The notes under the pieces are model-generated. The model saw nothing but the letters and a program-made list of their open reading frames with translations, did no database searches and had not been told where the DNA came from. Of a stretch of 26,517 bases of DNA, positions 1-26,517 are shown one piece after another. How positions within the stretch are numbered: the first letter of the stretch is position 1; each line of letters opens with the position of its first letter. Both the position numbers and the translations under genes were made by a program. Source of the DNA: a virus (Duplodnaviria > Heunggongvirae > Uroviricota > Caudoviricetes). Where the stretch lies: positions 1-26,517 of the IMG/VR virus record IMGVR_UViG_2778261459_000001. One strand, written 5' to 3'.

Positions 1-11
1 TGGGATATCCG

Positions 12-383
12 GTGGCTAAGATATCGTGCGAGGAAATGACAATGGATTATTCACAGTTAAGTGATTTTGAAATTAACAGAATGGTAGGAGACATAATTTT
101 TAAAGGCCTTTGGGCAAGTAAACCGGAAACATCAGGGAATAACACCAACAAATGGTATTACGGAAATGCTGATACAACTTTTGAGCCATTAAATCATTTG
201 CCTGACTACTGCAATGATCCGAGCGCTTCATGGCCGATTATTGAGAAATACAGGATTTCTATCTTAGACCAGTTAACTGAATGGTGTGTGGATGCAAAAG
301 GCGTAAGCCCAATATTTGATACCAGACCTCTCCGCGCCGCCATGATTGTCTTTCTCCTGATGCAGGAGGCCAATAATGCTTAG
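12..383 (+). CDS. nin-region hypothetical protein (tentatively DUF2591/NinX-like); probable true start at ATG 42
   Basis: Long ORF in the same orientation as rusA/Q. GAGGAA at 30-35 sits 6 nt before ATG 42 ([13 protein letters not shown]...). The frame has no stop between window position 3 and 12, so the gene could begin upstream of the window. Family assignment is from memory only. Confidence 0.5.
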
Positions 384-570
384 CCCATCTCAATCCCTTC
401 AATACCTGAAAGAAAGCATAGAGCGGGCTTCAATGTGCACAGAGTGGATTCTATCTAGGTTTAGCGCATACAGAAGATTGCCGGTAAAGAGCATGCCAAG
501 CAAGTCGATGCTGCATATGCAAAAGAATGCGCGCTGGAAGGTATGGCGAGAACACAGGTTATGTGGCTAA
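376..570 (+). CDS. hypothetical small basic protein (64 aa); possibly a chimeric ORF created at a mosaic junction
   Basis: ATG 376 is preceded by AGGAGG (363-368) at 7 nt spacing and overlaps the stop of the upstream ORF (ATGCTTAG). No family recognised. Its 3' part overlaps, in another frame, the conserved ybcO-like tail. Confidence 0.3.
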
Positions 571-593
571 AAGAGGGGGTTATTAAGGCGTGA
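465..593 (+). pseudogene. ybcO: ybcO-like (DUF1364) 3' remnant lacking a start codon
   Basis: Frame 0 between in-frame stops at 456-458/462-464 and TGA 591-593 translates to ...[26 protein letters not shown], which I recall as the C-terminus of DLP12 YbcO. There is no ATG/GTG/TTG start for a full-length protein. Its stop overlaps the rusA GTG start, the conserved ybcO-rusA junction. Confidence 0.4.
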
Positions 594-952
594 ATACCTA
601 CAGCATCACATTACCCTGGCCTCCGAGCAATAATCGCTATTACCGCCATAATCGCGGGCGCACGCACGTCAGCGCAGAGGGGCAGGCATACCGCGATAAC
701 GTCGCCCGAATCATTAAAAACGCAATGCTGGATATCGGCCTGGCTATGCCTGTGAAAATCCGCATTGAGTGCCACATGCCGGATCGCCGTCGCCGTGACC
801 TGGATAATCTGCAAAAAGCCGCTTTTGACGCACTCACTAAAGCAGGTTTCTGGCTGGATGATGCTCAGGTCGTTGATTACCGCGTTGTGAAGATGCCTGT
901 TACCAAAGGTGGGAGGCTGGAACTGACCATCACCGAAATGGGGAATGAATGA
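590..952 (+). CDS. rusA: Holliday junction resolvase RusA (crossover junction endodeoxyribonuclease)
   Basis: 120-aa translation [24 protein letters not shown]...[10 protein letters not shown] matches my recollection of E. coli RusA essentially throughout. GTG start overlaps the upstream stop. Confidence 0.93.
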
Positions 953-1089
953 TGTTTGAGTTTAATATGGCAGAACTTCTTCGCCACCGCTGGGGGCGTC
1001 TGCGCTTATATCGTTTCCCCGGTTCTGTTTTGACCGATTACCGAATACTGAAGAATTACGCCAAAACCCTGACAGGAACAGGAGTATGA
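949..1089 (+). CDS. ylcG: small phage protein YlcG (46 aa)
   Basis: ATG 949 overlaps the rusA stop (ATGA). Translation [46 protein letters not shown] matches the DLP12 YlcG peptide from memory. Below the ORF-track size cut-off. Confidence 0.7.
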
Positions 1090-1174
1090 AGTCAGAGATA
1101 ACAATCAACTAATACTGTTTTGTTGATTTTTGCTTGTAATTGGCGTTCTGGTCTGATTTTTGTGGAGTAAGTTG

Positions 1175-1558
1175 ATGCGTGATATTCAGATGGTTCTTGA
1201 GCGTTGGGGTGCGTGGGCGGCTAATAATCATGAAGATGTGACCTGGTCGTCCATTGCCGCCGGTTTTAAGGGATTAATTCCTTCAAAAGTAAAATCTCGC
1301 CCGCAATGTTGTGACGATGACGCGATGATCATTTGCGGGTGCATGGCCCGTCTGAAAAAGAACAACAGCGATTTACACGATTTATTAGTAGATTATTATG
1401 TATGTGGTATGACATTCATGTCACTGGCAAGTAAGCATTGCTGCTCGGATGGTTATATCGGGAAAAGGTTACAGAAGGCTGAGGGCATAATTGAAGGGAT
1501 GTTAATGGCATTAGATATCCGGTTAGATATGGATATCGTTGCTAATAATTCTAATTGA
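1175..1558 (+). CDS. quuD: late-gene antiterminator Q (QuuD type)
   Basis: Translation from ATG 1175 ([24 protein letters not shown]...[11 protein letters not shown]...) matches DLP12 QuuD from memory. Position between rusA/ylcG and the lysis genes is canonical for Q. The track's 1160 start is a TTG extension. Confidence 0.9.
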
Positions 1559-1590
1559 TATGCAATTGTTTACTAAAAGTTATTAAAAAT

Positions 1591-1608
1591 GGGGCGTGGA
1601 AACGCCCC
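1591..1608 (-). terminator. hairpin GGGGCGT-GGAA-ACGCCCC with T-run on the minus strand (candidate nmpC terminator)
   Basis: 7-bp GC stem; on the minus strand it is followed by ATTTTTAATA. Lies downstream of the nmpC stop. Confidence 0.35.
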
Positions 1609-1695
1609 CAAAATAAAGGGTAATATATAACAGAAGGTTTATATAGTAAGAAGCAAGGTAGTGCTTCTAAAGGAAGTGGCTTGAGGGCTCCACTT

Positions 1696-1736
1696 ATATG
1701 TTGCGGAGGCAAAGCCTCCCGCAACATATCTTTTTC
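1696..1736 (+). terminator. strong rho-independent terminator (15-bp perfect stem, AAA loop, CTTTTTCG tail)
   Basis: ATATGTTGCGGAGGC-AAA-GCCTCCGCAACATAT followed by CTTTTT on the plus strand. About 140-180 nt downstream of the Q stop, so a tR'-like or early-right terminator; also abuts the nmpC stop. Confidence 0.55.
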
Positions 1737-1746
1737 GTAAGTCAGA

Positions 1747-2829
1747 TTAGAACTGATAAACCAGACCTACAGCGACGATGTCGTCGGTATCAATACCAGC
1801 TGTTTTGGTAAACTTACTATCGTCAATTAAGTTGATTTTGTAATCAACAAAAGTAGACATGTTTTTATTAAAGTAGTAAGTAGCACCGACATCGACATAC
1901 TTGACTAAGTCTCGGTCACCATGAACACCAAGGTCTTTACCTTTTGACTGAAGGTAAGCAACAGATGGGCGCAGACCGAAGTCAAACTGATATTGTGCTA
2001 CTGCTTCAAAGTTTTGTGCTTTGTTTGCAATATGGTTATTACCAAAAACGGTCATATTCTGAGTTTCAGAATATGTGGTAGCCAGATAGATATTGTTCGC
2101 ATCATATTTCAGGCCTGCAGCCCATACTTCCGCATTTTTGCCGGAGGCATTGAATTTGCTCTTACCATAGGCGACCTGACCGTCAGTGCGATCTGATTTA
2201 GCATAGGTTGCACCCACGCCGAATCCTTCATACTCATAAGTAGTGGAGAAACCGAAACCATCACCATTGGCTTCAGTTACGTCAGTGCGGTCATTTTTAC
2301 CCTGATACTGAGCAGCAAAGTTCAGGCCATCGACCAGACCAAAGAAGTCGTTGTTACGATAAGTTGCAACACCAGTAGTGCGACCAGTCATGAACACATC
2401 TGTTTGGGTCCAGGTATCACCACCGAATTCTGGCAGAACGTCAGTCCACGCACCGATGTCGTATGCTACACCGTAGTTACGGCCGTAATCGATGGAGCCG
2501 TAATCACCAAATTTCAGGCCTGCAAATGCAAGACGGGTTTTGTCTTTGGAAGAACCTTGAGATTCAGCACGGTTGCCTTTGAATTCATATTCCCACTGAC
2601 CGAAACCAGTCAGTTGATCGTTGATTTGGGTTTCACCTTTGAAGCCAAGACGGGCATAAGTAGTATCACCATCATCTGCATCATTAGAGGAGAAGTAGTG
2701 CTTGGCATTAACTTTCCCGTATAGATCCAGCTTGTTACTGTCTTTATTATAAATTTCAGCTGCCTGAGCAGACATCGCCATCAGTACTGATGCAGCTACA
2801 GCAGAAATTGCCACTGTTAATTTTTTCAT
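1747..2829 (-). CDS. nmpC: outer membrane porin, OmpC/OmpD family (NmpC / phage Lc-type), apparently intact
   Basis: Translation from ATG 2829: signal peptide [23 protein letters not shown], then mature [16 protein letters not shown]... ending ...VAVGLVYQF (C-terminal Phe typical of 16-strand porins). The track ORF 1747..2889 includes a 20-codon upstream extension. Confidence 0.9.
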
Positions 2830-3255
2830 TGTACGCCCTTTTTTTGAACTATTATTAAAAAATGATGTCACTGCGCGATAAATATTCATCTAATCAATGT
2901 GATTATTTCAAGATGTAAGTTTTAGTTTCTCATTTAATTTGTGAAGTAGATCTCTATTTTTATCTGAACCTTTTCTATCTAATCCTATTCATGGCTCTTG
3001 TCTGAACAAAAATAAATCTATTAGCTAATTTATATTAATGGCACTTATTTATAAGTGCTCTATAATTCTTTAGCTTAATTTGAACAAACTAAAAATAACA
3101 TCAGAAATTATTAACTGGTTATTTGTTGAAGTTTTCTTATGCATTTGTGGTGGTGTTTTGAACACTCGGTGGCATTCTCACAAATATCATTTAGTAGTTT
3201 ACGTACGTAAAAAATTGGTTATGCTGTTAAGAGTGGTTACTTCGTCACACAGCTT

Positions 3256-3289
3256 AAACCCGCCGTCGAGCGGGTTTTTCCATTTTTTG
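3256..3289 (+). terminator. hairpin AAACCCGC-CGTCGA-GCGGGTTT plus T-run, about 130 nt upstream of the holin gene (candidate tR'-like late terminator)
   Basis: GC-rich stem followed by TTTTCCATTTTTT on the plus strand, inside the AT-rich nmpC-essD intergenic region. Confidence 0.4.
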
Positions 3290-3417
3290 AGTCTCGATAT
3301 TAGCTGATAACTCAATACCTGAGTTATTCACTGACTCCAAATCTGTTACGTTTCTGCCTTTATTGCGATACGTAGTATCCCCTTAATTTACACCCGCTTT
3401 GTCTGCGAGGTGGGGTT

Positions 3418-3633
3418 ATGAAATCCATGGATAAGTTAACAACGGGTGTCGCCTATGGTACCTCAGCAGGTAGTGCCGGGTACTGGTTTTTACAGTTGCT
3501 CGATAAAGTCACGCCCTCACAGTGGGCGGCAATAGGTGTGCTGGGTAGCCTGGTATTTGGCCTGCTGACGTACCTGACAAACCTTTATTTCAAGATTAAA
3601 GAAGATAAGCGCAAGGCTGCGAGAGGTGAATAA
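3418..3633 (+). CDS. essD: class II holin / pinholin (phage 21 S-type)
   Basis: 71 aa, [31 protein letters not shown]...[32 protein letters not shown]: two hydrophobic segments and a charged C-terminus; resembles the S21 pinholin / DLP12 EssD from memory. SD GAGGTGGGG precedes the start. Confidence 0.9.
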
Positions 3634-4130
3634 TGCCTCCATCATTACGAAAAGCCGTTGCTGCTGCTATTGGTGGCGGAGCAATTGCTATAGCATCAGT
3701 GTTAATCACTGGCCCAAGTGGTAACGATGGTCTGGAAGGTGTCAGCTACATACCATACAAAGATATTGTTGGTGTATGGACTGTATGTCACGGGCATACA
3801 GGAAAAGACATCATGCTCGGTAAAACGTATACCAAAGCAGAATGCAAAGCACTCTTGAATAAAGACCTTGCCACTGTCGCCAGACAAATTAACCCGTACA
3901 TCACAGTCGATATACCGGAAACAACGCGCGGCGCTCTTTACTCGTTCGTCTACAACGTGGGTGCTGGCAATTTCAGAACATCGACGCTTCTTCGCAAAAT
4001 AAACCAGGGTGATATTAAAGGCGCATGTGATCAGCTACGGCGCTGGACATACGCTGGCGGTAATCAATGGAAAGGACTGATGACTCGCCGTGAGATTGAG
4101 CGTGAAGTCTGTTTGTGGGGGAAACAATGA
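3633..4130 (+). CDS. rrrD: SAR (signal-arrest-release) endolysin, lysozyme family
   Basis: 165 aa. N-terminal Gly/Ala-rich weakly hydrophobic segment ([20 protein letters not shown]) typical of SAR domains, followed by a lysozyme-like core. Start overlaps the holin stop. Confidence 0.9.
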
Positions 4131-4588
4131 GCAGAGTAACCGCGATTATCTCCGCTCTGGTTATCTGCATCATCGTCTGCCTGTCATTGGCTGTTAATCA
4201 TTACCGCGATAACGCCATTACCTACAAAGCCCAGCGCGACAAAAATGCCAGAGAACTGAAGCTGGCGAACTCGACAATTACTGACATGCAGATGCGTCAG
4301 CGTGATGTTGCTGCGCTCGATGCAAAATACACGAAGGAGTTAGCTGATGCGAAAGCTGAAAATGATGCTCTGCGTGATGATGTTGCCGCTGGTCGTCGTC
4401 GGTTGCACATCAAAGCAGTCTGTCAGTCAGTGCGTGAAGCCACCACCGCCTCCGGCGTGGATAATGCAGCCTCCCCCCGACTGGCAGACACCGCTGAACG
4501 GGATTATTTCACCCTCAGAGAGAGGCTGATCACTATGCAAAAACAACTGGAAGGAACCCAGAAGTATATTAATGAGCAGTGCAGATAG
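4127..4588 (+). CDS. rzpD: i-spanin Rz (inner membrane spanin subunit)
   Basis: ATG 4127 overlaps the endolysin stop (ATGA). N-terminal TM segment ([20 protein letters not shown]), then a charged coiled-coil-like periplasmic domain. Confidence 0.85.
4347..4529 (+). CDS. rzoD: o-spanin Rz1 lipoprotein, embedded in the +1 frame of Rz
   Basis: 60 aa, [24 protein letters not shown]...[15 protein letters not shown]...: lipobox VVGC and a proline-rich mature part, entirely inside the Rz gene in another frame. Confidence 0.85.
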
Positions 4589-4619
4589 CGCTGCCCATAT
4601 CGATGGGCAACTCATGCAA

Positions 4620-4913
4620 TTATTGTGAGCAATACACCCGCGCTTCCAGCGGAGTATAAATGCCTAAAGTAATAAAACCGAGCAATCCATTTACGAATGT
4701 TTGCTGGGTTTCTGTTTTAACCACATTTTCTGCGCCGCCACAAATTTTGGCTGCATCAACAGTTTTCTCCTGTCCAATTCCCGAAACGAAGAAATGATGG
4801 GTGATGGTTTCCTTTGGTGTTACTGCTGTCGGTTTGTTTCCAACAGTAAACGTCTGTTGAGCACATCCTGTAATAAGCATTGCCAGAGCGGCAGAAAACA
4901 ACATTTTTTTCAT
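4620..4913 (-). CDS. borD: Bor lipoprotein (serum-resistance lysogenic conversion protein)
   Basis: 97 aa from ATG 4913: MKKMLFSAALAMLITGCAQQTF... (lipobox LITGC). Opposite strand to the late operon, as in lambda. Track ORF 4620..4961 includes an unlikely upstream extension. Confidence 0.9.
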   Translation of the reverse strand: MKKMLFSAALAMLITGCAQQTFTVGNKPTAVTPKETITHHFFVSGIGQEKTVDAAKICGGAENVVKTETQQTFVNGLLGFITLGIYTPLEARVYCSQ

Positions 4914-5093
4914 CTTATTATCCTGCATTGTTAAAAACGGCAGAATCCTATGTGACAACAATTAAACGATAGTTAAATGGATTGATGAAAATTAAAACTA
5001 TATAGGTGTACGGTCAGACTATTGGAGGTAGTCAGGATTTGAATGTCAGTCTGTTGTCGGCATTCTGGCAATGCAATTTGGATAAAGCGGGGA

Positions 5094-5216
5094 TTAAAAA
5101 GATAGAGGCGAGCCGGTCAGGTAGAAATGAATCAGGCTCAAAGTGAAGCGGAAAAGGTCTGTGGTACAAGCTGATGCAGCCATAATTACAGCCTGATGAT
5201 TTGTGGAATGAAACAT
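5094..5216 (-). CDS. hypothetical 40-aa peptide with canonical Shine-Dalgarno (MFHSTNHQAVIMAASACTTDLFRFTLSLIHFYLTGSPLSF)
   Basis: Minus-strand ATG 5216..5214 is preceded by AGGAGG (plus-strand CCTCCT 5223-5228) at 6 nt spacing; stop at 5096..5094. Below the track cut-off. No homology recognised. Confidence 0.3.
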   Translation of the reverse strand: MFHSTNHQAVIMAASACTTDLFRFTLSLIHFYLTGSPLSF

Positions 5217-5438
5217 GTTGAACCTCCTTAATTGATGTTATTCGAGTGATGAAGGCATTCTGTCCTTCTATAGTGTCCAGTAAATCAAACAGGAAACTTG
5301 TCCAACGTGTTGGACAAGCCTCTCCATTAGTGAGTTGTATTGATCACAACTCTACAAAGAATTCATTACTGGGTAGATGAAAATAGTTTCACGATGAATG
5401 GAGGAGGCTATGTCGGTGGCTTCTTCATTGGAGTACAT

Positions 5439-5789
5439 ATGCCATCACGAATCCCAAAAGCCTGCCGTGTTCGTGGCTGCCGCCATACCACCACAGACCC
5501 GTCAGGCTATTGTGAAAGCCACAAAAGCGAAGGCTGGAAGCAATACAAGCCAGGACAATCCCGTCATCAGCGCGGTTATGGTTCGAAGTGGGATGTTATC
5601 CGCGTGCGTGTGTTGAAGCGTGACAAAGGCCTGTGTCAGTTATGTCTGCGTGCTGGTGTGGTGCGTGAGGCGAAAACCGTTGACCACATCATCCCTAAAG
5701 CGCATGGCGGCACTGATGCCGACTGTAATCTGCAGAGTCTGTGCTGGCCGTGTCATAAGGCGAAGACGGCCCGTGAACGACTTAAGTGA
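5439..5789 (+). CDS. HNH endonuclease (packaging-associated, HK97 gp74-like position)
   Basis: GGAG 7 nt upstream of ATG 5439. Translation contains CxxC...CxxC and H-N-H elements (CQLCLRAG...VDHIIPKAHGG...NLQSLCWPCH). Sits immediately upstream of the terminase small subunit. Confidence 0.85.
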   Translation: MPSRIPKACRVRGCRHTTTDPSGYCESHKSEGWKQYKPGQSRHQRGYGSKWDVIRVRVLKRDKGLCQLCLRAGVVREAKTVDHIIPKAHGGTDADCNLQSLCWPCHKAKTARERLK

Positions 5790-5815
5790 TAATAATTCTC
5801 AACTGTCTGAGGGGA

Positions 5816-5877
5816 GGGGCGGGTCAAATCTCTGTGACCTGACGTCTTCCGGACTGCCCGCCCCATCGTTTTTTTAT
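5816..5877 (+). terminator. GGGGCGGG...CCCGCCCC stem with a 33-nt loop followed by T7 run; terminator-like, or part of a cos region
   Basis: 8-bp GC stem (5816-5823 / 5857-5864), then ATCGTTTTTTTAT, between the HNH and terS genes. Confidence 0.3.
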
Positions 5878-5914
5878 ACCCGCGAAAAATGAAATTTAAC
5901 CAGGAGTGCCGCAT

Positions 5915-6400
5915 ATGGCTGGAACGGCGGGGCGTTCCGGGCGTCGCCCCAAGCCAACGGCGCGCAAGGCGCTGGCCGGAAACCCCGGCAAGCGAGCCCT
6001 GAACAAAGATGAACCTGTTTTTACGCCCATCAAAGGTGTTGAGCCACCGGAGTGGTTCGCTGAAGAAGATCTCCCTCTCGCCACGATCATGTGGCAACTG
6101 ACAACCAAAGAACTCTGCGGTCAGGGCCTGCTGTGCGTGACTGACCTGGCGGTACTTGAGCGGTGGTGTGTGGCCTATGAATTCTGGCGACGTGCCGTGA
6201 AAAATATTGCCAGACAGGGCAACACCATCACCGGTGCAATGGGCGGCATGGTCAAAAATCCGGAGCTGACCGCCAAAAAAGAACAGGAGTCCGAGATGAG
6301 CAGCACGGGGGCAATGCTCGGACTCGACCCCAGCAGCCGCCAGCGTCTGATTGGCCTGGCGGGGAAGAAGAAAGCCACTAACCCGTTTCTGACAATCTGA
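5915..6400 (+). CDS. terminase small subunit (P27-family-like)
   Basis: SD CAGGAG 8 nt before ATG 5915. N-terminal motif [29 protein letters not shown] is characteristic of this small-subunit family. Immediately upstream of the large subunit. Confidence 0.85.
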
Positions 6401-6413
6401 AAATCATCGAATC

Positions 6414-8147
6414 ATGAGCCGGAAATCTTACCCCAACGTAAATGCAGCCAATCAGTATGCCCGTGATGTCGTGCGCGGAAAGATTGTGGCCTGCCAGTTT
6501 GTGATTCAGGCCTGCCAGCGCCATCTTGATGACCTGATGGCGGAAAAAAGTAAGTCGTTTCGTTACCGCTTCGACAAGGACCTGGCTGAACGGGCCGCCA
6601 AATTTATTCAGCTGTTGCCGCATACCAAGGGTGAGTGGGCATTCAAACGGATGCCCATCACGCTGGAGCCGTGGCAGCTCTTTGTGATCTGCTGTGCGTT
6701 TGGCTGGGTCAATAAAGGTACCCGGCTGCGCCGCTTCCGGGAGGTGTATACCGAAATCCCCCGTAAGAACGGCAAATCGGCAATCTCTGCCGGTGTCGCC
6801 CTGTATTGTTTTGCCTGTGATAACGAGTTTGGCGCGGAAGTGTATTCCGGTGCCACGACAGAGAAACAGGCGTGGGAAGTCTTTCGCCCGGCGCGACTGA
6901 TGTGTAAACGCACACCCATGCTGACGGAAGCGTTCGGGATTGAGGTTAACGCCTCAAACATGAACCGTCCGGAGGATGGCGCGCGGTTTGAACCGCTGAT
7001 CGGTAACCCCGGTGATGGATCATCACCCCACTGTGCGGTGGTGGATGAATATCACGAGCACGCCACCGATGCGCTTTACACCACGATGCTTACCGGGATG
7101 GGGGCGCGACGTCAGCCACTGATGTGGGCCATTACTACTGCCGGGTACAACATTGAGGGGCCGTGCTACGACAAGCGGCGGGAAGTCATCGAGATGCTCA
7201 ACGGCTCGGTGCCTAACGATGAACTGTTCGGGATCATCTATACCGTTGATGAAGGTGACGACTGGACCGACCCGCAGGTGCTGGAAAAAGCCAATCCAAA
7301 TATTGGCGTGTCGGTTTATCGCGAATTTTTGTTAAGTCAGCAGCAGCGTGCGAAAAATAACGCCCGTCTGGCAAACGTCTTTAAAACAAAACACCTCAAT
7401 ATCTGGGTGTCGGCGCGTTCGGCGTATTTCAACCTGGTGAGCTGGCAGAGCTGCGAGGATAAATCACTGACCCTTGAGCAGTTCGAGGGGCAGCCGTGCA
7501 TTCTGGCCTTTGATCTGGCGCGTAAGCTGGATATGAACAGCATGGCGCGACTTTATACCCGCGAGATTGACGGTAAAACGCATTACTACAGTGTGGCCCC
7601 GCGCTTCTGGGTACCGTATGACACGGTGTACAGCGTCGAGAAAAATGAAGATAGACGGACAGCCGAACGCTTTCAGAAATGGGTGGAAATGGGCGTCCTG
7701 ACCGTTACCGATGGTGCAGAGGTGGATTATCGCTACATCCTCGAGGAGGCCAAAGCAGCGAACAAAATCAGCCCGGTCAGTGAGTCACCCATCGACCCCT
7801 TCGGGGCGACCGGGTTGTCACATGACCTTGCTGATGAAGACCTGAACCCCATCACTATCATTCAGAACTACACCAACATGTCCGACCCGATGAAAGAGCT
7901 GGAAGCGGCAATTGAATCGGGGCGCTTTCATCATGATGGCAATCCCATCATGACCTGGTGTATCGGCAACGTGGTCGGCAAAACCATTCCGGGTAACGAT
8001 GATGTGGTGAAGCCCGTCAAAGAGCAGGCGGAAAACAAAATCGATGGTGCAGTTGCGCTGATTATGGCGGTTGGCAGAGCCATGCTGTACGAGAAAGAAG
8101 ACACGTTGTCTGACCACATTGAGTCCTATGGGATCCGCTCGCTTTAA
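6414..8147 (+). CDS. terminase large subunit
   Basis: 577-aa ORF following terS; size, position and overall character match large terminase of HK97-like phages. Confidence 0.9.
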
Positions 8148-8158
8148 CTGAGGTAATT

Positions 8159-8341
8159 ATGATCATGCTGATTCTCGCGCCTCTGGTGGGCGTGCTGGGG
8201 GCGCTTTTGCTGGCGTATGGTGCCTGGCTGATTTATCCCCCGGCGGGGTTTGTTGTTGCCGGGGCGTTGTGTCTGTTCTGGTCGTGGCTGGTGGCGCGAT
8301 ATCTCGACCGTACACAGTCGTCTGTCGGCGGAGGTAAATAG
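8159..8341 (+). CDS. small membrane protein (60 aa, two predicted TM helices) between terminase and portal
   Basis: SD GAGGT before ATG 8159. Translation [49 protein letters not shown]... is almost entirely hydrophobic; stop overlaps the portal GTG start. Confidence 0.5.
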
Positions 8342-9582
8342 TGTTCTTTTCGGGATTATTTCAACGAAAAAGTGACGCACCGGTGACCACGCCAGCAGAG
8401 CTGGCGGATGCTATCGGGTTGTCCTACGACACCTATACCGGAAAGCAGATCAGCAGCCAGCGGGCCATGCGACTGACGGCGGTTTTTTCCTGTGTCAGGG
8501 TGCTGGCGGAGTCGGTCGGGATGTTGCCCTGCAACCTGTATCACCTGAACGGCAGCCTGAAGCAGAGAGCCACTGGCGAACGTCTGCATAAGCTGATCTC
8601 CACGCATCCCAATGGCTATATGACGCCGCAGGAGTTCTGGGAGCTGGTGGTCACCTGTCTGTGCCTGCGGGGAAACTTTTACGCCTACAAAGTGAAAGCA
8701 TTTGGCGAAGTGGCTGAACTGCTGCCCGTCGATCCCGGCTGTGTGGTACCGAAGCTTAACAGTAGCTGGGAGCCGGTCTATCAGGTCACATTCCCGGATG
8801 GCTCCACGGATGTACTGAGCCAGGAGGATATCTGGCATGTGCGCACGCTGACGCTGGACGGACTGGTGGGGCTGAATCCCATCGCCTATGCCCGCGAGGC
8901 AATATCGCTGGCGGCAGCGACCGAAGAGCACGGGGCCAGACTGTTCAGCAATGGCGCGGTGACGTCGGGTGTGTTGCGTACAGAGCAGACGCTGTCAGAT
9001 CAGGCTTATGAGCGCCTGAAGAAAGATTTTGAGGAGCGTCACACCGGGCTTGGCAATGCTCACCGCCCGATGATCCTTGAGATGGGGCTGGACTGGAAGT
9101 CGATGGCGCTGAACGCCGAGGACAGCCAGTTCCTGGAAACCCGCAAGTTTCAGCTTGAAGAAATCTGTCGTCTGTTCCGGGTGCCGTTGCACATGGTGCA
9201 GAACACCGATCGCGCCACCTTCAACAATATCGAAGAGCTGGGGCTGGGATTTATCAACTATTCACTGGTGCCGTATCTGACCCGCATCGAACAGCGGATC
9301 AACACCGGACTGGTACGAAAAAGTAAGCAGGGCGTTTATTACGCCAAATTTAACGCCGGGGCGTTACTGCGCGGGGATATGAAGTCCCGTTTTGAAGCCT
9401 ACGCCACCGGGATCAACTGGGGAATTTACTCTCCCAATGACTGCCGCGACCTGGAAGATATGAATCCGCGTCCCGGTGGTGATGTCTATCTCACACCGAT
9501 GAACATGACCACGAAACCCTCCGATGGCAGTAAAGCCGGTAAGCAGAAGGATAACGCCAATGCAGACGAAACAACGTCTTGA
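8341..9582 (+). CDS. portal protein (HK97 family)
   Basis: 413 aa following terL; GTG start with GGAGGT SD; canonical position and size. Confidence 0.9.
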   Translation: MFFSGLFQRKSDAPVTTPAELADAIGLSYDTYTGKQISSQRAMRLTAVFSCVRVLAESVGMLPCNLYHLNGSLKQRATGERLHKLISTHPNGYMTPQEFWELVVTCLCLRGNFYAYKVKAFGEVAELLPVDPGCVVPKLNSSWEPVYQVTFPDGSTDVLSQEDIWHVRTLTLDGLVGLNPIAYAREAISLAAATEEHGARLFSNGAVTSGVLRTEQTLSDQAYERLKKDFEERHTGLGNAHRPMILEMGLDWKSMALNAEDSQFLETRKFQLEEICRLFRVPLHMVQNTDRATFNNIEELGLGFINYSLVPYLTRIEQRINTGLVRKSKQGVYYAKFNAGALLRGDMKSRFEAYATGINWGIYSPNDCRDLEDMNPRPGGDVYLTPMNMTTKPSDGSKAGKQKDNANADETTS

Positions 9583-10210
9583 TGTACCGCTGAGTCTGAA
9601 ATCTGTCAGTGACTCCGGTGAGTTTGAAGGGTATGGCTCCGTCTTTGGTGTAAAGGACAGCCACGATGATGTGGTGATGTCCGGGGCATTTGCTGCTTCC
9701 CTGCGGGCGTGGAGTGACAGAAAAGCGTTACCTGCGCTGCTCTGGCAGCACCGCATGGATGAACCCATCGGTGTTTACACCGAAATGAAGGAAGACGATG
9801 TCGGGCTTTACGTCAGGGGGCGGTTGCTCATTGATGATGATCCCCTGGCAAAACGCGCACATGCACACATGAAGGCCGGTTCGTTAACCGGCCTTTCTAT
9901 TGGGTACGTCCTGAAGGACTGGGAATACGACCGGACGAAAGAAGCCTTTCTGCTGAAAGAAATCGACCTCTGGGAAGTCAGTCTGGTGACGTTTCCGTCT
10001 AACGACGAGGCGCGGATCAGCGACGTCAAGAACGCGCTGGCCCGCGGGGAAATCCCCGAACAGAAAAAAATCGAAAGAGTCCTGCGTGATGTCGGACTCT
10101 CCCGTACCCAGGCCAAAGCATTCATGGCCGGGGGCTATGGCGCACTGTCCCTGCGCGACGCTGAGGATGTGGGCTCTGCACTGAATGCACTGAAAAATCT
10201 GAACTTCTAA
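9560..10210 (+). CDS. prohead maturation protease (HK97 family, peptidase U35-like)
   Basis: AAGGA SD 8 nt before ATG 9560, overlapping the portal 3' end; between portal and capsid genes. The track's 9524 start is an alternative. Confidence 0.85.
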   Translation: MQTKQRLDVPLSLKSVSDSGEFEGYGSVFGVKDSHDDVVMSGAFAASLRAWSDRKALPALLWQHRMDEPIGVYTEMKEDDVGLYVRGRLLIDDDPLAKRAHAHMKAGSLTGLSIGYVLKDWEYDRTKEAFLLKEIDLWEVSLVTFPSNDEARISDVKNALARGEIPEQKKIERVLRDVGLSRTQAKAFMAGGYGALSLRDAEDVGSALNALKNLNF

Positions 10211-10224
10211 TCAGGAGAAATACG

Positions 10225-11430
10225 ATGGCGGTAGATATTAAAGATGTCGAACAGGTCGCGCAGGAGCTGCAGCAGAAGTTTGACGACTTCAAAGCAAAGA
10301 ACGACAAGCGCGTGGATGCGATTGAGCAGGAAAAAGGCAAGCTTGCCGGGCAGGTGGAAACCCTGAACGGGAAACTCAGCGAGCTGGAAAATCTCAAAAG
10401 CGATCTTGAAAAAGAGCTGCTTGAGCTGAAACGTCCGGCAGGTGGCGCGCAAAATAAACTGGCCACCGAGCATAAAGAAGCGTTTGTGGGCTTTTTGCGT
10501 AAAGGCCGTGAAGATGGTCTGCGCGATCTGGAGCGTAAGGCATTGCAGGTGGGCACCGATGAAGACGGTGGCTATGCCGTGCCGGAAGCGCTGGATCGCA
10601 ACATTCTCACCCTGCTGAAAGATGAAGTGGTGATGCGCCAGGAAGCCACGGTGATCACCGTTGGCGGTTCCGACTACAAAAAACTGGTGAATCTGGGCGG
10701 CACGGCTTCCGGATGGGTGGGGGAAACGGATACGCGATCCCAGACTGCCACCTCCAGACTGGAGCTGATTGAACCTCTCATGGGGGAAATCTACGGCAAC
10801 CCGCAGGCCACCCAGAAAATGCTGGATGATGCCTTCTTCAACGTGGAGGCCTGGATCAACAGCGAGCTGGCAACCGAATTTGCCGAACAGGAAGAAATTG
10901 CCTTTACCACCGGCGATGGTACCAAGAAGCCGAAAGGGTTCCTGGCGTATGAATCCACTGATGAAACCGATAAGGTCCGGGCGTTCGGCAAACTTCAGCA
11001 TATTGTATCCGGCGAAGCGACCGCGGTGACCGCAGACGCCATTATCAAACTGATTTACACGCTGCGAAAGGCACACCGCACTGGCGCGAAGTTCATGATG
11101 AACAACAACAGCCTGTTTGCCATCCGTCTGCTGAAAGACACCGAGGGTAACTATCTGTGGCGTCCGGGGCTGGAACTGGGGCAGCCGTCCTCTCTGGCGG
11201 GTTACGGTATCGCTGAAAACGAACAGATGCCGGATATCGCCGCTGATGCGAAAGCCATTGCATTTGGTAACTTCAAACGGGGTTACACCATCGTTGACCG
11301 TATCGGCACCCGCATTCTGCGTGATCCGTACACCAATAAACCGTTTGTCGGTTTTTATACCACCAAGCGCACCGGCGGGATGCTGGTCGATTCGCAGGCC
11401 ATCAAACTGCTGAAGATTGCAGCGGCGTAA
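10225..11430 (+). CDS. major capsid protein (HK97 fold) with N-terminal coiled-coil delta/scaffold domain
   Basis: 401 aa. N-terminal ~100 residues are highly charged and heptad-like (EQVAQELQQKFDDFKAKNDKRVDAIEQEKGKLAGQVETLNGKLSELENLKSDLEKELLELK); no separate scaffold gene is present, as in HK97. Confidence 0.92.
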   Translation: MAVDIKDVEQVAQELQQKFDDFKAKNDKRVDAIEQEKGKLAGQVETLNGKLSELENLKSDLEKELLELKRPAGGAQNKLATEHKEAFVGFLRKGREDGLRDLERKALQVGTDEDGGYAVPEALDRNILTLLKDEVVMRQEATVITVGGSDYKKLVNLGGTASGWVGETDTRSQTATSRLELIEPLMGEIYGNPQATQKMLDDAFFNVEAWINSELATEFAEQEEIAFTTGDGTKKPKGFLAYESTDETDKVRAFGKLQHIVSGEATAVTADAIIKLIYTLRKAHRTGAKFMMNNNSLFAIRLLKDTEGNYLWRPGLELGQPSSLAGYGIAENEQMPDIAADAKAIAFGNFKRGYTIVDRIGTRILRDPYTNKPFVGFYTTKRTGGMLVDSQAIKLLKIAAA

Positions 11431-11437
11431 TCATTCA

Positions 11438-11457
11438 GGGGCGCGGAACCGCGCCCC
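11438..11457 (+). terminator. GC hairpin GGGGCGCG-GAAC-CGCGCCCC immediately after the capsid gene (attenuator/terminator)
   Basis: Perfect 8-bp GC stem 8 nt after the capsid stop, followed by TGTTCTGA (weak U-tract). Confidence 0.45.
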
Positions 11458-11479
11458 CTGTTCTGACGGGTGAAGAATC

Positions 11480-11680
11480 ATGATCCTGAAACAAGATCTG
11501 AAATGGTCACCGGACGGTATGCGTGTTGAGGTCATTCGGGCCGGTGAGTATGACGACGGGGCGCTTCCTGCCCGGGTGCAGGAGATTGCACTTCAGGCCG
11601 GGTTAGCTGAGCGCGGAACCAATGCAAAAAGCAGTAAAGCGGCAAAAGAGAAAAAAGCCACGACCAGTAAAGAGAGCTGA
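11480..11680 (+). CDS. hypothetical protein (66 aa), Lys/Ala-rich C-terminus
   Basis: ORF in the late operon between capsid and connector genes; weak SD; no family recognised. Confidence 0.4.
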   Translation: MILKQDLKWSPDGMRVEVIRAGEYDDGALPARVQEIALQAGLAERGTNAKSSKAAKEKKATTSKES

Positions 11681-11682
11681 GT

Positions 11683-12006
11683 ATGCTTCTGACAATGGAA
11701 GAGATTAAAGCCCAACTCCGGCTGGATGAGGATTTCGATGCTGATGACCGCCATCTGCAACTGCTGGCCTGTGCGGCGCAAAAGCGGACGGAAACGTATC
11801 TGAACCGGAAGCTCTATGCACCGGATGAATCCATTCCGGACAGCGATCCGGACGGGCTGCACCTGCCGGATGATATTCGTCTGGGGATGCTGATGCTTAT
11901 CAGCCATTTTTACGAAAACCGCTCGTCGGTTACGGAAGTGGAGAAACTCGACATGCCGCAGAGTTTTGGCTGGCTTGTCGGCCCGTACAGGTACTTTCCG
12001 CAATGA
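11683..12006 (+). CDS. head-tail connector (gp6-like)
   Basis: 107 aa in the canonical post-capsid position; start MLLTMEEIKAQLRLD... resembles gp6-type connector/DNA-packaging proteins. Confidence 0.7.
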   Translation: MLLTMEEIKAQLRLDEDFDADDRHLQLLACAAQKRTETYLNRKLYAPDESIPDSDPDGLHLPDDIRLGMLMLISHFYENRSSVTEVEKLDMPQSFGWLVGPYRYFPQ

Positions 12007-12413
12007 AAATTCGTCAGGCGCAGACCAGCGCAACTTACATTCTGCCGGACCCCGGTGAACTGAATAAATGCGTCCTGATCCGCCTGCGGGTGGATATGCC
12101 CGCGGATAACTTTGGCGTGGAGCCTCAATACCCGGTTACGTTCCGGACATGGGCGAAGGTTATCCAGACCAGTGCCACCACCTGGCAGGAAACCGCGCAG
12201 ACCGGGGACGCCATCACCCATTACATCACCATTCGTTACCGCCGGGGGATCACCGCTGATTATGAGGTGGTCTGCGGTGACAGTGTGTACCGGGTGAAAC
12301 GTCAGCGCGATCTGAACGGGGCGCGGCGCTTTCTGCTGCTGGAGTGTACGGAGCTGGGCGAATGTAGGCAGAGTCACGGAGGCAACAATGACGACTTCCT
12401 TTTTGCACGTTGA
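12003..12413 (+). CDS. head closure / head-tail adaptor protein
   Basis: ATG overlaps the upstream stop (ATGA); size and position fit a head-tail joining protein. Confidence 0.65.
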   Translation: MKIRQAQTSATYILPDPGELNKCVLIRLRVDMPADNFGVEPQYPVTFRTWAKVIQTSATTWQETAQTGDAITHYITIRYRRGITADYEVVCGDSVYRVKRQRDLNGARRFLLLECTELGECRQSHGGNNDDFLFAR

Positions 12414-12894
12414 TTTTCAGCAGCCCGCGGAGATGCGCTTTAACCGCGCCCGTGTCCGGCGGGCGTTTGTCACGATTGGTCAGCGTCATATGCGTGATGC
12501 CCGTCGGCTGGTGATGCGCCGTGCGCGGTCGGCACCGGGTGAAAACCCCGGTTATCAGACCGGACGCCTGGCTCGTTCGATTGGTTACATGGTACCCAGA
12601 GCCAGTAAACATCGCCCTGGTTTTATGGCACGTATAGCCCCTAACCAGCGTAATGGAGAGGGAAACCGCCGTATCACCGGTGATTTTTATCCGGCTTTTT
12701 TGTTCTATGGCGTGAGGCGAGGGGCAAAGCGTCGTCGCAGCCATCATCGTGGCGCATCCGGTGGCAGCGGCTGGCGACTGGCTCCACGTAATAACTTCAT
12801 GGTGGAAACGCTTGAAAAGAACCGCAGCTGGACACGCTATTTTCTGGCGCGGGAATTGCGTAAATCACTGAAGCCGGAGCGACGACACAGATGA
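12388..12894 (+). CDS. HK97 gp10-like morphogenesis protein, Arg-rich
   Basis: GGAGG 7 nt before ATG 12388. Basic, Arg-rich 168-aa protein in the head-to-tail joining region. Confidence 0.65.
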   Translation: MTTSFLHVDFQQPAEMRFNRARVRRAFVTIGQRHMRDARRLVMRRARSAPGENPGYQTGRLARSIGYMVPRASKHRPGFMARIAPNQRNGEGNRRITGDFYPAFLFYGVRRGAKRRRSHHRGASGGSGWRLAPRNNFMVETLEKNRSWTRYFLARELRKSLKPERRHR

Positions 12895-13451
12895 AACTGA
12901 CGCCTGTTATTGCTGCACTGCGTGCCCGCTGTCCGTATTTTGAAAACCGGGTTGCAGGCGCGGCCCAGTTCAAAAATCTGCCGGAGGTCGGAAAGCTGAA
13001 ACTCCCGGCGGCATATGTTGTACCGGGTGATGATTCTCCGGGAGAAAACAAAAGCCAGACCGACTACTGGCAGGAGCTGAAAGAGGGTTTCTCCGTGGTT
13101 GTCATACTGAGTAACGGGCGTGATGAGCGCGGTCAGTTTGCCTCGTATGATGTGGTGGACGATGTCCGGCAGATGCTCTTTAAGGCTCTGCTGGGCTGGA
13201 ACCCGGAGGCGTGCGGTAACCCGATTACCTATGACGGCGGCACGCTGCTGGATCTGAATCGTCATGAGCTGATTTATCAGTTCGATTTTTCGGTCATCAG
13301 CGAGCTGACTGAAGACGATACCCGCCATCAGGATGACCTGAACAGTCTGGATGAACTGCAAACGCTGGCGATTGATGTTGATTATCTCGAGCCCGGTAAC
13401 GGGCCTGACGGCGATATCGAACATCACACCGAAATAACCCTTCCTTCCTGA
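12891..13451 (+). CDS. Mu gp37-like tail component (tail completion/terminator-like)
   Basis: 186 aa, start overlaps the upstream stop; lies just upstream of the DUF2635-like/sheath/tube block as in Mu-like tail modules. Confidence 0.6.
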   Translation: MKLTPVIAALRARCPYFENRVAGAAQFKNLPEVGKLKLPAAYVVPGDDSPGENKSQTDYWQELKEGFSVVVILSNGRDERGQFASYDVVDDVRQMLFKALLGWNPEACGNPITYDGGTLLDLNRHELIYQFDFSVISELTEDDTRHQDDLNSLDELQTLAIDVDYLEPGNGPDGDIEHHTEITLPS

Positions 13452-13459
13452 GGATCCTC

Positions 13460-13630
13460 ATGTTTGTGAAACCTGTTAAAGGGCGGTCAGTTCCTGACCC
13501 TGCCCGCGGCGACCTTTTGCCCGCCGAAGGGCGAAATGTTGACGAGAACAACTACTGGCTGCGCCGTGAAGCAGCGGGTGATATCCGGCGCGTGAATAAA
13601 AAGGTGAACACCGATGACGATAAGCTTTAA
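13460..13630 (+). CDS. small protein (56 aa), Mu gp38 / DUF2635-like, overlapping the sheath start
   Basis: ATG 13460 to TAA 13628-13630: MFVKPVKGRSVPDPARGDLLPAEGRNVDENNYWLRREAAGDIRRVNKKVNTDDDKL. Below the track cut-off. Mu-like phages carry a small gene in this position. Confidence 0.5.
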   Translation: MFVKPVKGRSVPDPARGDLLPAEGRNVDENNYWLRREAAGDIRRVNKKVNTDDDKL

Positions 13631-15110
13631 CACCATTCCGTCGAATACGCTGGTTCCGCTGTTTTATGCGGAAATGGATAACCAGGCGGCGAATACTGCA
13701 CAGGACAGCGGAGCATCGCTGCTGATTGGTCATGCCAATAACGGTGCAGAGATTGTTGCCAACAGTCTGGTACTGATGCCGTCGGCAGACTATGCACGCC
13801 AGATTTGTGGTGCGGGAAGTCAGCTGGCGCGTATGGTCGAGGCTTATCGCCAGACTGACCCGTTTGGCGAGCTGTATGTGATTGCCGTTCCTGAATCCAC
13901 AGGCGCGGCGGCAACGGTTACGCTGACGGTGACCGGGGAAGCAACCGAAAGCGGCACGGTGAATGTCTATGTGGGACGTACCCGCGTGCAGGCTCCGGTG
14001 ACCAACGGCGATAACGTCACGACGATTGCCAGCAGTATCCAGGATGCCATCAATGCCGTTCCGGCCCTGCCGTTTACAGCTTCATCTTCGGCTGGTGTTG
14101 TCACGCTGACCGCGCGTCATAAGGGGCTTTGCGGGAATGAAATTCCTGTCAGCCTCAATTACTACGGCTTCGGTGGGGGTGAAGTGCTGCCTGCGGGCGT
14201 ACAGATTGCCGTGGCGACGGGGACCGCCGGAACGGGCGCTCCGGTTCTCACCGGCGCGGTGGCTGCAATGGCGGATGAGCCGTTTGATTATATCGGTCTG
14301 CCGTTCAACGACACGGCCTCCGTTAACACGCTGGTGACCGAGATGAACGATACCAGCGGTCGCTGGAGCTATGCGCGTCAGCTGTATGGTCATGTGTATA
14401 CGGCAAAGACCGGTACGCTGTCAGAACTGGTGACCGCAGGTGACCAGTTTAACCAGCAGCACATTACCCTGGCGGGGTACGAAAAAGAGACCCAGACGCC
14501 TGCCGACGAGCTGGCGGCAAGCCGTACCGCCCGCGCAGCGGTGTTTATTCGCAACGATCCGGCACGTCCCACGCAGACCGGTGAGCTGGTGGGTATGCTG
14601 CCTGCGCCGAAGGGGAAACGGTTCACGATGACTGAACAACAGACCCTGTTGTCTCATGGCGTGGCAACGGCGTATGTCGAAAGCGGGGTACTGCGCATTC
14701 AGCGTGATGTCACCACGTACAGGAAAAACGCTTACGGGGTTGCGGATAACAGCTACCTCGACAGTGAGACGCTGCATACCAGCGCGTATGTACTGCGCAA
14801 ACTGAAATCCGTCATTACCAGTAAGTACGGGCGTCACAAGCTTGCCAGTGACGGTACCCGCTTTGGTCCCGGTCAGGCAATTGTCACCCCGGCGGTGATC
14901 AAAGGGGAACTGCTGGCAACCTACCGTCAGCTTGAGCGTGCGGGGATCGTGGAAAACTACGAACTGTTTAAGCAGTACCTGGTTGTGGAGCGTGATGCCA
15001 GCGATCCGAACCGTCTGAACACGCTGTTCCCGCCTGACTATGTTAACCAGTTGCGTGTCTTTGCCGTGGTTAACCAGTTCCGTCTTCAGTATTCAGAGGA
15101 GTCCGCATAA
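13614..15110 (+). CDS. contractile tail sheath protein (Mu gpL-like)
   Basis: 498 aa; size and position before the tube gene; start MTISFNTIPSNTLVPLFYAEMDN... is typical of Mu-like sheath proteins. Confidence 0.9.
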   Translation: MTISFNTIPSNTLVPLFYAEMDNQAANTAQDSGASLLIGHANNGAEIVANSLVLMPSADYARQICGAGSQLARMVEAYRQTDPFGELYVIAVPESTGAAATVTLTVTGEATESGTVNVYVGRTRVQAPVTNGDNVTTIASSIQDAINAVPALPFTASSSAGVVTLTARHKGLCGNEIPVSLNYYGFGGGEVLPAGVQIAVATGTAGTGAPVLTGAVAAMADEPFDYIGLPFNDTASVNTLVTEMNDTSGRWSYARQLYGHVYTAKTGTLSELVTAGDQFNQQHITLAGYEKETQTPADELAASRTARAAVFIRNDPARPTQTGELVGMLPAPKGKRFTMTEQQTLLSHGVATAYVESGVLRIQRDVTTYRKNAYGVADNSYLDSETLHTSAYVLRKLKSVITSKYGRHKLASDGTRFGPGQAIVTPAVIKGELLATYRQLERAGIVENYELFKQYLVVERDASDPNRLNTLFPPDYVNQLRVFAVVNQFRLQYSEESA

Positions 15111-15466
15111 TGGCCCGTATCGGGGGAACCTGTTATTTCAAAATTGACGGTCAGCAGCTATCGCTGACCGGCGGCATTGAGGTGCCCATGAACAGGACGG
15201 TCAATGATGACATCATCGGCCTGGACGGTTCAGTGGACCGCAAGGAAACTCACCGTGCGCCTTATGTCAAAGGGAGCTTCAAGGTGCCGAAGAATTTTCC
15301 GGTGAGCAAAATCACCTCGTCTGATGAGATGACCATCACTACCGAGCTGGCGAACGGTCAGGTCTATGTATTGTCGTCCGCCTGGCTGCACGGCGAAGCG
15401 AACCATAATGCCGAAGAAGGCACAGTCGATCTTGAGTTCCACGGTGAAGAAGGGGATTACCAGTAA
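15110..15466 (+). CDS. tail tube protein (Mu gpM-like)
   Basis: 118 aa, TAATG overlap with the sheath gene; canonical sheath-tube pair. Confidence 0.85.
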   Translation: MARIGGTCYFKIDGQQLSLTGGIEVPMNRTVNDDIIGLDGSVDRKETHRAPYVKGSFKVPKNFPVSKITSSDEMTITTELANGQVYVLSSAWLHGEANHNAEEGTVDLEFHGEEGDYQ

Positions 15467-15735
15467 TGAAAGAGCTTGAGTTAAAGAAACCGATTATTGC
15501 TCATGGCGAGACACTCTCCGTACTGGAGTTTGATGAACCCACCGGGAAGGATGTCCGCGAGCTGGGGTATCCCTACCAGATGAATCAGGATGAGTCCGTC
15601 AGACTTCTGGCGCATGTGGTGTCGAAATACATTGTGCGGCTGGCGAAAGTGCCGCAAAGCTCTGTCGACCAGATGTCTCCGGCAGACCTGAATGCAGCGG
15701 CGTGGCTTGTGGCCGGTTTTTTCCTCCAGGCCTGA
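15466..15735 (+). CDS. tail assembly chaperone (upstream frame of a frameshift pair)
   Basis: 89 aa, TAATG overlap with the tube gene, directly upstream of the tape measure gene. Confidence 0.7.
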   Translation: MKELELKKPIIAHGETLSVLEFDEPTGKDVRELGYPYQMNQDESVRLLAHVVSKYIVRLAKVPQSSVDQMSPADLNAAAWLVAGFFLQA

Positions 15736-15884
15736 CGGCTGAATACCTCACTGATCGCTTCTTTGACTGCGCCAGTTACTGGCGCATTAATCCCTTCGAA
15801 TTGCTGAATATGCCGATCAGTGAAATTCCCTTGCTGGTCAGTCAGGCAAACAGGATAGAGCAGGAGAAACGCACACATGGCTGA
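15717..15884 (+). other. putative programmed -1 frameshift: slippery heptamer T_TTT_TTC (15717-15723) and -1 frame extension to 15884
   Basis: In the chaperone frame the codons are GGT TTT TTC 12 codons before the stop. The -1 frame is open from the slip site to TGA 15882-15884, which overlaps the tape measure ATG (15877), giving a fusion ending ...RIEQEKRTHG. Confidence 0.5.
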
Positions 15885-17712
15885 ATTTGAGCTTAAGGCG
15901 TTGATCACCGGTGTCGACAGACTTTCTCCCGCGCTGTCGAAAATGCAAAAGAAAATCCGGGGATTTAAACGCCAGGCGGAAGAAGCGTCACAGGGTGGGC
16001 TGGCGCTTGGTGGCGGACTGGCAGCGGGTCTGACGCTTTCCCTGAAATCTTATGCCGATCAGGAAAACGCCGCCACCGGGCTGAAAGTCGCCATGATGGA
16101 TGCGAACGGCGAGGTTGGAAAGAGCTTTCAGGACATCAATAAACTGGCTATTGGCCTGGGTAACCAGCTACCCGGTACAACGGCTGATTTCCAGAACATG
16201 ATGCAGATGCTGGTGCGTCAGGGGATCCCGGCAGAAAACATTCTTGGTGGTGTGGGTAAAGCGACAGCTTATCTTGCGGTACAACTGAAAAAAACACCGG
16301 AAGCGGCTGCTGAGTTTGCTGCAAAGATGCAGGATGCTACCGGAACGGCGTCAGAAGACATGATGGGGCTGTTCGACACTATCCAGAAGGCGTTTTATCT
16401 GGGCGTTGACGATACCAACATGTTGTCCTTCTTCACTAAAACCAGTTCTGTTCTGAAGATGGTGAACAAGGACGGTCTTCAGGCTGCACAGAGCCTTGCC
16501 CCCATCAGCGTCATGATGGATCAGATGGGGATGAACGGGGAGTCGGCAGGTAATGCCCTGCGAAAAGTTATCCAGTCCGGATTAAGTGTTAAGAAAATCA
16601 GGGACGTCAATAAAGTCATGGCTCGCCAGAAACTCGGGGTACAGCTCGATTTTACTGACGGCAAAGGAAGTTTTGGCGGTCTTGATAACATGTTCAGGCA
16701 ACTGGCAAAGTTGCGAAAACTGACCGACGTTAAGCGAACAGGCGTACTTAAGGCAATATTTGGTGATGATGCTGAAACCCTTCAGGTGGTCAATGCTCTG
16801 ATCGATAAAGGAAAGGATGGTTACGATCAGATCCAGCAGAAGATGAATAAACAGGCCAGCCTGAATAAACGTGTTCAGGCACAGCTTGGTACGCTGTCCA
16901 ACCTGTGGGAGGCAATGACGGGGACCGCAACTAACGGTCTTGCAGCTATTGGCGGCGCATTTTCTGGTGACGCTAAAAATATCACGCAATGGCTGGGGGA
17001 GTTGGGGGAAAAATTCACGAAGTTTGCGGATGAAAATCCCCGGGTTATTCGCGGCGTCGTCGGGCTTGCTGCCGGTCTTGCGATTCTGAAACTGGGATTG
17101 ATGGGCGTGGGCAGTGCCATCAGTATTGTCAGCAGGATCATGTCGATGACGCCGATTGGCATGATTGCGACGGCGATAGCCCTGGCTGCGGGATTAATTA
17201 TCACTAACTGGGATGTTGTCGGACCTTATTTTAAGAAACTCTGGGAAACCATTGGTCCTTATTTTGAGGCTGGCTGGGAACTCCTTAAGAAAGTTTTTGC
17301 CTGGTCGCCGCTGGGGATGGTGATCAATAACTGGGGGCCGGTTGTTAAGTGGTTTCAGGATATGTGGGACAAGCTGAAGCCAATTATTGAGTGGTTTACC
17401 GACAGTTCCGGTGACACGGTCGATGCCATTAACTCTGCGCAGTGGGGCGCGGGTGCTTATGATGCTTATGGGACGGGAATACCGGCGCGGGGATACACAC
17501 CTTATCCGGTGGTGGATCCGGCTCAGTCAAACAACGCCTCCGGTGCCACAGGCCCGAATCCCTTCATGATTAACAAAGCTTCTGCGCCAAAAGTTGATGG
17601 TGAGATCAAGGTCTCTTTTGTGAATTCGCCTCCGGGTATGCGGGTTATGGAAACGCGATCCAGCGGTTTTGATGTCAGCCATGATGTTGGCTATACGCGC
17701 TTTGGCAGGTAA
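15877..17712 (+). CDS. tail tape measure protein
   Basis: 611 aa with Ala/Gly-rich and hydrophobic segments and a Trp-rich C-terminal region; follows the chaperone frameshift pair. Confidence 0.9.
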   Translation: MAEFELKALITGVDRLSPALSKMQKKIRGFKRQAEEASQGGLALGGGLAAGLTLSLKSYADQENAATGLKVAMMDANGEVGKSFQDINKLAIGLGNQLPGTTADFQNMMQMLVRQGIPAENILGGVGKATAYLAVQLKKTPEAAAEFAAKMQDATGTASEDMMGLFDTIQKAFYLGVDDTNMLSFFTKTSSVLKMVNKDGLQAAQSLAPISVMMDQMGMNGESAGNALRKVIQSGLSVKKIRDVNKVMARQKLGVQLDFTDGKGSFGGLDNMFRQLAKLRKLTDVKRTGVLKAIFGDDAETLQVVNALIDKGKDGYDQIQQKMNKQASLNKRVQAQLGTLSNLWEAMTGTATNGLAAIGGAFSGDAKNITQWLGELGEKFTKFADENPRVIRGVVGLAAGLAILKLGLMGVGSAISIVSRIMSMTPIGMIATAIALAAGLIITNWDVVGPYFKKLWETIGPYFEAGWELLKKVFAWSPLGMVINNWGPVVKWFQDMWDKLKPIIEWFTDSSGDTVDAINSAQWGAGAYDAYGTGIPARGYTPYPVVDPAQSNNASGATGPNPFMINKASAPKVDGEIKVSFVNSPPGMRVMETRSSGFDVSHDVGYTRFGR

Positions 17713-17733
17713 TGAAAAATTAATCTGTTAATG

Positions 17734-17759
17734 AGTCCCACTCCGGTGGGATTTTTTAT
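17734..17759 (+). terminator. hairpin AGTCCCAC-TCCG-GTGGGATT followed by TTTTTAT, just after the tape measure gene
   Basis: Stem-loop plus U-tract 22 nt after the tape measure stop; lies inside the track's upstream extension of the next ORF, supporting the later start at 17773. Confidence 0.45.
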
Positions 17760-17772
17760 GTACGGAGTTTAT

Positions 17773-19101
17773 ATGACGTGGAAAGACAGACTTCAGGACG
17801 CGTCATTTCGCGGTGTGCCGTTTAAGGTTGAAGAAGAAAGTACGGGAACCGGTCGTCGTGTGGAAACGCACGAATACCCGAACCGCGACAAACCCTATAC
17901 CGAAGACCTGGGGAAAATCACTTTCCGCCCGTCCATCACGGCTTATGTGGTGGGAGATGACTGCTTTGACCAGCGCGATCGGCTGATTGACGCGCTGAAT
18001 AAACCCGGTCCCGGCACGCTTGTCCATCCGACTTACGGTGAGCTGAAAGTCTGTGTTGACGGAGAGGTTCGGGTCAGCACATCGAAGAGTGAAGGGCGTA
18101 TTGTCCGCTTTGACCTGAAGTTTGTCGAAGCGGGAGAACTCTCTTACCCCACTTCAGGTGCGGCGACGGCGCAGACGCTGATGTCATCCTGTTCTGCACT
18201 GGATGACTGCATCAGTGACAGCTTCAGCGGTTTCAGTATCGATGGCGTGGCGGATTTCGTGCAGAACGACGTTATTGGTAATGCCAGCATAATGCTGGGG
18301 TATGTTTCTGATGCGATGAAAGTGGTGGATTCTGCCGTATCGGATGCCGCCAGGCTGTTGCAGGGGGATATCTCGGTACTTCTGCCGCCGCCATCGTCAG
18401 GCAAAAATTTCGTTGAGCAGGTGCAGAAAATGTGGCGTACCGGGAAACGCCTTTATGGTAACGCCAGCGACCTGGTCACCATGATCAAAACGCTTTCCGG
18501 TGTCAGCCTCGGCAGTGATCTGCAACCGCGCGGCGTCTGGAAAACGGACAGTAAAACCACCGCTACGGCGACGCAGCAGCGTAACGTGGTTGCCAGCACC
18601 CTTCGTACGACCGCAATCAGCGAAGCGGCGTATGCCGTCACCCGATTGCCTGCGCCAACAACTTCCGCGGTGATGCAGAATGCCGCAGTGGGGCAGGCAA
18701 CAACAGCTGCACAGAGCACCGGCTGGCCTTCCGTCACGCATCCGGCACTGAACAATGCACCGGCGGTGAAAAACACGGTTGACCTGCCGACGTGGGAAGA
18801 ACTGACTGACATTCGCGACACACTGAATACGGCAATTGATAAGGAGTTGTCCCGTACAACCAGTGATGCGCTGTTTCTGGCGCTGCGCCGGGTGAAAGCA
18901 GATCTGAATGCGGATATCAACACGCGCCTTGAACAGTCTGCACGGATCATTCAGCGCACACCGGATGAGGTTTTACCCGCGCTGGTGCTGGCGGCGACCT
19001 GGTTTGATAACGCGGCGCGTGACGCGGACATTATCCGGCGTAATGCCATTACGCATCCCGGCTTTGTGCCGGTGATCCCTCTGAAGGTGCCAGTGCAATG
19101 A
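17773..19101 (+). CDS. Mu gpN-like DNA circularization / tail protein
   Basis: GGAG 6 nt before ATG 17773 (MTWKDRLQDASFRGVPFKVEEE...); first gene after the tape measure gene as in Mu-like tails. Confidence 0.8.
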   Translation: MTWKDRLQDASFRGVPFKVEEESTGTGRRVETHEYPNRDKPYTEDLGKITFRPSITAYVVGDDCFDQRDRLIDALNKPGPGTLVHPTYGELKVCVDGEVRVSTSKSEGRIVRFDLKFVEAGELSYPTSGAATAQTLMSSCSALDDCISDSFSGFSIDGVADFVQNDVIGNASIMLGYVSDAMKVVDSAVSDAARLLQGDISVLLPPPSSGKNFVEQVQKMWRTGKRLYGNASDLVTMIKTLSGVSLGSDLQPRGVWKTDSKTTATATQQRNVVASTLRTTAISEAAYAVTRLPAPTTSAVMQNAAVGQATTAAQSTGWPSVTHPALNNAPAVKNTVDLPTWEELTDIRDTLNTAIDKELSRTTSDALFLALRRVKADLNADINTRLEQSARIIQRTPDEVLPALVLAATWFDNAARDADIIRRNAITHPGFVPVIPLKVPVQ

Positions 19102-20177
19102 ACGACAATGTCACGCTACGGGTAAATGGCCGGGAGTGGAATGGCTGGACATCGGTGCGCATCGGTGCCGGTATTGAACGGCTGGCGCGGGATTTCAGTG
19201 TGGAGATCACCCGCCAGTGGCCGGGTGATGAGGGTATCACCACGCTTCAGCCGCGCATTAAAAACGGTTCAAAAGTGGAGGTGCTGATTGGTGATGAGCT
19301 GGTGATCACCGGCTGGGTGGAGGCGACGCCCGTTCGTTACGATGCCCGTTCGGTCAGCACCGGTATTGCCGGACGCAGTCTGACCGCTGACCTGATTGAC
19401 TGTGCAGCCGAACCGACACAGTTTAACGGACGATCGCTGGTACAGATAGCGCAGGCGCTTGCTGCGCCTTTCGGCATTGAGGTGGTGAACAACGGTGCGC
19501 CGTCGGGTGTTATTCCTGACGTCCAGCCCGATCACGGCGAAACGGTGATTGAGGTGATCAACAAAATACTCGGTCAGCAGCAGGCACTGGCTTACGACGA
19601 CCCGCACGGCAGGCTGGTGATTGGCGGTATTGGCTCAACGCGGGCACATACCGCGCTGGTACTCGGGGAAAACATCCTTTCCTGTGATACGGAGAAGAGT
19701 ATCCGGGAGCGGTTTTCAGTTTACCAGGTGGCGGGGCAGCGTGCCGGAAACGACGATGATTTCGGTGAGGCCACCACCACCGCGCTGCGGGCCCGCACAG
19801 AGGACGCATTTATTGCCCGTTACCGTCCGATGTATATCAGGCAGACAGGGCAGGCCACGGGGGCAGGCTGTATTGCGCGTGCTGACTTTGAAGCCCGGCA
19901 ACGGGCGGCGCGGACGGATGAAACCACCTATGTGGTGCAGGGCTGGCGACAGGGTAACGGTACGCTGTGGCAGCCCAACCAGCGGGTGATTGTCTTTGAT
20001 CCGGTCTGTGGTTTCGACAATACCGAACTGCTTGTTTCGGAAGTCACGTTTACTCAGGACCAGAACGGCACCCTGACGGAAATCCGTGTCGGCCCGCCTG
20101 ATGCTTATCTGCCTGAACCCGAAGCCCCCGGCGCGCGGAAAAAGAAAAAAGCCAGAGTACAGGAGGACCCGTTCTGA
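19098..20177 (+). CDS. Mu gpP-like tail/baseplate hub protein
   Basis: 359 aa, ATGA overlap with the upstream gene; position and size match. Confidence 0.8.
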   Translation: MNDNVTLRVNGREWNGWTSVRIGAGIERLARDFSVEITRQWPGDEGITTLQPRIKNGSKVEVLIGDELVITGWVEATPVRYDARSVSTGIAGRSLTADLIDCAAEPTQFNGRSLVQIAQALAAPFGIEVVNNGAPSGVIPDVQPDHGETVIEVINKILGQQQALAYDDPHGRLVIGGIGSTRAHTALVLGENILSCDTEKSIRERFSVYQVAGQRAGNDDDFGEATTTALRARTEDAFIARYRPMYIRQTGQATGAGCIARADFEARQRAARTDETTYVVQGWRQGNGTLWQPNQRVIVFDPVCGFDNTELLVSEVTFTQDQNGTLTEIRVGPPDAYLPEPEAPGARKKKKARVQEDPF

Positions 20178-20725
20178 TGAGGACGATTGAAGCCATGCAG
20201 CGACAACTCCTCGGCCTGATTGGGCGGGCCGTGGTGAAAAGCATCAGTGCCGCCACGAAATGTCAGACCGTGGATGTGTTCCTGATTGCCGGTGAACCCA
20301 AAGCCGGGGTTGAACATCTTGAACCCTACGGTTTTACCGCAAGGGCAAACAGCGGTGCGGAAGCGGTGGTGTTGTTTCCGGATGGCGACCGTTCTCATGC
20401 GGTGGTTGTTACGGTGTCGGACCGTCGCTACCGCCTGAAAGGGCTGCAGACGGGTGAGGTGGCTGTCTATGACGATCAGGGGCAGTCCGTGACGCTGACC
20501 CGGGAGGGGATCGTGGTGGACGGTGCAGGTAAAACGATCACGTTTCGCAATGCACCTGAAGCACGTTTTGAAATGGACCTGGAAGTGACAGGACAGGTGA
20601 AAGACCTGTGCGACTCCGGCGGCACCACCATGTCAGCGATGCGGCTTGCCTATAACGGGCATAGTCACAGAGAGAACGGTCAGGGCAGTAACACCGACAA
20701 ACCGGATAAAGCGATGGAGGCATGA
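20177..20725 (+). CDS. baseplate assembly protein V (spike, Mu gp45-like)
   Basis: 182 aa, start overlaps the upstream stop; fits gpV-type proteins by position and size. Confidence 0.8.
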   Translation: MRTIEAMQRQLLGLIGRAVVKSISAATKCQTVDVFLIAGEPKAGVEHLEPYGFTARANSGAEAVVLFPDGDRSHAVVVTVSDRRYRLKGLQTGEVAVYDDQGQSVTLTREGIVVDGAGKTITFRNAPEARFEMDLEVTGQVKDLCDSGGTTMSAMRLAYNGHSHRENGQGSNTDKPDKAMEA

Positions 20726-21150
20726 TGGAACTGTGGCTGACGGTGAACGGTAAACGCACCTGCGCCAGCGCACCGCTGGATCCGCTGACCCGCGCCGTGG
20801 TGATTTCCCTGTTTACCTGGCGGCGGGCGGAGCCTGATGACAACGCCGACGTCCCGATGGGATGGTGGGGGGATACCTGGCCTGCGGTACAGAATGACCG
20901 TTACGGCTCCCGACTGTGGCTGCTTCAGCGCAGCAAACTGACCAATCAGCTGGTGCAGACGGTAAGGGGGTATATCCGCGAATGCCTGCAATGGATGATT
21001 GATGATGGCGTGGTGTCCCGTATTGATCTGGATATCCGCCGCACCGGGATTAATGAACTGGGTAACAGTATCACTCTCTGGCGTCGTGACGGACCGGTAA
21101 TGATTTCTTTTGATGATCTGTGGAGTGCGATAACGCATGGCGGACAGTGA
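20722..21150 (+). CDS. baseplate protein (Mu gp46 / gpW-gp25-like)
   Basis: 142 aa, ATGA overlap; between the V-like and J-like genes. Confidence 0.75.
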   Translation: MMELWLTVNGKRTCASAPLDPLTRAVVISLFTWRRAEPDDNADVPMGWWGDTWPAVQNDRYGSRLWLLQRSKLTNQLVQTVRGYIRECLQWMIDDGVVSRIDLDIRRTGINELGNSITLWRRDGPVMISFDDLWSAITHGGQ

Positions 21151-22195
21151 ATTTCAGCGCCCGACGCTGGCAGAAAATATCAGTATGCTCCGTAACGATT
21201 TATTCGCCAGGCTGGACGTCAGCGACACGCTCCGGCGCATGGATGAAGACGTGCGGGCAAAGGTGTATGCGGCGGCGCTGCATACGGTTTACGGTTACAT
21301 CGATTATCTGGCAATGAACATGCTGCCTGACCTGTGCGATGAGTCCTGGCTGGCGCGACATGCTGCGATGAAACGGTGTCCGCGCAAGGGGGCCACGGCT
21401 GCCAGCGGGTATATGCGCTGGGAAGGTGTCAGCGATGGCCTGAAGGTGACTGCCGGGAGCGTGATTCAGCGCGATGACCTGGTTCAGTACACGGCAACTG
21501 CTGATGCAACCAGCTCCGGTGGTGTCCTGCGCGTGCCGATCACTTGCTCAAGTGCAGGCGCGGTCGGTAACGCTGACGACGGTACGGCATTAATCCTGGT
21601 CACGCCGGTTAATGGTCTGCCCTCTTCCGGCGAGGCAGATACCCTGACAGGTGGATTTGATACTGAAGAGCTGGAAACGTGGCGCGCCCGCGTCATTGAG
21701 CGGTATTACTGGACGCCTCAGGGCGGGGCTGACGGGGACTATGTCGTCTGGGCTAAAGAAGTGCCCGGCATTACCCGCGCATGGACATACCGACACTGGA
21801 TGGGAACGGGGACTGTCGGTGTGATGATTGCCAGCAGTGACCTGATTAACCCCATTCCGGAAGAATCAACGGAAACGGCGGCAAGACAACATATCGAGCC
21901 ACTGGCCCCGGTGGCAGGCTCTGATTTGTATGTATTCAGGCCGGTGGCGCACAAAGTGGATTTTCATATCCGCGTGACGCCGGACACACCGGAAATACGG
22001 GCTGCCATCACCGCGGAGTTGCGTTCATTCCTGCTGCGTGATGGTTATCCGCAGGGAGAGCTTAAGGTATCGCGTATCAGTGAAGCGATTTCCGGTGCGA
22101 ACGGGGAATACAGCCATCAGTTGCTTGCACCGGCGGACAATATCTCCATTGCAAAAAATGAACTGGCGGTACTGGGGACGATTTCATGGACGTGA
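21137..22195 (+). CDS. baseplate J-like protein (Mu gp47-like)
   Basis: 352 aa; canonical position and size. Confidence 0.85.
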
Positions 22196-22770
22196 CAAAC
22201 GATGATTATATCCGTCTGTTGTCGGCACTGCTGCCCCCCGGTCCGGCATGGTCAGCCAGCGATCCGGCGATTGCCGGTGCGGCACCTTCATTAACCCGTG
22301 TTCATCAGCGTGCGGATGCCCTGATGCGGGAGCTGGATCCGCGCACCACCACCGAACTGATAAATCGCTGGGAGCGTCTGTGCGGCCTGCCGGATGAATG
22401 CATTCCGGCGGGAACGCAGACCCTTCGCCAGCGTCAGCAACGGCTGGATGCGAAGGTTAACCTGGCGGGCGGTATCAATGAGGATTTTTACCTTGCTCAG
22501 CTTGCTGCTCTGGGCAGACCAGACGCCACCATCACGCGATACGACAAAAGCACTTTCACCTGCTCATCGGCCTGTACTGACGCGGTGAATGCGCAGGAAT
22601 GGCGGTATTACTGGCAGGTCAACATGCCAGCCGCCACCAACACCACCTGGATGACATGTGGCGATCCCTGTGATTCCGCACTGCGTATCTGGGGCGACAC
22701 CGTTGTCGAGTGCGTGCTTAACAAACTCTGCCCTTCGCATACCTACGTAATTTTTAAATATCCGGAGTAA
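22186..22770 (+). CDS. Mu gp48-like tail protein (DUF2313-like)
   Basis: 194 aa between the baseplate J-like and tail fiber genes. Confidence 0.75.
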
Positions 22771-22773
22771 TCC

Positions 22774-23787
22774 ATGCATCGTATAGACACGAAAACCGCG
22801 CAGAAGGATAAGTTCGGCGCGGGTAAGAACGGTTTTACCCGTGGTAACCCCCAGACCGGCACACCTGCCACCGATCTGGATGATGACTACTTTGACATGT
22901 TGCAGGAGGAACTTTGCAGCGTGGTGGAGGCATCCGGTGCCAGCCTGGAGAAGGGGCGGCACGACCAGTTACTTACCGCGCTTCGTGCGCTGCTGTTAAG
23001 CCGCAAGAATCCGTTTGGCGATATCAAATCGGATGGCACGGTGAAAACGGCTCTCGAAAACCTTGGTTTATCAGACGTTTTACATAAGGGAAATTTTGGT
23101 GTCGGGAGTAGGCTGCAAGGTAGTGCAGCCGGGAATAGCCATGTCGGTGGATTCATGTATGAACCATATCAGGCGAACAATCTTTACCCGCTAAGTGTGG
23201 CTTTAATGCAGGCAGCAGGCCCGACATCGACAGAATGGGCGCAGCTGGCTGTTTCATATGGTGGGGCATTCAGAGCTTTCCTTGGGCGACAGACTTATAA
23301 TGGAAATCCTGAAATCAGTGAGTTGTACCATGACCAGCGTAAGCCGTCTGCGTCGGATGTTGGTGCCCAACCTCTGAATGCAACTCTCACCACTCTTAGT
23401 GGAAAAGATGCGGCAGGATTAAGGAGCGTCCTAGGGCTTGGAACAACAGCCACAAGAAACGTAGGTACGGGAGCGTCACAAATACCTGATATGAGTTCGT
23501 TTTTAAGCGGATCTACAGCATCAGCTTTTTGGTACAAACTTCCTGGTGGCATGGTGGTGATGGGGGGTAATGCATCTGGAATCGCCTCTGGAACTGCAGG
23601 TAATGCGGTCTTCTTCCCAGTGCCATTCCCAAATGTTTGCTCAAGCGTTGTCGTGACATTAGTCAGCAACGGGTTATATGCCGACACAGTCTCGTTTAAT
23701 ACATATATCCCTGGAACTGACCGTTTTAACGTTTATACGAATACAAGCGGCACGTACGCTATTTATTACCTGGCGTTTGGGAGTTGA
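22774..23787 (+). CDS. tail fiber protein with conserved N-terminal anchor and divergent, lower-GC C-terminal domain
   Basis: 337 aa. N-terminus [55 protein letters not shown]... is the conserved baseplate-attachment region of this fiber family. DNA composition becomes AT-richer from about 23040 onward. Confidence 0.8.
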
Positions 23788-23788
23788 T

Positions 23789-24205
23789 ATGAACAATTAC
23801 GTATGGTCAGCATTACATGTTTCATTTTTCCCTAAGGCGATGTTGCAAGATTATGAATCTGCCGGATGGAATCTTTCCGATGTGGTGGATGTTGTTGATG
23901 ACATTTTTCAAACATACAGATCAATGCCACCAGAAGGTAAAATTCTTGGGGTTGTTGATGGCATGCCTGCATGGATTGACAAGCCGCCAGTGCCAAATAG
24001 CGTGTTGCTTTCAGACGAACTTGCGCGGCTTGCATCAGAATATAAAAATGACAGAGTTCAATTGAATGACGCATACGTTGCGGCAATGGTAAGCGATGGT
24101 CCATTAGAGCAAACTAAGCAGCAGGCGGTGAGGGATCAAATTGTTCAAAGAAAATCTCAGTACACAGCAGATATAGCTGCAGCAAAATTAAAATATCCCA
24201 TTTAA
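23789..24205 (+). CDS. tail fiber assembly protein (Tfa/Caudo_TAP-like)
   Basis: From ATG 23789 (MNNYVWSALHVSFF...): motifs ...AGW..., PPEGK and DGMPAWIDKPP typical of tail fiber assembly chaperones; directly follows the fiber gene. Confidence 0.7.
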   Translation: MNNYVWSALHVSFFPKAMLQDYESAGWNLSDVVDVVDDIFQTYRSMPPEGKILGVVDGMPAWIDKPPVPNSVLLSDELARLASEYKNDRVQLNDAYVAAMVSDGPLEQTKQQAVRDQIVQRKSQYTADIAAAKLKYPI

Positions 24206-24215
24206 GGTGGACATC

Positions 24216-24380
24216 ATGGAAACACAATCAAACGAAGAACAAAAACAGAGCCAGCAACAGCAGGATTCTACCGTAAAATTCTGTCCGATATGTGGCTCAA
24301 CAATGCATCAGCAAGATTATCTGAATGGGAAATGGTGGTTTTGTGATGATGAAGAATGCGGGTTTTTTGAGCCCGTCTAA
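24216..24380 (+). CDS. small zinc-ribbon protein (54 aa, CPICG...x16...CDDEEC)
   Basis: AAGGTGG SD 5 nt before ATG 24216. METQSNEEQKQSQQQQDSTVKFCPICGSTMHQQDYLNGKWWFCDDEECGFFEPV has four Cys in two pairs. Below the track cut-off; followed by a terminator. Confidence 0.5.
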   Translation: METQSNEEQKQSQQQQDSTVKFCPICGSTMHQQDYLNGKWWFCDDEECGFFEPV

Positions 24381-24402
24381 AGTATTTGTTTGCAGGAATA
24401 AA

Positions 24403-24433
24403 AGCCCTCTCTGGAGGGCTCATATTTATTTTG
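24403..24433. terminator. bidirectional terminator (AGCCCTC-TCTG-GAGGGCT flanked by T-runs on both strands)
   Basis: Between the convergent zinc-ribbon gene (+) and acyltransferase gene (-); followed by CATATTTATTTTG on the plus strand and TTTATTCC on the minus strand. Confidence 0.5.
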
Positions 24434-25508
24434 CGTATTTCTTTCTAAACCCAAGAAATGGCTTTTCAATCAACTCAAAACATATCTTAGAAAAGATAAG
24501 AATTGCAGGTAGTAAAATCAAAAAATTAATGACAGCATTAACATTATCATTGTCGATAAACCTCGGAACTCCAAATGTTTTATGGAATGAGTAAAGAACC
24601 ACACCATGCAATATATATTCAGAAAAGCTTACCTCACCAAGTTTAGATAATCCATTATCTATAATGGCAGGTATTTTTATGCTTGACGATAAGTAAGTAA
24701 ATACAAAAATACCCCACATGCAAGCCTCCAGATATGATAAAGAACTTACATATGGTGTTGGAATGTACCATAAACCCTCAGATCTAAGTGTTAAAAGAGA
24801 AAAGAAGACAATTGCAGAACTGGCGATGATAAAGATCGGATTAGCGAATTTATCCTTATGGTTTATATATAGATATCCAAACACCATCCCAATTAATAGC
24901 TGATCAAATCGACCAAGCATTGTTAAGTAGTAATAATGATTGTTCAGATATGAATCCGACCCTAATTCCCCACCATAGATTGTAACGATCATGGTTCTCC
25001 AGGCAAGCCAAAAAAGAGACAGATACACAATATACTTCACACCATATCTGTTAAGAAAAAGAGCTAGGAAAGGAAATATTAAGTAAAATTGAAATTCTAC
25101 TGCTATAGTCCACGTTTGCCCGAAATGAGCCAGCAACGGTGATGTTTGCAAATTCGAGAAAAGGAACAAGGATAAAGCATCAGAAAATGTGGCAGTACCT
25201 CTAGATAGAGACATGGCGGTAATCCATGCTACAGAAAGGAGTGGGAAGATGCGAATAAATCTATTGAAGATAAAAGGCTTATAAGAAATATCCTTTTTTC
25301 CGCCATTCGATATGATGGTGAATAGAAATCCACTAAGCACCAAAAATAGCGTAACTCCAGTATCACCAGCAAGCATGAAATTTATAAATGGATTGTTCGA
25401 TTTCTTTCCTCCGAACGCCGTATAAGAATGAACAAAAACAACAAATGTTGCTGCAAAAAAACGAAGGTGGTCAATCCTTGACAGGTATTGTGAGTTTAGA
25501 CTTTTCAT
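24426..25508 (-). CDS. integral membrane acyltransferase, family 3 (Oac/OafA-like O-acetyltransferase)
   Basis: 360 aa, about 10 predicted TM segments. N-terminal signature RIDHLRFFAATFVVFVHS (Arg...His motif of the acyltransferase-3 family). Gene is strongly AT-rich relative to the flanking phage genes and is divergently oriented. Confidence 0.85.
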   Translation of the reverse strand: MKSLNSQYLSRIDHLRFFAATFVVFVHSYTAFGGKKSNNPFINFMLAGDTGVTLFLVLSGFLFTIISNGGKKDISYKPFIFNRFIRIFPLLSVAWITAMSLSRGTATFSDALSLFLFSNLQTSPLLAHFGQTWTIAVEFQFYLIFPFLALFLNRYGVKYIVYLSLFWLAWRTMIVTIYGGELGSDSYLNNHYYYLTMLGRFDQLLIGMVFGYLYINHKDKFANPIFIIASSAIVFFSLLTLRSEGLWYIPTPYVSSLSYLEACMWGIFVFTYLSSSIKIPAIIDNGLSKLGEVSFSEYILHGVVLYSFHKTFGVPRFIDNDNVNAVINFLILLPAILIFSKICFELIEKPFLGFRKKYAK

Positions 25509-25628
25509 CTTTATCCACTTGAAAATGAAAAAATATTAGCATGTAAGACGATGTCGCGCCACGGATCATTAGTCGTAAAAAGCACGAGTTTTTTGTTGCA
25601 TGCACTGATTGACGCCATCGATCAATAA

Positions 25629-25648
25629 TACTGTATGCACATACAGCT
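25629..25648 (+). promoter_or_regulatory. LexA (SOS) box TACTGTATGCACATACAGCT
   Basis: CTGT-N8-ACAG palindrome (CTGTATGCACATACAG) matching the E. coli SOS-box consensus TACTGT(AT)4ACAGTA, about 20 nt upstream of the UmuD'-like start; GGAGGTGG SD at 25655-25662. Confidence 0.6.
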
Positions 25649-25665
25649 TACATTGGAGGTGGTCC

Positions 25666-25953
25666 ATGGGGTTCCCGTCGCCAGCGGCAGACCACATTGA
25701 AGAGCACATATCACTCGATAAGCGCCTTATCGCACATCCTTCTTCCACGTATATGATGATATCCGGAACGACATACCTTCGAGCCGGAATCATGAAAGGA
25801 GCCATGCTCATCGTCGACTCATCGCTGACACCAAAAGATGGCTTCCTGCTTGTCTGTGCGGTTGATGGTGAGTTCAGGATCATGCGCTACAGGACACATC
25901 CTCAACCTTGCCTTGAAAACCCTGAAAATGGGAGGGGGGAGCCGTTACTGTAA
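25666..25953 (+). CDS. UmuD'-like (HumD-like) protein, S24 peptidase fold with substituted catalytic dyad; C-terminally short
   Basis: From ATG 25666: [38 protein letters not shown]...[22 protein letters not shown]... aligns to E. coli UmuD from Gly25 ([37 protein letters not shown]...LLIVDS...AAVDGEF). The UmuD GDSM Ser position is Thr (GTTY) and the Lys position (VKKL) is Met/Arg (IMRY). About 20 C-terminal residues are missing relative to UmuD'. Confidence 0.65.
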   Translation: [95 protein letters not shown]

Positions 25954-26027
25954 GTATCCCGCATAATCGTGCCATTCATATTTAGAGATCATCCGGCATA
26001 ATCAATCTGGCAACAAAGGAGATCGCT

Positions 26028-26169
26028 ACGCATAAAGCCCGTTTTACTGAGCATCAGATCATCGCTGTGATTAAGTCAGTTGAAGCCAGACGAACCGTTA
26101 AAGATGTCTGCCGGGAGGCCGGTAACTCTGAAGCCACCTACTACAACTGGAAGTCCAGATACGGCGGCA
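26028..26169 (+). mobile_element. IS3-family (IS407-group-like) transposase OrfA 5' fragment, start codon degenerate (ACG), truncated after the HTH
   Basis: AAGGAG SD, then ACG where ATG is expected. Translation (T)[46 protein letters not shown] matches the OrfA HTH motif of IS3-family elements from memory (MKKRFTEQQII...SFYTWRAKFGGME). Similarity ends abruptly at about 26170. Confidence 0.5.
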
Positions 26170-26256
26170 TGGAAGACATATCGGGTATTGCTGAACCGGG
26201 TTGATACATCAGTAGCACCGAATATTGAGTGGCCTGCAGAACCAGGCACAATGTAA
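26164..26256 (+). pseudogene. tail fiber assembly protein (tfa) 3' remnant
   Basis: Frame +1 translates to ...[30 protein letters not shown], the conserved C-terminal signature of Tfa proteins (lambda Tfa ends ...[29 protein letters not shown]). No corresponding N-terminal part upstream. Confidence 0.6.
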
Positions 26257-26517
26257 GCGAAAAATGAAAACCGTAGCACGTCGTATGCAAGATCGTGCGC
26301 GGCTGGCTGGTGAACTTCCGATAGTGCGAGTATTGAATTATTTCCAACTGTTATCGATTTTGCGTATTTTTTGCATGAGAGGATTTTTACCTCCTCCCAC
26401 CGATCCTCCATGGCTTTACGCCAGTGTCTCTGGTCTGCTATGTGCCAGGAGCAGCCATTGCTAAGTCCATCCTGTATTGTGCAGGTCAGCTCGTTTTTAA
26501 AGAGTCCGGCCATCATC

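Follow-up and report, generated by a model that had tools for sequence, protein, structure and literature searches.

A porin-bearing cargo probably separates the antiterminator gene Q from its late promoter in a DLP12-type prophage segment

In phage lambda, the late promoter is constitutive, a terminator lies close to it, and Q modifies the polymerase (Q, pR', 6S RNA, tR'); the pR' leader is 194 nt long. Phage 21 has a compact layout directly after its Q gene: a sigma-70 promoter, then a terminator no more than ~50 nt beyond the start. Its record places the Q-binding element in the spacer, the pause element at +2 to +8 and the annotated terminator at +3 to +50, and its lysis genes are of the S21/SAR-endolysin type. 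In the 933W/Sp5-type Stx phages, the source of StxS, Q has 144 aa and its final codons overlap the promoter block. What is described there as tR' is the second terminator, at a distance of 258 nt from the start (PMC7547250); tRNAs and stx come after it. In the K-12 prophage DLP12 (qsr'), the porin gene nmpC lies between quuD and the lysis genes essD/rrrD/rzpD.

A comparison of the window, the whole 26,517-nt stretch of viral DNA analysed here (IMG/VR record IMGVR_UViG_2778261459_000001), with DLP12 shows the same gene order, strands and spacer, at ~89–96% DNA identity over the region. Q on the plus strand is followed by an intact porin gene on the minus strand, an AT-rich spacer and an S21-type holin gene on the plus strand (Table 1). 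The same layout of Q, opposite-strand porin and lysis genes is found in phages 434B, ev017, mEp332 and Turner, and the Q–porin–holin segment (window 1100–3700) is 99.7% identical to ev017. Of 5426 complete E. coli genomes, 2391 contain at least 80% of the module, as do many sequenced phages. The module is the common NmpC-type porin cargo of lambda-like E. coli prophages and is already known; the prophage segment is among the commonest in E. coli, and its porin, Q and lysis genes have all been described earlier. The module itself is of small importance, and the useful result is a relocated start of late transcription.

Table 1. Coordinates of the features of the module, in positions of the window
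Feature	Position	Strand	Basis
Antiterminator Q, QuuD type, 127 aa	1175–1558	+	Pfam PF06530 positions 1–118 of 118, E 6.7e-54
Q–porin interval: converging terminators and likely IpeX small-RNA homologue	1571–1746	-	Terminator scan, folds
Intact NmpC/Lc/OmpD-type general porin, 360 aa	1747–2829	-	Porin_1 profile, OmpC structures
Porin 5' UTR and promoter region (PnmpC)	2830–3028	-	Alignment of 9 copies; PMC11677980
Extra promoter P1, -10 TATTAT 2850–2855, start A2862	2850–2862	+	Orthologous base in K-12 Cappable-seq
18-bp palindrome GCACTTAT-TT-ATAAGTGC	3041–3058		8-nt arms, 100% complementary
TATAAT hexamer	3061–3066	+	Promoter scan; conserved among relatives
Late promoter PR'	3198–3234	+	Cassette model, linkage to Q, orthologous start sites
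Late terminator tR', stem AAACCCGC / GCGGGTTT and T-run	3256–3289	+	Terminator scan, fold
Late lysis cassette served by PR'	3418–4588	+	Pfam, ORFs, K-12 identity
S21-type pinholin	3418–3633	+	Pfam Phage_holin_2_1
SAR endolysin	3633–4130	+	Pfam Phage_lysozyme
Rz	4127–4588	+	ORF; embedded Rz1 4347–4529

The features that an earlier note on this DNA had read from its letters (the porin, the palindrome, TATAAT and a plus-strand terminator) are all present where that note had put them. Porin and terminator are clearly beyond what chance would produce. The opposite-strand gene between Q and the holin is indeed an intact OmpC-family porin. It covers positions 1–337 of 337 of Pfam Porin_1 (PF00267, E 1.9e-151), scores 521 bits against the NCBIfam 'porin OmpC' subfamily (cut-off 484), and its residues 24–360 are colinear with the mature OmpC/OmpK36 crystal chains from the first to the last residue. 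Reading and structure alignment agree on an N-terminal signal peptide, and the C-terminus, ...VYQF, has an aromatic last residue. The start codon (MKKLTV...) is at 2829, and the mechanical open reading frame extends to 2889. Assignment to the NmpC type, made in the same note, is borne out by 91% protein identity to K-12 nmpC over the 342 residues before IS5. The K-12 gene is cut by IS5 near its 3' end, as had been said, while the porin in the window is intact. A further relative is presumably lc, the porin of phage PA-2. At least 80 viral contigs of IMG/VR encode the identical porin protein; a porin search of viral contigs for diverse spacers gave, as its best 80 loci, only loci with this identical porin.

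Intact copies of nmpC in prophages can be expressed: in uropathogenic E. coli CFT073 the nmpC genes c1560 and c2348 were seen as mRNA and protein, more strongly at 37 C (PMC12890032). The promoter PnmpC is active in K-12 and is removed by deletion of -199 to -1 from the start codon; CRP activates it, and OmpR, IHF and MprA repress it (PMC11677980). Both observations are indirect evidence that the present porin may be expressed in the lysogen. In an alignment of nine diverged copies, the region from 2830 to ~2975 is nearly invariant. On the minus strand, no convincing -35/-10 pair for the porin was found by eye and none by promoter scan.

The Q protein is 96% identical to K-12 Q, and its core is homologous to that of the Stx phages (77% protein identity). 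It shares its Pfam family with the Q of phage 21 but is only distantly related to it, matching the Q21 structures 6p18/6jnx with E 4e-8. The Q of lambda, in contrast, belongs to a different protein family. A family alignment reveals a conserved core of ~120 aa with an L(D/E)MD end and then a short allele-specific tail. The interval between Q and the porin is 96% identical to K-12. It contains a minus-strand terminator at 1608–1591 (terminator scan; minus-strand fold z = -4.2) and a strong plus-strand hairpin at 1696–1729, followed by CTTTTT (fold z = -7.0), which from its predicted fold could be used as a plus-strand terminator after Q. The RNA of this interval, with a putative left boundary at 1571, is likely a homologue of IpeX, a small RNA reported by Castillo-Keller et al. 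2006. An Rfam scan of window 1–6000 with E up to 1 gave no IpeX and no late leader; it returned one chance miRNA match. Downstream of the porin, the holin is 100% identical to K-12 EssD and the endolysin 98% to RrrD at the protein level, and the S21/SAR-endolysin lysis genes are of the kind carried by phage 21.

We consider it very probable that this segment is a late-control module with cargo between Q and Q's own promoter–terminator cassette, the late promoter PR' being at 3198–3225 and its start at A3232. The -35 element TTTACG (3198–3203) and the -10 element TATGCT (3220–3225) are separated by a 16-nt spacer. Among 30 genomic loci with a related Q, the cassette abuts the Q stop in 23, with the motif TTTACGwwCGTAAA at -12 to +29 bp. 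Such Q-adjacent cassettes come from eight genera: Escherichia, Shigella, Trabulsiella, Pantoea, Citrobacter, Xenorhabdus, Providencia and Morganella. The window contains the motif a single time; 0.01 occurrences would be expected by chance. A model (R1) made from the Q-adjacent cassettes of other genera, with all DLP12-type sequences left out, finds a single strong match in the window, at 3191–3258 (58.7 bits, E 1e-17). The earlier suggestion that the late promoter lies between porin and holin rather than directly after Q is upheld by this match together with the orthologous start sites described below. In the window the cassette is 1640 bp downstream of the Q stop, and not immediately after Q as in the 23 relatives. 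Since Q would act in trans on DNA, we regard this distance as a feature of the layout and not of the mechanism. Two E. coli/Shigella loci (L013 and L014) represent the empty site: Q is followed by the cassette 29 bp on and by an S21-type holin, and the porin is missing.

Conservation within the block also fits a promoter of this kind. The PR' block is invariant across nine diverged copies, and PR', tR', P1 and TATAATT are identical in K-12 and the window. The alignment of 23 sequences is invariant at TTTACG..CGTAAAA, at TA...T, and at the A in position 2 and the T in position 6 of a second hexamer, which is the pattern expected, at the level of sequence, of a -35, a -10 and a sigma-region-2 pause element. 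The -35 lies within a 14-bp palindrome, TTTACGTACGTAAA (3198–3211), a candidate Q-binding element. The second -10-like hexamer, AAGAGT (3229–3234), is a candidate sigma-dependent pause element; it overlaps the start site (-3 to +3) and is thus nearer than in lambda or phage 21. The promoters of phage 21 and of the window are unrelated: phage 21 has the direct repeats ATTGAGCA/AATGAGCA and the window the palindrome TTTACGwwCGTAAAA. Direct repeats around the start of the window's promoter, CTGTTAAG / GTGGTTAC, were seen by eye; as a Q21-like binding element they are speculative, being inconsistent across the family. No structure is claimed for a leader hairpin GUGG...UCAC in the first 17 nt: its three outermost pairs are constant, and the genera disagree at the fourth.

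In published maps of two related prophages, transcription starts on the base orthologous to A3232. Cappable-seq of K-12 reports a plus-strand start at U00096.2 576,452 (PMC4782308, Additional file 1). Shifted by +777 to version 3, this is the A 7 nt after TATGCT, orthologous to A3232. Its score is weak (1.7); the ~50-nt RNA may have been lost in library preparation, or the promoter may be genuinely weak. For Sakai Sp5, dRNA-seq gives a PR' start at 1,266,203 and a tR' 3' end 258 nt further (PMC7547250). Located on the Sakai sequence, this start is 7 nt past the TATCAT of the homologous block. The coordinate version shift of +142 that we assume for Sakai, from the position of stx2A, is supported because the mapped 3' end then falls on the last T of the terminator T-run. 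The homology with the Stx phages spans window 3195–3279 (promoter block, start and first hairpin) at 78% DNA identity; their second terminator has no counterpart in the window, where only the first hairpin precedes the holin.

The plus-strand terminator proposed in the earlier note can be identified as the late terminator tR' from terminator scan, fold and kept position. Its stem (3256–3277) begins at +25, 24 nt after A3232, and is followed by the T-run; the RNA hairpin belongs to the centroid structure of the fold (-12 kcal/mol). A hairpin with T-run at +24 to +43 is found in 20 of the 26 cassettes listed, which include the window itself and a near-identical K-12-type copy, and the stem sequences differ.

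The following mechanism is suggested. A cargo from ~1540 to ~3195 would have been inserted between Q and its cognate promoter–terminator cassette, carrying a few new final codons for Q, the converging terminators with the IpeX-like RNA, the porin and its CRP/OmpR-controlled promoter region. Between Q and the cognate PR' downstream there are 1.64 kb; phage 21 has its cassette directly after Q. Without Q, polymerase starting at A3232 would stop at 3256–3289 and produce a predicted ~50-nt RNA. By analogy with Q21, which shares its Pfam family, the Q protein translated from the early transcript would act in trans and bind the promoter DNA, most likely at the invariant TTTACGwwCGTAAAA block. It would load on polymerase paused at the -10-like AAGAGT, and the modified polymerase would read past the terminator and transcribe the genes for holin, endolysin and spanin. 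The bases of the Q-binding and pause elements are candidates picked out by conservation, and the present element is predicted to depend on Q. With PR' placed beyond the porin, late transcription would never cross the porin gene head-on, and the porin could therefore serve as a conversion gene, its own promoter driving it in the lysogen.

Two other positions of the late promoter around the porin have to be weighed. The canonical layout, with PR' directly after Q (1559–1746) and late transcription running antisense through the porin, is the textbook arrangement; a weak TTGATA...AGTTAT-like pair can be seen by eye at ~1555–1583, and a plus-strand hairpin with a T-run lies at 1696–1740. The interval, however, is taken up by converging terminators and the opposite-strand IpeX-like RNA, promoter scan and cassette model are both empty there, and K-12 has no plus-strand start from the end of quuD to inside nmpC, so we give this layout almost no credence. 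The position favoured by the earlier note, at the palindrome and TATAAT in the AT-rich spacer, fares little better and is already disfavoured; we hold it to be very unlikely. Here ATGGCA and TATAAT, 17 nt apart (3038–3066), would form the late promoter, with the palindrome as operator or Q site and a ~215-nt leader ending at 3256–3289, as in lambda pR' with its 6S RNA. The spacer is much as that note had described it (~590 bp): the 588 bp of 2830–3417 fall to a GC content of 0.25–0.29. In the promoter scan this pair, with 10 of 12 matches, is the best sigma-70 consensus in the spacer, TATAATT is kept in 86 of 87 related spacers, and a plus-strand terminator follows downstream. Against this, close relatives differ freely in both the palindrome and the -35-like hexamer. 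The spacer contains ten inverted repeats of 7 nt or more, the palindrome among them. Of the 87 related spacers, most of which accompany the identical porin, no more than 19 have the palindrome in perfect form, and its right arm is hypervariable among relatives; K-12 has GCTGTTAT...ATAAGTGC in place of the perfect palindrome. It is real in the present allele, and the alignment indicates an allele-specific sequence under no selection rather than a conserved element. K-12 has the same TATAATT, and its Cappable-seq map contains no plus-strand start between 576,081 and 576,452 (window 2862 to 3232), a stretch that includes this hexamer. Nothing similar accompanies Q outside this group of genomes, in the loci of other genera, and there is no score for the cassette model at this site. 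The lambda-like spacing of ~215 nt, which had suggested this position, is coincidental, because the promoter is at 3198–3225 with its start at A3232 and the hairpin from +25; nor does the lambda analogy apply, since the leader of the present Q family is compact (~50 nt), like that of phage 21. A 75-aa open reading frame at 3080–3307, in the same spacer, was rejected as a gene: it has no Pfam match, and relatives vary in blocks and not at every third base.

Somewhat less improbable than either, though still a poor candidate, is a Q-responsive promoter next to the porin start with a leader of ~540 nt. It could be the sigma-E-type essDp (GAACT/TCACT, +1 at ~2878) or the sigma-70-like P1 (TATTAT, A2862). 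The P1 start, 33 nt from the porin ATG and directed toward the holin, is orthologous to a strong K-12 plus-strand start (576,081, score 90; PMC4782308), and the region is invariant among relatives. P1 overlaps the sigma-E-like pair GAACT (2846–2850) / TCACT (2868–2872). In work by Rueggeberg et al. from 2013 and 2015, the DLP12 lysis promoter is reportedly sigma-E dependent and apparently lies ~355 bp further upstream. The primer numbering of PMC7918800 (-121 to +650) places the essDp +1 near window 2878, and the same paper, citing Rueggeberg et al., describes control of the lysis operon by Q and RpoE; for DLP12, Q-dependent terminator read-through is reportedly the finding of the 2013 study. 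However, the site lies inside the porin cargo, in the porin 5' UTR region, and this location alone would explain its conservation. Neither the Q-adjacent cassettes of other genera nor L013, the E. coli locus lacking the porin, contain it. For the known Q proteins, loading takes place only at a sigma-70 pause close to the promoter and beside the Q-binding site (10.1101/651190). Furthermore, the sole construct that could be mapped, the reporter fragment of PMC7918800 (window 2757–3541), includes 3198–3289, and therefore any Q effect measured with it could derive from PR'.

Placing PR' at 3198–3225 corrects the late transcription start of DLP12-type prophages: promoter and terminator are just upstream of the holin gene, and the porin separates them from Q. 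This position accounts for the presence, in a late-control region, of an oppositely oriented porin gene that is expressed in the lysogen and yet does not collide with late transcription. 'essD promoter' reporters like that of PMC7918800 carry two or more plus-strand promoters, P1 and PR' among them, together with a terminator, so sigma-E and Q effects need to be separated in them.

A wider reading, which we put forward tentatively and think rather unlikely, is that the Q–promoter junction is a recurrent landing site for cargo and that constitutive plus-strand RNAs of the lysogen have regulatory roles. Two such RNAs are predicted: the ~50-nt RNA from PR' to tR', and one of ~420 nt from P1 (A2862) to tR', which starts, on the strand opposite the porin, within the region of its 5' UTR. 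Porin expression might be their target, by analogy with StxS from the homologous Stx-phage leader. If this reading is true, P1, and not a promoter at which Q loads, would be what was published as the sigma-E 'essDp' of DLP12. The junction cargo is the porin with the IpeX-like RNA in the window, a 345-aa membrane ORF with two small ORFs in Citrobacter braakii (locus L019), and possibly a lipocalin with YbgA in two further loci (L002 and L003).

Bases 1–5000 of the window form a lambda-like late-control region, whose features are collected below together with those of the virion module.

Features of the late-control region and of the virion module, in window coordinates
Feature	Coordinates	Strand	Remarks
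NinX	12–383
RusA	590–952
Antiterminator Q	1175–1558		127 aa; Pfam PF06530
Terminator	1608–1591	−	Q–porin gap
Porin	1747–2829	opposite to Q	360 aa
AT-rich spacer	2830–3417		588 bp
S21-type holin	3418–3633
SAR endolysin	3633–4130
Rz/Rz1			downstream of SAR endolysin
bor	within 1–5000	−
HNH endonuclease, small and large terminase, portal, HK97-type capsid	5340–24205	+
Contractile tail sheath	13614–15110	+
Tape measure, gp53-like tail fibre	5340–24205	+

The OmpC-family porin between Q and the holin is complete, as had been proposed. It covers the Porin_1 profile in full (E 1.9e-151), and mature OmpC structures are colinear end to end with its residues 24–360. The same module is present in the laboratory phage 434B and in DLP12, the cryptic prophage of K-12; in DLP12 nmpC is indeed broken by IS5, which sits near its 3′ end. 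Matches to the 2.6-kb Q–porin–holin segment are found in 4672 of 5426 complete E. coli genomes, with at least 80% of it present in 2391, and in 132 phage records, among which ev017, 2G7b and PhiR57_1 reach 99.6–99.7% identity. The identical porin protein occurs in at least 80 viral contigs. Given these counts and the DLP12 and 434B copies, the module is an ordinary, previously described element. An 85% identical fragment of the window Q is encoded on L038, a 2.1-kb contig that bears the label of a Candidatus Nanosynbacter MAG; the bin is probably contaminated with enterobacterial DNA.

The earlier note placed the late promoter in the porin–holin spacer instead of directly after Q, and assigned it to a palindrome (3041–3058) and an adjacent TATAAT (3061–3066) ahead of a plus-strand terminator (3256–3289). 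All of these elements are present in the AT-rich spacer, whose GC content falls to a minimum of 0.25–0.29. The observation is confirmed; its interpretation is partly right, on the place, but wrong on the promoter. The corrected anatomy of this late-control module is a small but useful clarification. The first lead was an O157-type prophage, L004, in which the sequence overlapping the last Q codons aligns with window 3195–3279 at 78%; the same block is found at the Q end in about 290 Stx-phage records. We sampled 30 genomic loci encoding relatives of the window Q. The 14-bp palindrome TTTACG[TA/AT]CGTAAA lies at −12 to +29 bp from the Q stop in 23 of them (Escherichia, Shigella, Trabulsiella, Pantoea, Citrobacter, Xenorhabdus, Providencia and Morganella) and at +140 in one more, and within this sample it is kilobases from Q only in DLP12-type loci and one Citrobacter braakii locus. 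Its one occurrence in the window, with 0.01 expected by chance, is at 3198, 1640 bp past the Q stop.

The aligned cassettes share, in order, an A-rich run, TTTACG..CGTAAAA, a 16-nt spacing, TAnnnT, G(T/A)TAAGAGTG and a GC-rich hairpin with a T-run. The −35 hexamer, the upstream half of the spacer and positions 1, 2 and 6 of the −10 hexamer are invariant. A sequence model made from the 23 Q-adjacent cassettes, with the DLP12-type loci left out, gives a single match in the window, at 3191–3258 (58.7 bits, E 1e-17), and no score near Q or near the TATAAT. A second hexamer, AAGAGT (3229–3234), has invariant positions 2 and 6 among the aligned cassettes. Within the −10 element, sigma region 2 is strictest in its recognition of these same two positions, which makes AAGAGT a good candidate for a sigma-dependent pause element.

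For Sp5, the Stx2 prophage of Sakai, dRNA-seq places the start of the late promoter PR′ at 1,266,203 and Term-seq the 3′ end at 1,266,460, a transcript of 258 nt (StxS paper, PMC7547250). With a shift of +142 on the current Sakai record, the 3′ end falls on the last T of the T-run of the late terminator tR′ and the start on an A located 7 nt past TATCAT of the cassette block. For K-12, Cappable-seq gives plus-strand starts at 576,081 (score 90) and 576,452 (score 1.7) of U00096.2 and none between them (PMC4782308). Since essD starts at 577,398 in version 3, the coordinate shift is +777, a mapping supported by the fact that all listed K-12 starts then fall 3–7 nt past a −10-like hexamer. Position 576,452 becomes the bracketed A of TATGCTgttaag[A]gtgg, a sequence identical in K-12 and the window, so that the start is placed at A3232.

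TATAATT is kept in 86 of 87 related spacers, and a promoter scan pairs TATAAT with ATGGCA at 17 nt; K-12 carries the same hexamer as TATAATT, but has no Cappable-seq start there. The palindrome is perfect in only 19 of the 87 spacers. Its right arm varies (AAGTGC, AAGCGC, AAGCAC, AAGAGA, GGGGGT and others) even where the porin protein is identical, and no sign of selection for its symmetry is seen among these spacers. In an alignment of nine spacer copies, from segments about 90–96% identical to the window over 1100–3700, the segment holding the palindrome is the most variable, while 2830–2975 is almost invariant and 3196–3355 is invariant save single substitutions in a few copies. Downstream of TATAATT, at 3067–3195, invariant blocks (TAATTT, CTAAAAATAAC, GAAATTATT, GGTTATTTGTTGA and others) alternate with 4–9-nt hypervariable patches, a pattern unlike that of a coding region.

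The spacing of about 215 nt between TATAAT and terminator had been likened to a late promoter with its tR′, an arrangement known from lambda. From A3232, the hairpin begins at +25 (stem 3256–3277, then the T-run) and the T-run ends near +50. This is the compact architecture of phage 21, whose Q belongs to the same family and has been solved. Its annotated genome shows a −35 of TTGACA, the Q-binding element ATTGAGCA/AATGAGCA within the spacer, the start site, the pause element TAAGCTG at +2..+8 and a terminator from +3 to +50. A lambda-like distance is therefore irrelevant for the PF06530 Q family. Among 26 listed cassettes, 20 place the start of the hairpin between +24 and +43 with stems that are not alike, a sign that conservation concerns termination as a function and not the sequence itself. 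In three of nine diverged copies (L120, L123 and L125), a G-to-T change at the equivalent of window 3272, in the right arm of the tR′ stem (GAGCTGG), would weaken the terminator. In Stx phages (868–895 of the Sakai Sp5 locus L009; 1558–1586 of L008), a homologous hairpin and T7 run occupy about +23..+50 in the transcript from PR′ and precede the terminator at +258 that is described as tR′. A product of ~50 nt might have escaped notice in RNA-seq libraries.

The porin has a promoter of its own, PnmpC, no more than 199 bp from the start codon; it is activated by CRP and repressed by OmpR, IHF and MprA (PMC11677980), and its position is consistent with the invariant stretch 2830–2975. The strong K-12 start 576,081 corresponds to A2862 on the plus strand, 7 nt past TATTAT (2850–2855); it is directed toward the holin, with the porin ATG only 33 nt away. 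Transcripts from it should stop at 3256–3289 unless the terminator leaks; such an RNA would measure about 420 nt, with its 5′ end within the region of the porin 5′ UTR but on the other strand. The primer sequences of PMC7918800 put '-121' at window 2757, and thus the +1 of essDp, the published promoter of the DLP12 lysis genes, near 2878. This adjoins a sigma-E-like GAACT/TCACT pair (2846–2880 region, overlapping the A2862 promoter), which seems to be the published essDp. The reporter fragment of that study spans window 2757–3541, so PR′ and tR′ are also inside.

In the Q–porin gap (1571–1746), a very stable hairpin at 1696–1729 (z = −7.0) resembles a terminator that would act on the plus strand downstream of Q. 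The gap presumably corresponds to the small RNA IpeX of DLP12; it has no match in Rfam.

Compared with a Stx-type locus, homology ends at window 1507 and restarts at 3195. Members of the Q family share a core of 120 aa that ends in LEMD and vary in the tail that comes after it, and in two E. coli/Shigella loci (L013, L014) Q is followed by the cassette 29 bp on and an S21-type holin, with no porin. Judged from these comparisons, the porin segment (roughly 1540–3195) looks like an insert placed between Q and the promoter that belongs to it, with the Q tail replaced. Locus L006 is a decayed copy with the porin deleted. Unrelated cargo is seen at this junction in C. braakii L019 (4890–7228), namely, on the opposite strand, a 345-aa membrane ORF with two small ORFs, and in E. 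coli L002 (3954–5832) and L003 a lipocalin and a YbgA gene follow Q, with a diverged promoter block farther on. Such unlike cargo suggests that insertions have occurred repeatedly at the Q/PR′ junction.

The structural genes do not follow lambda, and the window thus combines an early and lysis region of lambda type with a virion module of myovirus type. Directly after the tail-fibre genes, on the opposite strand (24426–25508, minus), lies a gene for a 360-aa Acyl_transf_3 membrane acyltransferase. Genes of this kind carry out O-antigen acetylation in Shigella phages, and this one is a second likely conversion gene.

Follow-up and report, generated by a model that had tools for sequence, protein, structure and literature searches.

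The window, by which we mean the whole 26,517-nt stretch of DNA that was analysed (Caudoviricetes; IMG/VR record IMGVR_UViG_2778261459_000001, positions 1 to 26,517), holds at its lysis-packaging junction a small minus-strand open reading frame, here called ORF40, between a bor lipoprotein gene and the HNH endonuclease gene of an HK97-type packaging module. ORF40 is preceded by a strong Shine-Dalgarno sequence, a palindrome, and two sequences that match promoters of single-subunit phage RNA polymerases (Table 1). The original prediction had named the bor gene, a 40-codon frame with an AGGAGG-N6-ATG start, and the palindrome, and all three are present. The lipoprotein gene is confirmed by its Pfam match, the ORF40 start and stop codons can be read directly (ATG, 5216..5214; TAA, 5096..5094), and the palindrome, CTTGTCCAAC-GT-GTTGGACAAG, lies at 5297..5318 with two 10-nt arms that are 100% complementary around a 2-nt center. 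No ORF of 60 aa or more occurs between bor and the annotated HNH start at 5439, also as predicted; a mechanical 149-aa ORF at 5340..5789 is merely an upstream in-frame extension of the HNH gene.

Table 1. Features of the bor-HNH interval, in coordinates of the window
Feature	Position	Strand	Remarks
bor/iss lipoprotein gene	4620..4913	-	97 aa from ATG at 4913; Pfam Lambda_Bor E=6e-31
lysC remnant (3' end of P2-type o-spanin gene)	5006..5146	+	Antisense to the last ~17 codons of ORF40
ORF40	5094..5216	-	40 codons, MFHSTNHQAVIMAASACTTDLFRFTLSLIHFYLTGSPLSF; putative constant payload of the cassette
Inserted cassette	5118..5437	-	Extent relative to phages without the cassette; boundaries good to about 15 nt
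Shine-Dalgarno sequence AGGAGG	5223..5228	-	6-nt spacer to the ORF40 ATG; direct reading
Predicted 5' stem-loop, GAAGG-N8-CCUUC	5251..5268	-	Starts at the predicted +1 of the SP6/K1E-type promoter
Candidate SP6/K1E-type single-subunit RNAP promoter, -17..+6	5263..5285	-	Predicted start G5268
Predicted RNA hairpin (palindrome core 5297-5318)	5293..5322	-	13 pairs including G-U extensions
Candidate T7-group (Berlinvirus-type) single-subunit RNAP promoter, -17..+6	5320..5342	-	Predicted start G5325
HNH endonuclease, HK97-type packaging module	5439..5789	+	Pfam HNH E=5e-15; annotated in homologous loci

The neighbors of ORF40 are of familiar kinds. Next downstream, 180 nt away and on the same strand, is bor, an identical locus of which is called ‘iss’ by PGAP, and the DNA upstream of bor (4960-5032) is 94% identical to lambda. 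The HNH gene is the upstream neighbor, on the opposite strand and outside the inserted DNA described below. Opposite the end of ORF40 is a piece of lysC that aligns to the C-terminus of the LysC proteins of SfIV and L1PEag1. It scores 19.4 bits against the Pfam LysC profile (cut-off 27), covers only profile positions 35-68 (34 C-terminal positions), and has no N-terminal part of an o-spanin. This remnant is non-functional in the window, where the functional spanins are Rz and Rz1 at 4115-4588.

A length of 40 codons is unremarkable by itself, and it is the comparison with relatives that lifts both ORF40 and the palindrome above chance, in that the frame stays intact and the hairpin pairing is kept. 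Conservation of the frame in related prophages is borne out, with frame, length and Shine-Dalgarno sequence kept in every copy examined (~110) and TAAGGAGGTT standing five or six nucleotides ahead of the ATG in 72 of 110. Codons 20-40 differ from those of SfIV by 3 synonymous and 0 non-synonymous changes, the last 15 codons differ from those of a Klebsiella homolog by 5 synonymous and 0 non-synonymous changes, and 10 of the 12 distinct changes in the C-terminal half are synonymous (P about 4e-5). Over codons 1-19, pN (0.34) exceeds pS (0.15), with no purifying selection, and the N-terminal half of the peptide is unrelated between E. coli and Klebsiella. Judged by frame, length, start signals and synonymous excess, then, the C-terminal half has the properties of a protein-coding sequence and codons 1-19 do not. 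These patterns support ORF40 as a real, selected coding sequence, of whose predicted peptide only about 15 residues are demonstrably constrained.

The peptide itself belongs to no family in Pfam or PHROGs, three ORF40 variants matched no known or candidate defense system in PADLOC at E up to 10, and we found no relation to any protein of the T7- and SP6-group phages compared. Its proposed nature as a small hydrophobic peptide holds, to a moderate or strong degree: GRAVY is 0.61 for the E. coli peptide, which is only moderately hydrophobic, with Arg, Asp and His among its residues; the Klebsiella peptide reaches 1.26 and has a 19-residue hydrophobic stretch. The description of ORF40 as unannotated is right for PGAP, which places no annotation there in the listed genomes that have no lysC gene at that spot, and too sweeping for the databases, where one phage record carries it as hypothetical protein URC10065.1 and a few other entries exist.

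The palindrome alone proves little, because the window has three perfect palindromes with 10-nt arms (at 2053, 5297 and 9872). It is best read as a minus-strand RNA hairpin, since its G-U pairs work only on that strand and a terminator scan reports it there, with 13 pairs (5 of them G-C) and a weak, interrupted tail, CUGUUUGAUU, part of whose U run is taken up by the stem extension. The predicted fold is stable (-18.3 kcal/mol, z = -3.6). Over 16 alleles, pairing holds in 89% of cells and drops to 32-47% with the partner slid; five pairs are altered on both sides with pairing kept, so the palindrome is not only present in relatives, as had been anticipated, but maintained there. Virulent phages carry it as well. 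The SP6-like phages (Molineuxvirinae) have an intergenic element of the form (C)TTGTC(C/T)(A/C)AC-NN-GT(T/G)(G/A)GACAA, with a perfect stem and often 3-15 nt before a promoter; K1E has 6 copies, Klebsiella phage S16a at least 6 and SP6 at least 9, often just upstream of promoters. The window hairpin is of this form, its core being identical to copies in S16a (24/24-nt blastn match) and matching the SP6 element, and the other E. coli allele equals the K1E copies. Its distance to the following promoter, 11 nt, compares with 3-14 nt in K1E and SP6. The original alternatives for the palindrome were an operator or a minus-strand terminator. The second survives to the extent that this is a minus-strand RNA hairpin picked up by a terminator scan, while an operator specific to the prophage does not fit a copy of an intergenic hairpin repeated in SP6-like virulent phages.

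The hairpin sits between two candidate promoters that the original prediction missed, and we regard them as the key to the region. It begins no more than 3 nt from the predicted +1 of the upstream one and ends 8 nt ahead of the downstream one; the two stand in tandem, 57 nt apart, and both are directed at ORF40. The downstream site matches the SP6-group consensus from -17 to +6 and scores within the range of genuine promoters of that group. Its sequence ATTTACTGGACACTATAGAAG (5285..5265) is identical at 21/21 positions to the K1E promoters at 13925, 15932 and 24431, the K1E capsid promoter among them, and it scores 35.1 bits on a K1E matrix on which K1E's own promoters score 27.5-36.5, the next best site in the window 12.6, and the highest of 729,000 background positions 14.5. 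In 100 shuffles it had zero matches. The upstream site conforms to the 23-bp T7-group consensus by way of its Berlinvirus variant (CACTAATGG), again within the score range of the group's own promoters; the T7 consensus proper is not matched there within 3 mismatches. From -17 to +2 this sequence, CAATACAACTCACTAATGG, is identical to the annotated promoter at 12530 of Berlinvirus FE44, and a 21-nt exact match occurs also in phages PYPS50 and P694. On the FE44 matrix it scores 28.0 bits, against 26.7-37.0 for FE44's own promoters, 8.6 for the next best site in the window and a background maximum of 14.1. No other site in the window or among the 729,000 background positions exceeds 14.5 bits, and a search of 5338-5440 for a third promoter mimic found none. 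The prophage encodes no single-subunit polymerase, its largest ORF in the window being 611 aa against about 880 codons for the FE44 and K1E polymerase genes.

What follows the promoters also resembles the late leaders of virulent phages. In the minimum-free-energy fold of 5268..5214 a stem-loop begins at the predicted +1 of the K1E-type site; alone it is no better than shuffled sequence (z = -0.75), and +1 stem-loops of like kind are found in the late leaders of FE44 and in the capsid-gene leader of K1E. The latter also has TAAGGAGGTT, as the ORF40 leader does. Like the T7 phi10 leader and the K1E gene 31 leader, the cassette thus presents a 23-bp promoter, a +1 stem-loop, an unstructured spacer and a strong Shine-Dalgarno sequence. 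Unlike T7- and SP6-group late leaders, it resides in a temperate prophage of siphovirus or myovirus type, combines two specificities and precedes an unrelated 40-aa peptide. Promoter alleles differ at specificity positions and yet remain promoter-grade, at 24 bits or more; in the SfIV allele, the K1E type has become an SP6 type that scores 31.2 bits on the SP6 matrix.

This whole arrangement lies in a discrete insertion. From the lysC stop to the HNH start there are 26 nt in SfV and ~320 bp in SfIV and the window, and the window becomes homologous to SfV again near 5117 on one side and at the HNH start codon on the other. The cassette resembles lambdoid morons such as the bor and lom genes of lambda, as a discrete late-region insertion between two conserved genes, on the strand opposite to its neighbors, present in SfIV and absent from SfV, and placed in the bor slot. 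Classical morons come with their own sigma-70 promoter and terminator and stay expressed while the prophage is repressed. The cassette differs in having phage-polymerase promoters, no sigma-70-like promoter detectable in a simple scan of both strands of 4400-5900 (which also misses the bor promoter), and no hairpin terminator downstream of ORF40. It occurs in 632 of 5426 E. coli genomes (about 12% of complete genomes), and its neighbors vary among carriers. Bor is not its constant partner, for SfIV-type and Klebsiella prophages carry the cassette without bor. Nor does the cassette appear tied to the HNH gene, since neither the palindrome nor ORF40 was found in 56 HNH-anchored loci from many genera.

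The cassette is widespread in K. pneumoniae prophages. In Klebsiella prophages the same slot holds a 38-aa homolog of ORF40 that shares its last 15 residues. AAAGGAG followed by 5 nt and an ATG introduces the homolog, so that Shine-Dalgarno sequence and start codon are conserved between E. coli and Klebsiella despite unrelated surrounding sequence. The promoters ahead of it point to phages of that host: a KP32-like Przondovirus promoter (33 nt at 94%), of a kind with 11-13 sites per phage genome and for which Klebsiella phages account for 347 of 361 matches, and a promoter with a hairpin, both of S16a type. One site also agrees at 20/20 positions with the phiOR promoter of the Berlinvirus coliphage BA14. 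A further candidate mimic, of a KP34/Drulisvirus promoter, rests on a match of 21/22 nt with E about 9 to a KpV41 site just after the polymerase gene, overlapping a ribosome-binding site and start codon. Klebsiella carries a parallel cassette that is matched, by sequence, to the phages of its own host.

The cassette is best explained as a small accessory insertion, or moron, in a lambdoid prophage whose signals would be Autographiviridae single-subunit RNAP promoters rather than bacterial ones. With near-perfect T7-like and SP6/K1E-like promoters pointing at a conserved gene of 40 codons, it has the look of a trap that would fire only on infection by such a phage and make a small membrane peptide that would abort the infection or exclude the phage, and we think this reading about evenly poised between right and wrong. 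In the uninfected lysogen, the cassette would be silent for want of a sigma-70 promoter, and stray host transcription may also be halted by the hairpin and the U-rich stretch behind it. When a T7-group phage of the Berlinvirus type or an SP6-group phage of the K1E/Vectrevirus type infects and makes its own polymerase, that polymerase would start at G5325, G5268 or both, on the minus strand. The transcripts would bear the stabilizing 5' stem-loop and strong Shine-Dalgarno sequence typical of those phages' late genes, and ORF40 would be translated at a high level, the conserved C-terminal 15-21 residues forming the active part of the hydrophobic peptide. By harming the membrane or another essential function, the peptide would abort the infection or exclude the phage. 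Promoter firing in vivo, toxicity or membrane activity of the peptide and a defense outcome are what we infer from this layout. Of the functions originally suggested for the peptide, a membrane-active exclusion peptide would best fit the context found here.

Several observations bear on this mechanism in either direction. Two polymerase specificities in tandem point at one ORF with a strong Shine-Dalgarno sequence, and the leader copies phage late-gene leaders, both of which count for a trap. On the other side, the hairpin and U-rich tail between the first promoter and ORF40 could terminate part of the T7-type transcripts, and firing from capsid-type (late) promoters may come too late for abortion. 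With no terminator after ORF40, transcripts would run into bor or antisense into lysis genes, and the true payload could for this reason be something other than the peptide. More tentatively, and somewhat short of an even chance, we propose that lambdoid prophages of E. coli and Klebsiella share an unrecognized infection sensor: several promoter mimics in a row, each fitted to the phage-encoded RNAP of a different Autographiviridae group (T7-like, SP6-like, possibly KP34-like), all driving one tiny conserved toxic peptide with no protein sensor, and with alleles in an arms race with polymerase specificities.

The resemblance to virulent phages could instead be neutral. An SP6-like hairpin-promoter block and a T7-like promoter might have been picked up by illegitimate recombination in mixed infections and persist without function in a recently spread lambdoid module, with ORF40 as a by-product. 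Hairpin and promoter together align to SP6-like phages as one unit (77-83% over 51-58 nt) and were for that reason captured from such a phage, though capture alone is no proof of use; in keeping with a relic, 5338-5440 and ORF40 resemble nothing in virulent phages. The E. coli copies have diverged little, 406 of 633 records having at least 99% identity, so that conservation of the cassette is in part recent common descent. Yet the diverged alleles, about 14% different, stay promoter-grade and switch to another natural specificity rather than decay, and the C-terminal half of ORF40 keeps its synonymous pattern with no disruption in about 110 copies. Since one virulent phage has one specificity, a single capture cannot yield two or three in tandem. 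Promoters and genes of the virulent phages also share one direction, but those of the cassette point antisense to lysC, and in the Klebsiella counterpart it is Klebsiella-phage promoters that precede the homologous ORF. We consider a functionless relic unlikely.

That the incoming polymerase is hijacked for the benefit of the prophage itself seems to us quite unlikely. It would then express minus-strand cargo (bor here, other genes elsewhere, possibly far-downstream leftward early genes) or an antisense RNA against lysis genes, and ORF40 would be a leader or stabilizing ORF. The missing terminator after ORF40 is in line with such read-through, and so are the genes that follow on the cassette strand, namely bor in most of the E. 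coli copies (56 of the ~95 grouped by downstream sequence) and a 125-aa gene in 7 Klebsiella copies. Chen and Schneider (2006) reportedly interpreted tandem T7-like promoters of enterobacterial islands as dependence on T7-like phages. Of what lies downstream, nonetheless, nothing but ORF40 is constant: beyond it, several Klebsiella contexts and those of SfIV type have just antisense lysis genes, and purifying selection on its peptide would be needless for a mere leader ORF. An antisense RNA would also find no target in infecting phages: no nucleotide similarity links the region of ORF40 and the lysC remnant to virulent phages, on which ground we rejected antisense action against their spanin genes.

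On a rival reading that builds on the one first offered for the locus, the host would express ORF40 as a small lysogenic-conversion peptide or as the membrane toxin in a type I toxin-antitoxin pair, with the palindrome as an operator or upstream insulating terminator; the phage-type promoters would be incidental. We hold this to be very unlikely. A small hydrophobic peptide (38-40 aa here) with a strong ribosome-binding site and plausible membrane activity is what the cassette has in common with type I toxins (Hok, Ldr, TisB, Ibs/ShoB), and it sits in a typical moron slot beside bor, with a hairpin and U-rich tail that score as a minus-strand intrinsic terminator. It differs from them, in the searches run, by having no antisense RNA gene, no sigma-70 promoter of its own and no sequence similarity to known toxins. 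The same simple scan of 4400-5900 detected no sigma-70-like promoter for the ORF or for an antisense RNA, and a permissive Rfam scan of 4300-6100 returned only chance-level eukaryotic matches. The palindrome is a multi-copy element of SP6-like genomes and not a unique operator, and incidental sites would match phage promoters nowhere near so well, nor be placed so consistently.

Finally, we rejected as highly improbable the idea that ORF40 is no gene and that its conservation is the shadow of the o-spanin gene lysC on the other strand: its last ~17 codons do lie over the 3' end of lysC, near whose stop the invariant part of the peptide begins, but changes in the overlap are 5 synonymous to 0 non-synonymous for ORF40 against 1 to 5 for lysC (the changes over the last 15 codons being the 5 that are non-synonymous in the antisense lysC frame), most cassette hosts, window included, hold only a dead lysC remnant, the Shine-Dalgarno sequence and ATG are kept in E. 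coli and Klebsiella amid unrelated sequence, and cassette-free SfV has a different LysC C-terminus, which means that the overlapped lysC tail arrived with the cassette.

The phage-triggered reading has antecedents. In 2006 Chen and Schneider reportedly described two or three tandem T7-group promoters in prophage-like DNA of enterobacteria that encoded no such polymerase, and are said to have taken such clusters to imply dependence on an infecting T7-like phage. Their islands, 12 clusters in all, are said to be 4-13 kb long and to have promoters scattered across 150-620 bp, from which genes for two to five proteins would be transcribed. As so described, these islands share with the cassette phage-RNAP promoters in tandem in prophage DNA without its own such polymerase. 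The cassette is, by comparison, ~320 bp in length, sits at the lysis-packaging junction of complete lambdoid prophages, has its promoters 57 nt apart and contains just one ORF, of 40 codons. A review links the sit prophage of CFT073 to that work, but this prophage has neither the cassette nor a promoter mimic. Our literature search returned no description of phage-polymerase promoters driving a prophage peptide.

Expression coupled to a factor supplied only by an infecting phage has precedents in satellite P4, whose late promoters are activated by P2 Ogr, and in lactococcal AbiD1, which is activated by a phage protein. Both respond to a transcription or translation activator that works with the host polymerase. 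The cassette would follow the same logic, except that the phage polymerase would read the promoter directly, which would make the promoter the sensor. AbiD1 is named in the title of PMC2661086.

If the trap reading is correct, the cassette would be an abortive-infection or exclusion device of ~320 bp that dispenses with a protein sensor and takes phage-specific transcription itself as the trigger. Its specificity would be written in promoters of about 20 bp and re-tuned by few substitutions, adding ‘promoter mimicry’ to the modes by which bacteria and prophages detect phages. It would explain a tiny unannotated insert so common in complete E. coli genomes and K. pneumoniae prophages, and would be relevant where therapeutic phages of the T7, K1E and KP32 types fail on particular lysogens. 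The hypothesis is open to direct test with standard reagents, namely commercial SP6 and T7-family polymerases and K1E- or Berlin-type phages. Annotation pipelines miss the cassette entirely, which has no sigma-70 promoter and an ORF of only 40 codons.

The window covers the late region of a lambdoid E. coli prophage, and at the junction of its lysis cassette and packaging genes lies an insertion that carries two predicted promoters for single-subunit phage RNA polymerases, a hairpin and a 40-codon ORF (ORF40). Comparison with relatives delimits this cassette: lysC and HNH are 26 nt apart in SfV, which has the same two genes, and about 320 bp apart in SfIV and the window, so that ORF40 and the palindrome are part of a discrete insertion at about 5118-5437. 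The bor-HNH interval (386 bp) is a mosaic. Positions 4960-5032 match the lambda-type bor upstream region (94% identity to lambda and relatives), and 5027-5344 share 86-90% identity with SfIV-type phages, which are without bor and have a P2-type lysB/lysC spanin pair. Their lysC 3' end corresponds to plus-strand positions ~5006-5146, where the window holds a lysC remnant (Pfam LysC, C-terminal part only, scoring 19.4 bits where the cut-off is 27); this dead fragment of a P2-type o-spanin gene sits beside a complete lambda-type Rz/Rz1 pair. Recombination evidently swapped the lysis cassette, with a junction near 5027-5032, and the promoter cassette stayed in place. Of 5426 complete E. coli genomes, 632 hold the cassette, and in none of those listed that have no lysC gene there did PGAP annotate anything at this place. 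It is missing from 56 loci of other genera that carry relatives of HNH. Six loci on IMG/VR contigs have unrelated DNA, not the HNH start, 5' of it, so the E. coli cassette has also been joined to other packaging modules. Elsewhere in the prophage, the porin gene is a typical lysogenic-conversion moron, and the acyltransferase is probably an O-antigen acetyltransferase (serotype conversion), which fits with the SfV/SfIV-like character of the prophage.

Features of the prophage late region and of the inserted cassette
Feature	Position	Strand	Remarks
Q antiterminator	1160-1558		
Porin gene, 380 aa	1747-2889	-	Pfam Porin_1, E=2e-151; between Q antiterminator and holin gene
Holin S	3418-3633		
Endolysin R	3633-4130		
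Rz and Rz1	4115-4588		
bor	4620-4913	-	
ORF40	5216..5094	-	AGGAGG at 5228..5223, 6-nt spacer
SP6-group promoter	5285..5265	-	ATTTACTGGACACTATAGAAG; 21/21 identical to three coliphage K1E (Vectrevirus) promoters
Palindrome	5297-5318		perfect, 10+2+10
T7-group promoter	5342..5320	-	CAATACAACTCACTAATGGAGAG; -17 to +2 identical to annotated promoter of Erwinia phage FE44 (Berlinvirus)
HNH endonuclease	5439-5789		
Small terminase, P27-type	5906-6400		
Large terminase	6414-8147		
Head and tail genes	3' of large terminase		
Acyl_transf_3 protein, 360 aa	24426-25508	-	downstream of tail genes

Read on the minus strand, the insertion opens with the two promoters, predicted by sequence match. The first 19 bases of the T7-group site plus two flanking bases make up a 21-nt string that recurs exactly in phages PYPS50 and P694, and one of the three K1E promoters identical to the SP6-group site sits 5' of the K1E major capsid gene. 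Position weight matrices were built from ten promoters per phage (K1E, FE44) and set against 729,000 background positions. The K1E matrix gives the window site 35.1 bits (K1E's own promoters, 27.5-36.5; next best in the window, 12.6; background maximum, 14.5), and the FE44 matrix gives 28.0 bits (FE44's own, 26.7-37.0; next best in the window, 8.6; background maximum, 14.1). Both promoters face ORF40, with predicted starts at G5325 and G5268. The window itself holds no single-subunit polymerase gene; its largest ORF is 611 aa, and the RNAP genes of FE44 and K1E have about 880 codons.

Between the two promoters lies the palindrome, which is perfect; like bor and ORF40, it is exactly where the original prediction placed it. 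It is one of three of that size in the window, so that the argument draws on relatives and not on the palindrome itself; the other two, with 10-nt arms, lie in the porin gene region (2053-2075, CATATTCTGA/TCAGAATATG) and the head-gene region (9872-9895, AAGGCCGGTT/AACCGGCCTT). As minus-strand RNA it is predicted to fold into a 13-pair stem (-18.3 kcal/mol, z = -3.6) beginning no more than 3 nt from the first +1. FE44 late-promoter leaders begin with a comparable stem-loop, as does the T7 phi10 leader. The palindrome also copies an element of SP6-like phages: six instances of TTGTCTCAC-NN-GTGAGACA occur in K1E, Klebsiella phage S16a has at least six of TTGTCCAAC-NN-GTTGGACAA, the same as the window core, and SP6 at least nine of the hairpin element; three copies in K1E, three in SP6 and one in S16a stand 3-15 nt 5' of a promoter, as in the window. 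More generally, these phages carry 6-9 or more near-identical, intergenic perfect palindromes of ~22 bp, which differ among lineages by paired changes (GTCCAAC/GTTGGAC versus GTCTCAC/GTGAGAC). Each E. coli allele of the cassette has one of these two versions, GTCCAAC or GTCTCAC. In a set of 16 alleles, pairing holds in 89% of cells, versus 32-47% when partners are slid, and five pairs have changed on both sides; G-U pairs work on the minus strand only. Some of this covariation may stem from separate captures out of different phages and not from compensatory change in place. As for the suggested minus-strand terminator, the hairpin with its U-rich tail does score as an intrinsic terminator, although its U tract is poor.

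The second promoter is followed by a short +1 stem-loop (GAAGG..CCUUC), an unstructured spacer, TAAGGAGGTT, which is the Shine-Dalgarno context of the K1E capsid leader, and ORF40. The frame of the small ORF that had been proposed here is intact in all ~110 copies, which represent 65 distinct sequences and were drawn from genomes and IMG/VR contigs; frameshifted or read-through variants are rare among database proteins. Variation is very unequal along the ORF. Between the window and SfIV, codons 20-40 differ at three synonymous and no non-synonymous sites, and over all alleles the C-terminal half has 12 distinct changes, 10 of them synonymous (binomial P about 4e-5). Codons 1-19 (5216..5160) vary freely, the window and SfIV alleles having 15 non-synonymous and 2 synonymous differences (pN 0.34, pS 0.15), numbers too small to choose between relaxed constraint and diversifying selection. 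The peptide has no match in Pfam, PHROGs or PADLOC.

A protein search led to a K. pneumoniae homologue of 38 aa, for which the collection lists 563 blocks. Both peptides are hydrophobic (38-40 residues; GRAVY 0.61 in E. coli, 1.26 in Klebsiella). The N-terminal halves are unrelated, and the last 15 residues, LSLIHFYLTGSPLSF, are the same, with five differing codon sites that are all synonymous. The Klebsiella gene occupies the same slot, with the lysis cassette on one side and the packaging genes on the other, on the opposite strand, with varying neighbours and no HNH. The array 5' of it has the same design and the promoters of Klebsiella phages. At its first site at least three alleles occur. 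One corresponds to the promoters of KP32-like Przondovirus (94% over 33 nt; each phage genome holds 11-13 sites, and 347 of 361 matches are in Klebsiella phages), one agrees at 20/20 nt with phiOR, a promoter of coliphage BA14 (Berlinvirus), and one matches other ~40-kb Klebsiella phages. A GTCCAAC hairpin comes next, and then an S16a-like site, AAT(A/T)GTGGCGAGTATAGAAC. Two further promoter-like strings, TTTAATGTTACACGAGTAGGAACAG and AAGTTACACAATAGAAATCAG (L168:2895-2990; equivalent in L167-L180), lie between the S16a-like site and the ORF and may mimic promoters of further phage groups; TTTAATGTTACACGAGTAGGAACAG has a weak 21/22-nt match (E about 9) directly 3' of the Drulisvirus KpV41 RNAP gene. 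Another perfect palindrome, TTGTCTCTTATAAGAGACAA, lies 5' of the first promoter (L167:2775-2800; equivalent in other Klebsiella loci) and is followed by no U tract on either strand. Seven Klebsiella copies have a 125-aa gene (MNLNTLNYLIKNAEE...) 3' of the cassette (L167:3510-3887 (+), also L169), on the same strand, so phage-polymerase transcripts would cover it too.

On the most economical view, the cassette would stay silent until an Autographiviridae phage brings its own polymerase. ORF40 would then be produced in quantity, and its peptide would most plausibly act on the membrane, so that infection is aborted or excluded. We give this reading even odds, and its four competitors jointly a somewhat lower probability. 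The foremost competitor is that the cassette is a neutral relic of captured regulatory DNA, and hairpin and promoter do align together, as one block, with SP6-like phages. Several features argue that the promoters are used and not left behind: two or three specificities stand in tandem, antisense to neighboring phage genes; the same small selected ORF is always their target; diverged alleles keep promoter-grade scores; in SfIV the K1E type has given way to the SP6 type (SP6 matrix, 31.2 bits); and promoter types change with host genus. To our knowledge, the promoters of any one virulent phage share a single specificity and point the same way as its genes. Alternatively, the prophage could use the incoming polymerase for itself, to express bor or other cargo or to make antisense RNA to lysis genes. 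The type I toxin or operator model of the original prediction fares less well: the cassette's product is toxin-like, but the cassette does not otherwise fit a type I toxin-antitoxin system. Conservation of ORF40 as a mere shadow of lysC is rejected, since changes in the overlap are synonymous in the ORF40 frame and non-synonymous in that of lysC, and the SfV LysC C-terminus differs.

There is a substantial chance, if short of even, that the cassette represents a distinct sensing principle. It resembles a moron in its insertion pattern but departs from one in that a scan of both strands of 4400-5900 found no sigma-70-type promoter and no hairpin terminator follows the ORF. The nearest prior work is that of Chen and Schneider (2006), who reportedly described tandem T7-like promoters in prophage-like enterobacterial islands without a polymerase gene. 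The sit prophage of CFT073, which a review ties to that study, has no such cassette. Overlap with those clusters aside, full-text searches turned up no account of such promoters driving a conserved prophage micro-ORF, of the hairpin or of host-matched alleles. In some E. coli prophages the promoter part of the cassette is duplicated in tandem (~290 bp) and joined to the initial ~60 nt of HNH (L004:2110-2500 and five other loci). Both promoter mimics and a perfect hairpin are retained in the additional copy, but its Shine-Dalgarno and ATG are altered (ACGGAGC...ACG), and these prophages have four phage-type promoters 5' of one ORF.

Follow-up and report, generated by a model that had tools for sequence, protein, structure and literature searches.

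The window analysed here, a stretch of DNA 26,517 nucleotides in length, carries what is very probably the cos packaging site of an SfV/SfI-like lambdoid prophage together with the HNH endonuclease gene of its packaging machine, as judged by comparison with related phages. The cos feature itself is already described, in that a near-identical sequence with experimentally mapped ends is found in phage SfI. The features of the region are the following.

5439 to 5789, + strand: HNH endonuclease gene, 116 amino acids, ATG at 5439 and TGA at 5789 (Pfam HNH PF01844, E=5.3e-15)
5790 to 5914, no strand: HNH-to-small-terminase spacer, the cos region, 125 bp, near-identical to the circularised junctions of SfV and SfI
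5812 to 5834, no strand: block 1, G-box plus TCAAATCYCT (GGGGAGGGGCGGGTCAAATCTCTG), of high information content in 37 relatives
5835 to 5850, no strand: variable linker of a fixed 16 nt between block 1 and the nicking site, of low information content
5851 to 5868, no strand: nicking site (equivalent of lambda cosN), GGAC/TGCCCGCCCC/ATCG, with slashes at the overhang borders, from column counts in the alignment of relatives
5855 to 5864, + strand: 10-nt cohesive end TGCCCGCCCC, identical to the SfI end mapped by virion-end sequencing
5871 to 5899, no strand: block 3, T-tract plus ACCCGCGAAAAATGAAATTTAA, candidate small-terminase recognition site (equivalent of lambda cosB), nearly invariant in 37 relatives
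5915 to 6400, + strand: small terminase, P27 family, 161 amino acids (Pfam Terminase_4, PF05119, E=2.4e-21; TIGR01558)
6414 to 8147, + strand: large terminase, HK97 type, with ATPase and nuclease domains (PF03354 and PF20441)

The spacer, whose length of 125 bp an earlier note on this DNA had given exactly, has essentially the same sequence as the circularised end-junction of the Shigella phages SfV, SfI, SfII, and SfIV, and its conservation among relatives is far above chance. The records of these phages begin at window positions 5790 (SfII), 5848 (SfV and SfIV), and 5865 (SfI). When the virion ends of SfI were determined by run-off sequencing, the 10 nt TGCCCGCCCC were absent from both reads (PMC3636060), and the paper describing SfIV reports that the cos is identical in SfI, SfII, and SfV. 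The window shares with the SfV-type phages this 10-nt end, at 5855-5864 within the matching junction, as well as the gene order. One base just after the overhang differs between the SfI spacer and the window (G in SfI, A5865 in the window), and SfV agrees with the window there. The similarity extends well past the junction, since positions 5439-23069, the 17.6-kb morphogenesis region, are 97.5-97.9% identical to SfII, SfI, and SfIV. This prophage could be defective at other loci. As shown on the near-identical phages, terminase would cut concatemeric DNA in the spacer and leave virion DNA with a single-stranded end of TGCCCGCCCC. From the analogy with HK97, we infer that the cohesive ends are 3' extensions, with the + strand extended at the right genome end. 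Among 5426 complete E. coli genomes, 1179 (22%) carry the HNH-cos module. The identification of the site fixes the genome ends of this prophage type, which is very common in E. coli/Shigella.

The genes on either side are arranged as in the HK97-type HNH-dependent cos packaging module, defined by Kala et al. in 2014 according to the papers that cite it. Along the DNA come HNH, cos, the small terminase (TerS), the large terminase (TerL), portal, S78 protease, and HK97-fold capsid, and the genes downstream of TerS match PF03354, PF20441, PF04860, PF04586, and PF05065. As the earlier note had stated, the HNH gene lies directly upstream of the terminase genes, and the order is the same in relatives from other species, 36 of 36 of which, from Enterobacterales to Cupriavidus, have an HNH homologue in this place. 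Of 120 viral-contig matches to a DNA pattern, 112 likewise have an HNH homologue upstream, in a set where the search pattern itself imposed the constancy of blocks 1 and 2. The small terminase starts with the ATG at 5915, preceded by a Shine-Dalgarno sequence, AGGAG, at 5902-5906. It scores 76.2 bits with TIGR01558 and 76.4 bits with PF05119, above the curated cut-offs of 45.6 and 24.7 bits that define the P27 family; a profile search found no solved structure of a P27 small terminase.

In HK97 as well, the HNH gene is the last before cos and the terminase genes are the first after it. The window TerL is homologous to HK97 gp2 (26% identity, E=7e-30), and its HNH protein to HK97 gp74 (41% identity over 46 aa, E=1e-10). 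HK97 gp74 stimulates cos cleavage in vitro, and the HK97 cohesive ends are 10-nt 3' overhangs (PMC11331095, PMC9410871). The earlier note had proposed an alignment with the HK97 cos as a check on its suggestion that the site lies in this spacer. In that comparison, HK97 is cut at TGAC/CGCCGCCAAA/GTTT, giving a G/C-rich 10-nt 3' overhang preceded by GAC, as in the window. Upstream of the cut, HK97 has a G-run plus TCAAATCT at an offset from the nick identical to that of block 1, and downstream it has, like the window, ACCCG plus an A/T-tract where its TerS binds. Together with the junction match and the mapped SfI end, these homologies uphold the earlier proposal of an HK97-style, HNH-assisted cos packaging module. 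The two systems differ in that the overhang sequences are different, gp74 is without the N-terminal zinc-ribbon segment of the window HNH, and the HK97 spacer is much longer, with the HNH stop codon ~320 bp before the cut. The small terminases are also unrelated in sequence (BLASTP E=6.4, hhalign profile probability 0.4%), and since the window TerS belongs to the P27 family, the module is a sister arrangement and not a set of HK97 orthologues.

The spacer was aligned across 37 relatives picked by TerS similarity. The alignment runs over 98 nt without gaps and contains three conserved blocks at fixed spacing, the linker between block 1 and the nicking site being constant in length save for a single 1-nt insertion. 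At the nicking site, the left border GGAC/YGCC is strongly conserved (A5853, C5854, G5856, and C5857 in 37 of 37 relatives), and the right border poorly, at no more than 0.76 bits per column. Block 1, a cos subsite upstream of the cut, is conserved and is a candidate for a cosQ-like or nuclease-positioning site. The G-box plus TCAAATCTCT, always 31 nt away from the left nick, would position the nuclease complex for cutting, and may act at termination in the manner of lambda cosQ, an analogy of position only. In some relatives the G-box contains the HNH stop codon, so that gene and site are interlocked. Block 3 takes in most of a run of seven T's (T7, 5869-5875) and lies at a position comparable to the HK97 TerS site, which occupies +15 to +29 and includes an A-tract (PMC11331095). 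Relatives whose TerS shares 73% identity or more show no change in it, and at a TerS identity of 35% or less other sequences take its place, even as HNH remains 73-82% identical and blocks 1 and 2 stay the same. Small terminase would bind here, on the first-packaged side of the cut.

A similar tripartite layout is known from the cos of phage lambda (cosQ, cosN, and cosB), where the nicking site lies between an upstream element and, on the first-packaged side, a downstream region to which the small terminase binds. However, lambda lacks an HNH, its overhangs are 5' and 12 nt long, and between its gpNu1 and gpA and the window terminases there is at most a distant relationship. Also, lambda cosB uses IHF, whereas a search of the window spacer for the IHF consensus WATCAANNNNTTR with at most one mismatch gave no site. 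The TCAAATCTCTG box was considered as an IHF site and rejected, since it would need three mismatches and its conserved bases include ones that IHF does not read.

The earlier note had also drawn attention to a G/C stem in the spacer, made up of GGGGCGGG (5816-5823) and CCCGCCCC (5857-5864), and to a T7 after it. The repeat is there, with all eight positions complementary and 33 nt between the arms. Taken alone, it is no more than marginally unusual: of 5000 dinucleotide shuffles made from the spacer, 316 (6.3%) contain an 8-bp inverted repeat that is perfect and has a loop of 3-60 nt, and only two all-G/C 8-mer repeats of this kind exist in the 26.5-kb window. The T7 is likewise present, 4 nt (ATCG) beyond the right arm and so not directly adjacent to it. 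The left arm falls within block 1, and because the SfI end corresponds to 5855-5864, the right arm falls within the cohesive end. The stem is not conserved as a secondary structure. Pairing across the 37 relatives holds in 72.6% of cells compared to 74.7% in column shuffles, with 479 of 500 shuffles at least as high, no covariation is seen in these relatives, and the RNAalifold consensus is -1.7 kcal/mol. Judged from this alignment, the complementarity of GGGGCGGG and CCCGCCCC appears to arise incidentally from two G/C-rich sites under independent constraint, and not from a functional hairpin.

One could consider the stem and T7 as a rho-independent terminator, or another RNA structure, dividing the lysis/HNH transcript from the packaging transcript, which was the earlier note's other suggestion and is very unlikely. 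An all-G/C 8-bp repeat with a T7 within 4 nt is suggestive of one, and the Xenorhabdus relatives L034 and L035 do have a canonical 9-10 bp hairpin abutting the T7, with the cohesive-end sequence embedded in it; covariation tests on these two lineage-specific hairpins gave no family-wide support. In the window, however, the loop is 33 nt in place of the 3-8 nt of such terminators, the U-tract does not abut the stem, and a promoter and terminator scan made no call in the spacer. The terminator rule fits only 10 of the 37 relatives, although the T-tract is kept in all 37. RNA folding is not distinctive compared to shuffles (z of -0.14 for the spacer and -1.55 for the stem/T7 sub-element), and Rfam gave no real match in the whole window at the gathering threshold and, at E<=1 over 4900-6000, only a spurious miRNA match inside the HNH gene. 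Late transcription in lambdoid phages is Q-antiterminated and must pass cos to reach the head genes, which argues against a terminator at this place.

The repeat could instead work as DNA, in that cos cleavage might require it as a cruciform or as a recognition element with two-fold symmetry. In the SfV clade the two arms are perfectly complementary, every relative has G-rich and C-rich elements, and there is a weak two-fold symmetry around the overhang consensus (GAC-N10-GTC, with the GTC in ~11 of 37 relatives and in SfI). But the centre of the repeat (~5840) is far from the nick sites at 5854/5855 and 5864/5865, several of the eight pairs are broken in many relatives without compensatory changes, and slid-register controls pair at 59-69% compared to the 72.6% of the true register, all of which makes a role of this kind most unlikely.

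The HNH gene is better understood as part of the packaging machine. Its product has the catalytic His, Asn, and His and the two CxxC zinc ligand pairs of a beta-beta-alpha-metal nuclease; the core residues C66xxC69, H83, N97, C102xxC105, and H106 align with C76/C79, H93, N109, C114/C117, and H118 of the HNH nickase of phage GVE2, whose structure (PDB 5h0m) the protein matches over its full length (E=1.5e-12). The N-terminus carries a zinc-ribbon-like motif, C9-x4-C14 and C25-x2-H28, in which MPSRIPKAC..GC....D..YCE.HK aligns with GVE2 residues 1-30. This two-part architecture of zinc ribbon and HNH is shared by the Gamma and GVE2 enzymes, the N.phiGamma nickase being 35% identical to the window protein, and places the protein in the N.phiGamma/N.phiE2 group of zinc-ribbon HNH nicking endonucleases, which reportedly adjoin terminases (Xu and Gupta in 2013). 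The paper on SfIV guessed at a role for HNH in lysis timing, and the papers on the Shigella phages made no link between HNH and packaging. That the gene is instead a free-standing, selfish homing endonuclease with no part in packaging is barely credible: several GenBank phage records do label the product "homing endonuclease" and homing nucleases are often HNH enzymes, but its synteny with cos and TerS is strict (36 species-level relatives and 112 of 120 viral contigs), it is homologous to a stimulator of cos cleavage (HK97 gp74) and to the Gamma and GVE2 nickases, which are encoded next to terminases, and its stop codon lies within the G-box in some relatives. The packaging-module reading would correct both the "homing endonuclease" and the "lysis-timing" labels.

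The same homology bears on how the two nicks are divided between the nucleases. For the nickases of GVE2 and Gamma the core site is CG^GT, or AC^CG on the other strand (PMC3592412, PMC4027164). Since the window HNH is their full-length homologue and this core fits the left cos border, there is a hint that HNH makes the bottom-strand nick. It would do so at the invariant GGAC/YGCC border (bottom strand 5'-GGCA^GTCC), while the top strand would be nicked by the TerL nuclease at an unconserved sequence 10 nt further right. At the left border CG^GT stands on the bottom strand in HK97, in 16 of the 37 relatives, and in phage Gamma, whose own cohesive end has the left border GTAC/CGCC. In the window the bottom strand reads CA^GT there (AC/TG), which is a "star" site for N.phiGamma and not the cognate AC/CG. 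The coincidence of nick site and border involves a 4-bp core, with a chance of ~1 in 64 over two borders and two strands, and HK97 gp74 and HrdP of the lactococcal phage sk1 have been reported to be non-specific on their own.

The Bacillus phages Gamma, Wbeta, and Fah, with the cos sequence CGCCGCCCC, allow the comparison to be taken further. Gamma is cut at GTAC/CGCCGCCCC/CTCA and has AGGGGCGGGTC at the same offset from the left border as block 1 in the window, and the TerS of this group also belongs to the P27 family. The group differs in its 9-nt overhang, its Gram-positive hosts and low-GC genomes, an unrelated downstream sequence on the TerS side, and an HNH stop codon located inside the G-box. 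The polarity of the ends is given differently in the literature: a PhageTerm-based paper calls Wbeta-type ends 5' overhangs (PMC8878798), whereas according to a review the Fah ends are 3'-extended. Taken together, the comparison singles out the G-box as an upstream cos element, so far uncharacterised, that is common to HK97, SfV-type, and Bacillus Wbeta-type phages.

A broader and tentative reading, rather less likely to hold than to fail, is that HNH-dependent cos phages of Gram-negative and Gram-positive hosts share an ancient cos design. The G-box would lie ~31 nt upstream of an invariant AC/YGCC, a zinc-ribbon HNH with N^GT specificity would nick the bottom strand there, TerL would measure 9-10 nt for the second nick, and the small-terminase site would be exchangeable. 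As a separately exchangeable module, that site would make the cos cut a mosaic joint. If true, this design would settle which nuclease cuts which strand, a question left open in a 2024 structural paper on HK97, and it offers that field a concrete proposal for how TerL and HNH make a 3' overhang.

The window also differs from SfV on the left of the module. In SfV the HNH gene follows directly after Rz1, whereas in the window Rz and HNH are separated by a bor gene and ~480 bp of DNA without ORFs.

The window covers a lambdoid prophage late region whose genes are arranged as follows.

3418-3633, P21-type holin
3633-4130, lysozyme
4115-4588, Rz
4620-4961, minus strand, bor
5439-5789, HNH endonuclease
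5790-5914, spacer
5915-6400, small terminase (TerS)
6414-8147, large terminase (TerL)
8341-9582, portal
9524-10210, S78 prohead protease
10225-11430, HK97-fold capsid protein

The ATG at 5439 is taken as the start of the HNH gene because its homologues open alike, namely SfV orf53 and SfI_0066 (351 nt each) and the HNH gene of Geobacillus virus E2, or GVE2 (MPSKP). The spacer is exactly 125 bp long and contains two inverted-repeat arms, GGGGCGGG at 5816-5823 and CCCGCCCC at 5857-5864, lying 33 nt apart, with the right arm followed by ATCG and then by a run of seven Ts (T7) at 5869-5875. An earlier note had singled out this arrangement of an HNH gene upstream of the terminase genes, a 125-bp spacer, a G/C repeat, and a T7, and all of these elements are in place. 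An 8-bp inverted repeat also occurs in 6.3% of dinucleotide-shuffled spacers and is by itself only mildly unusual.

The note’s candidate cos region is indeed the cos region, and the feature, correctly interpreted there, was already known. A 2013 study mapped the cos ends of practically this sequence by reading SfI virion DNA outward from primers in the HNH gene and TerS (PMC3636060). Compared to the prophage, the virion reads lacked 10 nt, 5'-TGCCCGCCCC-3', from which cos-type packaging was concluded (PMC3636060). These 10 nt are window positions 5855-5864, and the right arm of the repeat is the cohesive end itself. In a megablast search against phage records, Shigella phage records open inside the spacer (SfII at 5790, SfV and SfIV at 5848, and SfI at 5865), and the SfV and SfI record ends, once joined, match the spacer almost base for base. 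The SfIV paper describes the cos as identical across SfI, SfII, SfIV, and SfV, and the SfII announcement places it at bp 59-125 of that record (window 5848-5914). The stretch 5439-23069 is 97.5-97.9% identical to SfII, SfI, SfIV, and coliphage vB_EcoM-689R6. Among 5426 complete E. coli genomes, 1179 carry the HNH-cos-TerS stretch, and sequence identity puts the element in the SfV-type cos group. Both run-off reads were gapped, as recessed 5' ends would give, from which we infer 3'-extended ends like those of HK97; the SfI paper does not itself state this.

The note’s further suggestions, that the GC stem and T7 form a structured element or a terminator, are rejected. As RNA, the spacer folds no better than its shuffles (z=-0.14; z=-1.55 for the stem/T7 sub-element), an Rfam search gave no match for the stem/T7, and a promoter scan found no promoter-like sites in the spacer. 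A terminator scan of the spacer left the stem/T7 uncalled on account of its 33-nt loop and the 4-nt gap between stem and T-run. To compare relatives, 43 loci from other species were gathered via the small-terminase protein; the alignment termed A1 covers 98 nt of the cos region in 37 distinct sequences selected on TerS similarity, from Shigella, Edwardsiella, Serratia, Xenorhabdus, Photorhabdus, Gilliamella, Morganella, and Cupriavidus. The T-tract is invariant in all 37, and the canonical terminator rule fits only 10 of them, the window not included. The eight proposed pairs are paired in 72.6% of A1 cells compared to 74.7% in column shuffles, slid registers pair in 59-69%, no excess covariation was found among the 37 sequences, and the RNAalifold consensus is -1.7 kcal/mol. 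What is conserved is therefore primary sequence at fixed spacing, the signature of a protein-binding site.

Apart from a single 1-nt insertion, A1 is free of gaps, and three conserved blocks can be told apart in the cos region (a slash marks a border of the cohesive end here and below).

5812-5834, block 1: the G-box plus TCAAATCYCT
5835-5850, linker: variable in sequence, fixed in length at 16 nt
5851-5861, block 2: GGAC/YGCCNSC
5871-5899, block 3: TTTTTATACCCGCGAAAAATGAAATTTAA, nearly invariant

A5853, C5854, G5856, and C5857 are found in 37/37 sequences, and 5862-5868, which take in the overhang’s right end and the next few bases, hold at most 0.76 bits per column. Block 3 lies at +7 to +35 from the cut and contains ACCCG and A/T-tracts.

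Relatives from Xenorhabdus form two further strong hairpins, which were rejected as family-wide elements. In one, the G-box pairs with the next pyrimidine tract over 12 bp (63.7% of A1 cells paired); the other is a terminator-like hairpin embedding the overhang (39.3%). In X. innexi (L034) and X. szentirmaii (L035), the cohesive-end sequence sits inside a canonical 9-10 bp hairpin with T7 directly after, for example GACCCAAGG-GACCGCCA-CCTTGGGTC-TTTTTTT, and the cos region is ~75 nt upstream of the CGCGAAA anchor. Both hairpins are lineage-specific and absent from the E. coli/Shigella clade.

The HNH protein has a complete set of ligands and catalytic residues (C66xxC69, H83, N97, C102xxC105, and H106) and an N-terminal CxxxxC...CxxH motif. 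It matches the GVE2 HNH protein (PDB 5h0m), whose zinc ligands and catalytic residues are experimentally defined, over its full length (E=1.5e-12), and shares 35% identity with N.phiGamma and, over 46 aa, 41% with HK97 gp74. The packaging role of terminase-adjacent HNH proteins was reportedly established for HK97 in 2014. A scheme of two nicks, one by HNH and one by TerL, is credited to Kala et al. and to Quiles-Puchalt et al. as the general model. Strand-specific nicking with the core CG^GT, or AC^CG on the other strand, was shown for N.phiGamma and N.phiE2 (Xu & Gupta; PMC3592412; PMC4027164), and the biological role of these enzymes was regarded as unknown by the same authors (PMC3592412). 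The cohesive end of Bacillus phage Gamma starts ...GTAC/CGCC, which therefore places an N.phiGamma core site at the left cos border, in a strand and polarity that fit a 3' overhang. The border is AC/CG in HK97 and 16 of the 37 relatives, AC/TG (CA^GT, a documented star site) in the window and 18 others, and AC/GG in two.

The HNH protein would thus nick the bottom strand, sequence-specifically, at the left border, and TerL would nick the top strand 9-10 nt away. The invariant left border, the variable right border, and the nick-site match fit this model, which is one of two options left open by the 2024 HK97 paper (PMC11331095). Caution is called for since the coincidence of nick site and border is that of a 4-bp core and gp74 and sk1 HrdP seem non-specific in isolation. 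Also, Wbeta-type phages were assigned 5' overhangs by PhageTerm in one paper (PMC8878798), while Fah ends are elsewhere called 3'-extended. In the literature covered, with Kala 2014 and Quiles-Puchalt 2014 outside it, the match between nick site and cos border was not found stated. What is added to the known site is modest: the discounting of the stem as structure, the three-block cos, and the agreement of the left border with the site at which HNH proteins of this family nick.

Experimentally defined ends were compared without gaps, anchored at the left border. The HK97 cos reads ...GGGGGGGGGATCAAATCT-N21-AC/CGCCGCCAAA/GTTT, with TCAAATCT at an offset exactly equal to the window’s. The Gamma cos reads ...AGGGGCGGGTC-N27-AC/CGCCGCCCC/CTCA, with an 11-mer identical to the window’s at exactly the same offset, and the Gamma record has the 9-nt end at both termini. 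In GVE2, GGGTAGGGGCGGTC lies ~28 nt ahead of a putative border, GGGAC/CGGCGG, in the HNH-to-TerS spacer. The minimal TerS site of HK97 is at +15 to +29 past the cut (CTAACCCGATTTTTT), A-tract included (PMC11331095), and block 3 likewise has ACCCG and A/T-tracts. The window resembles HK97 in its homologous TerL and HNH, gene order, 10-nt G/C-rich end, and upstream box. However, its TerS belongs to the P27 family, scoring over the TIGR01558 cut-off, and shows no sequence relationship to HK97 gp1; by TerS family the module is closer to those of Bacillus Gamma/Wbeta and GVE2 than to HK97. A lambda-type cos was rejected, as there is no IHF site, the terminase is another one, and the overhang polarity is opposite (3' here by inference). 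In Gamma (L052/L050), GVE2 (L051), L011, L018, and L021, the HNH stop TAG falls inside the G-box (GGGTAGGGGCGGG), so gene end and cos element overlap, whereas in the window the stop precedes a non-coding G-box by 22 nt.

A scan of viral contigs with AGGGGCGGGTC-N27-ACYGCC, a pattern that itself imposed the constancy of blocks 1 and 2 in this set, returned at least 119 contigs, and an HNH homologue ends just upstream in 112 of 120 pattern matches. The matches were sorted into classes according to what lies downstream of the cut, with identities given relative to the window.

Class A, 71 matches: HNH 60-99%, TerS 75-100%, TerL 82-100%; block 3 of the window type
Class B, 20 matches: HNH 73-82%, TerL 36-37%; block 3 CGCCGCAGGTTCGAAAAC-T8
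Class C, 13 matches: HNH 37-38%, TerS 32-39%, TerL 28-29%; block 3 AACCGCGAAATGAAAAG-T7

The class B TerS is too divergent for tblastn against that of the window and is P27-like by eye. In the TerS-selected A1, block 3 is invariant though HNH identity drops to 44-56%. Since block 3 is exchanged along with divergent TerS and is invariant where TerS was selected, it tracks TerS; across the cut, the HNH gene keeps company with the G-box and nick border, which makes the cut a mosaic joint. This assignment of proteins to blocks is plausible. In L055, L056, L064, and other class B contigs, the left side is kept (HNH 73-82%, G-box, and nick border) and the right side (block 3, TerS, and TerL at 36%) is from another lineage. 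A contig labeled “MAG: Bacillota bacterium” (L007, JAEWTL010000102.1) has a TerS 99% identical to the window’s and the same cos spacer, and is probably a binning contaminant from an enterobacterial prophage.

Elsewhere in the late region, the ~480 bp between bor and HNH (4962-5438) have no ORF of at least 50 aa and include a near-perfect palindrome at 5293-5322 with a 13-bp stem (GAAACTTGTCCAACGTGTTGGACAAGCCTC), which on the minus strand is called terminator-like. SfV lacks this stretch, its HNH gene coming directly after Rz1, and 5300-5834, counted here as including the palindrome, is ~80% identical to stretches of several vB_EcoS coliphages. A strong terminator-like hairpin at 8177-8204 (12 pairs plus TTTT) lies in the 190-bp gap between the TerL end (8147) and the portal start (8341), within a 60-aa ORF at 8159-8341. 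The sole other all-G/C 8-bp inverted repeat of the window belongs to a 9-bp G/C hairpin at 11437-11458 (AGGGGCGCG-GAAC-CGCGCCCCT), 7 nt past the stop of the major capsid gene and with no T-run behind it, which may be a post-capsid attenuator or an mRNA-stabilising hairpin.

Follow-up and report, generated by a model that had tools for sequence, protein, structure and literature searches.

After induction, phages SfI, SfII, and SfV were all shown to be myoviruses by electron microscopy (PMC3636060). The papers on SfI and SfIV (PMC3636060, PMC3851460) describe the same architecture as the one treated here, in phages that have the form of myoviruses and package their DNA by cos. The DNA analyzed here (the window) is a stretch of 26,517 nt that represents a complete draft contig and comes from a draft genome of E. 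coli or Shigella. The module at 5439-23787 of the window is, with high probability, the late operon that encodes the virion of a temperate, lambdoid myophage belonging to the SfV/SfII/SfI/SfIV group. A head in the style of HK97 is paired here with a contractile tail in the style of Mu, and this combination is real, previously described, and very common. In other words, the module belongs to an already known kind of E. coli/Shigella prophage. Its chimeric appearance is the standard modular mosaicism that has long been fixed in the SfV/SfII group, and no recent event is involved here.

Organization and conservation of the virion operon

The module consists of ~26 genes on the + strand that form one co-directional operon in the order HNH, cos, P27-family terS, terL, portal, S78 protease, HK97-family capsid, connectors, Mu-order tail and baseplate, and fiber. 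Every component was named by family scans against Pfam, NCBIfam, and PHROGs, and all genes listed in the first-pass annotation were found where it had placed them, on the + strand. DNA identity to SfII, SfI, SfIV, and SfV was 97.4-97.9% over 73-96% of the module. The module was matched in 2189 of 5426 complete E. coli genomes, and in 822 of these the match covered at least 80% of its length.

How well are the genes preserved? From terL through gp48, each of the 21 ORFs is equal in length to its SfII counterpart, with amino acid identities of 93-100%. They contain no stop codons, and dN/dS was 0.088 against SfII, 0.074 against the EC28 genome, and 0.087 against the S1-INA-02-A genome. The earlier claim that the genes are intact holds for the 21 full-length core ORFs (dN/dS ~0.08); terS is three codons short. 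Likewise, the overlapping stop and start codons that had been described are present at 14 of the 25 gene junctions (overlaps of 1-26 nt), whereas terS and terL are set apart by an 8-nt insertion.

The two halves of the module were also separated by tblastn. Head genes matched HK97 (TerL 26% to gp2, portal 32% to gp3, protease 36%, capsid 26%), and tail genes matched Mu (gp38 42%, sheath 36% over 500 aa to L, P 35% over 360 aa, gp45-48 30-45%, and N 43% in its N-terminal domain only). No head gene matched Mu and no tail gene matched HK97 in these searches, except for one stray match of the protease ORF to the Mu sheath region (E = 0.003). The first-pass reading of an HK97 head joined to a Mu-order contractile tail, with a lambdoid Q-lysis region upstream, as in SfV, is correct.

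Packaging genes and the cos site

The HNH endonuclease gene (5439-5789, +; PF01844, E = 5e-15) lies directly upstream of cos and terS. Its product, a predicted accessory nuclease for cos cleavage, showed 84% amino acid identity to the SfII HNH protein and 42% to HK97 gp74 (tblastn), which has a role in cos cleavage (PMC9410871). The 125-nt spacer between HNH and terS (5790-5914) contains the cos cohesive end TGCCCGCCCC at 5855-5864 (+), the one copy in the whole window. It equals the 10-nt cohesive end that was experimentally determined for SfI (PMC3636060). The sequence is present here, and its use as a cohesive end has been demonstrated for SfI only. The starts of the phage records map to window positions 5790 (SfII), 5848 (SfV), and 5866 (SfI).

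The small terminase gene terS (5915-6400, +; alternative GTG start at 5906) belongs to the P27 family (PF05119, TIGR01558 sm_term_P27), and its product is 98% identical to that of SfII. It carries an 8-nt insertion, TCTGACAA (6388-6395, +), an imperfect tandem copy of the following 8 nt that aligns to a gap in SfII, EC28, and S1-INA-02-A. The insertion deprives TerS of its last three residues, alters one more residue, and leaves a 13-nt gap to terL. As a result, the terS/terL overlap is lost and the two genes are uncoupled. The insertion allele is recurrent, with at least 93 records at ≥99% identity and 100% identity in the listed genomes, where terS and terL are annotated as intact genes. The large terminase gene terL (6414-8147, +; PF03354, PF20441) encodes an ATPase and nuclease with 98% identity to SfII. 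By homology, the P27-family TerS, TerL, and the HNH protein would together recognize and cut cos.

Head and connector genes

A ymfR-like gene for a 60-aa membrane protein (8159-8341, +; phrog_502) is a member of the head cassette. It is 100% identical to SfII_03, is kept in e14, and had no match in SfV by tblastn. It is followed by the portal gene (8341-9582, +; PF04860, E = 4e-108; 99% identity to SfII) and an HK97-family prohead serine protease gene (9560-10210, +; Peptidase_S78, TIGR01543 proheadase_HK97). In an alignment, the protease columns matching His65 and Ser114 of HK97 gp4 were conserved. The HK97-family major capsid protein (10225-11430, +; TIGR01554 major_cap_HK97 over residues 6-398) has an N-terminal delta-like domain. 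The Pfam Phage_capsid domain begins at residue 115, after an N-terminal extension of ~114 aa. There is no separate scaffold gene, and the gap between protease and capsid is only 14 nt. The ~114-aa extension and the lack of a scaffold gene agree with the first-pass view of a capsid with a fused scaffold domain.

Downstream are a conserved 66-aa protein (11480-11680, +; phrog_1020; 97% to SfII_07; absent from SfV by tblastn), a gp6-like head-tail adaptor/connector (11683-12006, +; PF05135), a head closure protein of the HK97 gp7 family (12003-12413, +; PF05521 and phrog_25, both common to HK97 gp7), and a 168-aa neck/tail completion protein (12388-12894, +; phrog_879). The last of these had no Pfam match. 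PF04883 was absent from it, although HK97 gp10 matches PF04883, and the "gp10-like" label it had been given is positional only.

Homology suggests that the packaged DNA enters a prohead of the HK97 family, built from the portal, S78 protease, and capsid, with the capsid N-terminal domain acting as scaffold. The gp6-like, gp7-like, and neck proteins would then seal the head and attach a separately assembled contractile tail. Could the locus instead be a domesticated tail-only device (tailocin) and not a phage? R-type tailocins usually derive from contractile tails of the Mu and P2 types, a point for this idea. However, no part of the packaging and head machinery is missing (HNH, cos, terS, terL, portal, protease, capsid, and connectors), and purifying selection acts on it, making a tailocin extremely improbable.

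Tail and baseplate genes

The genes of the tail stand in the Mu order, from the terminator, gp38, sheath, tube, chaperone (including its -1 product), and tape measure to the hub and baseplate genes N, P, and gp45-48. The 186-aa tail terminator (12891-13451, +) occupies the position of Mu gp37. It matches PF23840 Phage_tail_terminator (E = 4e-26) and gave a sub-threshold match to PF09646 Gp37, while Mu gp37 itself belongs to PF08873. The "gp37-like" label is therefore one of position, as the protein matches Phage_tail_terminator and not Phage_Mu_Gp37. Next are a DUF2635 protein homologous to Mu gp38 (13460-13630, +; PF10948), the contractile tail sheath with three sheath Pfam domains (13614-15110, +), and the tail tube (15110-15466, +; PF10618, a family common to Mu M).

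The tail assembly chaperone gene (15466-15884, +; PF10109) has a short product encoded by 15466-15735. A -1 slippery site, T-TTT-TTC, is located at 15717-15723, and reading in the -1 frame runs to a TGA at 15882-15884 that overlaps the tape-measure ATG at 15877. SfII and SfV share the -1 frame ORF (15702-15884) with 97% conservation. The frameshifted chaperone noted earlier is supported by the heptamer read in the sequence and by the conserved -1 ORF.

The tape measure (15877-17712, +; PF10145, TIGR01760) is of the TP901/PhageMin_Tail family. It did not match Mu gp42 by tblastn, and Mu gp42 belongs to PF20155 (TMP_3). The tape measure counted earlier in the Mu-like set is present, but in the TP901 family and not the TMP_3 family of Mu. 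The tape measure, neck, and terminator proteins cannot be shown to be Mu-family. The remaining genes are a Mu N (gp43)-like "DNA circularisation" protein (17731-19101, +; PF07157), a Mu P (gp44)-like baseplate hub with GpP-like domains (19098-20177, +), a Mu gp45-like spike/baseplate V protein (20177-20725, +; PF06890), a Mu gp46-like, W-like baseplate wedge (20722-21150, +; PF07409), a Mu gp47/Baseplate_J protein (21137-22195, +; PF04865; 31% to Mu gp47), and Mu gp48-like YmfQ (22186-22770, +; PF10076).

Fiber and right end

The tail fiber gene (22774-23787, +) encodes a conserved N-terminal part of ~100 aa (DNA to 23069) for baseplate attachment, and its C-terminal two thirds, with a gp53-like C domain (PF21882), form a different receptor-binding part. 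Identity to SfII was 91% over the first 112 aa only, and DNA homology to every phage record ends at 23069. The ORF is unbroken, and S1-INA-02-A lists a pseudogene here only because its annotation splits the ORF. A probable tail fiber assembly chaperone follows (23789-24205, +; phrog_188, E = 2e-15). By homology, the mosaic fiber, which has its own assembly chaperone, would set the host range.

Beyond a bidirectional hairpin (24402-24421) and outside the module lies an antisense gene for an Acyl_transf_3 membrane acyltransferase (24426-25508, -; PF01757, phrog_3333 O-acetyltransferase). It is low in GC (about 36% in the GC profile) and 28% identical to Sf6 Oac over 176 aa. It is a candidate surface-polysaccharide O-acetylase because it occupies the place of SfV gtrABC and Sf6 oac. 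The first-pass annotation mentioned the serotype-conversion genes that follow the fiber genes in SfV; here the fiber is followed by a single Acyl_transf_3 gene, not gtrABC. Among 50,697 deposited phage records, no near-identical DNA was found for the fiber tip, tfa, or orf57, and the acyltransferase had no tblastn match. Thus, no characterized virion has this host-range end. Further right are a truncated S24/UmuD-like ORF and then transposase and tfa fragments, as annotated in a 99.9% identical region.

Upstream region and state of the prophage

The region at 504-4967 (+) is a DLP12-type lambdoid nin/late region, 91-97% identical to K-12 DLP12. From the EC28 annotation it contains a ybcO remnant, rusA (590-952), ylcG, quuD (about 1175-1558), essD (3418-3633), rrrD (3633-4130), rzpD (4115-4588), and rzoD (4347-4529). 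An intact nmpC/ompC-like porin gene (1747-2829, -; Pfam Porin_1) and bor/iss (4620-4913, -; Pfam Lambda_Bor) are also present. The porin gene has no IS5, whereas K-12 nmpC is interrupted by IS5. By homology, late transcription would start from the DLP12-type Q (quuD)/late promoter region and proceed through the lysis genes into the whole co-directional operon.

Is the linkage of this region to the module genuine? The contig is a draft from short reads and its ends lie in prophage DNA prone to repeats, so that a remnant like DLP12 and a prophage like SfV, from separate loci, might have been joined through a shared repeat; moreover, S1-INA-02-A has another Q-lysis region before the same module. 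However, the complete EC28 genome is collinear with 1-23069 at 97.9% identity, the bor-HNH junction included, and departs from it only by a 1-nt gap and the 8-nt insertion. S1-INA-02-A in turn is collinear with the stretch 5439-26517. The mosaic junctions of the contig both recur in complete genomes, and an assembly chimera is very unlikely. The related prophage of S1-INA-02-A is ~38.9 kb, is flanked by thrW repeats, and adjoins proA; thrW next to proA is the integration site of the SfV group (PMC3636060).

No int, xis, cI/repressor, replication genes, or att were found within the window. One possibility is that the prophage is defective (cryptic), a recently stranded copy with an intact-looking virion operon. 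Particle formation would then be blocked by damage to or loss of int/xis, the repressor, replication genes, or att, or by the truncated terS. The early half missing from the contig, the terS 3' insertion, the gene fragments right of the acyltransferase, and the documented decay of exactly this module in K-12 e14 point in this direction. On the other hand, the core ORFs are full length and constrained, the cos site and lysis cassette are intact, the terS allele occurs widely and carries an intact annotation, and relatives with this layout are complete prophages, bounded by att sites and about 39 kb long. A cryptic state is accordingly possible though somewhat doubtful, and we put the chance that the prophage is inducible at about even.

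Comparison with known systems

The closest systems are SfII (NC_021857) and SfI (NC_027339), with 97.6-97.9% DNA identity from cos to the fiber N-terminus (5790-23069). Gene order, ORF lengths, head-core cassette, the 10-nt cos end, and the HNH gene directly upstream of cos are the same. They differ in the fiber C-terminus, tfa, and gtrABC in place of the single Acyl_transf_3 gene (SfII additionally has an unrelated acyltransferase), and the window differs from them in its DLP12-type Q-lysis region and the terS insertion. SfV (NC_003444) is about 97% identical over 5848-8086 and 11682-23069, which cover terS, most of terL, and the gp6-like gene through the fiber N-terminus. It has the same overall architecture but replaces 8087-11681 (terL end, ymfR, portal, protease, capsid, and orf66) with a divergent cassette of the HK97 family (28% identity for the portal and 25% for the capsid; protease without a blast match), in agreement with a remark in PMC3851460. 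The head cassette at 8087-11681 (portal, protease, and capsid) is of the SfII/SfI/e14 type. The SfV likeness claimed earlier thus holds for architecture and for 97-98% DNA identity, but not for the head core, which is of SfII/SfI type and not SfV's own.

The Stx2e phage phiP27 showed 78.7% DNA identity from terL through the sheath and so has the same head and contractile-tail join. Salmonella phages ST64B and 118970_sal3 are 89-95% identical from HNH/terS through the gp6-like gene. This similarity ends at ~12061, in the head-closure gene, marking an exchange point between head and tail modules. With HK97 the window shares TerL, portal, gp4 protease, gp5 capsid, gp6, and gp7 as homologues, and an HNH gene beside cos. 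However, the P27-family terS is unlike HK97 gp1, the crosslink residues of HK97 (K169, N356, and E363) could not be aligned with the capsid, and the window has no HK97-type non-contractile tail. Counterparts of Mu gp38, L, M, gp41 (weak), N, P, and gp45-48 follow one another as in Mu (30-45% amino acid identity), but the window lacks Mu head, transposition, and G-segment genes, and its tape measure is of another family.

DLP12 had been proposed as the decayed comparator for the virion module. It matches the window only at 504-4967, where ybcO-rusA-ylcG-quuD-nmpC-essD-rrrD-rzpD-borD are shared; the virion module is unmatched, and DLP12 has its own lambda-type nohD/aaaD terminase remnant. The K-12 counterpart is instead e14, which keeps aaaE-ymfR-beeE (7011-8748, 97.5%) and jayE-ymfQ-stfP (21408-23069, 96%). 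These two fragments abut in e14, where 8749-21407 was lost in one deletion and the 5' part of terL is also missing. EC28 has a full prophage with the module at the e14 site, icd. Thus, e14 is the decayed K-12 form of the module, and the window holds the intact operon.

Gene content of the virion module

The window is a complete draft contig (NNVN01000055.1, 26,517 bp; assembly GCA_002485715.1). Positions 5439-23787 form a single unbroken run of plus-strand ORFs whose GC content is 53-60%, compared to 37-47% in the flanks. Genes were named from profile scans (Pfam, NCBIfam, and PHROGs; NCBIfam refers to the TIGR models), and these scans bore out the positions and overall content of the gene list in the first-pass annotation. 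The run begins with an HNH endonuclease gene, which adjoins the predicted cos. On the 3' side of cos lie the genes for the small terminase of the P27 family (sm_term_P27; terS) and the large terminase (terL), a YmfR-like 60-aa membrane protein (8159-8341), the portal (PF04860), an HK97-family S78 prohead protease (TIGR01543), and an HK97-family major capsid protein (10225-11430) that is covered over its full length by TIGR01554. These are followed by a 66-aa protein to which the scans assigned no role, a gp6-like adaptor, and a gp7-like head-closure protein. The remaining genes encode a 168-aa neck or tail-completion protein, a 186-aa tail terminator, a DUF2635 protein of the Mu gp38 family, the sheath, the tube, a tail assembly chaperone, the tape measure, Mu N-like and Mu P-like proteins, and gp45-, gp46-, gp47- (Baseplate_J), and gp48-like baseplate proteins in turn. 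The fibre gene is the last of the run.

Sigma-70-like promoter matches were fewer in the module (7) than in shuffled sequences (14.4), which is consistent with one long late operon. Within the ymfR-like gene, a strong hairpin precedes a T-run (8177-8204), a feature annotated as a putative terminator in the Shigella phage SfII. A scan of the whole window against Rfam returned no family at the gathering score. A tRNA scan of the window also found none, and thus the window contains no tRNA-type att site.

Head and tail of different types

The head was described in the first-pass annotation as HK97-type and the tail as Mu-type. The HK97 and Mu genomes were fetched, and each window protein was searched against both by tblastn. 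The head and packaging proteins matched HK97 only (TerL 26%, portal 32%, protease 36%, capsid 26%, and HNH 42% to gp74), except for a stray match of the protease ORF in the Mu sheath region (E = 0.003). The features expected of an HK97-type head were also found, namely a capsid protein with an N-terminal delta domain and an adjoining S78 protease and portal (TIGR01554, TIGR01543, PF04860). The Pfam capsid domain begins only at capsid residue 115, a separate scaffold gene is lacking, and the gap between the protease and capsid genes is 14 nt. The columns of His65 and Ser114 of HK97 gp4 are kept in the aligned window protease. The HK97 crosslinking residues K169, N356, and E363 align with gaps in the window and SfV capsids in a three-sequence MAFFT alignment, which is unreliable at 26% identity, and the window capsid may lack an HK97-style chainmail. 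By family, the head side extends through the gp7-like gene (end 12413). In DNA, the window resembles ST64B and 118970_sal3, two Salmonella phages that share the head, only as far as ~12061.

The Mu-homologous tail proteins matched Mu only, with 30-45% identity and E-values from 1e-11 to 1e-84. They comprise gp38 (42%), the sheath (36% over 500 aa), N (43%, N-terminal domain), P (35%), gp45 (33%), gp46 (45%), gp47 (31%), and gp48 (30%). The tube and Mu M both belong to PF10618, and the homologues of gp38, L, M, N, P, and gp45-48 follow the order of the Mu annotation. The description of the tail as Mu-type holds for these proteins but not for the neck, chaperone, and tape measure families. Mu gp36, gp37, and gp42 match PF07030, PF08873, and PF20155, respectively. 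The 186-aa protein that had been called gp37-like belongs to PF23840 (Phage_tail_terminator) and not to PF08873 (Phage_Mu_Gp37). The 168-aa protein has no PF04883 match and is assigned only to the PHROG "tail completion / Neck1"; its gp10-like label is purely positional. The tape measure is of the TP901/PhageMin_Tail type (PF10145, TIGR01760), whereas Mu gp42 is TMP_3. Likewise, the chaperone belongs to PF10109 and its Mu counterpart to PF23746, with PF10109 at just 24.7 bits. By their profile families, the neck proteins at the gp36 and gp37 positions, the chaperone, and the tape measure are positional analogues only of the Mu parts.

The chaperone gene carries a candidate frameshift site. Its zero frame reads GGT TTT TTC and includes a T-TTT-TTC heptamer (15717-15723), from which the -1 frame stays open up to a TGA at 15882-15884 and overlaps the tape-measure ATG (15877). 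SfII and SfV conserve this -1 ORF at 97% (tblastn). The layout is that of the conserved frameshift arrangement of tail chaperones, reportedly described by Xu, Hendrix and Duda in 2004. We infer from the sequence that a -1 frameshift product would be made at T-TTT-TTC.

Packaging site and integrity of the late region

The 10-nt sequence TGCCCGCCCC occurs as a single copy in the window, at 5855-5864 within the spacer between the HNH gene and terS. The cohesive end determined for SfI is 5'-TGCCCGCCCC-3' (PMC3636060). Profiles place HNH on one side of this predicted cos and the P27-family terS on the other. HK97-type packaging is known to include an HNH protein encoded next to cos and the terminase genes; in HK97 this is gp74, which stimulates the cleavage of cos by TerL (PMC9410871; PMC3592412). 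Judged by these elements, the module shows the cos packaging signature of the SfV group, with a predicted cos.

The only structural difference within the stretch aligned to SfII is an insertion of 8 nt (TCTGACAA) at 6388-6395, an imperfect tandem duplication at the terS 3' end with TCTGACAA ahead of TCTGAAAA. With the insertion TerS ends in ...NPFLTI*, three residues shorter than the ...NPFLKII..* found without it, and terS and terL are separated by 13 nt instead of overlapping by ATGA. The overlapping stop and start codons noted earlier are present at 14 of the 25 gene junctions, but at terS/terL the insertion abolishes the overlap. Copies of the allele that are 100% identical occur among the matches listed, and 93 complete E. 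coli records carry it at no less than 99% identity. Both terS and terL are annotated as intact in the genomes listed. Because the allele recurs in other genomes, it represents a variant in circulation, not a sequencing error.

Is the late region functional? A defective prophage is a serious alternative, to which the terS variant and the absence of the early half from the contig lend support. The early genes cI, cro, O, and P lie beyond the contig and are present in the relatives in EC28 and S1-INA-02-A, two complete genomes with related prophages. The claim that the genes are intact was upheld for the 21 ORFs from terL to gp48, which all have the same length as in SfII and contain no stop codons. 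Nei-Gojobori dN/dS for these genes was 0.088 against SfII, 0.074 against EC28, and 0.087 against S1-INA-02-A, indicating strong purifying selection. Upstream of the module, Q (quuD) and a holin-endolysin-spanin lysis cassette are present. The intact and selected operon, the predicted cos, and the lysis cassette favour a late region that would be functional.

Flanking regions and cryptic prophages of E. coli K-12

The cryptic prophage DLP12 had been named as a decayed comparator for the module. However, DLP12 is 91-97% identical to the window at 504-4967 only (ybcO, rusA, ylcG, quuD, nmpC, essD, rrrD, rzpD, borD), which lies outside the module, and blastn of the window to K-12 DLP12 gave no match to 5439-23787. 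An nmpC/ompC-like porin gene (1747-2829, minus strand) lies uninterrupted between Q and the holin gene; in K-12 DLP12, nmpC is split by IS5, which is absent from the window copy. A bor/iss lipoprotein gene (4620-4913, minus strand) follows the lysis cassette. Porin and bor/iss genes are classic lambdoid morons.

The decayed counterpart of the module in K-12 is another cryptic prophage, e14. Positions 9402-12797 of the K-12 e14 sequence (L009) were compared to two window segments. The aaaE-ymfR-beeE segment corresponds to 7011-8748 (97.5%), and the jayE-ymfQ-stfP segment, which abuts it in e14, corresponds to 21408-23069 (96%). Because the two segments abut, window positions 8749-21407 were lost from e14 in one deletion. 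In other words, a clean single 12.66-kb deletion joined the 5' end of the portal gene (beeE) to the 3' end of the gp47 gene (jayE), and the module serves as an intact reference that shows e14 to be a single-deletion remnant.

The EC28 prophage is collinear with window 1-23069. It is located at icd, the e14 site, and has lambda-like int, xis, red, cI, O, and P. The S1-INA-02-A prophage (~38.9 kb) follows 5439-26517 collinearly, and from 22700 on its identity to the window is 99.9%. It is located at thrW beside proA, the SfV-group site, and is bounded by a 56-bp thrW repeat. An assembly chimera was ruled out, as these two complete genomes repeat the mosaic junctions of the contig. A thrW fragment or attR repeat is absent from the window; in S1-INA-02-A this repeat lies ~1.2 kb past the equivalent of the window end, so no att site or int could be found on the contig.

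The right-end cassette

DNA homology to all deposited phages ends at 23069, inside the fibre gene. The C-terminal two thirds of the fibre include a gp53-like C domain. The fibre gene is followed by a probable fibre assembly chaperone gene (tfa, 23789-24205), a 57-aa ORF without a family match (orf57, 24207-24380), and a low-GC, antisense Acyl_transf_3 gene (24426-25508, minus strand) with a hairpin beside it (24402-24421). Among 50,697 phage records, no near-identical DNA was found for the fibre tip, tfa, and orf57 (23070-24380), and the acyltransferase had no tblastn match at E = 1e-5. None of the fibre, tfa, orf57, acyltransferase, neck, and terminator proteins received a name from NCBIfam. 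Only 13 complete E. coli genomes carry the cassette (from ~23070 to 25508). In S1-INA-02-A the same cassette is part of the prophage integrated at thrW/proA. There, PGAP annotates the intact 337-aa fibre ORF as two pieces, a 'pseudogene' and a gp53-like protein; the pseudogene call is an annotation artefact, as the ORF is continuous and differs by one residue. Long inverted repeats like those of the Mu G or e14 P invertible segments were absent from 22000-26517.

The acyltransferase gene stands where SfV has gtrABC and Sf6 has oac, and the window has no gtr genes. Its product matches a PHROG annotated as O-acetyltransferase. It is distantly similar to Sf6 Oac (28% over 176 aa, in the N-terminal half of Oac) and unrelated to the SfII acyltransferase. 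It is plausible that it is a surface-polysaccharide acetylase, making the gene a candidate O-acetylase moron. A further, rather doubtful reading is that the cassette would define an uncharacterised host-range and surface-polysaccharide O-acetylation (seroconversion) variant of the SfV group in E. coli, in which the acetylase would replace gtrABC. The acyltransferase and fibre tip are the sole part of the contig that might alter the phenotype of the host, by way of surface acetylation and the receptor specificity of the phage.

Beyond the cassette, in the stretch 25629-25953, a LexA-box-like TACTGTATGCACATACAG lies ~20 nt 5' of a truncated 95-aa S24/UmuD(HumD)-like ORF (25666-25953). The 99.9% identical region of S1-INA-02-A has the S24/UmuD-like ORF and then transposase and tfa fragments. 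This stretch is probably left over from another element within the thrW-bounded island.

Relation to the SfV group

In DNA, the module shares 97.4-97.9% identity with the Shigella phages SfII, SfI, SfIV, and SfV. SfII aligned as one collinear HSP of 17,280 nt (window 5790-23069) with one gap only. SfV aligned at 5848-8086 and 11682-23069; between these segments, it carries its own divergent HK97-family portal-protease-capsid cassette (25-28% amino acid identity), in agreement with the SfIV paper (PMC3851460). The ymfR-like gene is part of the head cassette that SfV lacks. The likeness to SfV noted in the first-pass annotation thus stands for overall identity and architecture but not for the head core, which is of the SfII/SfI/e14 type.

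The SfI paper describes the group as lambdoid, cos-packaging myoviruses whose morphogenesis genes are laid out as in SfV, phiP27, ST64B, and prophage e14, and induced particles of SfI, SfII, and SfV have an isometric head and contractile tail (PMC3636060). The top phage match, vB_EcoM-689R6, was left out as evidence of inducibility because its source is an in-silico prophage survey. The module was found in 2189 of 5426 complete E. coli genomes (~40%), with at least 80% coverage in 822. SfV was reportedly sequenced in 2002 by Allison et al., whose account the SfI and SfIV papers repeat, and the mosaic of an HK97 head and a Mu tail was at that time a textbook case of modular phage evolution. The combination of gtrABC with the thrW int/xis feature defines the serotype-converting Shigella subset and not the virion module. 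The contig can confidently bear the label of an SfV/SfII-type prophage late region. Its module is a typical member of a well-described, very common, and already known phage group, and its chimerism is the long-established modular architecture of the SfV group rather than a new event.

What the first reader, a model, noticed from the sequence alone, without database searches (positions are those of the whole stretch)
15466..15884. Programmed -1 ribosomal frameshift in the tail assembly chaperone
A slippery heptamer T_TTT_TTC lies 12 codons before the chaperone stop, and the -1 frame stays open for 54 codons, ending exactly where the tape measure gene begins. This is the conserved G/GT-type chaperone frameshift of tailed phages and is not represented by either ORF in the track alone.
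Basis: partly seen in the sequence, partly recalled or inferred. Interest (0 to 1): 0.4.

Follow-up and report, generated by a model that had tools for sequence, protein, structure and literature searches.

The report
Tail chaperone −1 frameshift, P2 type
This prophage makes a second, longer tail-assembly chaperone when a few ribosomes slip back one base on a run of six T's, a well-known phage trick that is real here but missing from public annotation of this phage group.

Summary
T_TTT_TTC (15717-15723) is in phase in the 89-aa tail assembly chaperone gene (15466-15735). That gene lies between the tail tube gene and the tape measure protein (TMP) gene of an SfV-like Mu-tailed prophage. The heptamer ends 3 sense codons before the TGA, not 12. 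The −1 frame then runs 53 sense codons to a TGA at 15882-15884, overlapping the TMP ATG (15877) by 8 nt. The predicted fusion is 139 aa.

- The chaperone is Pfam PF10109, the family of P2 gpE.
- The site matches the P2 E/E+E′ site in residue position (GFF), sequence (GGTTTTTTG in P2) and product sizes (91/142 aa).
- More than 100 distinct relatives in three subfamilies (down to about 40% identity), plus phage PG1 and P2, keep T_TTT_TTN and a −1 ORF ending within a few nt of the TMP start.
- Most relatives have no start codon for the −1 ORF.
- Substitutions in the gap fall on −1-frame third positions.

No stimulatory structure sits at the canonical 5-9 nt spacing. Mu itself uses the other (+1/−2) frame, so P2 is the better comparator.

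One oddity remains unexplained. A hairpin (15763-15790) lies 39 nt downstream and its stem is invariant at synonymous sites.

This is an ordinary, known mechanism and mainly an annotation gap.

The parts
15466..15735 (+). 0-frame tail assembly chaperone gene (89 aa; gpE/gpG analogue), stop TGA 15733-15735
   Evidence: ORF. It matches PF10109 Phage_TAC_7 at E 2.4e-15 (56.7 bits against a cut-off of 25), with the domain ending at residue 86, the second Phe of the heptamer. It also matches phrog_166 'tail protein'. It lies between the tail tube gene (PF10618, 15110-15466) and the tape measure gene (PF10145, 15877-17712).
15717..15723 (+). Slippery heptamer T_TTT_TTC (P-site UUU, A-site UUC; both tRNA-Phe re-pair on UUU UUU after a −1 slip)
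   Evidence: Sequence read and phase checked. It is invariant in 15/15 distinct group-1 sequences, although the preceding Ala codon varies at its third base among A, C, G and T. T_TTT_TTT occurs in 23/23 distinct SfIV/ST64B-type sequences and T_TTT_TTC in 67/67 distinct Pseudomonas/Burkholderia-type sequences. P2 and PG1 have T_TTT_TTG. U_UU.U_UU.C is listed among heptamers with more than 0.1% shift in E. coli without a stimulator (PMC4066793).
15723..15884 (+). −1 frame extension (53 aa + TGA), the T/E′-like domain. The fusion CDS is join(15466..15723,15723..15884), giving 139 aa.
   Evidence: Reconstructed. The extension matches phrog_32181 at E 3e-41. It is conserved in the −1 frame only: 76/53/56% aa identity with no stops, while the other two frames have stops, and substitutions are biased to third positions (9/5/27 for window against EPP-1). 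The motif [YF]W[RK][ILV][ND]P is conserved in most homologs (PG1 has YFGVSP). It aligns to P2 E′ in hhalign.
15763..15790 (+). Conserved hairpin inside the extension (UUGA-C-UGCGCCAG-UUA-CUGGCGCA-UUAA), 39 nt after the heptamer; function unknown and probably not a classical frameshift stimulator
   Evidence: Fold energy is −12.7 kcal/mol, z −4.5. The core is invariant at all synonymous sites in 15 sequences while the loop base varies. The 19-mer was found only in this gene context: 79 of the 80 viral-contig matches analysed sit 51 nt after the heptamer start. The divergent relative L309 keeps a 12-bp palindrome with a different peptide. It is absent in the other subfamilies checked.
15862..15879 (+). 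Shine-Dalgarno (AGGAG 15862-15866) and ATG (15877) of the tape measure gene, overlapped by the end of the −1 ORF
   Evidence: Sequence, ORF, PF10145 match. The same 8-nt overlap of the frameshift-product stop with the tape measure start is seen in P2.

Best explanation
This is a programmed −1 ribosomal frameshift in the tail assembly chaperone gene of an SfV-like temperate myophage. It is homologous to P2 gpE/gpE+E′ and analogous to lambda gpG/gpGT.

Most ribosomes translate 15466-15735 and release an 89-aa chaperone. A minority have tRNA-Phe on UUU (P site) and UUC (A site) of U_UUU_UUC and slip back one base. They re-pair on UUU UUU, continue in the −1 frame and terminate at 15884. This gives a 139-aa protein with the chaperone domain fused to a 53-residue, probably helical C-terminal domain.

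By analogy with lambda and P2 (inferred, not shown here), the shared N-terminal domain coats the tape measure protein. The extension recruits the tube protein to start tail tube polymerisation. Neither protein stays in the virion, and the fixed short:long ratio is set by slip efficiency.

The slip appears to rely on the heptamer alone. No upstream SD-like element and no downstream structure at 5-9 nt is present or conserved.
For: - Gene order is sheath, tube, chaperone, tape measure, with Pfam/PHROG support.
- The heptamer is in phase.
- The architecture is conserved in homologs at 40-77% aa identity (EPP-1, AH07, SfIV, ST64B, phiP27, BgVeeders33, the DVM-2008 tailocin, PG1). Each has T_TTT_TTN at the aligned FF and a −1 ORF of 54-65 codons ending within a few nt of the tape measure start. 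The 0-frame tail after the site varies from 9 to 63 nt and is unconserved.
- The same holds in 12 further enterobacterial genomes and in 90 distinct viral-contig sequences.
- The Gly/Ser codon before the run always ends in T, although its neighbours vary synonymously.
- Substitutions in 15736-15876 show −1-frame codon periodicity and no −1 stops.
- 13 of 16 relatives (P2 excluded) have no ATG/GTG/TTG in the −1 frame anywhere between the upstream −1 stop and codon 20 of the extension. The window's GTG 15702 has no SD.
- P2 has GGTTTTTTG at the aligned GFF, products of 91/142 aa against 89/139 aa here, the same 8-nt overlap with its tape measure gene, and an annotated −1 join.
- hhalign of the reconstructed fusions against P2 E+E′ gives 86% probability, E 5e-6, across both domains.
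- U_UU.U_UU.C shifts above background in E. coli without a stimulator and is used by IS elements.
Against: - No protein evidence exists for the fusion in this lineage. Efficiency is unknown.
- The extension does not reach Pfam PF06528 (P2 E′), so the homology of the C-terminal domain rests on one hhalign result.
- The AlphaFold model of the fusion was too poor to use (pLDDT 52).
- Insertion of one U by RNA polymerase on the T6 run would give the identical protein and cannot be excluded from sequence.
- I could not read Xu et al. 2004 or Christie et al. 2002. The experimental basis for P2 is cited second-hand (PMC3091744, PMC5009743).
Confidence: 0.9

Rival explanations
1. Transcriptional slippage: RNA polymerase adds one extra U on the T6 run, so a fraction of mRNAs carry the two parts in one frame. 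The protein made would be identical (…GFFPPGL…).
For: The site is a homopolymer (T6 here, T7 in the SfIV/ST64B group). One viral contig (L029) has T8, which fuses the frames in DNA and shows the run is indel-prone.
Against: From general knowledge, efficient slippage by bacterial RNA polymerase needs runs of about 9 or more. Here the runs are 6-7. The run always starts at codon position 3, giving a perfect X_XXY_YYZ in every lineage. Tandem tRNA slippage requires that phase and polymerase slippage does not, though shared descent also explains it. The homologous P2 site is annotated and cited as a translational frameshift (PMC3091744).
Confidence: 0.05
2. The −1 ORF is a separate small gene (60 aa from GTG 15702) translated by its own initiation, as annotated in phage vB_EcoM-689R6.
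For: the ORF listing gives 15702-15884 with a GTG start. One GenBank record and about 10 protein clusters call it a 'hypothetical protein'.
Against: There is no SD-like sequence before GTG 15702. 13 of 16 relatives (P2 excluded) have no start codon in that frame between the upstream stop and codon 20 of the extension. Conserved residues begin immediately at the heptamer. Only about 10 clusters exist for the −1 ORF against more than 150 for the chaperone.
Confidence: 0.02
3. Coincidence or non-coding constraint: the heptamer simply encodes a conserved Phe-Phe, and the 141-nt gap is conserved as a regulatory leader of the tape measure gene (RNA hairpin, SD) rather than as protein.
For: FF is part of the conserved end of the PF10109 domain. 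The gap does contain a nucleotide-level conserved hairpin.
Against: TTT-TTN preceded by T is kept in more than 100 distinct sequences even though TTC and other Gly/Ser codons are available. The substitution pattern in the gap is third-position biased in the −1 frame, and all compared relatives lack −1 stops. The −1 peptide is conserved across subfamilies that share no nucleotide similarity there.
Confidence: 0.02

Closest known systems
Phage P2 gpE / gpE+E′ (−1 frameshift at T_TTT_TTG in the FETUD tail operon; Christie et al. 2002, cited via PMC3091744)
   Same: Both share Pfam family PF10109 for the N-terminal domain. The slip site is at the aligned G-F-F at the end of that domain (GGTTTTTTG against GGTTTTTTC). 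Product sizes are nearly identical (91/142 against 89/139 aa). In both, the frameshift product's stop overlaps the tape measure start by 8 nt. Neither has a stimulatory hairpin at the usual position. Both are contractile-tailed phages (PMC3091744).
   Different: Overall identity is only about 23% in the hhalign alignment. The extension is not recognised by PF06528. The last heptamer base is C rather than G. The 0-frame tail is 3 codons rather than 6. The rest of the tail module here is Mu-like, not P2-like. This subfamily carries a conserved hairpin 39 nt downstream that P2 lacks.
Phage lambda gpG / gpGT (−1 frameshift at G_GGA_AAG; Levin et al. 1993; Xu et al. 2004, 2013, 2014, cited via PMC5009743)
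   Same: The genomic position is the same (between the major tail protein and tape measure genes). The logic is the same: a short abundant chaperone plus a rare C-terminally extended form made by −1 slippage near the 3′ end. The presumed function is the same: the chaperone coats the tape measure and the extension recruits the tube subunit.
   Different: There is no detectable sequence similarity. The heptamer differs (Lys/Gly against Phe/Phe tRNAs). Lambda has a non-contractile tail. The reported lambda ratio is about 30:1, and the efficiency here is unknown.
Phage Mu gp41 (tail assembly chaperone with a reported −2 frameshift; Xu et al. 2004 via PMC5009743 and PMC2628397)
   Same: The sheath, tube, DNA-circulation and baseplate genes of the window are Mu-type. 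Mu gp41 also touches PF10109 (24.7 bits, just under the 25-bit cut-off). The Mu extension shows a similar A…P-E…L-x-L-P-L-S pattern.
   Different: Mu gp41 is 144 aa and belongs to PF23746, which the window protein does not match. In Mu the open extension frame is +1 (reached by −2) behind a G5 run, and the −1 frame is closed. Here −1 is open and +1 has 5 stops.
dnaX and IS911/IS3-type bacterial −1 frameshift signals
   Same: Both use tandem-slippage heptamers of the X_XXY_YYZ class. U_UU.U_UU.C is used by some IS elements.
   Different: Those signals depend on an upstream SD-like element and/or a hairpin or pseudoknot 5-9 nt downstream. Neither is present or conserved here.

Membership tests
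G/GT-type tail assembly chaperone frameshift of long-tailed phages | Gene pair located between the major tail/tube gene and the tape measure gene | tested here: met
   Tube 15110-15466 (PF10618), chaperone 15466-15735, tape measure 15877-17712 (PF10145).
G/GT-type tail assembly chaperone frameshift of long-tailed phages | [quoted passage not shown] | tested here: met
   T_TTT_TTC at 15717-15723, 9 nt before the TGA. It is the only in-phase heptamer in the window whose −1 reading passes the 0-frame stop.
G/GT-type tail assembly chaperone frameshift of long-tailed phages | Overlapping downstream ORF in the shifted frame with no start of its own, running to the tape measure gene | tested here: met
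   The −1 frame has 53 sense codons ending at 15884 and overlapping ATG 15877. There is no SD before GTG 15702, and 13 of 16 relatives (P2 excluded) have no start codon at all.
G/GT-type tail assembly chaperone frameshift of long-tailed phages | Frameshift architecture conserved among homologs even where sequence diverges | tested here: met
   Three subfamilies plus PG1 and P2, with more than 100 distinct sequences, all show T_TTT_TTN and a −1 ORF ending within a few nt of the tape measure start. Two exceptions among 160 viral contigs are 1-nt insertions (one in the T run, one in a G run 40 nt downstream) that fuse the frames.
G/GT-type tail assembly chaperone frameshift of long-tailed phages | Two proteins with a common N-terminus made at a fixed ratio, both needed for tail assembly and absent from virions | not testable with these tools
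   This needs western blot, mass spectrometry and genetics. Nothing in the held literature covers SfV-like phages.
P2 gpE/gpE+E′ family | N-terminal domain is PF10109 (Phage_TAC_7) | tested here: met
   56.7 bits against a cut-off of 25, residues 4-86. P2 E scores 47.9 bits over residues 7-85.
P2 gpE/gpE+E′ family | T6 slippery run at the G-F-F that ends the domain | tested here: met
   P2 has GTC GGT TTT TTG and the window has GCC GGT TTT TTC. GFF aligns with GFF in hhalign.
P2 gpE/gpE+E′ family | C-terminal extension is PF06528 (Phage_P2_GpE) | tested here: not met
   The window fusion gives no PF06528 hit at E ≤ 1, while P2 E+E′ scores 76.3 bits. Profile-to-sequence alignment (hhalign) still aligns the extensions (86% probability). 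This suggests a divergent homologue rather than a family member by the Pfam criterion.
Mu gp41 type (−2 frameshift) | PF23746 Gp41_Mu domain, with the extension in the +1 frame behind a G run | tested here: not met
   The window chaperone hits only PF10109. Its +1 frame has 5 stops in 15736-15876. Mu has PF23746 at 119.5 bits and an open +1 frame at 3950-4117 after GGGGG.
Stimulator-dependent bacterial −1 PRF (dnaX/IS type) | Stable structure starting 5-9 nt after the heptamer and/or an SD-like element 6-17 nt upstream | tested here: not met
   47-nt downstream windows of nine homologs give z-scores from −1.8 to +1.15 with no common fold. The window's 77-nt fold has z −1.6. The upstream sequence GCTTGTGGCCGG has no SD-like motif.

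The most novel reading that the evidence does not exclude
The hairpin at 15763-15790 has a stem that is invariant at synonymous sites, and it is kept as a palindrome in a divergent relative whose peptide differs. It may be a functional RNA element specific to this subfamily that tunes expression around the frameshift. One possibility is a roadblock that pauses already-shifted ribosomes, so that ribosome traffic feeds back on slippage at the heptamer. Another is an element that controls stability, Rho access or tape measure initiation in the poorly translated 141-nt gap. In either case chaperone:fusion:tape-measure stoichiometry would be set by more than the heptamer alone.
Probability: 0.1. 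Interest if true: 0.5.

Novelty: new member of a known kind. Interest (0 to 1): 0.22.

Why it matters
The biology is textbook: conserved tail-chaperone frameshifting was described in 1993-2004. The value here is practical.
- This exact segment is present in 1064 of 5426 complete E. coli genomes.
- The one RefSeq record inspected annotates only the 89-aa protein and leaves 141 nt blank before the tape measure gene.
- None of the SfV/SfI/SfII/SfIV/ST64B/phiP27-type phage records inspected carries a joined CDS.
- PHROGs lists the −1 parts as 'unknown function' (phrog_32181, phrog_11318).

A probably essential tail assembly protein is therefore missing from the proteomes of a very common prophage group and of the related Pseudomonas tailocins. 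These PHROG families can now be given a function.

The result also shows that a Mu-type tail module can carry a P2-type −1 site where Mu itself uses −2. The shift direction is therefore evolutionarily labile within one tail lineage.

Tried and rejected
- Stimulatory structure at 15724-15780. Folds of the window and eight homologs show nothing significant or shared at canonical spacing. RNAalifold on 15 sequences proposed long-range pairing of the heptamer with the tape measure SD region. It has almost no covariation, only 2 pairs with double changes, which is no better than shuffles on that measure. I do not rely on it.
- Rfam scan of 15300-16100: nothing relevant.
- Terminator scan. A weak 5-bp hairpin plus the T run (15703-15722) was flagged, but the count is at the chance level and the stem is not conserved.
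- Collision with a ribosome terminating at the nearby UGA as stimulator. The A-site to A-site distance is 4 codons here and 7-22 in relatives. The reported optimum is 8-10 (PMC6815119), so it is not a conserved feature.
- Full-length 'fusion' proteins in the 5.8-billion-protein database (P0001-P0006). These are singletons with several scrambled segments, typical of indel-ridden assemblies, and are not annotated frameshift products.
- AlphaFold of the fusion with a 43-row alignment gave pLDDT 52 and pTM 0.34. This is too poor for fold searches, so none was run.
- PDB sequence search with the fusion profile: no relative.
- NCBIfam: no model for either the window fusion or P2 E+E′.
Subfamily alignments were used instead.
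- Literature. Xu et al. 2004, Christie et al. 2002 and Allison et al. 2002 are not held. I found no held paper that mentions the frameshift in SfV-like phages. I therefore cannot say whether SfV is listed in Xu's tables.

Full report
**What is there.** The window is an SfV/SfI/SfII-like temperate myophage or prophage, 98-99% identical over 15000-16200 to those phages and to Escherichia phage vB_EcoM-689R6.

Around the finding, the plus strand carries these genes:
- tail sheath, 13614-15110 (PF04984/PF17482);
- tail tube, 15110-15466 (PF10618);
- an 89-aa ORF, 15466-15735, matching PF10109 'Phage tail assembly chaperone proteins, E, or 41 or 14' (E 2.4e-15);
- a 141-nt gap;
- the tape measure gene, 15877-17712 (PF10145);
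- a Mu gp43-like DNA-circulation protein.

**Check of the observation.** The sequence reads GCC GGT TTT TTC CTC CAG GCC TGA in frame 0, with T_TTT_TTC at 15717-15723.
- The heptamer is in phase.
- In the −1 frame the reading from 15723 is CCT CCA GGC CTG ACG … for 53 sense codons to TGA 15882-15884. This overlaps the tape measure ATG (15877) in ATGGCTGA.
- The fusion is join(15466..15723,15723..15884), which gives 139 aa.

Within the window's 23 plus-strand genes there are 15 in-phase X_XXY_YYZ heptamers. Only this one leads to a −1 reading that passes the 0-frame stop. A −1 open run this long is found at under 5% of positions.

**Conservation.** I reconstructed the same region in phages whose chaperone is 40-77% identical:
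- Edwardsiella EPP-1 and Pantoea AH07;
- Shigella SfIV, Salmonella ST64B and E. coli phiP27;
- Burkholderia BgVeeders33, the Pseudomonas fluorescens tailocin-like element DVM-2008, and Stutzerimonas PG1.

All have T_TTT_TTC, T_TTT_TTT or T_TTT_TTG at the aligned Phe-Phe. All have a −1 ORF of 54-65 codons that ends within a few nucleotides of, or overlapping, the tape measure start. Most share a motif around [YF]W[RK][ILV][ND]P in the extension (PG1 has YFGVSP). The 0-frame tail after the site is 9, 30, 48 or 63 nt long and unconserved.

Twelve further enterobacterial genomes from more than ten genera behave identically. The Gly codon before the run is always GGT, while the preceding Ala codon uses all four third bases.

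In IMG/VR viral contigs, 23 distinct SfIV/ST64B-type sequences all carry T_TTT_TTT. A further 67 distinct Pseudomonas/Burkholderia-type sequences all carry T_TTT_TTC. The only two exceptions among 160 loci are 1-nt insertions (T8 in place of T7, and an extra G 40 nt downstream) that fuse the two frames in DNA.

**The gap is protein-coding in the −1 frame.**
- Between the window, EPP-1 and AH07, substitutions in 15736-15876 fall 9/5/27, 20/13/24 and 22/11/33 on −1-frame codon positions 1/2/3.
- The −1 translation is 53-76% identical with no stops. The other two frames have 1-5 stops and lower identity.
- This pattern also excludes the antisense ORF 15585-15908 as the source of constraint. Its third positions coincide with −1-frame first positions.

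**The −1 ORF is not an independent gene.** 13 of 16 relatives (P2 excluded) have no ATG, GTG or TTG in that frame between the upstream stop and codon 20 of the extension. The window's GTG 15702 has no SD. Only about 10 protein clusters in the large database correspond to the −1 ORF called alone, against more than 150 for the chaperone.

**Comparison with known systems.**

P2 is the closest characterised case.
- Its record annotates E (91 aa) and E+E′ (142 aa, joined CDS, '−1 frameshift'). The site is GTC GGT TTT TTG, and the E+E′ stop overlaps the T (tape measure) start by 8 nt.
- My reconstruction procedure reproduces the published 142-aa product (PMC3091744).
- PF10109 ends at the second Phe in both proteins.
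- A profile of nine reconstructed fusions aligns to P2 E+E′ over both domains (86% probability, E 5e-6), with GFF on GFF.
- The window's extension is not recognised by PF06528, so it is a divergent E′-like domain.

Mu itself is different.
- gp41 is a 144-aa PF23746 protein.
- Its extension is open in the +1 frame behind a G5 run, and the −1 frame is closed.
- This agrees with the reported −2 shift (PMC5009743, PMC2628397).

**Mechanism.** U_UUU_UUC lets both tRNA-Phe re-pair perfectly after a −1 slip. In E. coli, U_UU.Y is the second most shift-prone tetramer class. U_UU.U_UU.C and U_UU.U_UU.U shift at more than 0.1% without any stimulator, and H_HH.U_UU.Y motifs are among the most efficient (PMC4066793).

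I found no stimulator.
- The 47 nt after the heptamer fold no better than shuffles in nine homologs (z from −1.8 to +1.15, no shared fold).
- There is no SD-like element upstream.
- The distance to the 0-frame stop is not conserved. This argues against collision with a terminating ribosome.
- The same absence of structure is reported for P2 and its relatives (PMC3091744).

Function is inferred by analogy to lambda G/GT. There the chaperone domain binds the tape measure and the extension recruits the tube protein (PMC5009743). Efficiency is unknown here. P2-type sites are said to be 2-3 fold more efficient than lambda's (PMC5009743).

**An unexplained extra.** Inside the extension lies a hairpin, UUGA-C-UGCGCCAG-UUA-CUGGCGCA-UUAA, at 15763-15790. 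It starts 39 nt after the heptamer and folds at −12.7 kcal/mol, z −4.5.
- In 15 distinct sequences of this subfamily, every synonymous site in the 8-bp core is invariant. The loop base and the neighbouring third positions vary freely.
- The 19-mer was found only in this gene context in the viral-contig matches analysed.
- The divergent relative L309 keeps a perfect 12-bp palindrome with a G·U pair, although the peptide changes from DCASYWRIN to TCARFWRMS.
- In an Erwinia MAG sequence (L026) the outer stem changes UUGA/UUAA to UCGA/UCGA, which gives one compensatory pair.
- It is absent at the homologous place in the other subfamilies checked.
- Because the core never varies, covariation cannot prove an RNA role.
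- Its spacing is wrong for a classical stimulator.

I list it as unexplained.

**Annotation status.** None of the phage records inspected for this group carries a joined CDS. The one RefSeq E. coli record inspected leaves the gap blank, and the segment is present in 1064 of 5426 complete genomes. PHROGs files the −1 parts under unknown function.

**Verdict.** The finding is real and correctly interpreted. It is an unannotated member of a long-known, experimentally grounded class, so interest is low.

Noticed in passing
window 15763-15790: A hairpin (8-bp GC-rich core plus 4 outer pairs) lies inside the −1 extension. Its stem is invariant at all synonymous sites in 15 relatives. A divergent relative keeps it as a 12-bp palindrome with a different peptide. 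It sits 39 nt after the heptamer, and its function is unknown.
   Followed up: partly
L029 846-853 and L030 about 885-890 (IMG/VR contigs): Two of 160 related viral contigs have 1-nt insertions that fuse chaperone and extension into one frame in DNA. One has T8 instead of T7, and the other has an extra G 40 nt downstream. These could be sequencing errors or natural mutants that make only the long form. [quoted passage not shown]
   Followed up: partly
window 15723-15727 and 15860-15869: CCUCC directly follows the heptamer. RNAalifold pairs UUUUUCCU with the tape measure SD region AGGAGAA(A/G), and GGCCU with CAGGC at 15843-15847. This would hide the tape measure SD until the chaperone is translated. 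Covariation support is negligible.
   Followed up: partly
window 12696-12702: A second in-phase T_TTT_TTG lies in the 168-aa ORF 12388-12894. Its −1 frame stays open for only 31 codons and stops before the 0-frame stop, so it is probably chance.
   Followed up: no
L014 (phage Mu) 3950-4117: Mu's chaperone extension is open in the +1 frame after ACGGGGGCG and carries a pattern (A…PEWALSLPLS) resembling the window's −1 extension (A…NPFELLNMPIS). The extension domains therefore look homologous although the shift direction differs.
   Followed up: partly
L010 (Pseudomonas DVM-2008) 1746-1916 and L109-L188: The same frameshift architecture is conserved in the headless SfV-like tail clusters of Pseudomonas fluorescens that were proposed to be pyocins/tailocins (PMC2647930). 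These particles presumably need the frameshift product too.
   Followed up: partly
window 15733-15736: The chaperone stop is UGA followed by C. From general knowledge, UGA-C is a weak termination context in E. coli. The stop is TGA in 14 of 15 relatives and TAA in Edwardsiella anguillarum/EPP-1.
   Followed up: no
L019 and L026, about 10-17 nt before the heptamer: In some relatives the codons W-L-V-A spell GCTGGTGG, the E. coli Chi sequence, just upstream of the slippery run. The window has GCTTGTGG instead.
   Followed up: no

Follow-up and report, generated by a model that had tools for sequence, protein, structure and literature searches.

The tail fibre of this prophage is likely a chimera, in which the constant anchor of its own lineage was joined at a relic crossover site to an imported receptor-binding end with its own chaperone, probably brought in as part of a larger block. 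We observed a composition step, homology breaks, a crossover-like site, a characteristic domain content and patterns of co-occurrence among relatives, from which we infer the direction and number of events. The window (the whole 26,517-nt stretch of viral DNA that was analysed) covers the late region of a temperate, SfV-like myovirus prophage of E. coli with a Mu-type tail, integrated at thrW. Positions 19000-23069 are 97.8% identical to SfV and carry the Pfam domains Mu Gp48 and Baseplate_J. No tRNA lies within the window; in a 99.9%-identical genome the integrase adjoins tRNA-Thr/proA, and the 56-bp thrW att repeat was found there, only past the window end, 1.2 kb beyond it. The fibre features are:

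22774 to 23787, + strand: fibre gene, 337 aa, intact, a likely two-part chimera
22774 to 23070, + strand: fibre codons 1-99, constant baseplate-attachment part of the StfP / Mu S N-terminal type (DNA identity, GC3, PHROG)
22999 to 23069, + strand: end segment of the constant part, common to two otherwise unrelated fibre N-termini (identity to L005, 611R5 and SfV)
23071 to 23787, + strand: fibre codons 100-337, likely imported shaft and predicted receptor-binding tip (homology break, GC3 of 0.41, Pfam)

Fibre codons 1-99 share 96-98% DNA identity with SfV, SfI, SfII, SfIV, L002 and L006. PHROG tail-fibre families match residues 1-102, residues 37-102 align to residues 41-112 of the Mu fibre S (PDB 8ju3), and the PGAP label on this part is 'StfP, partial'. 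Homology to SfV, SfI, SfII, SfIV and two SfV-like prophages stops exactly at 23069, where identity to these lineage mates drops from ~97% to random within a few bases; DNA homology to SfV-type phages is absent from codons 100-337. Across the relatives, the ...KTALENLGL joint leads into at least four unrelated C-termini. The C-terminus, unrelated beyond 23069, probably differs in origin from the lineage of the N-terminus. PGAP splits the intact 337-aa fibre into a 'StfP pseudogene' and a separate gp53-like protein, which is a mis-annotation.

On the other side of the joint, positions 23000-23830 (830 bp) are 100% identical to L005, a SEN34-like prophage with an unrelated baseplate and an unrelated fibre N-terminus. 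The sequence-only reading had proposed horizontal replacement of the receptor-binding part and its chaperone, and this block, together with the homology stop and the alternative C-termini, bears the proposal out. The segment 22999-23069 is 100% identical to L005, 97% identical to vB_EcoM-611R5 and ~100% identical to SfV, and, judged by these identities, a crossover would have to lie within it. SEN34-like tails are found in both L005 and vB_EcoM-611R5.

Base composition changes at the same place. The five baseplate genes (19098-22770) have a third-codon-position GC (GC3) of 0.62-0.65, and fibre codons 1-99, at 0.64, are like them; GC3 drops to 0.41 in codons 100-337, then to 0.345 in the gene for the 138-aa chaperone and 0.32 in that for the acyltransferase. 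Across 1761 codons (19098-24380), the maximum-likelihood GC3 change point is nt 23046, with a 2-log-unit support interval of 22971-23079 that overlaps the 22999-23069 segment. By this codon-position analysis composition is clearly not uniform (LLR = 39.3; 500 permutations averaged 2.7 and reached at most 10.1). The fibre gene analysed alone places the change at codon 90 (support 64-101), and the earlier description of a GC-rich fibre start of ~85 codons, AT-richer from ~23040, was therefore accurate. Its further claim that the AT-rich DNA runs through the end of the Tfa gene held insofar as that gene is AT-richer, but the tract does not end at 24205; it continues, down to 35% GC, through 25508.

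Raw GC shifts more gradually than GC3, and segmentation puts its strongest break at 23480, because the Gly/Ala/Ser-rich shaft holds GC1 and GC2 high. We discarded 23480 as an estimate of the junction for this reason, GC1 and GC2 being kept up by the Gly/Ala-rich shaft. The gradual raw GC and its late break would nevertheless be expected had there been no transfer, the low GC reflecting amino-acid composition or the relaxed or AT-biased evolution, inside one lineage, of host-range genes that change quickly; so would the presence of the same GC3 step at fibre codon 99 of SfV and SfII, as a standing family property. We regard this account as extremely improbable, since the effect falls at third codon positions while GC2 rises where GC3 drops, homology to lineage mates collapses within a few bases, and the 830-bp block is identical in a prophage with an unrelated tail. 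The identity profiles already contradict it. What the step in SfV and SfII does mean is that it marks a family-wide module boundary and not a recent event: it dates from the origin of that boundary, not from the exchange seen here, and is not specific evidence of a swap.

Composition leaves the direction of transfer ambiguous. The cassette GC3 of 0.41 is close to that of SEN34-like baseplate genes (0.44-0.47) and points to the SEN34-like side, yet the SEN34-like fibre carries the SfV/e14-type constant-end segment. An origin of the cassette within the SEN34-like lineage was considered on the strength of the GC3 match and found not decisive, the SEN34-like fibre having the same constant-end segment and pix site.

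The distal fibre matches Pfam gp53-like_C (PF21882) at residues 255-336 (nt 23536-23781; model positions 1-83 of 84) with 40.4 bits vs. a gathering cutoff of 24.9, and its database relatives carry the same domain. This C-part is found behind at least five other N-terminal types in databases, and it weakly matches Mu S' and the foot of the R1-pyocin fibre. The tip is predicted from sequence to be receptor-binding.

The joint itself coincides with a recognisable recombination site:

23051 to 23076, − strand: Din-family (Pin) crossover-site-like 26-mer, GTCTGATAAACCAAGGTTTTCGAGAG, encoding ENLGL on the + strand

This 26-mer matches e14 pixL (reference sequence from PMC3241671, Table 3) at 22/26 positions. 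Its constant-side half-site, the central AA and the first five bases of the variable side (GGTTT, + strand) are identical to pixL, and all four mismatches sit in the variable-side half-site. SfV, SfII, L006 and vB_EcoM-611R5 have a 26/26 pixL match at the same position, and none of 200 shuffled versions of the window gave any site at ≥22/26. vB_EcoM-611R5 has, in addition, a 26/26 pixR and an invertase, in the layout Sc-pixL-Sv-tfa-tfa'-Sv'-pixR-invertase, where the site bounds an invertible host-range segment on its left side.

A pixL-like site exactly at the joint, complete systems in relatives and the pin 3' flank at 26259-26464 are all consistent with an active Pin/Gin-type switch, in which the break would be the border of a segment that still flips. 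We consider this highly unlikely: no other site at ≥19/26 to pix, gix, hix or cix occurs in the window or in L001, a degenerate dix pattern search of the window gave no further match, and no serine invertase ORF or annotation was found in 23000-26517 or in L001. There are also no inverted Sv'/tfa' ORFs, the sole other tfa sequence being a + strand relic at 26176-26256, and the variable-side half-site bears its four mismatches. With a single site and no invertase, the arrangement is fixed, and the joint looks like the frozen relic of a Pin/Gin-type invertible fibre segment.

The gene that follows the fibre encodes the probable chaperone:

23789 to 24205, + strand: 138-aa probable fibre chaperone, with a Tfa-like N-domain (~residues 1-65) and a non-canonical two-helix C-domain (residues 70-135) (PHROG 188)

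It is intact and conserved and starts 2 nt after the fibre stop. The protein matches PHROG 188 'tail fiber assembly' (E = 1.7e-15) over residues 1-98 only and gives no Pfam Caudo_TAP (PF02413) match even at E ≤ 10, as the sequence-only reading had anticipated in calling the Tfa C-terminus divergent. SfV Tfa and L006 Tfa match Caudo_TAP at 1e-26 and 1e-29, respectively, and the close relatives P0014 and P0021 match its positions 2-78 only. The chaperone is 26% identical to SfV Tfa and 34% identical to Tfa' of vB_EcoM-611R5 (E = 4e-16). In the natural chimeras P0009 and P0011 this N-part is combined with a canonical C-part, and among the 319 representative clusters that match the chaperone, the N and C halves occur independently. 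An AF2 model reached a pLDDT of 87; a PDB sequence search with the chaperone returned nothing meaningful, and neither the fibre, the chaperone nor the acyltransferase has an NCBIfam model. Tfa proteins are modular, with a variable N-domain that binds the fibre tip and a helical, trimerising C-domain (PMC9608196). The chaperone N-domain here co-segregates with the fibre tip, and the 138-aa protein probably acts as the cognate chaperone of this fibre. Where canonical Tfa proteins have their C-terminal domain, it carries an alternative helical hairpin, which is conserved.

Between the chaperone and the tfa relic lie:

24207 to 24380, + strand: small Cys4 zinc-ribbon ORF, 54-57 aa, that moves with the fibre cassette (block common to L004)
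24402 to 24421, either strand: hairpin resembling a bidirectional terminator, which separates the fibre operon from the convergent acyltransferase gene (detected on both strands)
24426 to 25508, − strand: Acyl_transf_3 membrane acyltransferase, 35% GC (Pfam PF01757, 2.6e-30)
25609 to 25953, + strand: truncated gene for an S24 peptidase of the HumD/UmuD type (Pfam Peptidase_S24; NCBIfam HumD at 135 bits, covering model positions 1-92 of 129)
26022 to 26175, + strand: IS3-family orfA fragment, the right end of the probable imported block (NCBIfam transpos_IS3; PGAP partial transposase)

The zinc-ribbon ORF lies inside the block shared with L004, whose homology ends at 24380; its Zn-ribbon Pfam matches are all sub-threshold, and L005 has a 34%-identical homologue at the same position. 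SfV and SfII have an annotated terminator at the position equivalent to the hairpin. The acyltransferase, in a block common to L008 and L009, occupies the O-antigen-modification position between the fibre genes and att, where SfV has gtrABV. It matches PHROG 3333 'O-acetyltransferase' (1.4e-44), which makes it a probable O-antigen acetylase moron with a putative role in serotype conversion; an acyltransferase shared with SfII was ruled out, as there is no significant similarity. We would give little credence to a joint proposal in which the orphan site serves as a trans substrate of Pin-type invertases (of e14 or other prophages), so that fibre parts are swapped between prophages as a 'distributed shufflon', and the 138-aa protein and the zinc ribbon form a distinct two-component assembly system for long gp53-like fibres.

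At the right end of the window, remnants of an older arrangement remain:

26176 to 26256, + strand: relic 3' end of a canonical tfa gene (Caudo_TAP)
26259 to 26464, + strand: native right-arm DNA of SfV-like prophages, with the 3' end of a pin-type invertase and its flank (L002, L006)

The ORF piece 26080-26256 matches Caudo_TAP positions 104-130 of 131 (E = 7.5e-11), and the relic aligns to the 3' ends of intact canonical tfa genes. A relic at 26164-26256, as the earlier reading had it, is thus genuine, but its Tfa-derived DNA starts at ~26176, because the 'AAWK' codons come from IS3-family orfA nucleotides that continue as IS in L008. The relic is fused to the IS fragment at a junction with short microhomology (TGGAA); in L008 the IS runs on past 26175, where the window turns to Tfa sequence. 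Positions 26259-26464 are 93.5-93.7% identical to L002 7625-7830, directly after a recombinase remnant, and to L006 7638-7838, and bases 26259-26302 match annotated pinE genes.

The relic and the DNA downstream of it could belong instead to a different, older and decayed prophage that adjoins this one, in which case the relic would have no bearing on the history of the fibre. Consistent with this, an IS fragment directly borders the relic, the DNA beyond the relic is also similar to lambda b-region and Qin sequences (ydfV, flxA), lambdoid prophages contain comparable scars of a tfa 3' end, and L007 has the IS-tfa junction at another chromosomal locus, diverging 13 nt before the relic stop. We find an older neighbour unlikely, as the thrW att repeat lies ~1.2 kb past the window end, so that the relic is within the att-bounded element; moreover, 26259-26464 is collinear with right-arm DNA that in L002 and L006 lies downstream of the fibre, tfa and invertase remnants, and the att-proximal DNA matches the SfV attP region. 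A genuine relic inside the att boundaries implies that the prophage once had a canonical fibre/Tfa module, since displaced. A search for a complete canonical tfa that still adjoins the DNA downstream of the relic found none. L011 was the best contiguous case for a source of the displaced cassette but was rejected, its tfa being itself truncated and the element a lambdoid prophage.

The exchanged block is larger than the fibre tip and chaperone and is itself a mosaic. It extends to at least 24380 and probably to 26175: sharing with the window reaches 24380 in L004, 26175 in L008 and 26243 in L007. We propose that a block of ~23070-26175, comprising the fibre C-part, chaperone, zinc-ribbon ORF, acyltransferase, HumD fragment and IS3 fragment, was imported, most likely from an argW-type SfV-like prophage such as L008. 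The left exchange would have been homologous recombination within tail and constant DNA that both elements share, with its end in 22999-23069; no left crossover was pinpointed for the large-block import. At the right junction, illegitimate recombination would have joined the IS fragment to the 3' end of a canonical tfa already present in the prophage. Of the resident module, Sv, the invertase and most of tfa would thereby have been lost, and what remains at 26176-26464 would be the 3' relic of tfa with the 3' flank of pin. One replacement of this kind, with one homologous and one illegitimate junction, explains the relic, and the successive fibre-cassette exchanges suggested earlier, although possible, are not required.

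The locus may equally have been built stepwise, by a tip swap, recombination in the chaperone, insertion of the moron and an IS-mediated deletion, with no single block import, and we give this about an even chance. The fine-scale mosaic argues for it, as the window equals L004 to ~23480, diverging in the chaperone, equals L005 to ~23830, and departs from L008 at 23570-23830 alone; in L004 a gtr cluster follows 24380 immediately, at the position of the acyltransferase, and L009 has a truncated acyltransferase adjoining gtr genes. Stepwise assembly is, however, compatible with the block import that we favour: the whole of 22000-26175 is contiguous in L008 at 97.9% identity, and a single import can still account for the final step into the thrW lineage.

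The locus offers a clean example of host-range retooling in a temperate phage, with the anchor kept and the shaft, tip and chaperone swapped at a fixed joint. It gives precise module borders for engineering fibres on SfV- or Mu-type tails (nt 23069/23070, and near codon 65-70 between the N and C parts of the chaperone), indicates a widespread Tfa variant with a different C-domain that the Pfam model misses, and shows that the fibre cassette repeatedly moves together with O-antigen-modification genes.

Among known systems, SfV, SfI, SfII and SfIV are close, being 96-98% identical in the tail and baseplate genes as well as fibre codons 1-99, with the same thrW att core and the same layout of fibre, chaperone, terminator and convergent O-antigen-modification gene. 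Their fibre is 216 aa long, with a short tip only 38% identical over the last ~117 residues, and their Tfa is canonical Caudo_TAP, whereas the chaperone here is not. Relative to them, the window adds a ~120-aa fibre module, a different tip allele and the zinc-ribbon ORF, and has an unrelated acyltransferase in place of gtrABV.

Like the Din-invertase segments (e14 P/Pin, Mu G/Gin, P1 C/Cin, p15B Min), the window has a constant N-part and a variable C-part with Tfa joined at a 26-bp site, which shares its reading frame (ENLGL) with e14 pixL, and it retains a tfa remnant and pin 3' flank downstream. In contrast to those segments, it has a single site with a degenerate variable half-site, no invertase and no inverted Sv'/tfa', and a long gp53-like module, accompanied by a non-canonical chaperone, makes up its variable part. 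As for Tfa/Caudo_TAP proteins (Mu U, lambda Tfa, P2 G, Pam3 gp25), the chaperone gene lies directly 3' of the fibre and encodes a small β/α N-domain homologous to Tfa N-parts. A C-terminal two-helix element, as in the 138-aa protein, is present in TfaMu and gp25 (PMC9608196). Canonical Tfa proteins end in a conserved ...W..YR..L..VD...I.WP; the C-domain of the 138-aa protein is unrelated and does not match the Pfam model.

Comparisons of P2, Mu, P1 and lambda fibres, attributed to Haggard-Ljungquist and colleagues in 1992 and to Sandmeier and colleagues in 1992 and 1994, reportedly described mosaicism by exchange of the C-terminal part together with Tfa. The window is alike in its conserved anchor, its exchangeable distal parts with a cognate chaperone, and its joint at a conserved linker motif. 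It does not differ in principle and leaves current understanding unchanged: the locus is a clear case of well-known phage host-range mosaicism, a further instance whose partners are SfV-like and SEN34-like lineages.

Baseplate genes at 19098-22770 are 97-98% identical to those of Shigella phage SfV and its relatives, and 22700-26517 is 99.9% identical to E. coli S1-INA-02-A (NZ_CP145663.1), where the prophage sits at thrW, adjoining proA, with its integrase beside the tRNA. Because of this integration, and because the thrW 3' region recurs as a 56-bp copy ~1.2 kb past the right end of the window in NZ_CP145663.1, the following features all fall inside one att-bounded element.

19098-22770: Mu-type baseplate genes (P/gp44-like hub, gp45/V, gp46, gp47/J, gp48/YmfQ)
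22774-23787, plus strand: fibre ORF, 337 aa, uninterrupted
23789-24205, plus strand: 138-aa ORF, putative fibre chaperone
24207-24380, plus strand: small Cys4 zinc-ribbon ORF, 54-57 aa, directly after the chaperone gene
24402-24421, both strands: bidirectional terminator-like hairpin between the convergent zinc-ribbon ORF and acyltransferase gene
24426-25508, minus strand: Acyl_transf_3 gene, 35% GC, PHROG 'O-acetyltransferase', convergent with the fibre operon
25609-25953, plus strand: HumD/UmuD-like S24 peptidase gene, truncated (covers positions 1-92 of the 129 in the model)
26022-26175, plus strand: IS3-family orfA fragment
26176-26256, plus strand: canonical tfa 3' end

As far as nt 23069, the window is 96-98% identical in DNA to SfV, SfI, SfII, SfIV and two SfV-like prophages (L002 and L006); beyond that point identity is at background level. 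Across the relatives, the same ...KTALENLGL precedes four unrelated C-terminal parts: a short gp53-like tip in SfV and SfII, a collar-type part in L006 and phage vB_EcoM-611R5, a glycine-rich part in L002 and a long gp53-like part in the window. In a prophage of E. coli MS 119-7 (L005) that has a SEN34-like baseplate, the window's C-part also follows an unrelated N-terminus; L005 is 100% identical to the window over ~23000-23830 and unrelated on both flanks. In databases, relatives of fibre residues 100-337 are joined to at least five other N-terminal types, a P2-like PF12571 anchor among them. Since composition is not uniform and the C-terminus is not collinear with the lineage of the N-terminus, the horizontal swap of the distal fibre proposed in the sequence-only reading is supported, with four corrections, to the meaning of the composition step, the joint, the size and mosaicism of the block, and the chaperone C-terminus. 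The 71 bp before the joint (22999-23069) are common to SfV-like and SEN34-like fibre N-parts, overlap the support interval of the composition break, and provide a homology patch where exchange can occur.

The five baseplate genes have a third-codon-position GC (GC3) of 0.62-0.65, and fibre codons 1-99 stay at that level (0.64); GC3 is lower over fibre codons 100-337 (0.41), the 138-aa gene (0.345) and the acyltransferase gene (0.32). A likelihood change-point scan over 1761 codons placed the break at nt 23046 (support 22971-23079), close to the ~23040 first read by eye; its score (LLR 39.3, against a maximum of 10.1 among 500 permutations) is far above chance. Raw GC declines more gradually, with its strongest break at 23480, because the shaft, rich in Gly, Ala and Ser, retains high GC1 and GC2. 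The AT-rich tract had been bounded at 23040-24205; the start holds, whereas AT-richness persists well beyond 24205. As controls, SfV and SfII show the same GC3 step at the same codon (fibre N-part 0.66, C-part 0.41), with tfa at 0.32-0.33 and gtr or acyltransferase genes at 0.29-0.38. Thus, the step is real but not specific to this swap: across the family, it is the point where the conserved virion module gives way to a variable host-range and moron region, and alone it is no proof of recent alteration in this particular prophage.

On the minus strand, 23051-23076 reads GTCTGATAAACCAAGGTTTTCGAGAG, a 22/26 match to e14 pixL, TTCTCCCAAACCAAGGTTTTCGAGAG (tabulated in PMC3241671). Identity is complete over the constant-side half-site, the two central bases (AA) and the next five bases on the variable side; all four mismatches lie on the variable side, exactly where homology breaks. 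A site at the same position scores 26/26 in SfV, SfII, L006 and vB_EcoM-611R5 and 25/26 in L002, while 200 shuffles of the window gave none of at least 22/26. The joint is a fossil Pin-type crossover site. The system is complete in vB_EcoM-611R5, which has an invertase gene and a 26/26 pixR besides the fibre, tfa and the inverted tfa' and Sv', whereas the window holds this single site, with no second pix site, invertase or inverted gene set; its locus derives from a Pin/Gin-type switch but is frozen, not active.

Fibre residues 37-102 align with residues 41-112 of Mu fibre S, and hits to PHROG fibre families cover residues 1-102, which fits a baseplate-anchor role for the N-terminal part. The 216-aa SfV fibre lacks any equivalent of residues ~100-219: its sequence after ENLGLG aligns to the second LGLG of the window's fibre at ~residue 220 and thence to the end (38% identity). 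By this alignment, residues ~100-219 behave like an inserted module. This second linker (SVLGLG, residues ~218-223) is encoded at ~23425-23445, where no pix-like DNA site (at least 19/26) was present. Pfam gp53-like_C scores above threshold over residues 255-336, which also show a weak resemblance (E 0.03) to the foot of the R1-pyocin fibre, and LPS or O-antigen is a reasonable guess for the putative receptor. PGAP/RefSeq annotates two features in the gene (6075-7088 of the NZ_CP145663.1 locus), a 'StfP pseudogene, missing C-terminus' and, apart from it, a 'gp53-like domain-containing protein'; the ORF is continuous, and the split is an artefact of chimeric architecture. Proteins of 337 aa and this fibre type are common in databases.

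The 138-aa protein is Tfa-like over its first ~100 residues (PHROG 188, E 1.7e-15), with 26% identity to SfV Tfa and 34% (E 4e-16) to Tfa' of vB_EcoM-611R5, whose gene adjoins the small alternative Sv' fibre fragment. Divergence of its C-terminus, as first claimed, is real: Pfam Caudo_TAP gave no match at E<=10, yet SfV and L006 Tfa match easily. The divergent end is a conserved alternative module rather than decay, because it recurs in many full-length matches among 319 related clusters (of 1.84 billion representatives), because others of these clusters match residues 1-75 only, or 61-138 only behind different N-parts, and because close full-length relatives match Caudo_TAP in the first half only. 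It is also kept in Salmonella and Edwardsiella homologues, and two natural proteins (P0009 and P0011) join the same N-terminal 69 residues to a canonical C-terminus. An AF2 model (pLDDT 87) comprises a small beta/alpha domain (residues 1-65) and long helices (70-101 and 105-135), an architecture like that of TfaMu and Pam3 gp25, in which a variable N-domain binds the fibre and a helical C-domain trimerises (PMC9608196). Structure searches gave nothing informative.

The imported block is larger than first noted and internally mosaic. One argW prophage (L004) is shared with the window to 24380, where a gtr cluster begins; it is 100% identical to ~23480, then 62-90% across the chaperone. Another (L008) is contiguous over 22000-26175 at 97.9%, after which its IS continues, with gtrCBA, intS and argW beyond; it differs only at 23570-23830 (85-93% identity) and is otherwise near-identical. 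That interval, the fibre tip plus the first ~15 chaperone codons, is the same in the window as in L005, which is 100% identical to ~23830 and ~50% past ~23980. By these identity patterns, the tip and ~15 codons travel as one and the chaperone's remainder travels separately, which suggests a co-transferred sub-module of tip and chaperone N-part.

Downstream, the zinc-ribbon ORF shows conserved synteny with fibre cassettes of the gp53-like kind, because a homologue with only 34% identity occupies the same position in L005. The hairpin lies where terminators are annotated in SfV and SfII. In the acyltransferase slot, SfV has gtrABV and SfII an unrelated acyltransferase; L004 has a gtr cluster, a prophage at zinT (L007) the window-type acyltransferase, and L008 and a further relative (L009) both. 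Because of this alternation, the Acyl_transf_3 gene is probably a lysogenic-conversion moron. A HumD-like fragment also lies between acyltransferase and intS in L005.

The tfa relic had been placed at 26164-26256; its canonical 3' end is confirmed, but it starts at 26176. The IS switches after ...GGCATGGAAG (26175) into ...ACATATCGGGTATTGCTGAACCGG..., and compared with a truncated tfa in a lambdoid prophage (L011, GCCTGGAAAAAGTATCGGGTATTGCTGAACCGT) this right junction is illegitimate, with a few bases of microhomology (TGGAA in the orfA/tfa fusion, 26022-26176). 'AAWK' is read from IS-derived bases, and it is by coincidence that the fusion retains this reading in the Tfa frame. The zinT prophage, which lies at a third chromosomal locus, has the same IS/tfa junction and diverges inside the relic; recombination has gone on at tfa 3' ends. 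After the relic stop, 26259-26464 is 93.5-93.7% identical to DNA just past the invertase remnant in L002 and L006, and 26259-26302 matches annotated pinE genes. The att boundaries and this collinearity with L002 and L006 make it less likely that the relic came from a tandem prophage. The simplest reading is that the thrW lineage formerly had a canonical Sv/tfa/invertase module, that a block from an argW-type relative would have replaced the DNA from the pix site to the tfa 3' end, and that later deletions would have removed the invertase. The ~45-bp sequence at 26259-26302 is present in two copies in L006, one following tfa/tfa' and the other a GIY-YIG moron (6609-6655 and 7638-7680), and deletion between such repeats could have brought a tfa end against the pin 3' flank. 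At its right end (26422-26517) the window is 94-98% identical to ydfV from the Qin prophage, and in the matching genome flxA follows, inside the SfV-like prophage.

Exchange of the distal fibre and its chaperone at such joints has long been known from P2, Mu, P1, lambda and e14, and the fibre swap described here is a further case of this exchange.

Follow-up and report, generated by a model that had tools for sequence, protein, structure and literature searches.

A small acidic zinc-ribbon gene that accompanies one C-terminal domain of phage tail-fibre assembly chaperones

A small gene for an acidic zinc-ribbon protein directly follows the gene for a tail-fibre assembly protein (Tfa) in a lambdoid prophage, and the two recur together across unrelated phages. 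The DNA analysed, referred to here as the window, is the whole 26,517-nt stretch of IMG/VR record IMGVR_UViG_2778261459_000001 (Table 1). The pair is most likely a two-gene tail-fibre chaperone system whose second partner is undescribed in searchable papers and has no curated family. The zinc-ribbon gene belongs to the tail-fibre module and is not stray cargo, because its position behind the same type of chaperone is kept whatever cargo follows. The favoured reading, to which we give a probability of roughly 0.55, is that its product is a late-operon, translationally coupled accessory factor or co-chaperone of Tfa, as the genomic context suggests. More tentatively, and at slightly less than even odds, a widespread Tfa subclass may be a two-protein system in which the Tfa helical bundle needs an acidic zinc-ribbon subunit for fibre folding or release.

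Table 1. Coordinates of the features discussed, in window positions unless residues or codons are named
Feature	Position	Strand	Basis or remark
Q antiterminator gene	1160-1558		
Lysis genes	3633-4588		
Tail fibre protein, 337 aa	22774-23787	+	Pfam PF21882, E = 4.2e-10; phrog_1396, E = 1.9e-84
Tail-fibre assembly protein (Tfa), 138 aa	23789-24205	+	phrog_188, E = 1.7e-15, residues 1-98
Tfa N-domain	~residues 1-65	+	resembles P2 G / Mu U-type Tfa
Tfa C-domain	~residues 66-138 (23984-24202)	+	two-helix hairpin; co-occurs with the zinc-ribbon gene
Shine-Dalgarno site AAGGTGG	24204-24210	+	sequence
Zinc-ribbon gene	24216-24380	+	ORF and translation, selection, AlphaFold model, homologues
Disordered tail	codons 1-19 (24216-24272)	+	variable, acidic, polar
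Conserved C4 zinc ribbon	codons 20-54 (24273-24377)	+	KFCPICGSTMH...WWFCDDEECGFFEPV
Terminator-like hairpin	24402-24421	both	terminator scan and RNA fold
Acyl_transf_3 gene	24426-25508	-	convergent with the zinc-ribbon gene

The window is a lambdoid prophage that encodes NinX, RusA, a Q antiterminator, lysis genes, a terminase, head genes and a Mu-like baseplate. Its tail fibre protein carries a gp53-like C-terminal domain (PF21882) and is the presumed client of the Tfa chaperone, for which RefSeq gives the product name 'tail assembly chaperone'. Similarity of this Tfa to P2 G and Mu U-type proteins is detectable up to about residue 95, and in tblastn searches it matches P2-like and Mu-like phages over residues 1-89 only. 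The helices of its C-domain span residues 69-101 and 106-135 in the AlphaFold model.

The first-pass annotation had described a 54-codon ORF with a strong Shine-Dalgarno site, a Gln/Glu-rich N-terminus and a C4 zinc ribbon, lying between the last tail gene and a bidirectional terminator, and each of these features is confirmed. The ORF starts with an ATG at 24216, ends with a TAA at 24378-24380 and encodes METQSNEEQKQSQQQQDSTVKFCPICGSTMHQQDYLNGKWWFCDDEECGFFEPV. The Shine-Dalgarno site lies 5 nt 5' of the ATG and overlaps the Tfa stop codon (TAA, 24203-24205), an arrangement typical of translational coupling; Tfa and the zinc-ribbon gene are co-oriented and separated by 10 nt. A scan of the + strand, which is a weak test, found no sigma-70-like promoter 5' of the zinc-ribbon gene. 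The hairpin 3' of the gene, AGCCCTC-TCTG-GAGGGCT, is G+C-rich, has T-runs on both strands and folds as RNA with -17.7 kcal/mol (z = -2.6 against shuffles). It reads as an element that would end the late (tail) operon on the + strand and the acyltransferase transcript on the - strand. Rfam returned no RNA family at this locus.

Residues 2-17 of the protein contain seven Gln and three Glu, and its four cysteines, C23, C26, C43 and C48, are spaced CxxC-x16-CxxxxC. AlphaFold models residues 20-54 as three-stranded with pLDDT >90 and residues 1-19 as disordered. The two Cys knuckles sit on a small beta ribbon, as in the C4 zinc-ribbon structural class. The predicted fold is a C4 zinc ribbon with a disordered tail, which would presumably bind zinc, and the net charge of the protein is -7.

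An ORF as short as this could have arisen by chance between the tail genes and the terminator, and several records indeed leave it uncalled or call another frame. The pattern of substitutions argues otherwise. The homologue in E. coli MB10 shares ~90% DNA identity with the window gene and differs from it by 10 synonymous and 3 non-synonymous changes (dN/dS ~0.05), while two other homologues compared differ in the core by 10 synonymous changes and by no non-synonymous one. Because synonymous changes far outnumber non-synonymous ones against the E. coli homologue, the gene evolves as a protein. The frame, the four cysteines and the start context are moreover kept in about 45 loci, down to ~30% identity, and the AlphaFold ribbon is confident. 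On the strength of the dN/dS value and the conservation pattern, the chance-ORF reading was rejected as vanishingly improbable. The gene is real and under purifying selection, and its frame is conserved among related prophages.

The ORF had also been taken to be unannotated, which is true of several records and not of RefSeq, where it is called as the hypothetical protein WP_021548946.1 (E. coli NT1F10). Full-length DNA matches occur in 14 of 5,426 complete E. coli genomes, NT1F10 included, and the other 13 likewise carry an annotated hypothetical protein under the match.

To place the protein among known families, profile and homology searches were performed. A profile search of 1.84 billion representative proteins returned only 32 matches at E < 1e-3, nearly all of them stand-alone, 44-66 aa long and with the motif KFCPICGxxM...WWxCxDxxCG[FY]xEP[VI]. 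Across 30 aligned members the first three cysteines are invariant and the fourth nearly so. With about 40 relatives in all, the earlier label of an orphan does not hold. Megablast of annotated phages with 2 kb around the gene gave no match, and one distant subgroup of the family had no viral match.

Some members have three cysteines only (P0026, P0034, L053 3355-3513 and L061 544-678). An Asp replaces the fourth Cys in these proteins (the second in L061), in a GD or YDG context; either the Asp coordinates the metal, or the site has been lost in these proteins. Two longer proteins, P0018 (232 aa) and P0039 (143 aa), contain several tandem zinc ribbons. P0018 has four ribbon repeats, each followed by a WN motif, and its last ribbon resembles the zinc-ribbon family, a hint of distant relationship with Lar-type (restriction-alleviation) ribbons. 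In contrast to these Lar-like repeats, the window protein lacks a WN motif after its ribbon. Two genome contigs, L026 and L029, were rejected as relatives because they carry unrelated ribbons, N-terminal in longer NUDIX hydrolase-like proteins, and four short partial matches (L027, L028, L030 and L031) were set aside from the loci.

The zinc-ribbon protein falls in no curated family. No Pfam family reached its threshold, and PHROGs and NCBIfam gave sub-threshold, generic ribbon matches only. Scores stayed below the gathering threshold for Zn_ribbon_Top1 (PF01396, 15.4 against 32 bits), Ogr_Delta (PF04606, 13.8 against 26.3, residues 23-31 only), Lar (PF14354, 14.8 against 28.6) and YacG (NF002362, 16.3 against 79, residues 5-35 only). 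Lar was matched weakly by 3 of 30 family members, and the Lar-like PHROG families gave E = 0.013-0.077 with the window protein. When the 30 members were scanned one by one, their matches scattered over many generic ribbon families. Nor does the protein match any Tfa family (Caudo_TAP / phrog_188); only its upstream neighbour does.

The small C4 zinc proteins of phages include P2 Ogr, P4 Delta and Mu Com, and they raise the question of a regulatory role. P2 Ogr is a late transcription activator whose gene sits after the tail genes, next to attP, and Mu Com is a translational activator. A nucleic-acid-binding regulator of this kind, or a ribbon that binds single-stranded DNA as in topoisomerase I, would agree with the CxxC-x16-Cx4C spacing, which resembles that of the Ogr and topoisomerase I ribbons, with the weak matches to Zn_ribbon_Top1 and Ogr_Delta, and with a position at the end of the tail operon that recalls P2 ogr. 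One source even labels a homologue 'ssDNA-binding Zn-finger/Zn-ribbon topoisomerase 1'.

The charge of the family points the other way. All 42 of 42 members are acidic, with net charges of -1 to -9 and a median pI of 4.2, whereas nucleic-acid-binding ribbons are basic; this uniform acidity argues against DNA or RNA binding and for protein binding. The ribbons of topoisomerase I (PF01396) are several basic, ssDNA-binding repeats inside an enzyme, in contrast to the acidic, stand-alone zinc-ribbon protein, and the Ogr_Delta match covers the first knuckle only. Ogr and Com have no tie to Tfa, while the zinc-ribbon family is tied to it, and a regulator would leave the link to one Tfa C-domain unexplained. 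For late transcription, a Q antiterminator gene is already present in the window. An Ogr-like late activator was therefore rejected on the acidity of the family and the presence of Q, and a nucleic-acid-binding role in general is highly improbable. The transcription modulator proposed in the first-pass annotation is accordingly disfavoured, because the whole family is acidic.

Genomic neighborhood analysis provides the main evidence for a link to Tfa. The census covered about 45 loci of the pair, which are not the whole family. Scans with zinc-ribbon motifs yielded 16 viral and 2 genuine genomic loci. At every locus found through zinc-ribbon motifs (24/24), the next upstream ORF is a Tfa by profile match (E = 1e-22 to 1e-75), and -1 to 15 nt separate the two genes. 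Four distant environmental members show the same Tfa pairing and have more same-strand genes 3' of it. From the zinc-ribbon side, a Tfa with the specific C-domain lies directly upstream in 28 of 28 loci. Of 26 distinct homologous loci, 24 have an SD-like motif that adjoins the Tfa stop, no more than 20 nt from the start codon.

The pairing also holds when the search begins from the chaperone. Erwinia phage AnSW2-5-P-A and the 141-kb Vibrio phage K412 were matched through the Tfa C-domain alone, and each has an unannotated CxxC...CxxC ORF 1 nt 3' of the Tfa stop. Viral contigs found with the C-domain carry the zinc-ribbon ORF in 9 of 9 evaluable cases, a count that excludes three further contigs ending at the Tfa stop. 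C-domain homologues from the protein search have a Cys-knuckle ORF in 5 of 5 contexts, one of them uncalled. P0098, the most distant C-domain match, has a 44-aa ORF 4 nt 3' of the Tfa stop, and P0099, whose DNA was not read, has a called 48-aa gene 11 nt 3' of Tfa. The total from the C-domain side is a Cys-knuckle ORF in 17 of 17 read loci, or 18 of 18 if the called gene of P0099 is counted. As a negative control, five phages that share only the Tfa N-domain were inspected, and none (0/5) has a Cys-knuckle ORF.

What surrounds the pair varies widely. The order fibre, Tfa, zinc-ribbon gene of the window is found again in E. coli MB10, with gtrABC in the place of the acyltransferase; in the Edwardsiella phages Edno5 and GF-2, where an integrase follows; and, together with a Pam3-like baseplate, in three prophages of enterobacteria, of which two can be seen to adjoin host genes. 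Across the paired loci the fibres are gp53-like, Gly_rich_2 or T7-tail-like, the Tfa N-domains belong to at least four unrelated types, and the baseplates are Mu-like or Pam3-like. The genes 3' of the pair encode an acyltransferase, gtrABC, an integrase, lysis functions or other + strand phage proteins, or the pair is followed by host DNA. Two loci, L004 and L006, illustrate this: their zinc cores are 100% identical and their Tfa C-domains 76%, against 21% for the Tfa N-domain and 20% for the fibre tip. Between the window and L004, the zinc core is 91% and the Tfa C-domain 65% identical. Only the Tfa C-domain and the zinc-ribbon core are constant across the paired loci. Because the rest varies and the C-domain stays constant, the zinc-ribbon gene travels with the generic half of the chaperone.

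This distribution is that of a member of the tail-fibre module, adjacent to and co-oriented with fibre and Tfa genes across unrelated phages. The first-pass annotation had framed the locus as a cargo region, and that framing does not stand: the gene keeps its place behind the same type of chaperone with other cargo or with none, and also in phages where further structural or lysis genes follow. A phage moron, or lysogenic-conversion cargo gene, would have its own promoter and terminator, a patchy distribution and independence from its neighbours. The zinc-ribbon gene does not fit this description, because it lies 10 nt from Tfa with its Shine-Dalgarno site over the Tfa stop, and is present at every C-domain locus.

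The same pairing bears on the proposal of the first-pass annotation that such a protein inhibits a host protein or counters host defence. On this account, a small inhibitor made late in infection would bind and block a conserved host protein, much as YacG or acidic anti-restriction proteins do, and its gene would merely ride at the 3' end of the tail-fibre module. YacG, a gyrase inhibitor, acts by binding another protein and not nucleic acid. The zinc-ribbon protein is small and acidic, and it has a strongly conserved core with exposed aromatics (WWF, FF). This core is more conserved than the Tfa C-domain, as expected for a conserved host target, and the main partner could thus be something more conserved than Tfa, such as a host protein. 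In several prophages no other gene lies between it and the attachment site, a place where accessory genes tend to collect. Weak similarity to YacG and Lar exists; these too are small zinc-ribbon proteins, but their genomic context differs, and all of the family similarities are sub-threshold. PADLOC gave no match for the zinc-ribbon protein.

A host-directed role leaves the pairing with a single Tfa C-domain unexplained, in all of the loci counted above from either side, and the pairing holds across unrelated backbones and in mid-module positions. The promoter-like site of its own that such a gene might have was not found. Accessory genes are normally patchy, whereas the zinc-ribbon gene was never seen missing. 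If a host protein is the target, one would have to explain in turn why the gene is so strictly linked to a chaperone domain. We consider a host-directed inhibitor or anti-defence factor unlikely: the earlier proposal is weakened by the invariant Tfa pairing, and nothing positive came to light in its support.

For an accessory factor of Tfa, the modular structure of the chaperone offers a possible site of action. Published structures describe Tfa proteins as modular: the fibre is bound by a variable N-domain, and trimerisation occurs through a conserved helical domain at the C-terminus (PMC9608196). The zinc-ribbon gene would be the last gene of the late operon, probably driven by the Q antiterminator of the window. 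Its translation right after that of Tfa, from a Shine-Dalgarno site overlapping the Tfa stop, would cause both proteins to be made together. The zinc-ribbon protein may act on the C-terminal helical trimerisation domain of Tfa, and not on the fibre-specific N-domain or the fibre tip. As a co-chaperone or cap, it might stabilise, time or release the Tfa helical bundle during fibre-tip trimerisation. We infer both the binding to Tfa and the effect on fibre assembly.

The acidity of the zinc-ribbon family, together with a last Tfa helix that is basic in 4 of 5 representative C-domains (+2 or +3, pI 9.4-9.8), speaks for this reading. An AlphaFold model of a Tfa-zinc-ribbon fusion, run as a monomer with an unpaired and, for Tfa, shallow alignment, reached a pTM of 0.43; each domain is confident alone (ribbon pLDDT 95-98), and their mutual arrangement carries no confidence. 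No natural Tfa-zinc-ribbon fusion was present among the protein-search matches. Co-divergence of the pair by itself proves nothing, because adjacent genes are co-inherited. Literature searches gave no paper that connects zinc ribbons or zinc fingers with tail-fibre assembly proteins, the zinc-ribbon gene goes unmentioned in the Edno5 paper, and searches for expression or virion proteomics data on the protein returned none.

The obligatory linkage to Tfa would be expected equally if the zinc-ribbon protein were a virion component. With or without Tfa, it would then stay at the distal fibre end, as the Tfa proteins of Mu and Ur-lambda do, and serve as a structural cap and not as a transient chaperone. 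Some Tfa proteins do remain on virions (PMC9608196). The core of the zinc-ribbon protein is nearly invariant from Vibrio to Escherichia across differing fibre tips, however, which is unlike receptor-contacting parts, and the searches for virion proteomics came back empty. A place in the virion is decidedly improbable and, being a sub-case of the accessory-factor reading, is not a true alternative to it.

Among known systems, those of Mu (U, TfaMu), P2 (G), lambda (Tfa) and Pam3 (gp25) come closest: Tfa belongs to the same module and occupies the same operon place, directly 3' of the fibre gene. In the window, the partner gene is itself a Tfa by its match to phrog_188, with an N-domain similar to that of P2-like and Mu-like Tfa, and it shares their modular design, in which the N-domain varies and binds the fibre and the helical C-domain is conserved. 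Known Tfa systems have been described with one chaperone gene each, whereas here a second, unrelated zinc-ribbon gene of 44-66 aa always follows. Its product resembles Tfa proteins neither in sequence nor in fold.

Phage T4 offers a precedent: folding of its fibres requires more than a single small helper, with gp57A and gp38 as accessory chaperones. Like the zinc-ribbon protein, gp57A is small; it is helical and has no known metal site. Neither T4 gene follows a P2/Mu-type Tfa gene in a translationally coupled pair, and no homology of the zinc-ribbon protein to gp57A or gp38 was detected with Pfam or PHROGs. Both T4 helpers are absent from mature virions (PMC9608196).

Phages, pyocins and fibre-based diagnostics are retargeted by exchanging tail fibres and their chaperones, and without the right helper a fibre often fails to fold. 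If the zinc-ribbon protein is a required partner of one class of Tfa, it would have to be co-expressed for the fibres concerned, and a metal-binding component would be added to the tail-fibre assembly pathway. In present records the gene usually appears as hypothetical, in a wrong frame or not at all. It can be recognised by a simple annotation rule: a small Cys-knuckle ORF directly 3' of a Tfa with the specific C-domain.

The annotation gaps take several forms. The zinc-ribbon ORF is absent from the records of AnSW2-5-P-A (L032 2733-2873) and E. coli JANLKB010000019.1 (L052 3393-3548), and the record of K412 (OZ196335.1, L033 2754-2903) has a 31-codon CDS in another frame over it. In E. coli MB10 and P0003, the gene is called from an upstream start that overlaps Tfa, giving 94-95 aa. 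Three IMG/VR predicted proviruses (L047, L048 and L049) end exactly at the Tfa stop, and many other contigs end within a few hundred bases 3' of the zinc-ribbon gene; provirus boundary calls seem to clip the gene off.

The slot 3' of the zinc-ribbon gene holds surface-modification cargo that varies between relatives. It is occupied by the Acyl_transf_3 gene in the window and by a cluster of gtrA, gtrB and a third gene in E. coli MB10 (L002 6269-8881). Another Acyl_transf_3 gene lies 3' of the zinc-ribbon gene, on the same strand, in an unrelated environmental phage contig (L060, 3306-4286). In E. coli NT1F10 and 13 similar genomes, a block of fibre fragment, Tfa, zinc-ribbon gene and acyltransferase (L001 4625-7359) lies directly 3' of rusA, within a DLP12-like remnant, and adjoins a truncated stfP. 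This type of degraded prophage has kept the block and lost the heads and baseplate.

Elsewhere in the window, an S24 peptidase (UmuD/HumD-like) ORF lies at 25609-25953 on the + strand. It is followed by ORFs at 26076-26516, where the matching E. coli record in RefSeq has fragments annotated as transposase and tail-fibre assembly; the stretch 25609-26516 has the look of a decayed junction where the prophage ends. Near the other end, a complete porin gene of Gram-negative type (1747-2889, - strand; Porin_1, E = 2e-151) sits on the opposite strand and is flanked by the Q antiterminator gene and the lysis genes, a position that resembles that of nmpC in DLP12-type prophages.

Follow-up and report, generated by a model that had tools for sequence, protein, structure and literature searches.

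Organization of the acyltransferase locus

The window analyzed here, the whole stretch of 26,517 nucleotides from a tailed phage (IMG/VR record IMGVR_UViG_2778261459_000001), carries near its right-hand end a membrane acyltransferase gene flanked by tail fiber genes on one side and insertion sequence (IS) remnants on the other. The tail fiber gene (22774..23787, plus strand) encodes 337 aa matching the tail fiber family phrog_1396 (E = 1.9e-84), with a Gp53-like_C domain at residues 255-336. Its N-terminal ~98 aa are common to SfV orf21, and the SfV homology ends at 23069. The cassette that bears the acyltransferase also includes the distal, receptor-binding part of the fiber, starting at ~23139, and window positions 23139-25943 are collinear with the related locus L002 at 85% DNA identity. 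Next lies a gene for a tail fiber assembly chaperone of 138 aa (23789..24205, plus strand), identified from the PGAP annotation in a near-identical genome and a phrog_188 match (E = 1.7e-15), whose product shares 79% aa identity with its L002 counterpart. It is followed by an ORF for a 54-aa hypothetical protein (24216..24380, plus strand; annotated WP_021548946.1) with a CxxC...CxxxxC zinc-ribbon-like pattern, for which the Zn_ribbon match is weak and under the cut-off. This ORF is the last gene common to relatives devoid of the acyltransferase, and its stop codon forms the left boundary of the insert: homology with two such genomes, YPE10 and MB10, stops at window position 24380.

The acyltransferase-3 (AT3) ORF itself occupies 24426..25508 on the minus strand, starts with ATG and encodes 360 aa. 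The first-pass annotation had placed the gene right behind the tail fiber genes and antisense to them, and the fiber, chaperone and 54-aa ORFs do precede it; of the extent it gave (24426-25560), the first coordinate holds, while the second falls 52 bp past the ATG at 25508, in the 5' UTR or putative promoter. A GC-rich hairpin (24402..24421; 8-bp stem, 4-nt loop), called as a terminator-like site on both strands, is placed between the convergent genes, 4 nt past the AT3 stop codon, and its sequence suggests that it is probably a bidirectional intrinsic terminator. Annotated terminators are arranged in the same way behind oac of Sf6, oacD of SfII and gtrV of SfV. Upstream of the gene, a putative extended -10 element, TGcTAATAT (25533..25541, minus strand), was read by eye ~25 nt from the ATG; a simple promoter consensus scan called no promoter upstream of AT3. 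Five orthologous loci share the 45 nt preceding the ATG, this element included, without a single difference, against ~85% identity elsewhere. Phase variation of the Dam/OxyR type, known from the gtr and oafB operons, was considered and rejected, as the two GATC sites upstream of AT3, at 25620-25623 and 25564-25567, are unconserved in the 93% orthologue loci; two such sites in ~230 nt are about what chance predicts.

The right-hand partner of AT3 in the insert is a HumD/UmuD'-like S24 peptidase gene, humD' (25666..25953, plus strand), which matches phrog_811 (UmuD-like, E = 4e-36) and PF00717 and is annotated as an incomplete S24 family peptidase of the HumD family. The divergent intergenic region contains a palindrome, CTGT-N8-ACAG (25631..25646), ~20 nt upstream of humD'. 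Its CTGT and ACAG are kept in all five loci, and it is LexA-box-like in its resemblance to the SOS-box consensus. The humD' gene is truncated C-terminally at the junction with an IS/transposase fragment (25949..26174), and its match to the 129-aa version in L002 stops at 25943. The fragment is 94.7% identical to an IS in L002, and its annotation is that of an incomplete transposase joined to a tail-fiber-assembly fragment. As judged from the comparison of the loci, it marks a deletion that took the gtr cluster, the integrase and the att site from the window copy.

Family assignment, motifs and predicted structure

The encoded protein is a member of the acyltransferase-3 (AT3, PF01757) membrane acyltransferase family. 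The Pfam profile search gave a PF01757 (Acyl_transf_3) match of 106 bits (E = 2.6e-30; gathering cut-off, 31 bits) spanning residues 11-340, which correspond to positions 3-321 of the 326 in the profile. A full-length match to phrog_3333, "O-acetyltransferase" (E = 1.4e-44), covers residues 6-359. The N-terminus reads MKSLNSQYLSRIDHLRFFAATFVVFVHS, and the ORF, the Pfam match and this sequence bear out the earlier description of a 360-aa polytopic AT3 protein with its quoted motif. A single Pfam domain extends across the 360 aa. The protein has neither an SGNH nor any other periplasmic domain fused to it, and the window contains no gene for an SGNH protein near AT3. No NCBIfam equivalog matched at E ≤ 0.01, and a PADLOC defense-system search returned nothing for AT3, the 54-aa ORF or HumD'. 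In the phage collection, a DNA search gave zero matches, and tblastn gave weak N-terminal matches alone, to Pseudomonas phage genes annotated as 'O-antigen acetylase'.

The sequence motifs of the family are all in place. In transmembrane helix 1 (residues 10-31), R16 and H27 stand 11 residues apart as R16-X10-H27; H27 is invariant and R16 near-invariant (at least 90%) in an alignment of 48 relatives, the most distant of them 36% identical. Helix 3 opens with R83-XX-R86 (context N82-R83-F-I-R86), and both arginines are invariant in the same relatives, as are D13, H14 and further residues. R16 and H27 align to R11 and H22 of Oac, and R83 and R86 to R73 and R76. Counterparts of these residues are essential to Oac, OacB and OafA, namely the pairs R14/H25 of OafA and R47/H58 of OacB, and R73/R76 of Oac and R116/R119 of OacB (PMC8952252, PMC9558356, PMC9833829).

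The AF2 model of the protein (pLDDT 86.7, pTM 0.88) contains 10 long helices and short loop helices, and a ten-helix transmembrane fold of the AT3/TmAT type is thus predicted. A Foldseek search of the PDB with this model gave no match at E ≤ 0.001; the sole meaningful matches were HGSNAT (probability 0.94, TM 0.43) and GWT1 (probability 0.89), which are grouped with AT3 in one superfamily, TmAT (PMC12423673). A sequence search of the PDB gave nothing relevant, so that no solved AT3 structure was found by either the sequence or the fold search, and Foldseek gave no meaningful match among the viral structures of BFVD.

The gene occupies the conversion slot of SfV/SfII-type phages

Window positions 5848-8086 and 11682-23069 match SfV at 96.6-96.9% identity and keep its gene order, in agreement with the earlier assignment to an SfV-like prophage, and the baseplate and tail-fiber segment (20200-23069) is 97.3% identical to SfII. 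As seen from the window order and the SfV and SfII maps, AT3 lies between the tail-fiber module and the int/attP end and is transcribed opposite to the late operon. Its position and orientation match those of gtrV in SfV and of the characterized acyltransferase OacD in SfII (PMC9558356). The place taken here by AT3 is occupied in SfV by gtrV-gtrB-gtrA, and the first-pass annotation had recognized it correctly as the slot of serotype-converting genes. Occupancy varies among relatives: YPE10 has the same fiber module without AT3, and other SfV-type phages carry at this place McrA with an invertase, or an invertible fiber segment.

The GC content of AT3 is 35.1% (GC3, 32.4%), compared with 55.7% in the phage structural genes at 5500-23000 and 51.5% in the whole window. 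The AT-rich contrast noted in the first pass is therefore confirmed, although the figure proposed then (~30%) is too low. The conclusion drawn from it, a recent foreign origin, is not upheld: low GC is typical of the class (31% for oacD and 33% for gtrV, the likewise AT-rich serotype-specific gene of its module), and the gene has diverged from its nearest orthologue to dS = 0.46 under strong purifying selection. In position, opposite strand, presence/absence polymorphism and atypical base composition, AT3 has the properties of a moron of SfV/SfII-type phages.

GtrABC modules (SfV, SfI, SfIV and CPS-53-type prophages of E. coli) share the chromosomal slot of AT3 and a presumed role in O-antigen modification, serotype conversion and superinfection exclusion. 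They belong to other protein families and transfer glucosyl groups via Und-P-Glc, whereas AT3 would transfer an acyl group from acyl-CoA. In intact relatives, AT3 is present on top of gtr instead of replacing it, as in FORC_082, whose layout is fiber-chaperone-orf-AT3-S24-IS-gtrC-gtrB-gtrA-intS-tRNA-Arg. This adjacency, also seen in SfII, raises the question of whether AT3 works solely with gtrABC, for example by acetylating the Gtr-added glucose, and is hence inert in the window, where gtr is deleted; Salmonella OafB was likewise first described within a gtr operon (PMC9558356). We regard such dependence as highly improbable. The ORF is intact without a nearby gtr in the window, S1-INA-02-A, GPEC1031 and a clone of ten pig genomes, and gtr is absent from the neighborhood of most relatives in other phages. 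AT3 has its own terminator and a conserved upstream region, and humD' and the IS separate it from gtr. Moreover, OacD of SfII acetylates the backbone GlcNAc, not the Gtr-added glucose (PMC9558356).

Selection and distribution of the gene

The dN/dS ratio between AT3 and its nearest orthologue is 0.077, a value that points to strong purifying selection. Of 14 complete-genome carriers, 12 have an uninterrupted ORF, among them the 10 genomes of the pig clone, which retain just a small prophage remnant. Some copies have decayed, with an internal stop in FORC_082, 5' truncations in OZ546963 and in two IMG/VR contigs (L044 and L045), and many truncated members in the 90% cluster of AT3. Together with the IS activity that scrambled the right end of the prophage, these copies speak for the view that AT3 merely rides along at the degenerating end of a prophage, functionless in its present host and conserved through recent spread. 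That view is very unlikely in light of the dN/dS over this amount of synonymous divergence, the intact catalytic motifs, the perfectly kept 45 nt upstream against a background of ~85% and the high fraction of intact carriers, the minimal remnant included. The motifs, the confident model, the selection, the terminator and the conserved upstream element together make AT3 look functional.

The best match among 5,426 complete genomes compared is 98.3% identical to the window over 21 kb, with an AT3 segment that is 100% identical. Nine of ten homolog contexts examined are prophage-derived, so the best homologs are not the chromosomal peptidoglycan or other non-LPS enzymes that the first-pass annotation had named as the contrary outcome. 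In seven of the ten, located in Mu-tail, P22-like, phage-plasmid and other prophages, AT3 is convergent with a fiber, spike or chaperone gene. A convergent 3' neighbor is likewise found in ~26 of 31 full-length relatives in IMG/VR, where these neighbors match tail fiber, spike and assembly families. Sequence comparison indicates that, in E. coli, the distal tail fiber, the chaperone and AT3 move together as one cassette.

Comparison with characterized O-acetyltransferases

OacD of SfII shares phage lineage, slot and strand with AT3, and its layout (fiber, chaperone, terminator, AT3 on the minus strand, IS, gtrC-gtrB-gtrA, int) is that of the AT3 relatives. Both enzymes are AT3-only, at 349 aa and 31% GC for OacD and 360 aa and 35% GC for AT3. 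OacD performs 6-O-acetylation of GlcNAc in the S. flexneri O-antigen backbone, whereas most carriers of AT3 have the E. coli O5 antigen. Sequence similarity between the two proteins is undetectable (BLASTP E = 1.2; subfamily HMM not significant), which identifies OacD as a positional analogue and not an orthologue.

Oac (OacA) of Sf6, which catalyzes 2-O-acetylation of rhamnose I, is the closest characterized sequence (subfamily HMM E = 1.2e-11). It is also AT3-only and shares the D..R..H, TM2-3 and RxxR motifs. Its gene is convergent with the tailspike (receptor-binding) gene, has its own promoter and terminator and lies beside int/attP. Sf6 is a P22-like podovirus, whereas the window phage is a Mu-tail myovirus. 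The similarity amounts to 28% identity over residues 13-166 alone, the N-terminal half (E = 5e-7), and tblastn at E ≤ 1e-3 with the AT3 query did not recover OacA. Orthology to either OacA or OacD is ruled out, the similarity being partial in the former and undetectable in the latter. The Salmonella enzymes OafA and OafB and other AT3-SGNH enzymes have the same AT3 domain with R/K-X10-H and RXXR motifs (PMC7448272, PMC9833829), but carry a fused periplasmic SGNH domain that the window protein lacks; OafB is also prophage-borne and affects phage sensitivity (PMC9558356). Stand-alone AT3 architectures are exemplified by Oac, OacB-D, Lag-1 and WbaK. An assignment to the E. coli housekeeping AT3 enzymes (OpgC/MdoC, WecH) was rejected, given the lack of an NCBIfam match, the non-significant subfamily HMM result against OpgC and a prophage context instead of a chromosomal backbone.

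Association with serogroup O5 and the probable acceptor

Thirteen of the 14 complete-genome carriers belong to serogroup O5, which accounts for 35 of the 5,426 genomes overall (Fisher p = 3.7e-29). Ten of these 13 are the single pig clone, and the enrichment persists when the clone is collapsed to one genome (p = 2e-9). The tail-fiber module is equally linked to O5 (16 of 19 genomes), and the association may therefore stem from the host range of the phage or from shared clonal ancestry instead of the AT3 substrate. GPEC1031, with an identical intact AT3 and what appears to be a full set of structural genes, is serogroup O11, whose O-antigen gene cluster has a gene set different from that of O5. 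Our literature search found no report of O-acetylation of the O5 antigen, and a review of E. coli O-antigens mentions a Ribf-containing O5 unit and a GalNAc-PP-lipid primer, with nothing further on O5.

By analogy with the characterized systems, we consider it rather probable that AT3 is a lysogenic-conversion 'moron', a stand-alone inner-membrane acyltransferase with its own promoter, which most probably acetylates the O-antigen, in E. coli likely that of O5. What we infer is that the gene is expressed in the lysogen, that the transferred group is acetyl, that the O-antigen accepts it and that superinfection is excluded. AT3 would be transcribed from its own promoter in the lysogen, and acetyl-CoA from the cytoplasm would enter a pore in the ten-helix bundle, as proposed by analogy with Oac, OacB and OafA/B. 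R16 and R83-XX-R86 may grip the 3'-phosphate of CoA, while H27 in helix 1 may handle the acetyl group. At the periplasmic face, the acetyl group would then pass to a surface glycan, on a hydroxyl of one of its sugars. The O-antigen repeat unit is the most probable acceptor, in E. coli most likely that of serogroup O5. The epitope would be changed as a result, and phages using that O-antigen, the carrier phage included, would adsorb less readily.

An active enzyme may instead modify another surface or periplasmic glycan, such as enterobacterial common antigen, the LPS core, colanic acid or K capsule, or osmoregulated periplasmic glucans, with the same payoff (receptor masking) or a different one. 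AT3 proteins act on many acceptors (PMC9558356), the identical gene is intact in the O11 strain, and an Erwinia amylovora relative of ~40% identity is a lone chromosomal gene. Furthermore, the substrate is not transferable by homology, because no homolog of known substrate is close enough. We nevertheless judge such an acceptor unlikely, given the systematic placement of AT3 beside receptor-binding genes, and beside gtrABC in intact copies, the strong O5 enrichment, the lack of a significant OpgC or NCBIfam match in the searches above, and the fact that all characterized phage-borne AT3s named in the review target the O-antigen (PMC9558356).

More tentatively, we propose as a possibility that AT3 belongs to an uncharacterized, phage-disseminated phrog_3333 clade that is swapped across unrelated tail types and matched with the fiber or spike, and that the fiber and AT3 cassette of E. 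coli is O5-specific and produces an undescribed O-acetylated O5 variant.

Implications

The principle of phage-encoded O-antigen acetylation is already set by Oac (Sf6), OacD (SfII) and OafB (BTP1), and the understanding of the class is unchanged by AT3. The gene itself, carried by an SfV-type E. coli prophage, is a newly recognized, uncharacterized representative of this well-known phage gene class. If AT3 acetylates O5, it would create an unrecorded chemical variant of a serogroup represented among pig, poultry, food and human isolates, which would bear on serotyping, on the design of glycoconjugates, and on phage host range and susceptibility. The wider pattern, in which AT3 is convergent with a receptor-binding gene across many prophage types, may outweigh the single gene: together with the co-inheritance of AT3 and distal fiber seen here, it would provide a simple genomic rule that pairs receptor-binding proteins with the glycan modification blocking them.

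The AT3 gene and its place in the prophage

The acyltransferase-3 gene (AT3) occupies positions 24426..25508 on the minus strand and encodes, from an ATG start, a 360-aa protein with the N-terminus MKSLNSQYLSRIDHLRFFAATFVVFVHS. The first-pass annotation had found this ORF, but its end at 25560 takes in 52 bp upstream of the ATG. Residues 11-340 match the Pfam family PF01757 (Acyl_transf_3) with 106 bits (E=2.6e-30; gathering score, 31), the Pfam search detected no other domain in the protein, and the PHROG family phrog_3333, 'O-acetyltransferase', matches over the full length (E=1.4e-44). The exact sequence is present on 198 contigs under the label 'acyltransferase family protein [Escherichia]', and none of the sources names the protein by function. 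The GC content of AT3 is 35.1% (32.4% at third codon positions), as compared with 55.7% for the structural genes at 5500-23000. The AT-rich contrast noticed earlier is therefore real, although the guess of roughly 30% was slightly low; the 'recent' foreign origin proposed for the gene is not supported, since genes of this class are characteristically low in GC.

Gene order is shared with Shigella phage SfV across window positions 5848-8086 and 11682-23069, where identity to this phage is 96.6-96.9%; the homology ends at 23069, within a tail-fibre gene (22774..23787). The distal part of this gene, the fibre chaperone gene (23789..24205), a 54-aa ORF (24216..24380, plus strand), and AT3 all lie outside the SfV homology. 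The fibre-assembly gene of SfV is followed by a terminator, gtrV-gtrB-gtrA on the minus strand, and int. SfII, with 97.3% identity to the window over the baseplate and tail-fibre segment (20200-23069), has the order fibre, chaperone, terminator, a minus-strand acyltransferase gene, an IS, gtrII-gtrB-gtrA, and int. The SfII acyltransferase, OacD, was experimentally found to 6-O-acetylate the GlcNAc of the O-antigen (PMC9558356, PMC8952252). Other SfV-type phages carry McrA and an invertase, or an invertible fibre segment, at the same place. The earlier reading of this place as a lysogenic-conversion slot is thus correct and has a direct published precedent. The interpretation as a whole is supported, with AT3 being an AT3-only acyltransferase moron that occupies the conversion slot in a prophage of the SfV/SfII type.

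The portal-protease-capsid block (8087-11681) and the porin/lysis region (1-5437) gave no blastn match to SfV, although identity to this phage is ~97% in the terminase and tail genes on either side, a pattern that resembles the usual mosaicism of phages. Taken as a whole, the window shows only 98.3% identity to its best match among complete E. coli genomes. A second low-GC gene on the opposite strand, a 380-aa ORF at 1747-2889 (minus strand) upstream of the lysis genes (start ~3633), encodes a Gram-negative porin (PF00267, E=2e-151; phrog_410), which we take to be the classic lambdoid phage porin moron of the Lc/NmpC type. If so, the prophage would carry two surface-altering conversion genes.

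Recurrent pairing with receptor-binding genes

The contexts of ten homologue groups, ranging from 93% to 36% identity, were examined. Nine of them belong to phage-derived elements (prophages or their remnants, and a phage-plasmid), and seven have a tail-fibre, tailspike, or fibre-chaperone gene as their immediate convergent neighbour. The homologue is convergent with chaperone and fibre genes in an Escherichia-type Mu-tail prophage remnant (L002, 93% identity, with gtrABC nearby), a Salmonella phage-plasmid, and a Citrobacter koseri prophage; with the tailspike gene in Salmonella P22-like prophages; and with tail protein genes in a second E. coli prophage (784 aa) and Pseudomonas prophages. 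It adjoins a 716-aa tail protein gene in a Morganella prophage, is a moron away from the tail genes in an Aeromonas P2-like prophage, lies in a prophage remnant in Enterobacter, and is a lone chromosomal gene in Erwinia amylovora. Among IMG/VR viral contigs, 49 loci carry AT3 relatives, and the nearest 3' neighbour is convergent in ~26 of the 31 full-length ones. Of the 25 PHROG families that these neighbours match most often, all those with an annotation are tail fibre, tailspike, or fibre assembly families, and the Pfam domains of the neighbours include Gp53-like_C, Caudo_TAP, Tail_spike_N, and pectate-lyase. This recurrent pairing with a receptor-binding gene is our main argument that AT3 modifies the surface receptor of the phage.

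In the Pseudomonas prophages L017-L019 (~6650-11340 in L017), a 46% relative of AT3 is flanked by genes for a GDSL/SGNH protein of 400 aa and for a tail protein of 732 aa that has a GDSL/SGNH domain as well; three of the IMG/VR neighbours also have GDSL domains. This arrangement could represent either an acetyltransferase split into AT3 and SGNH proteins or the pairing of an acetylase with a tailspike that deacetylates, and is relevant to whether an SGNH partner is required by AT3-only enzymes.

Conserved residues and the predicted fold

Residues D13, H14, H27, R83, R86, W133, T134, E138, H301, and E348, among others, are invariant in 48 relatives with identities down to 36%, and R16 is nearly so. 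In alignments, R16-X10-H27 coincides with the R/K-X10-H motif of OafA (R14/H25) and OacB (R47/H58), and R83-X2-R86 with the RXXR motif of Oac (R73/R76) and OacB (R116/R119); mutagenesis of the reference enzymes found all of these residues to be essential (PMC8952252, PMC9558356, PMC9833829). A search of the PDB yielded no solved AT3 structure. The AlphaFold model, built from the relatives' alignment, is confident (pLDDT 86.7, pTM 0.88) and comprises ten long helices; among its fold matches, HGSNAT and GWT1 alone are meaningful, and these two have been grouped with AT3 in one superfamily (PMC12423673).

The stop codon is followed, 4 nt on, by a GC-rich hairpin (24402-24421). At the other end of the gene, five orthologous loci share exactly the same 45 nt before the ATG, against ~85% identity elsewhere; these 45 nt contain an extended -10-like TGcTAATAT. 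The consensus promoter scan called no promoter for AT3, so its expression is something we infer.

An optional insert in a decaying cassette

The stretch 23139-25943, covering the distal fibre, chaperone, small ORF, AT3, and the HumD/UmuD'-like S24 peptidase gene (humD'), is collinear with L002 at 85% DNA identity. The protein identities are 78-79% for fibre and chaperone, 82-87% for S24, and 93% for AT3. The E. coli strain FORC_082 has the complete layout of fibre, chaperone, ORF, AT3, S24, transposase, gtrC-type gene, gtrB, gtrA, intS, and tRNA-Arg, whereas in strain YPE10 the same fibre module is directly followed by gtrC-gtrB-gtrA-intS-tRNA-Arg. Judged from these two layouts, AT3 and humD' are an optional insert, with its left edge at the stop codon of the 54-aa ORF (24380). 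An IS fragment (25949-26174) marks the deletion of gtr, int, and att from the window. A 10-genome pig-associated clone keeps the fibre-chaperone-ORF-AT3-S24' remnant alone, inside a DLP12-like cryptic prophage, with AT3 intact. A dependence of AT3 on the neighbouring gtr module is improbable in our assessment.

In the O5 pig clone (NZ_CP075462.1, 3634533-3649933), the remnant joins directly after a DLP12-like rusA, all other SfV-type structural genes are absent, and the genomes of this clone contain the fibre module a second time, as a partial copy. The 54-aa ORF (24216-24380) shows a zinc-ribbon-like CPICG...CDDEEC pattern and is conserved at the fibre-module end with or without AT3; it has no PHROG or PADLOC match and only a sub-threshold zinc-ribbon Pfam match. 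The C-terminus of the S24 product (25666-25953, plus strand) is cut off by the IS junction at ~25945. A conserved LexA-box-like palindrome, CTGT-N8-ACAG (25631-25646), lies ~20 nt upstream of the S24 gene, and no umuC partner was found nearby.

AT3 decays elsewhere, with an internal stop in FORC_082, 5' truncations in OZ546963 and two IMG/VR contigs, and many truncated forms within its 90% cluster, as would be expected of a non-functional passenger. Such a passenger is nevertheless improbable, as the motif residues are kept, the pig-clone copy is intact, and comparison with the 93% orthologue gives a dN/dS of 0.077 (dS=0.46).

Serogroup association and proposed function

AT3 is carried by 14 of 5,426 complete E. 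coli genomes and the O5 wzy gene by 35, and 13 of the 14 carriers are O5 (Fisher p=3.7e-29; p=2e-9 with the pig clone collapsed to one genome). At least 3-4 backgrounds are represented among the carriers, namely pig (China), human (Switzerland), Korean chicken meat (with gnd, wzzB, and his alleles that differ), and a further human isolate. The one carrier that is not O5, GPEC1031, belongs to O11, and its AT3 copy is identical and intact. Since the distal fibre module is nearly as restricted (16 of 19 genomes are O5), the association belongs to the fibre and AT3 cassette, and phage host range may account for it no less than the AT3 substrate. We found no literature report of O-acetylation of the O5 antigen. 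An Und-PP-GlcNAc 4-epimerase gene lies just upstream of galF in the O-antigen loci of GPEC1031 (O11) and strain S1-INA-02-A (O5), implying a GalNAc-initiated O-unit in O5 and O11 carriers; the two serogroups with AT3 would then have this feature in common, a speculative clue to the substrate.

Among characterised enzymes, Sf6 OacA comes closest in sequence (28% identity over residues 13-166, E=5e-7; E=1.2e-11 against the AT3 subfamily HMM). Similarity to OacD was not detectable by sequence or HMM comparison, nor was similarity to E. coli OpgC by HMM comparison; no NCBIfam model matches, and no close relative was found in the phage collection. On these comparisons, homology cannot transfer a substrate to AT3. 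A glycan other than the O-antigen is, in our assessment, an unlikely acceptor. We consider it probable that AT3 acetylates an O-antigen sugar. Acetyl groups from cytoplasmic acetyl-CoA would pass through the pore of AT3 to the sugar at the periplasmic face, and serotype and phage adsorption would change as a result. AT3 is an uncharacterised addition to a well-known kind of phage gene.
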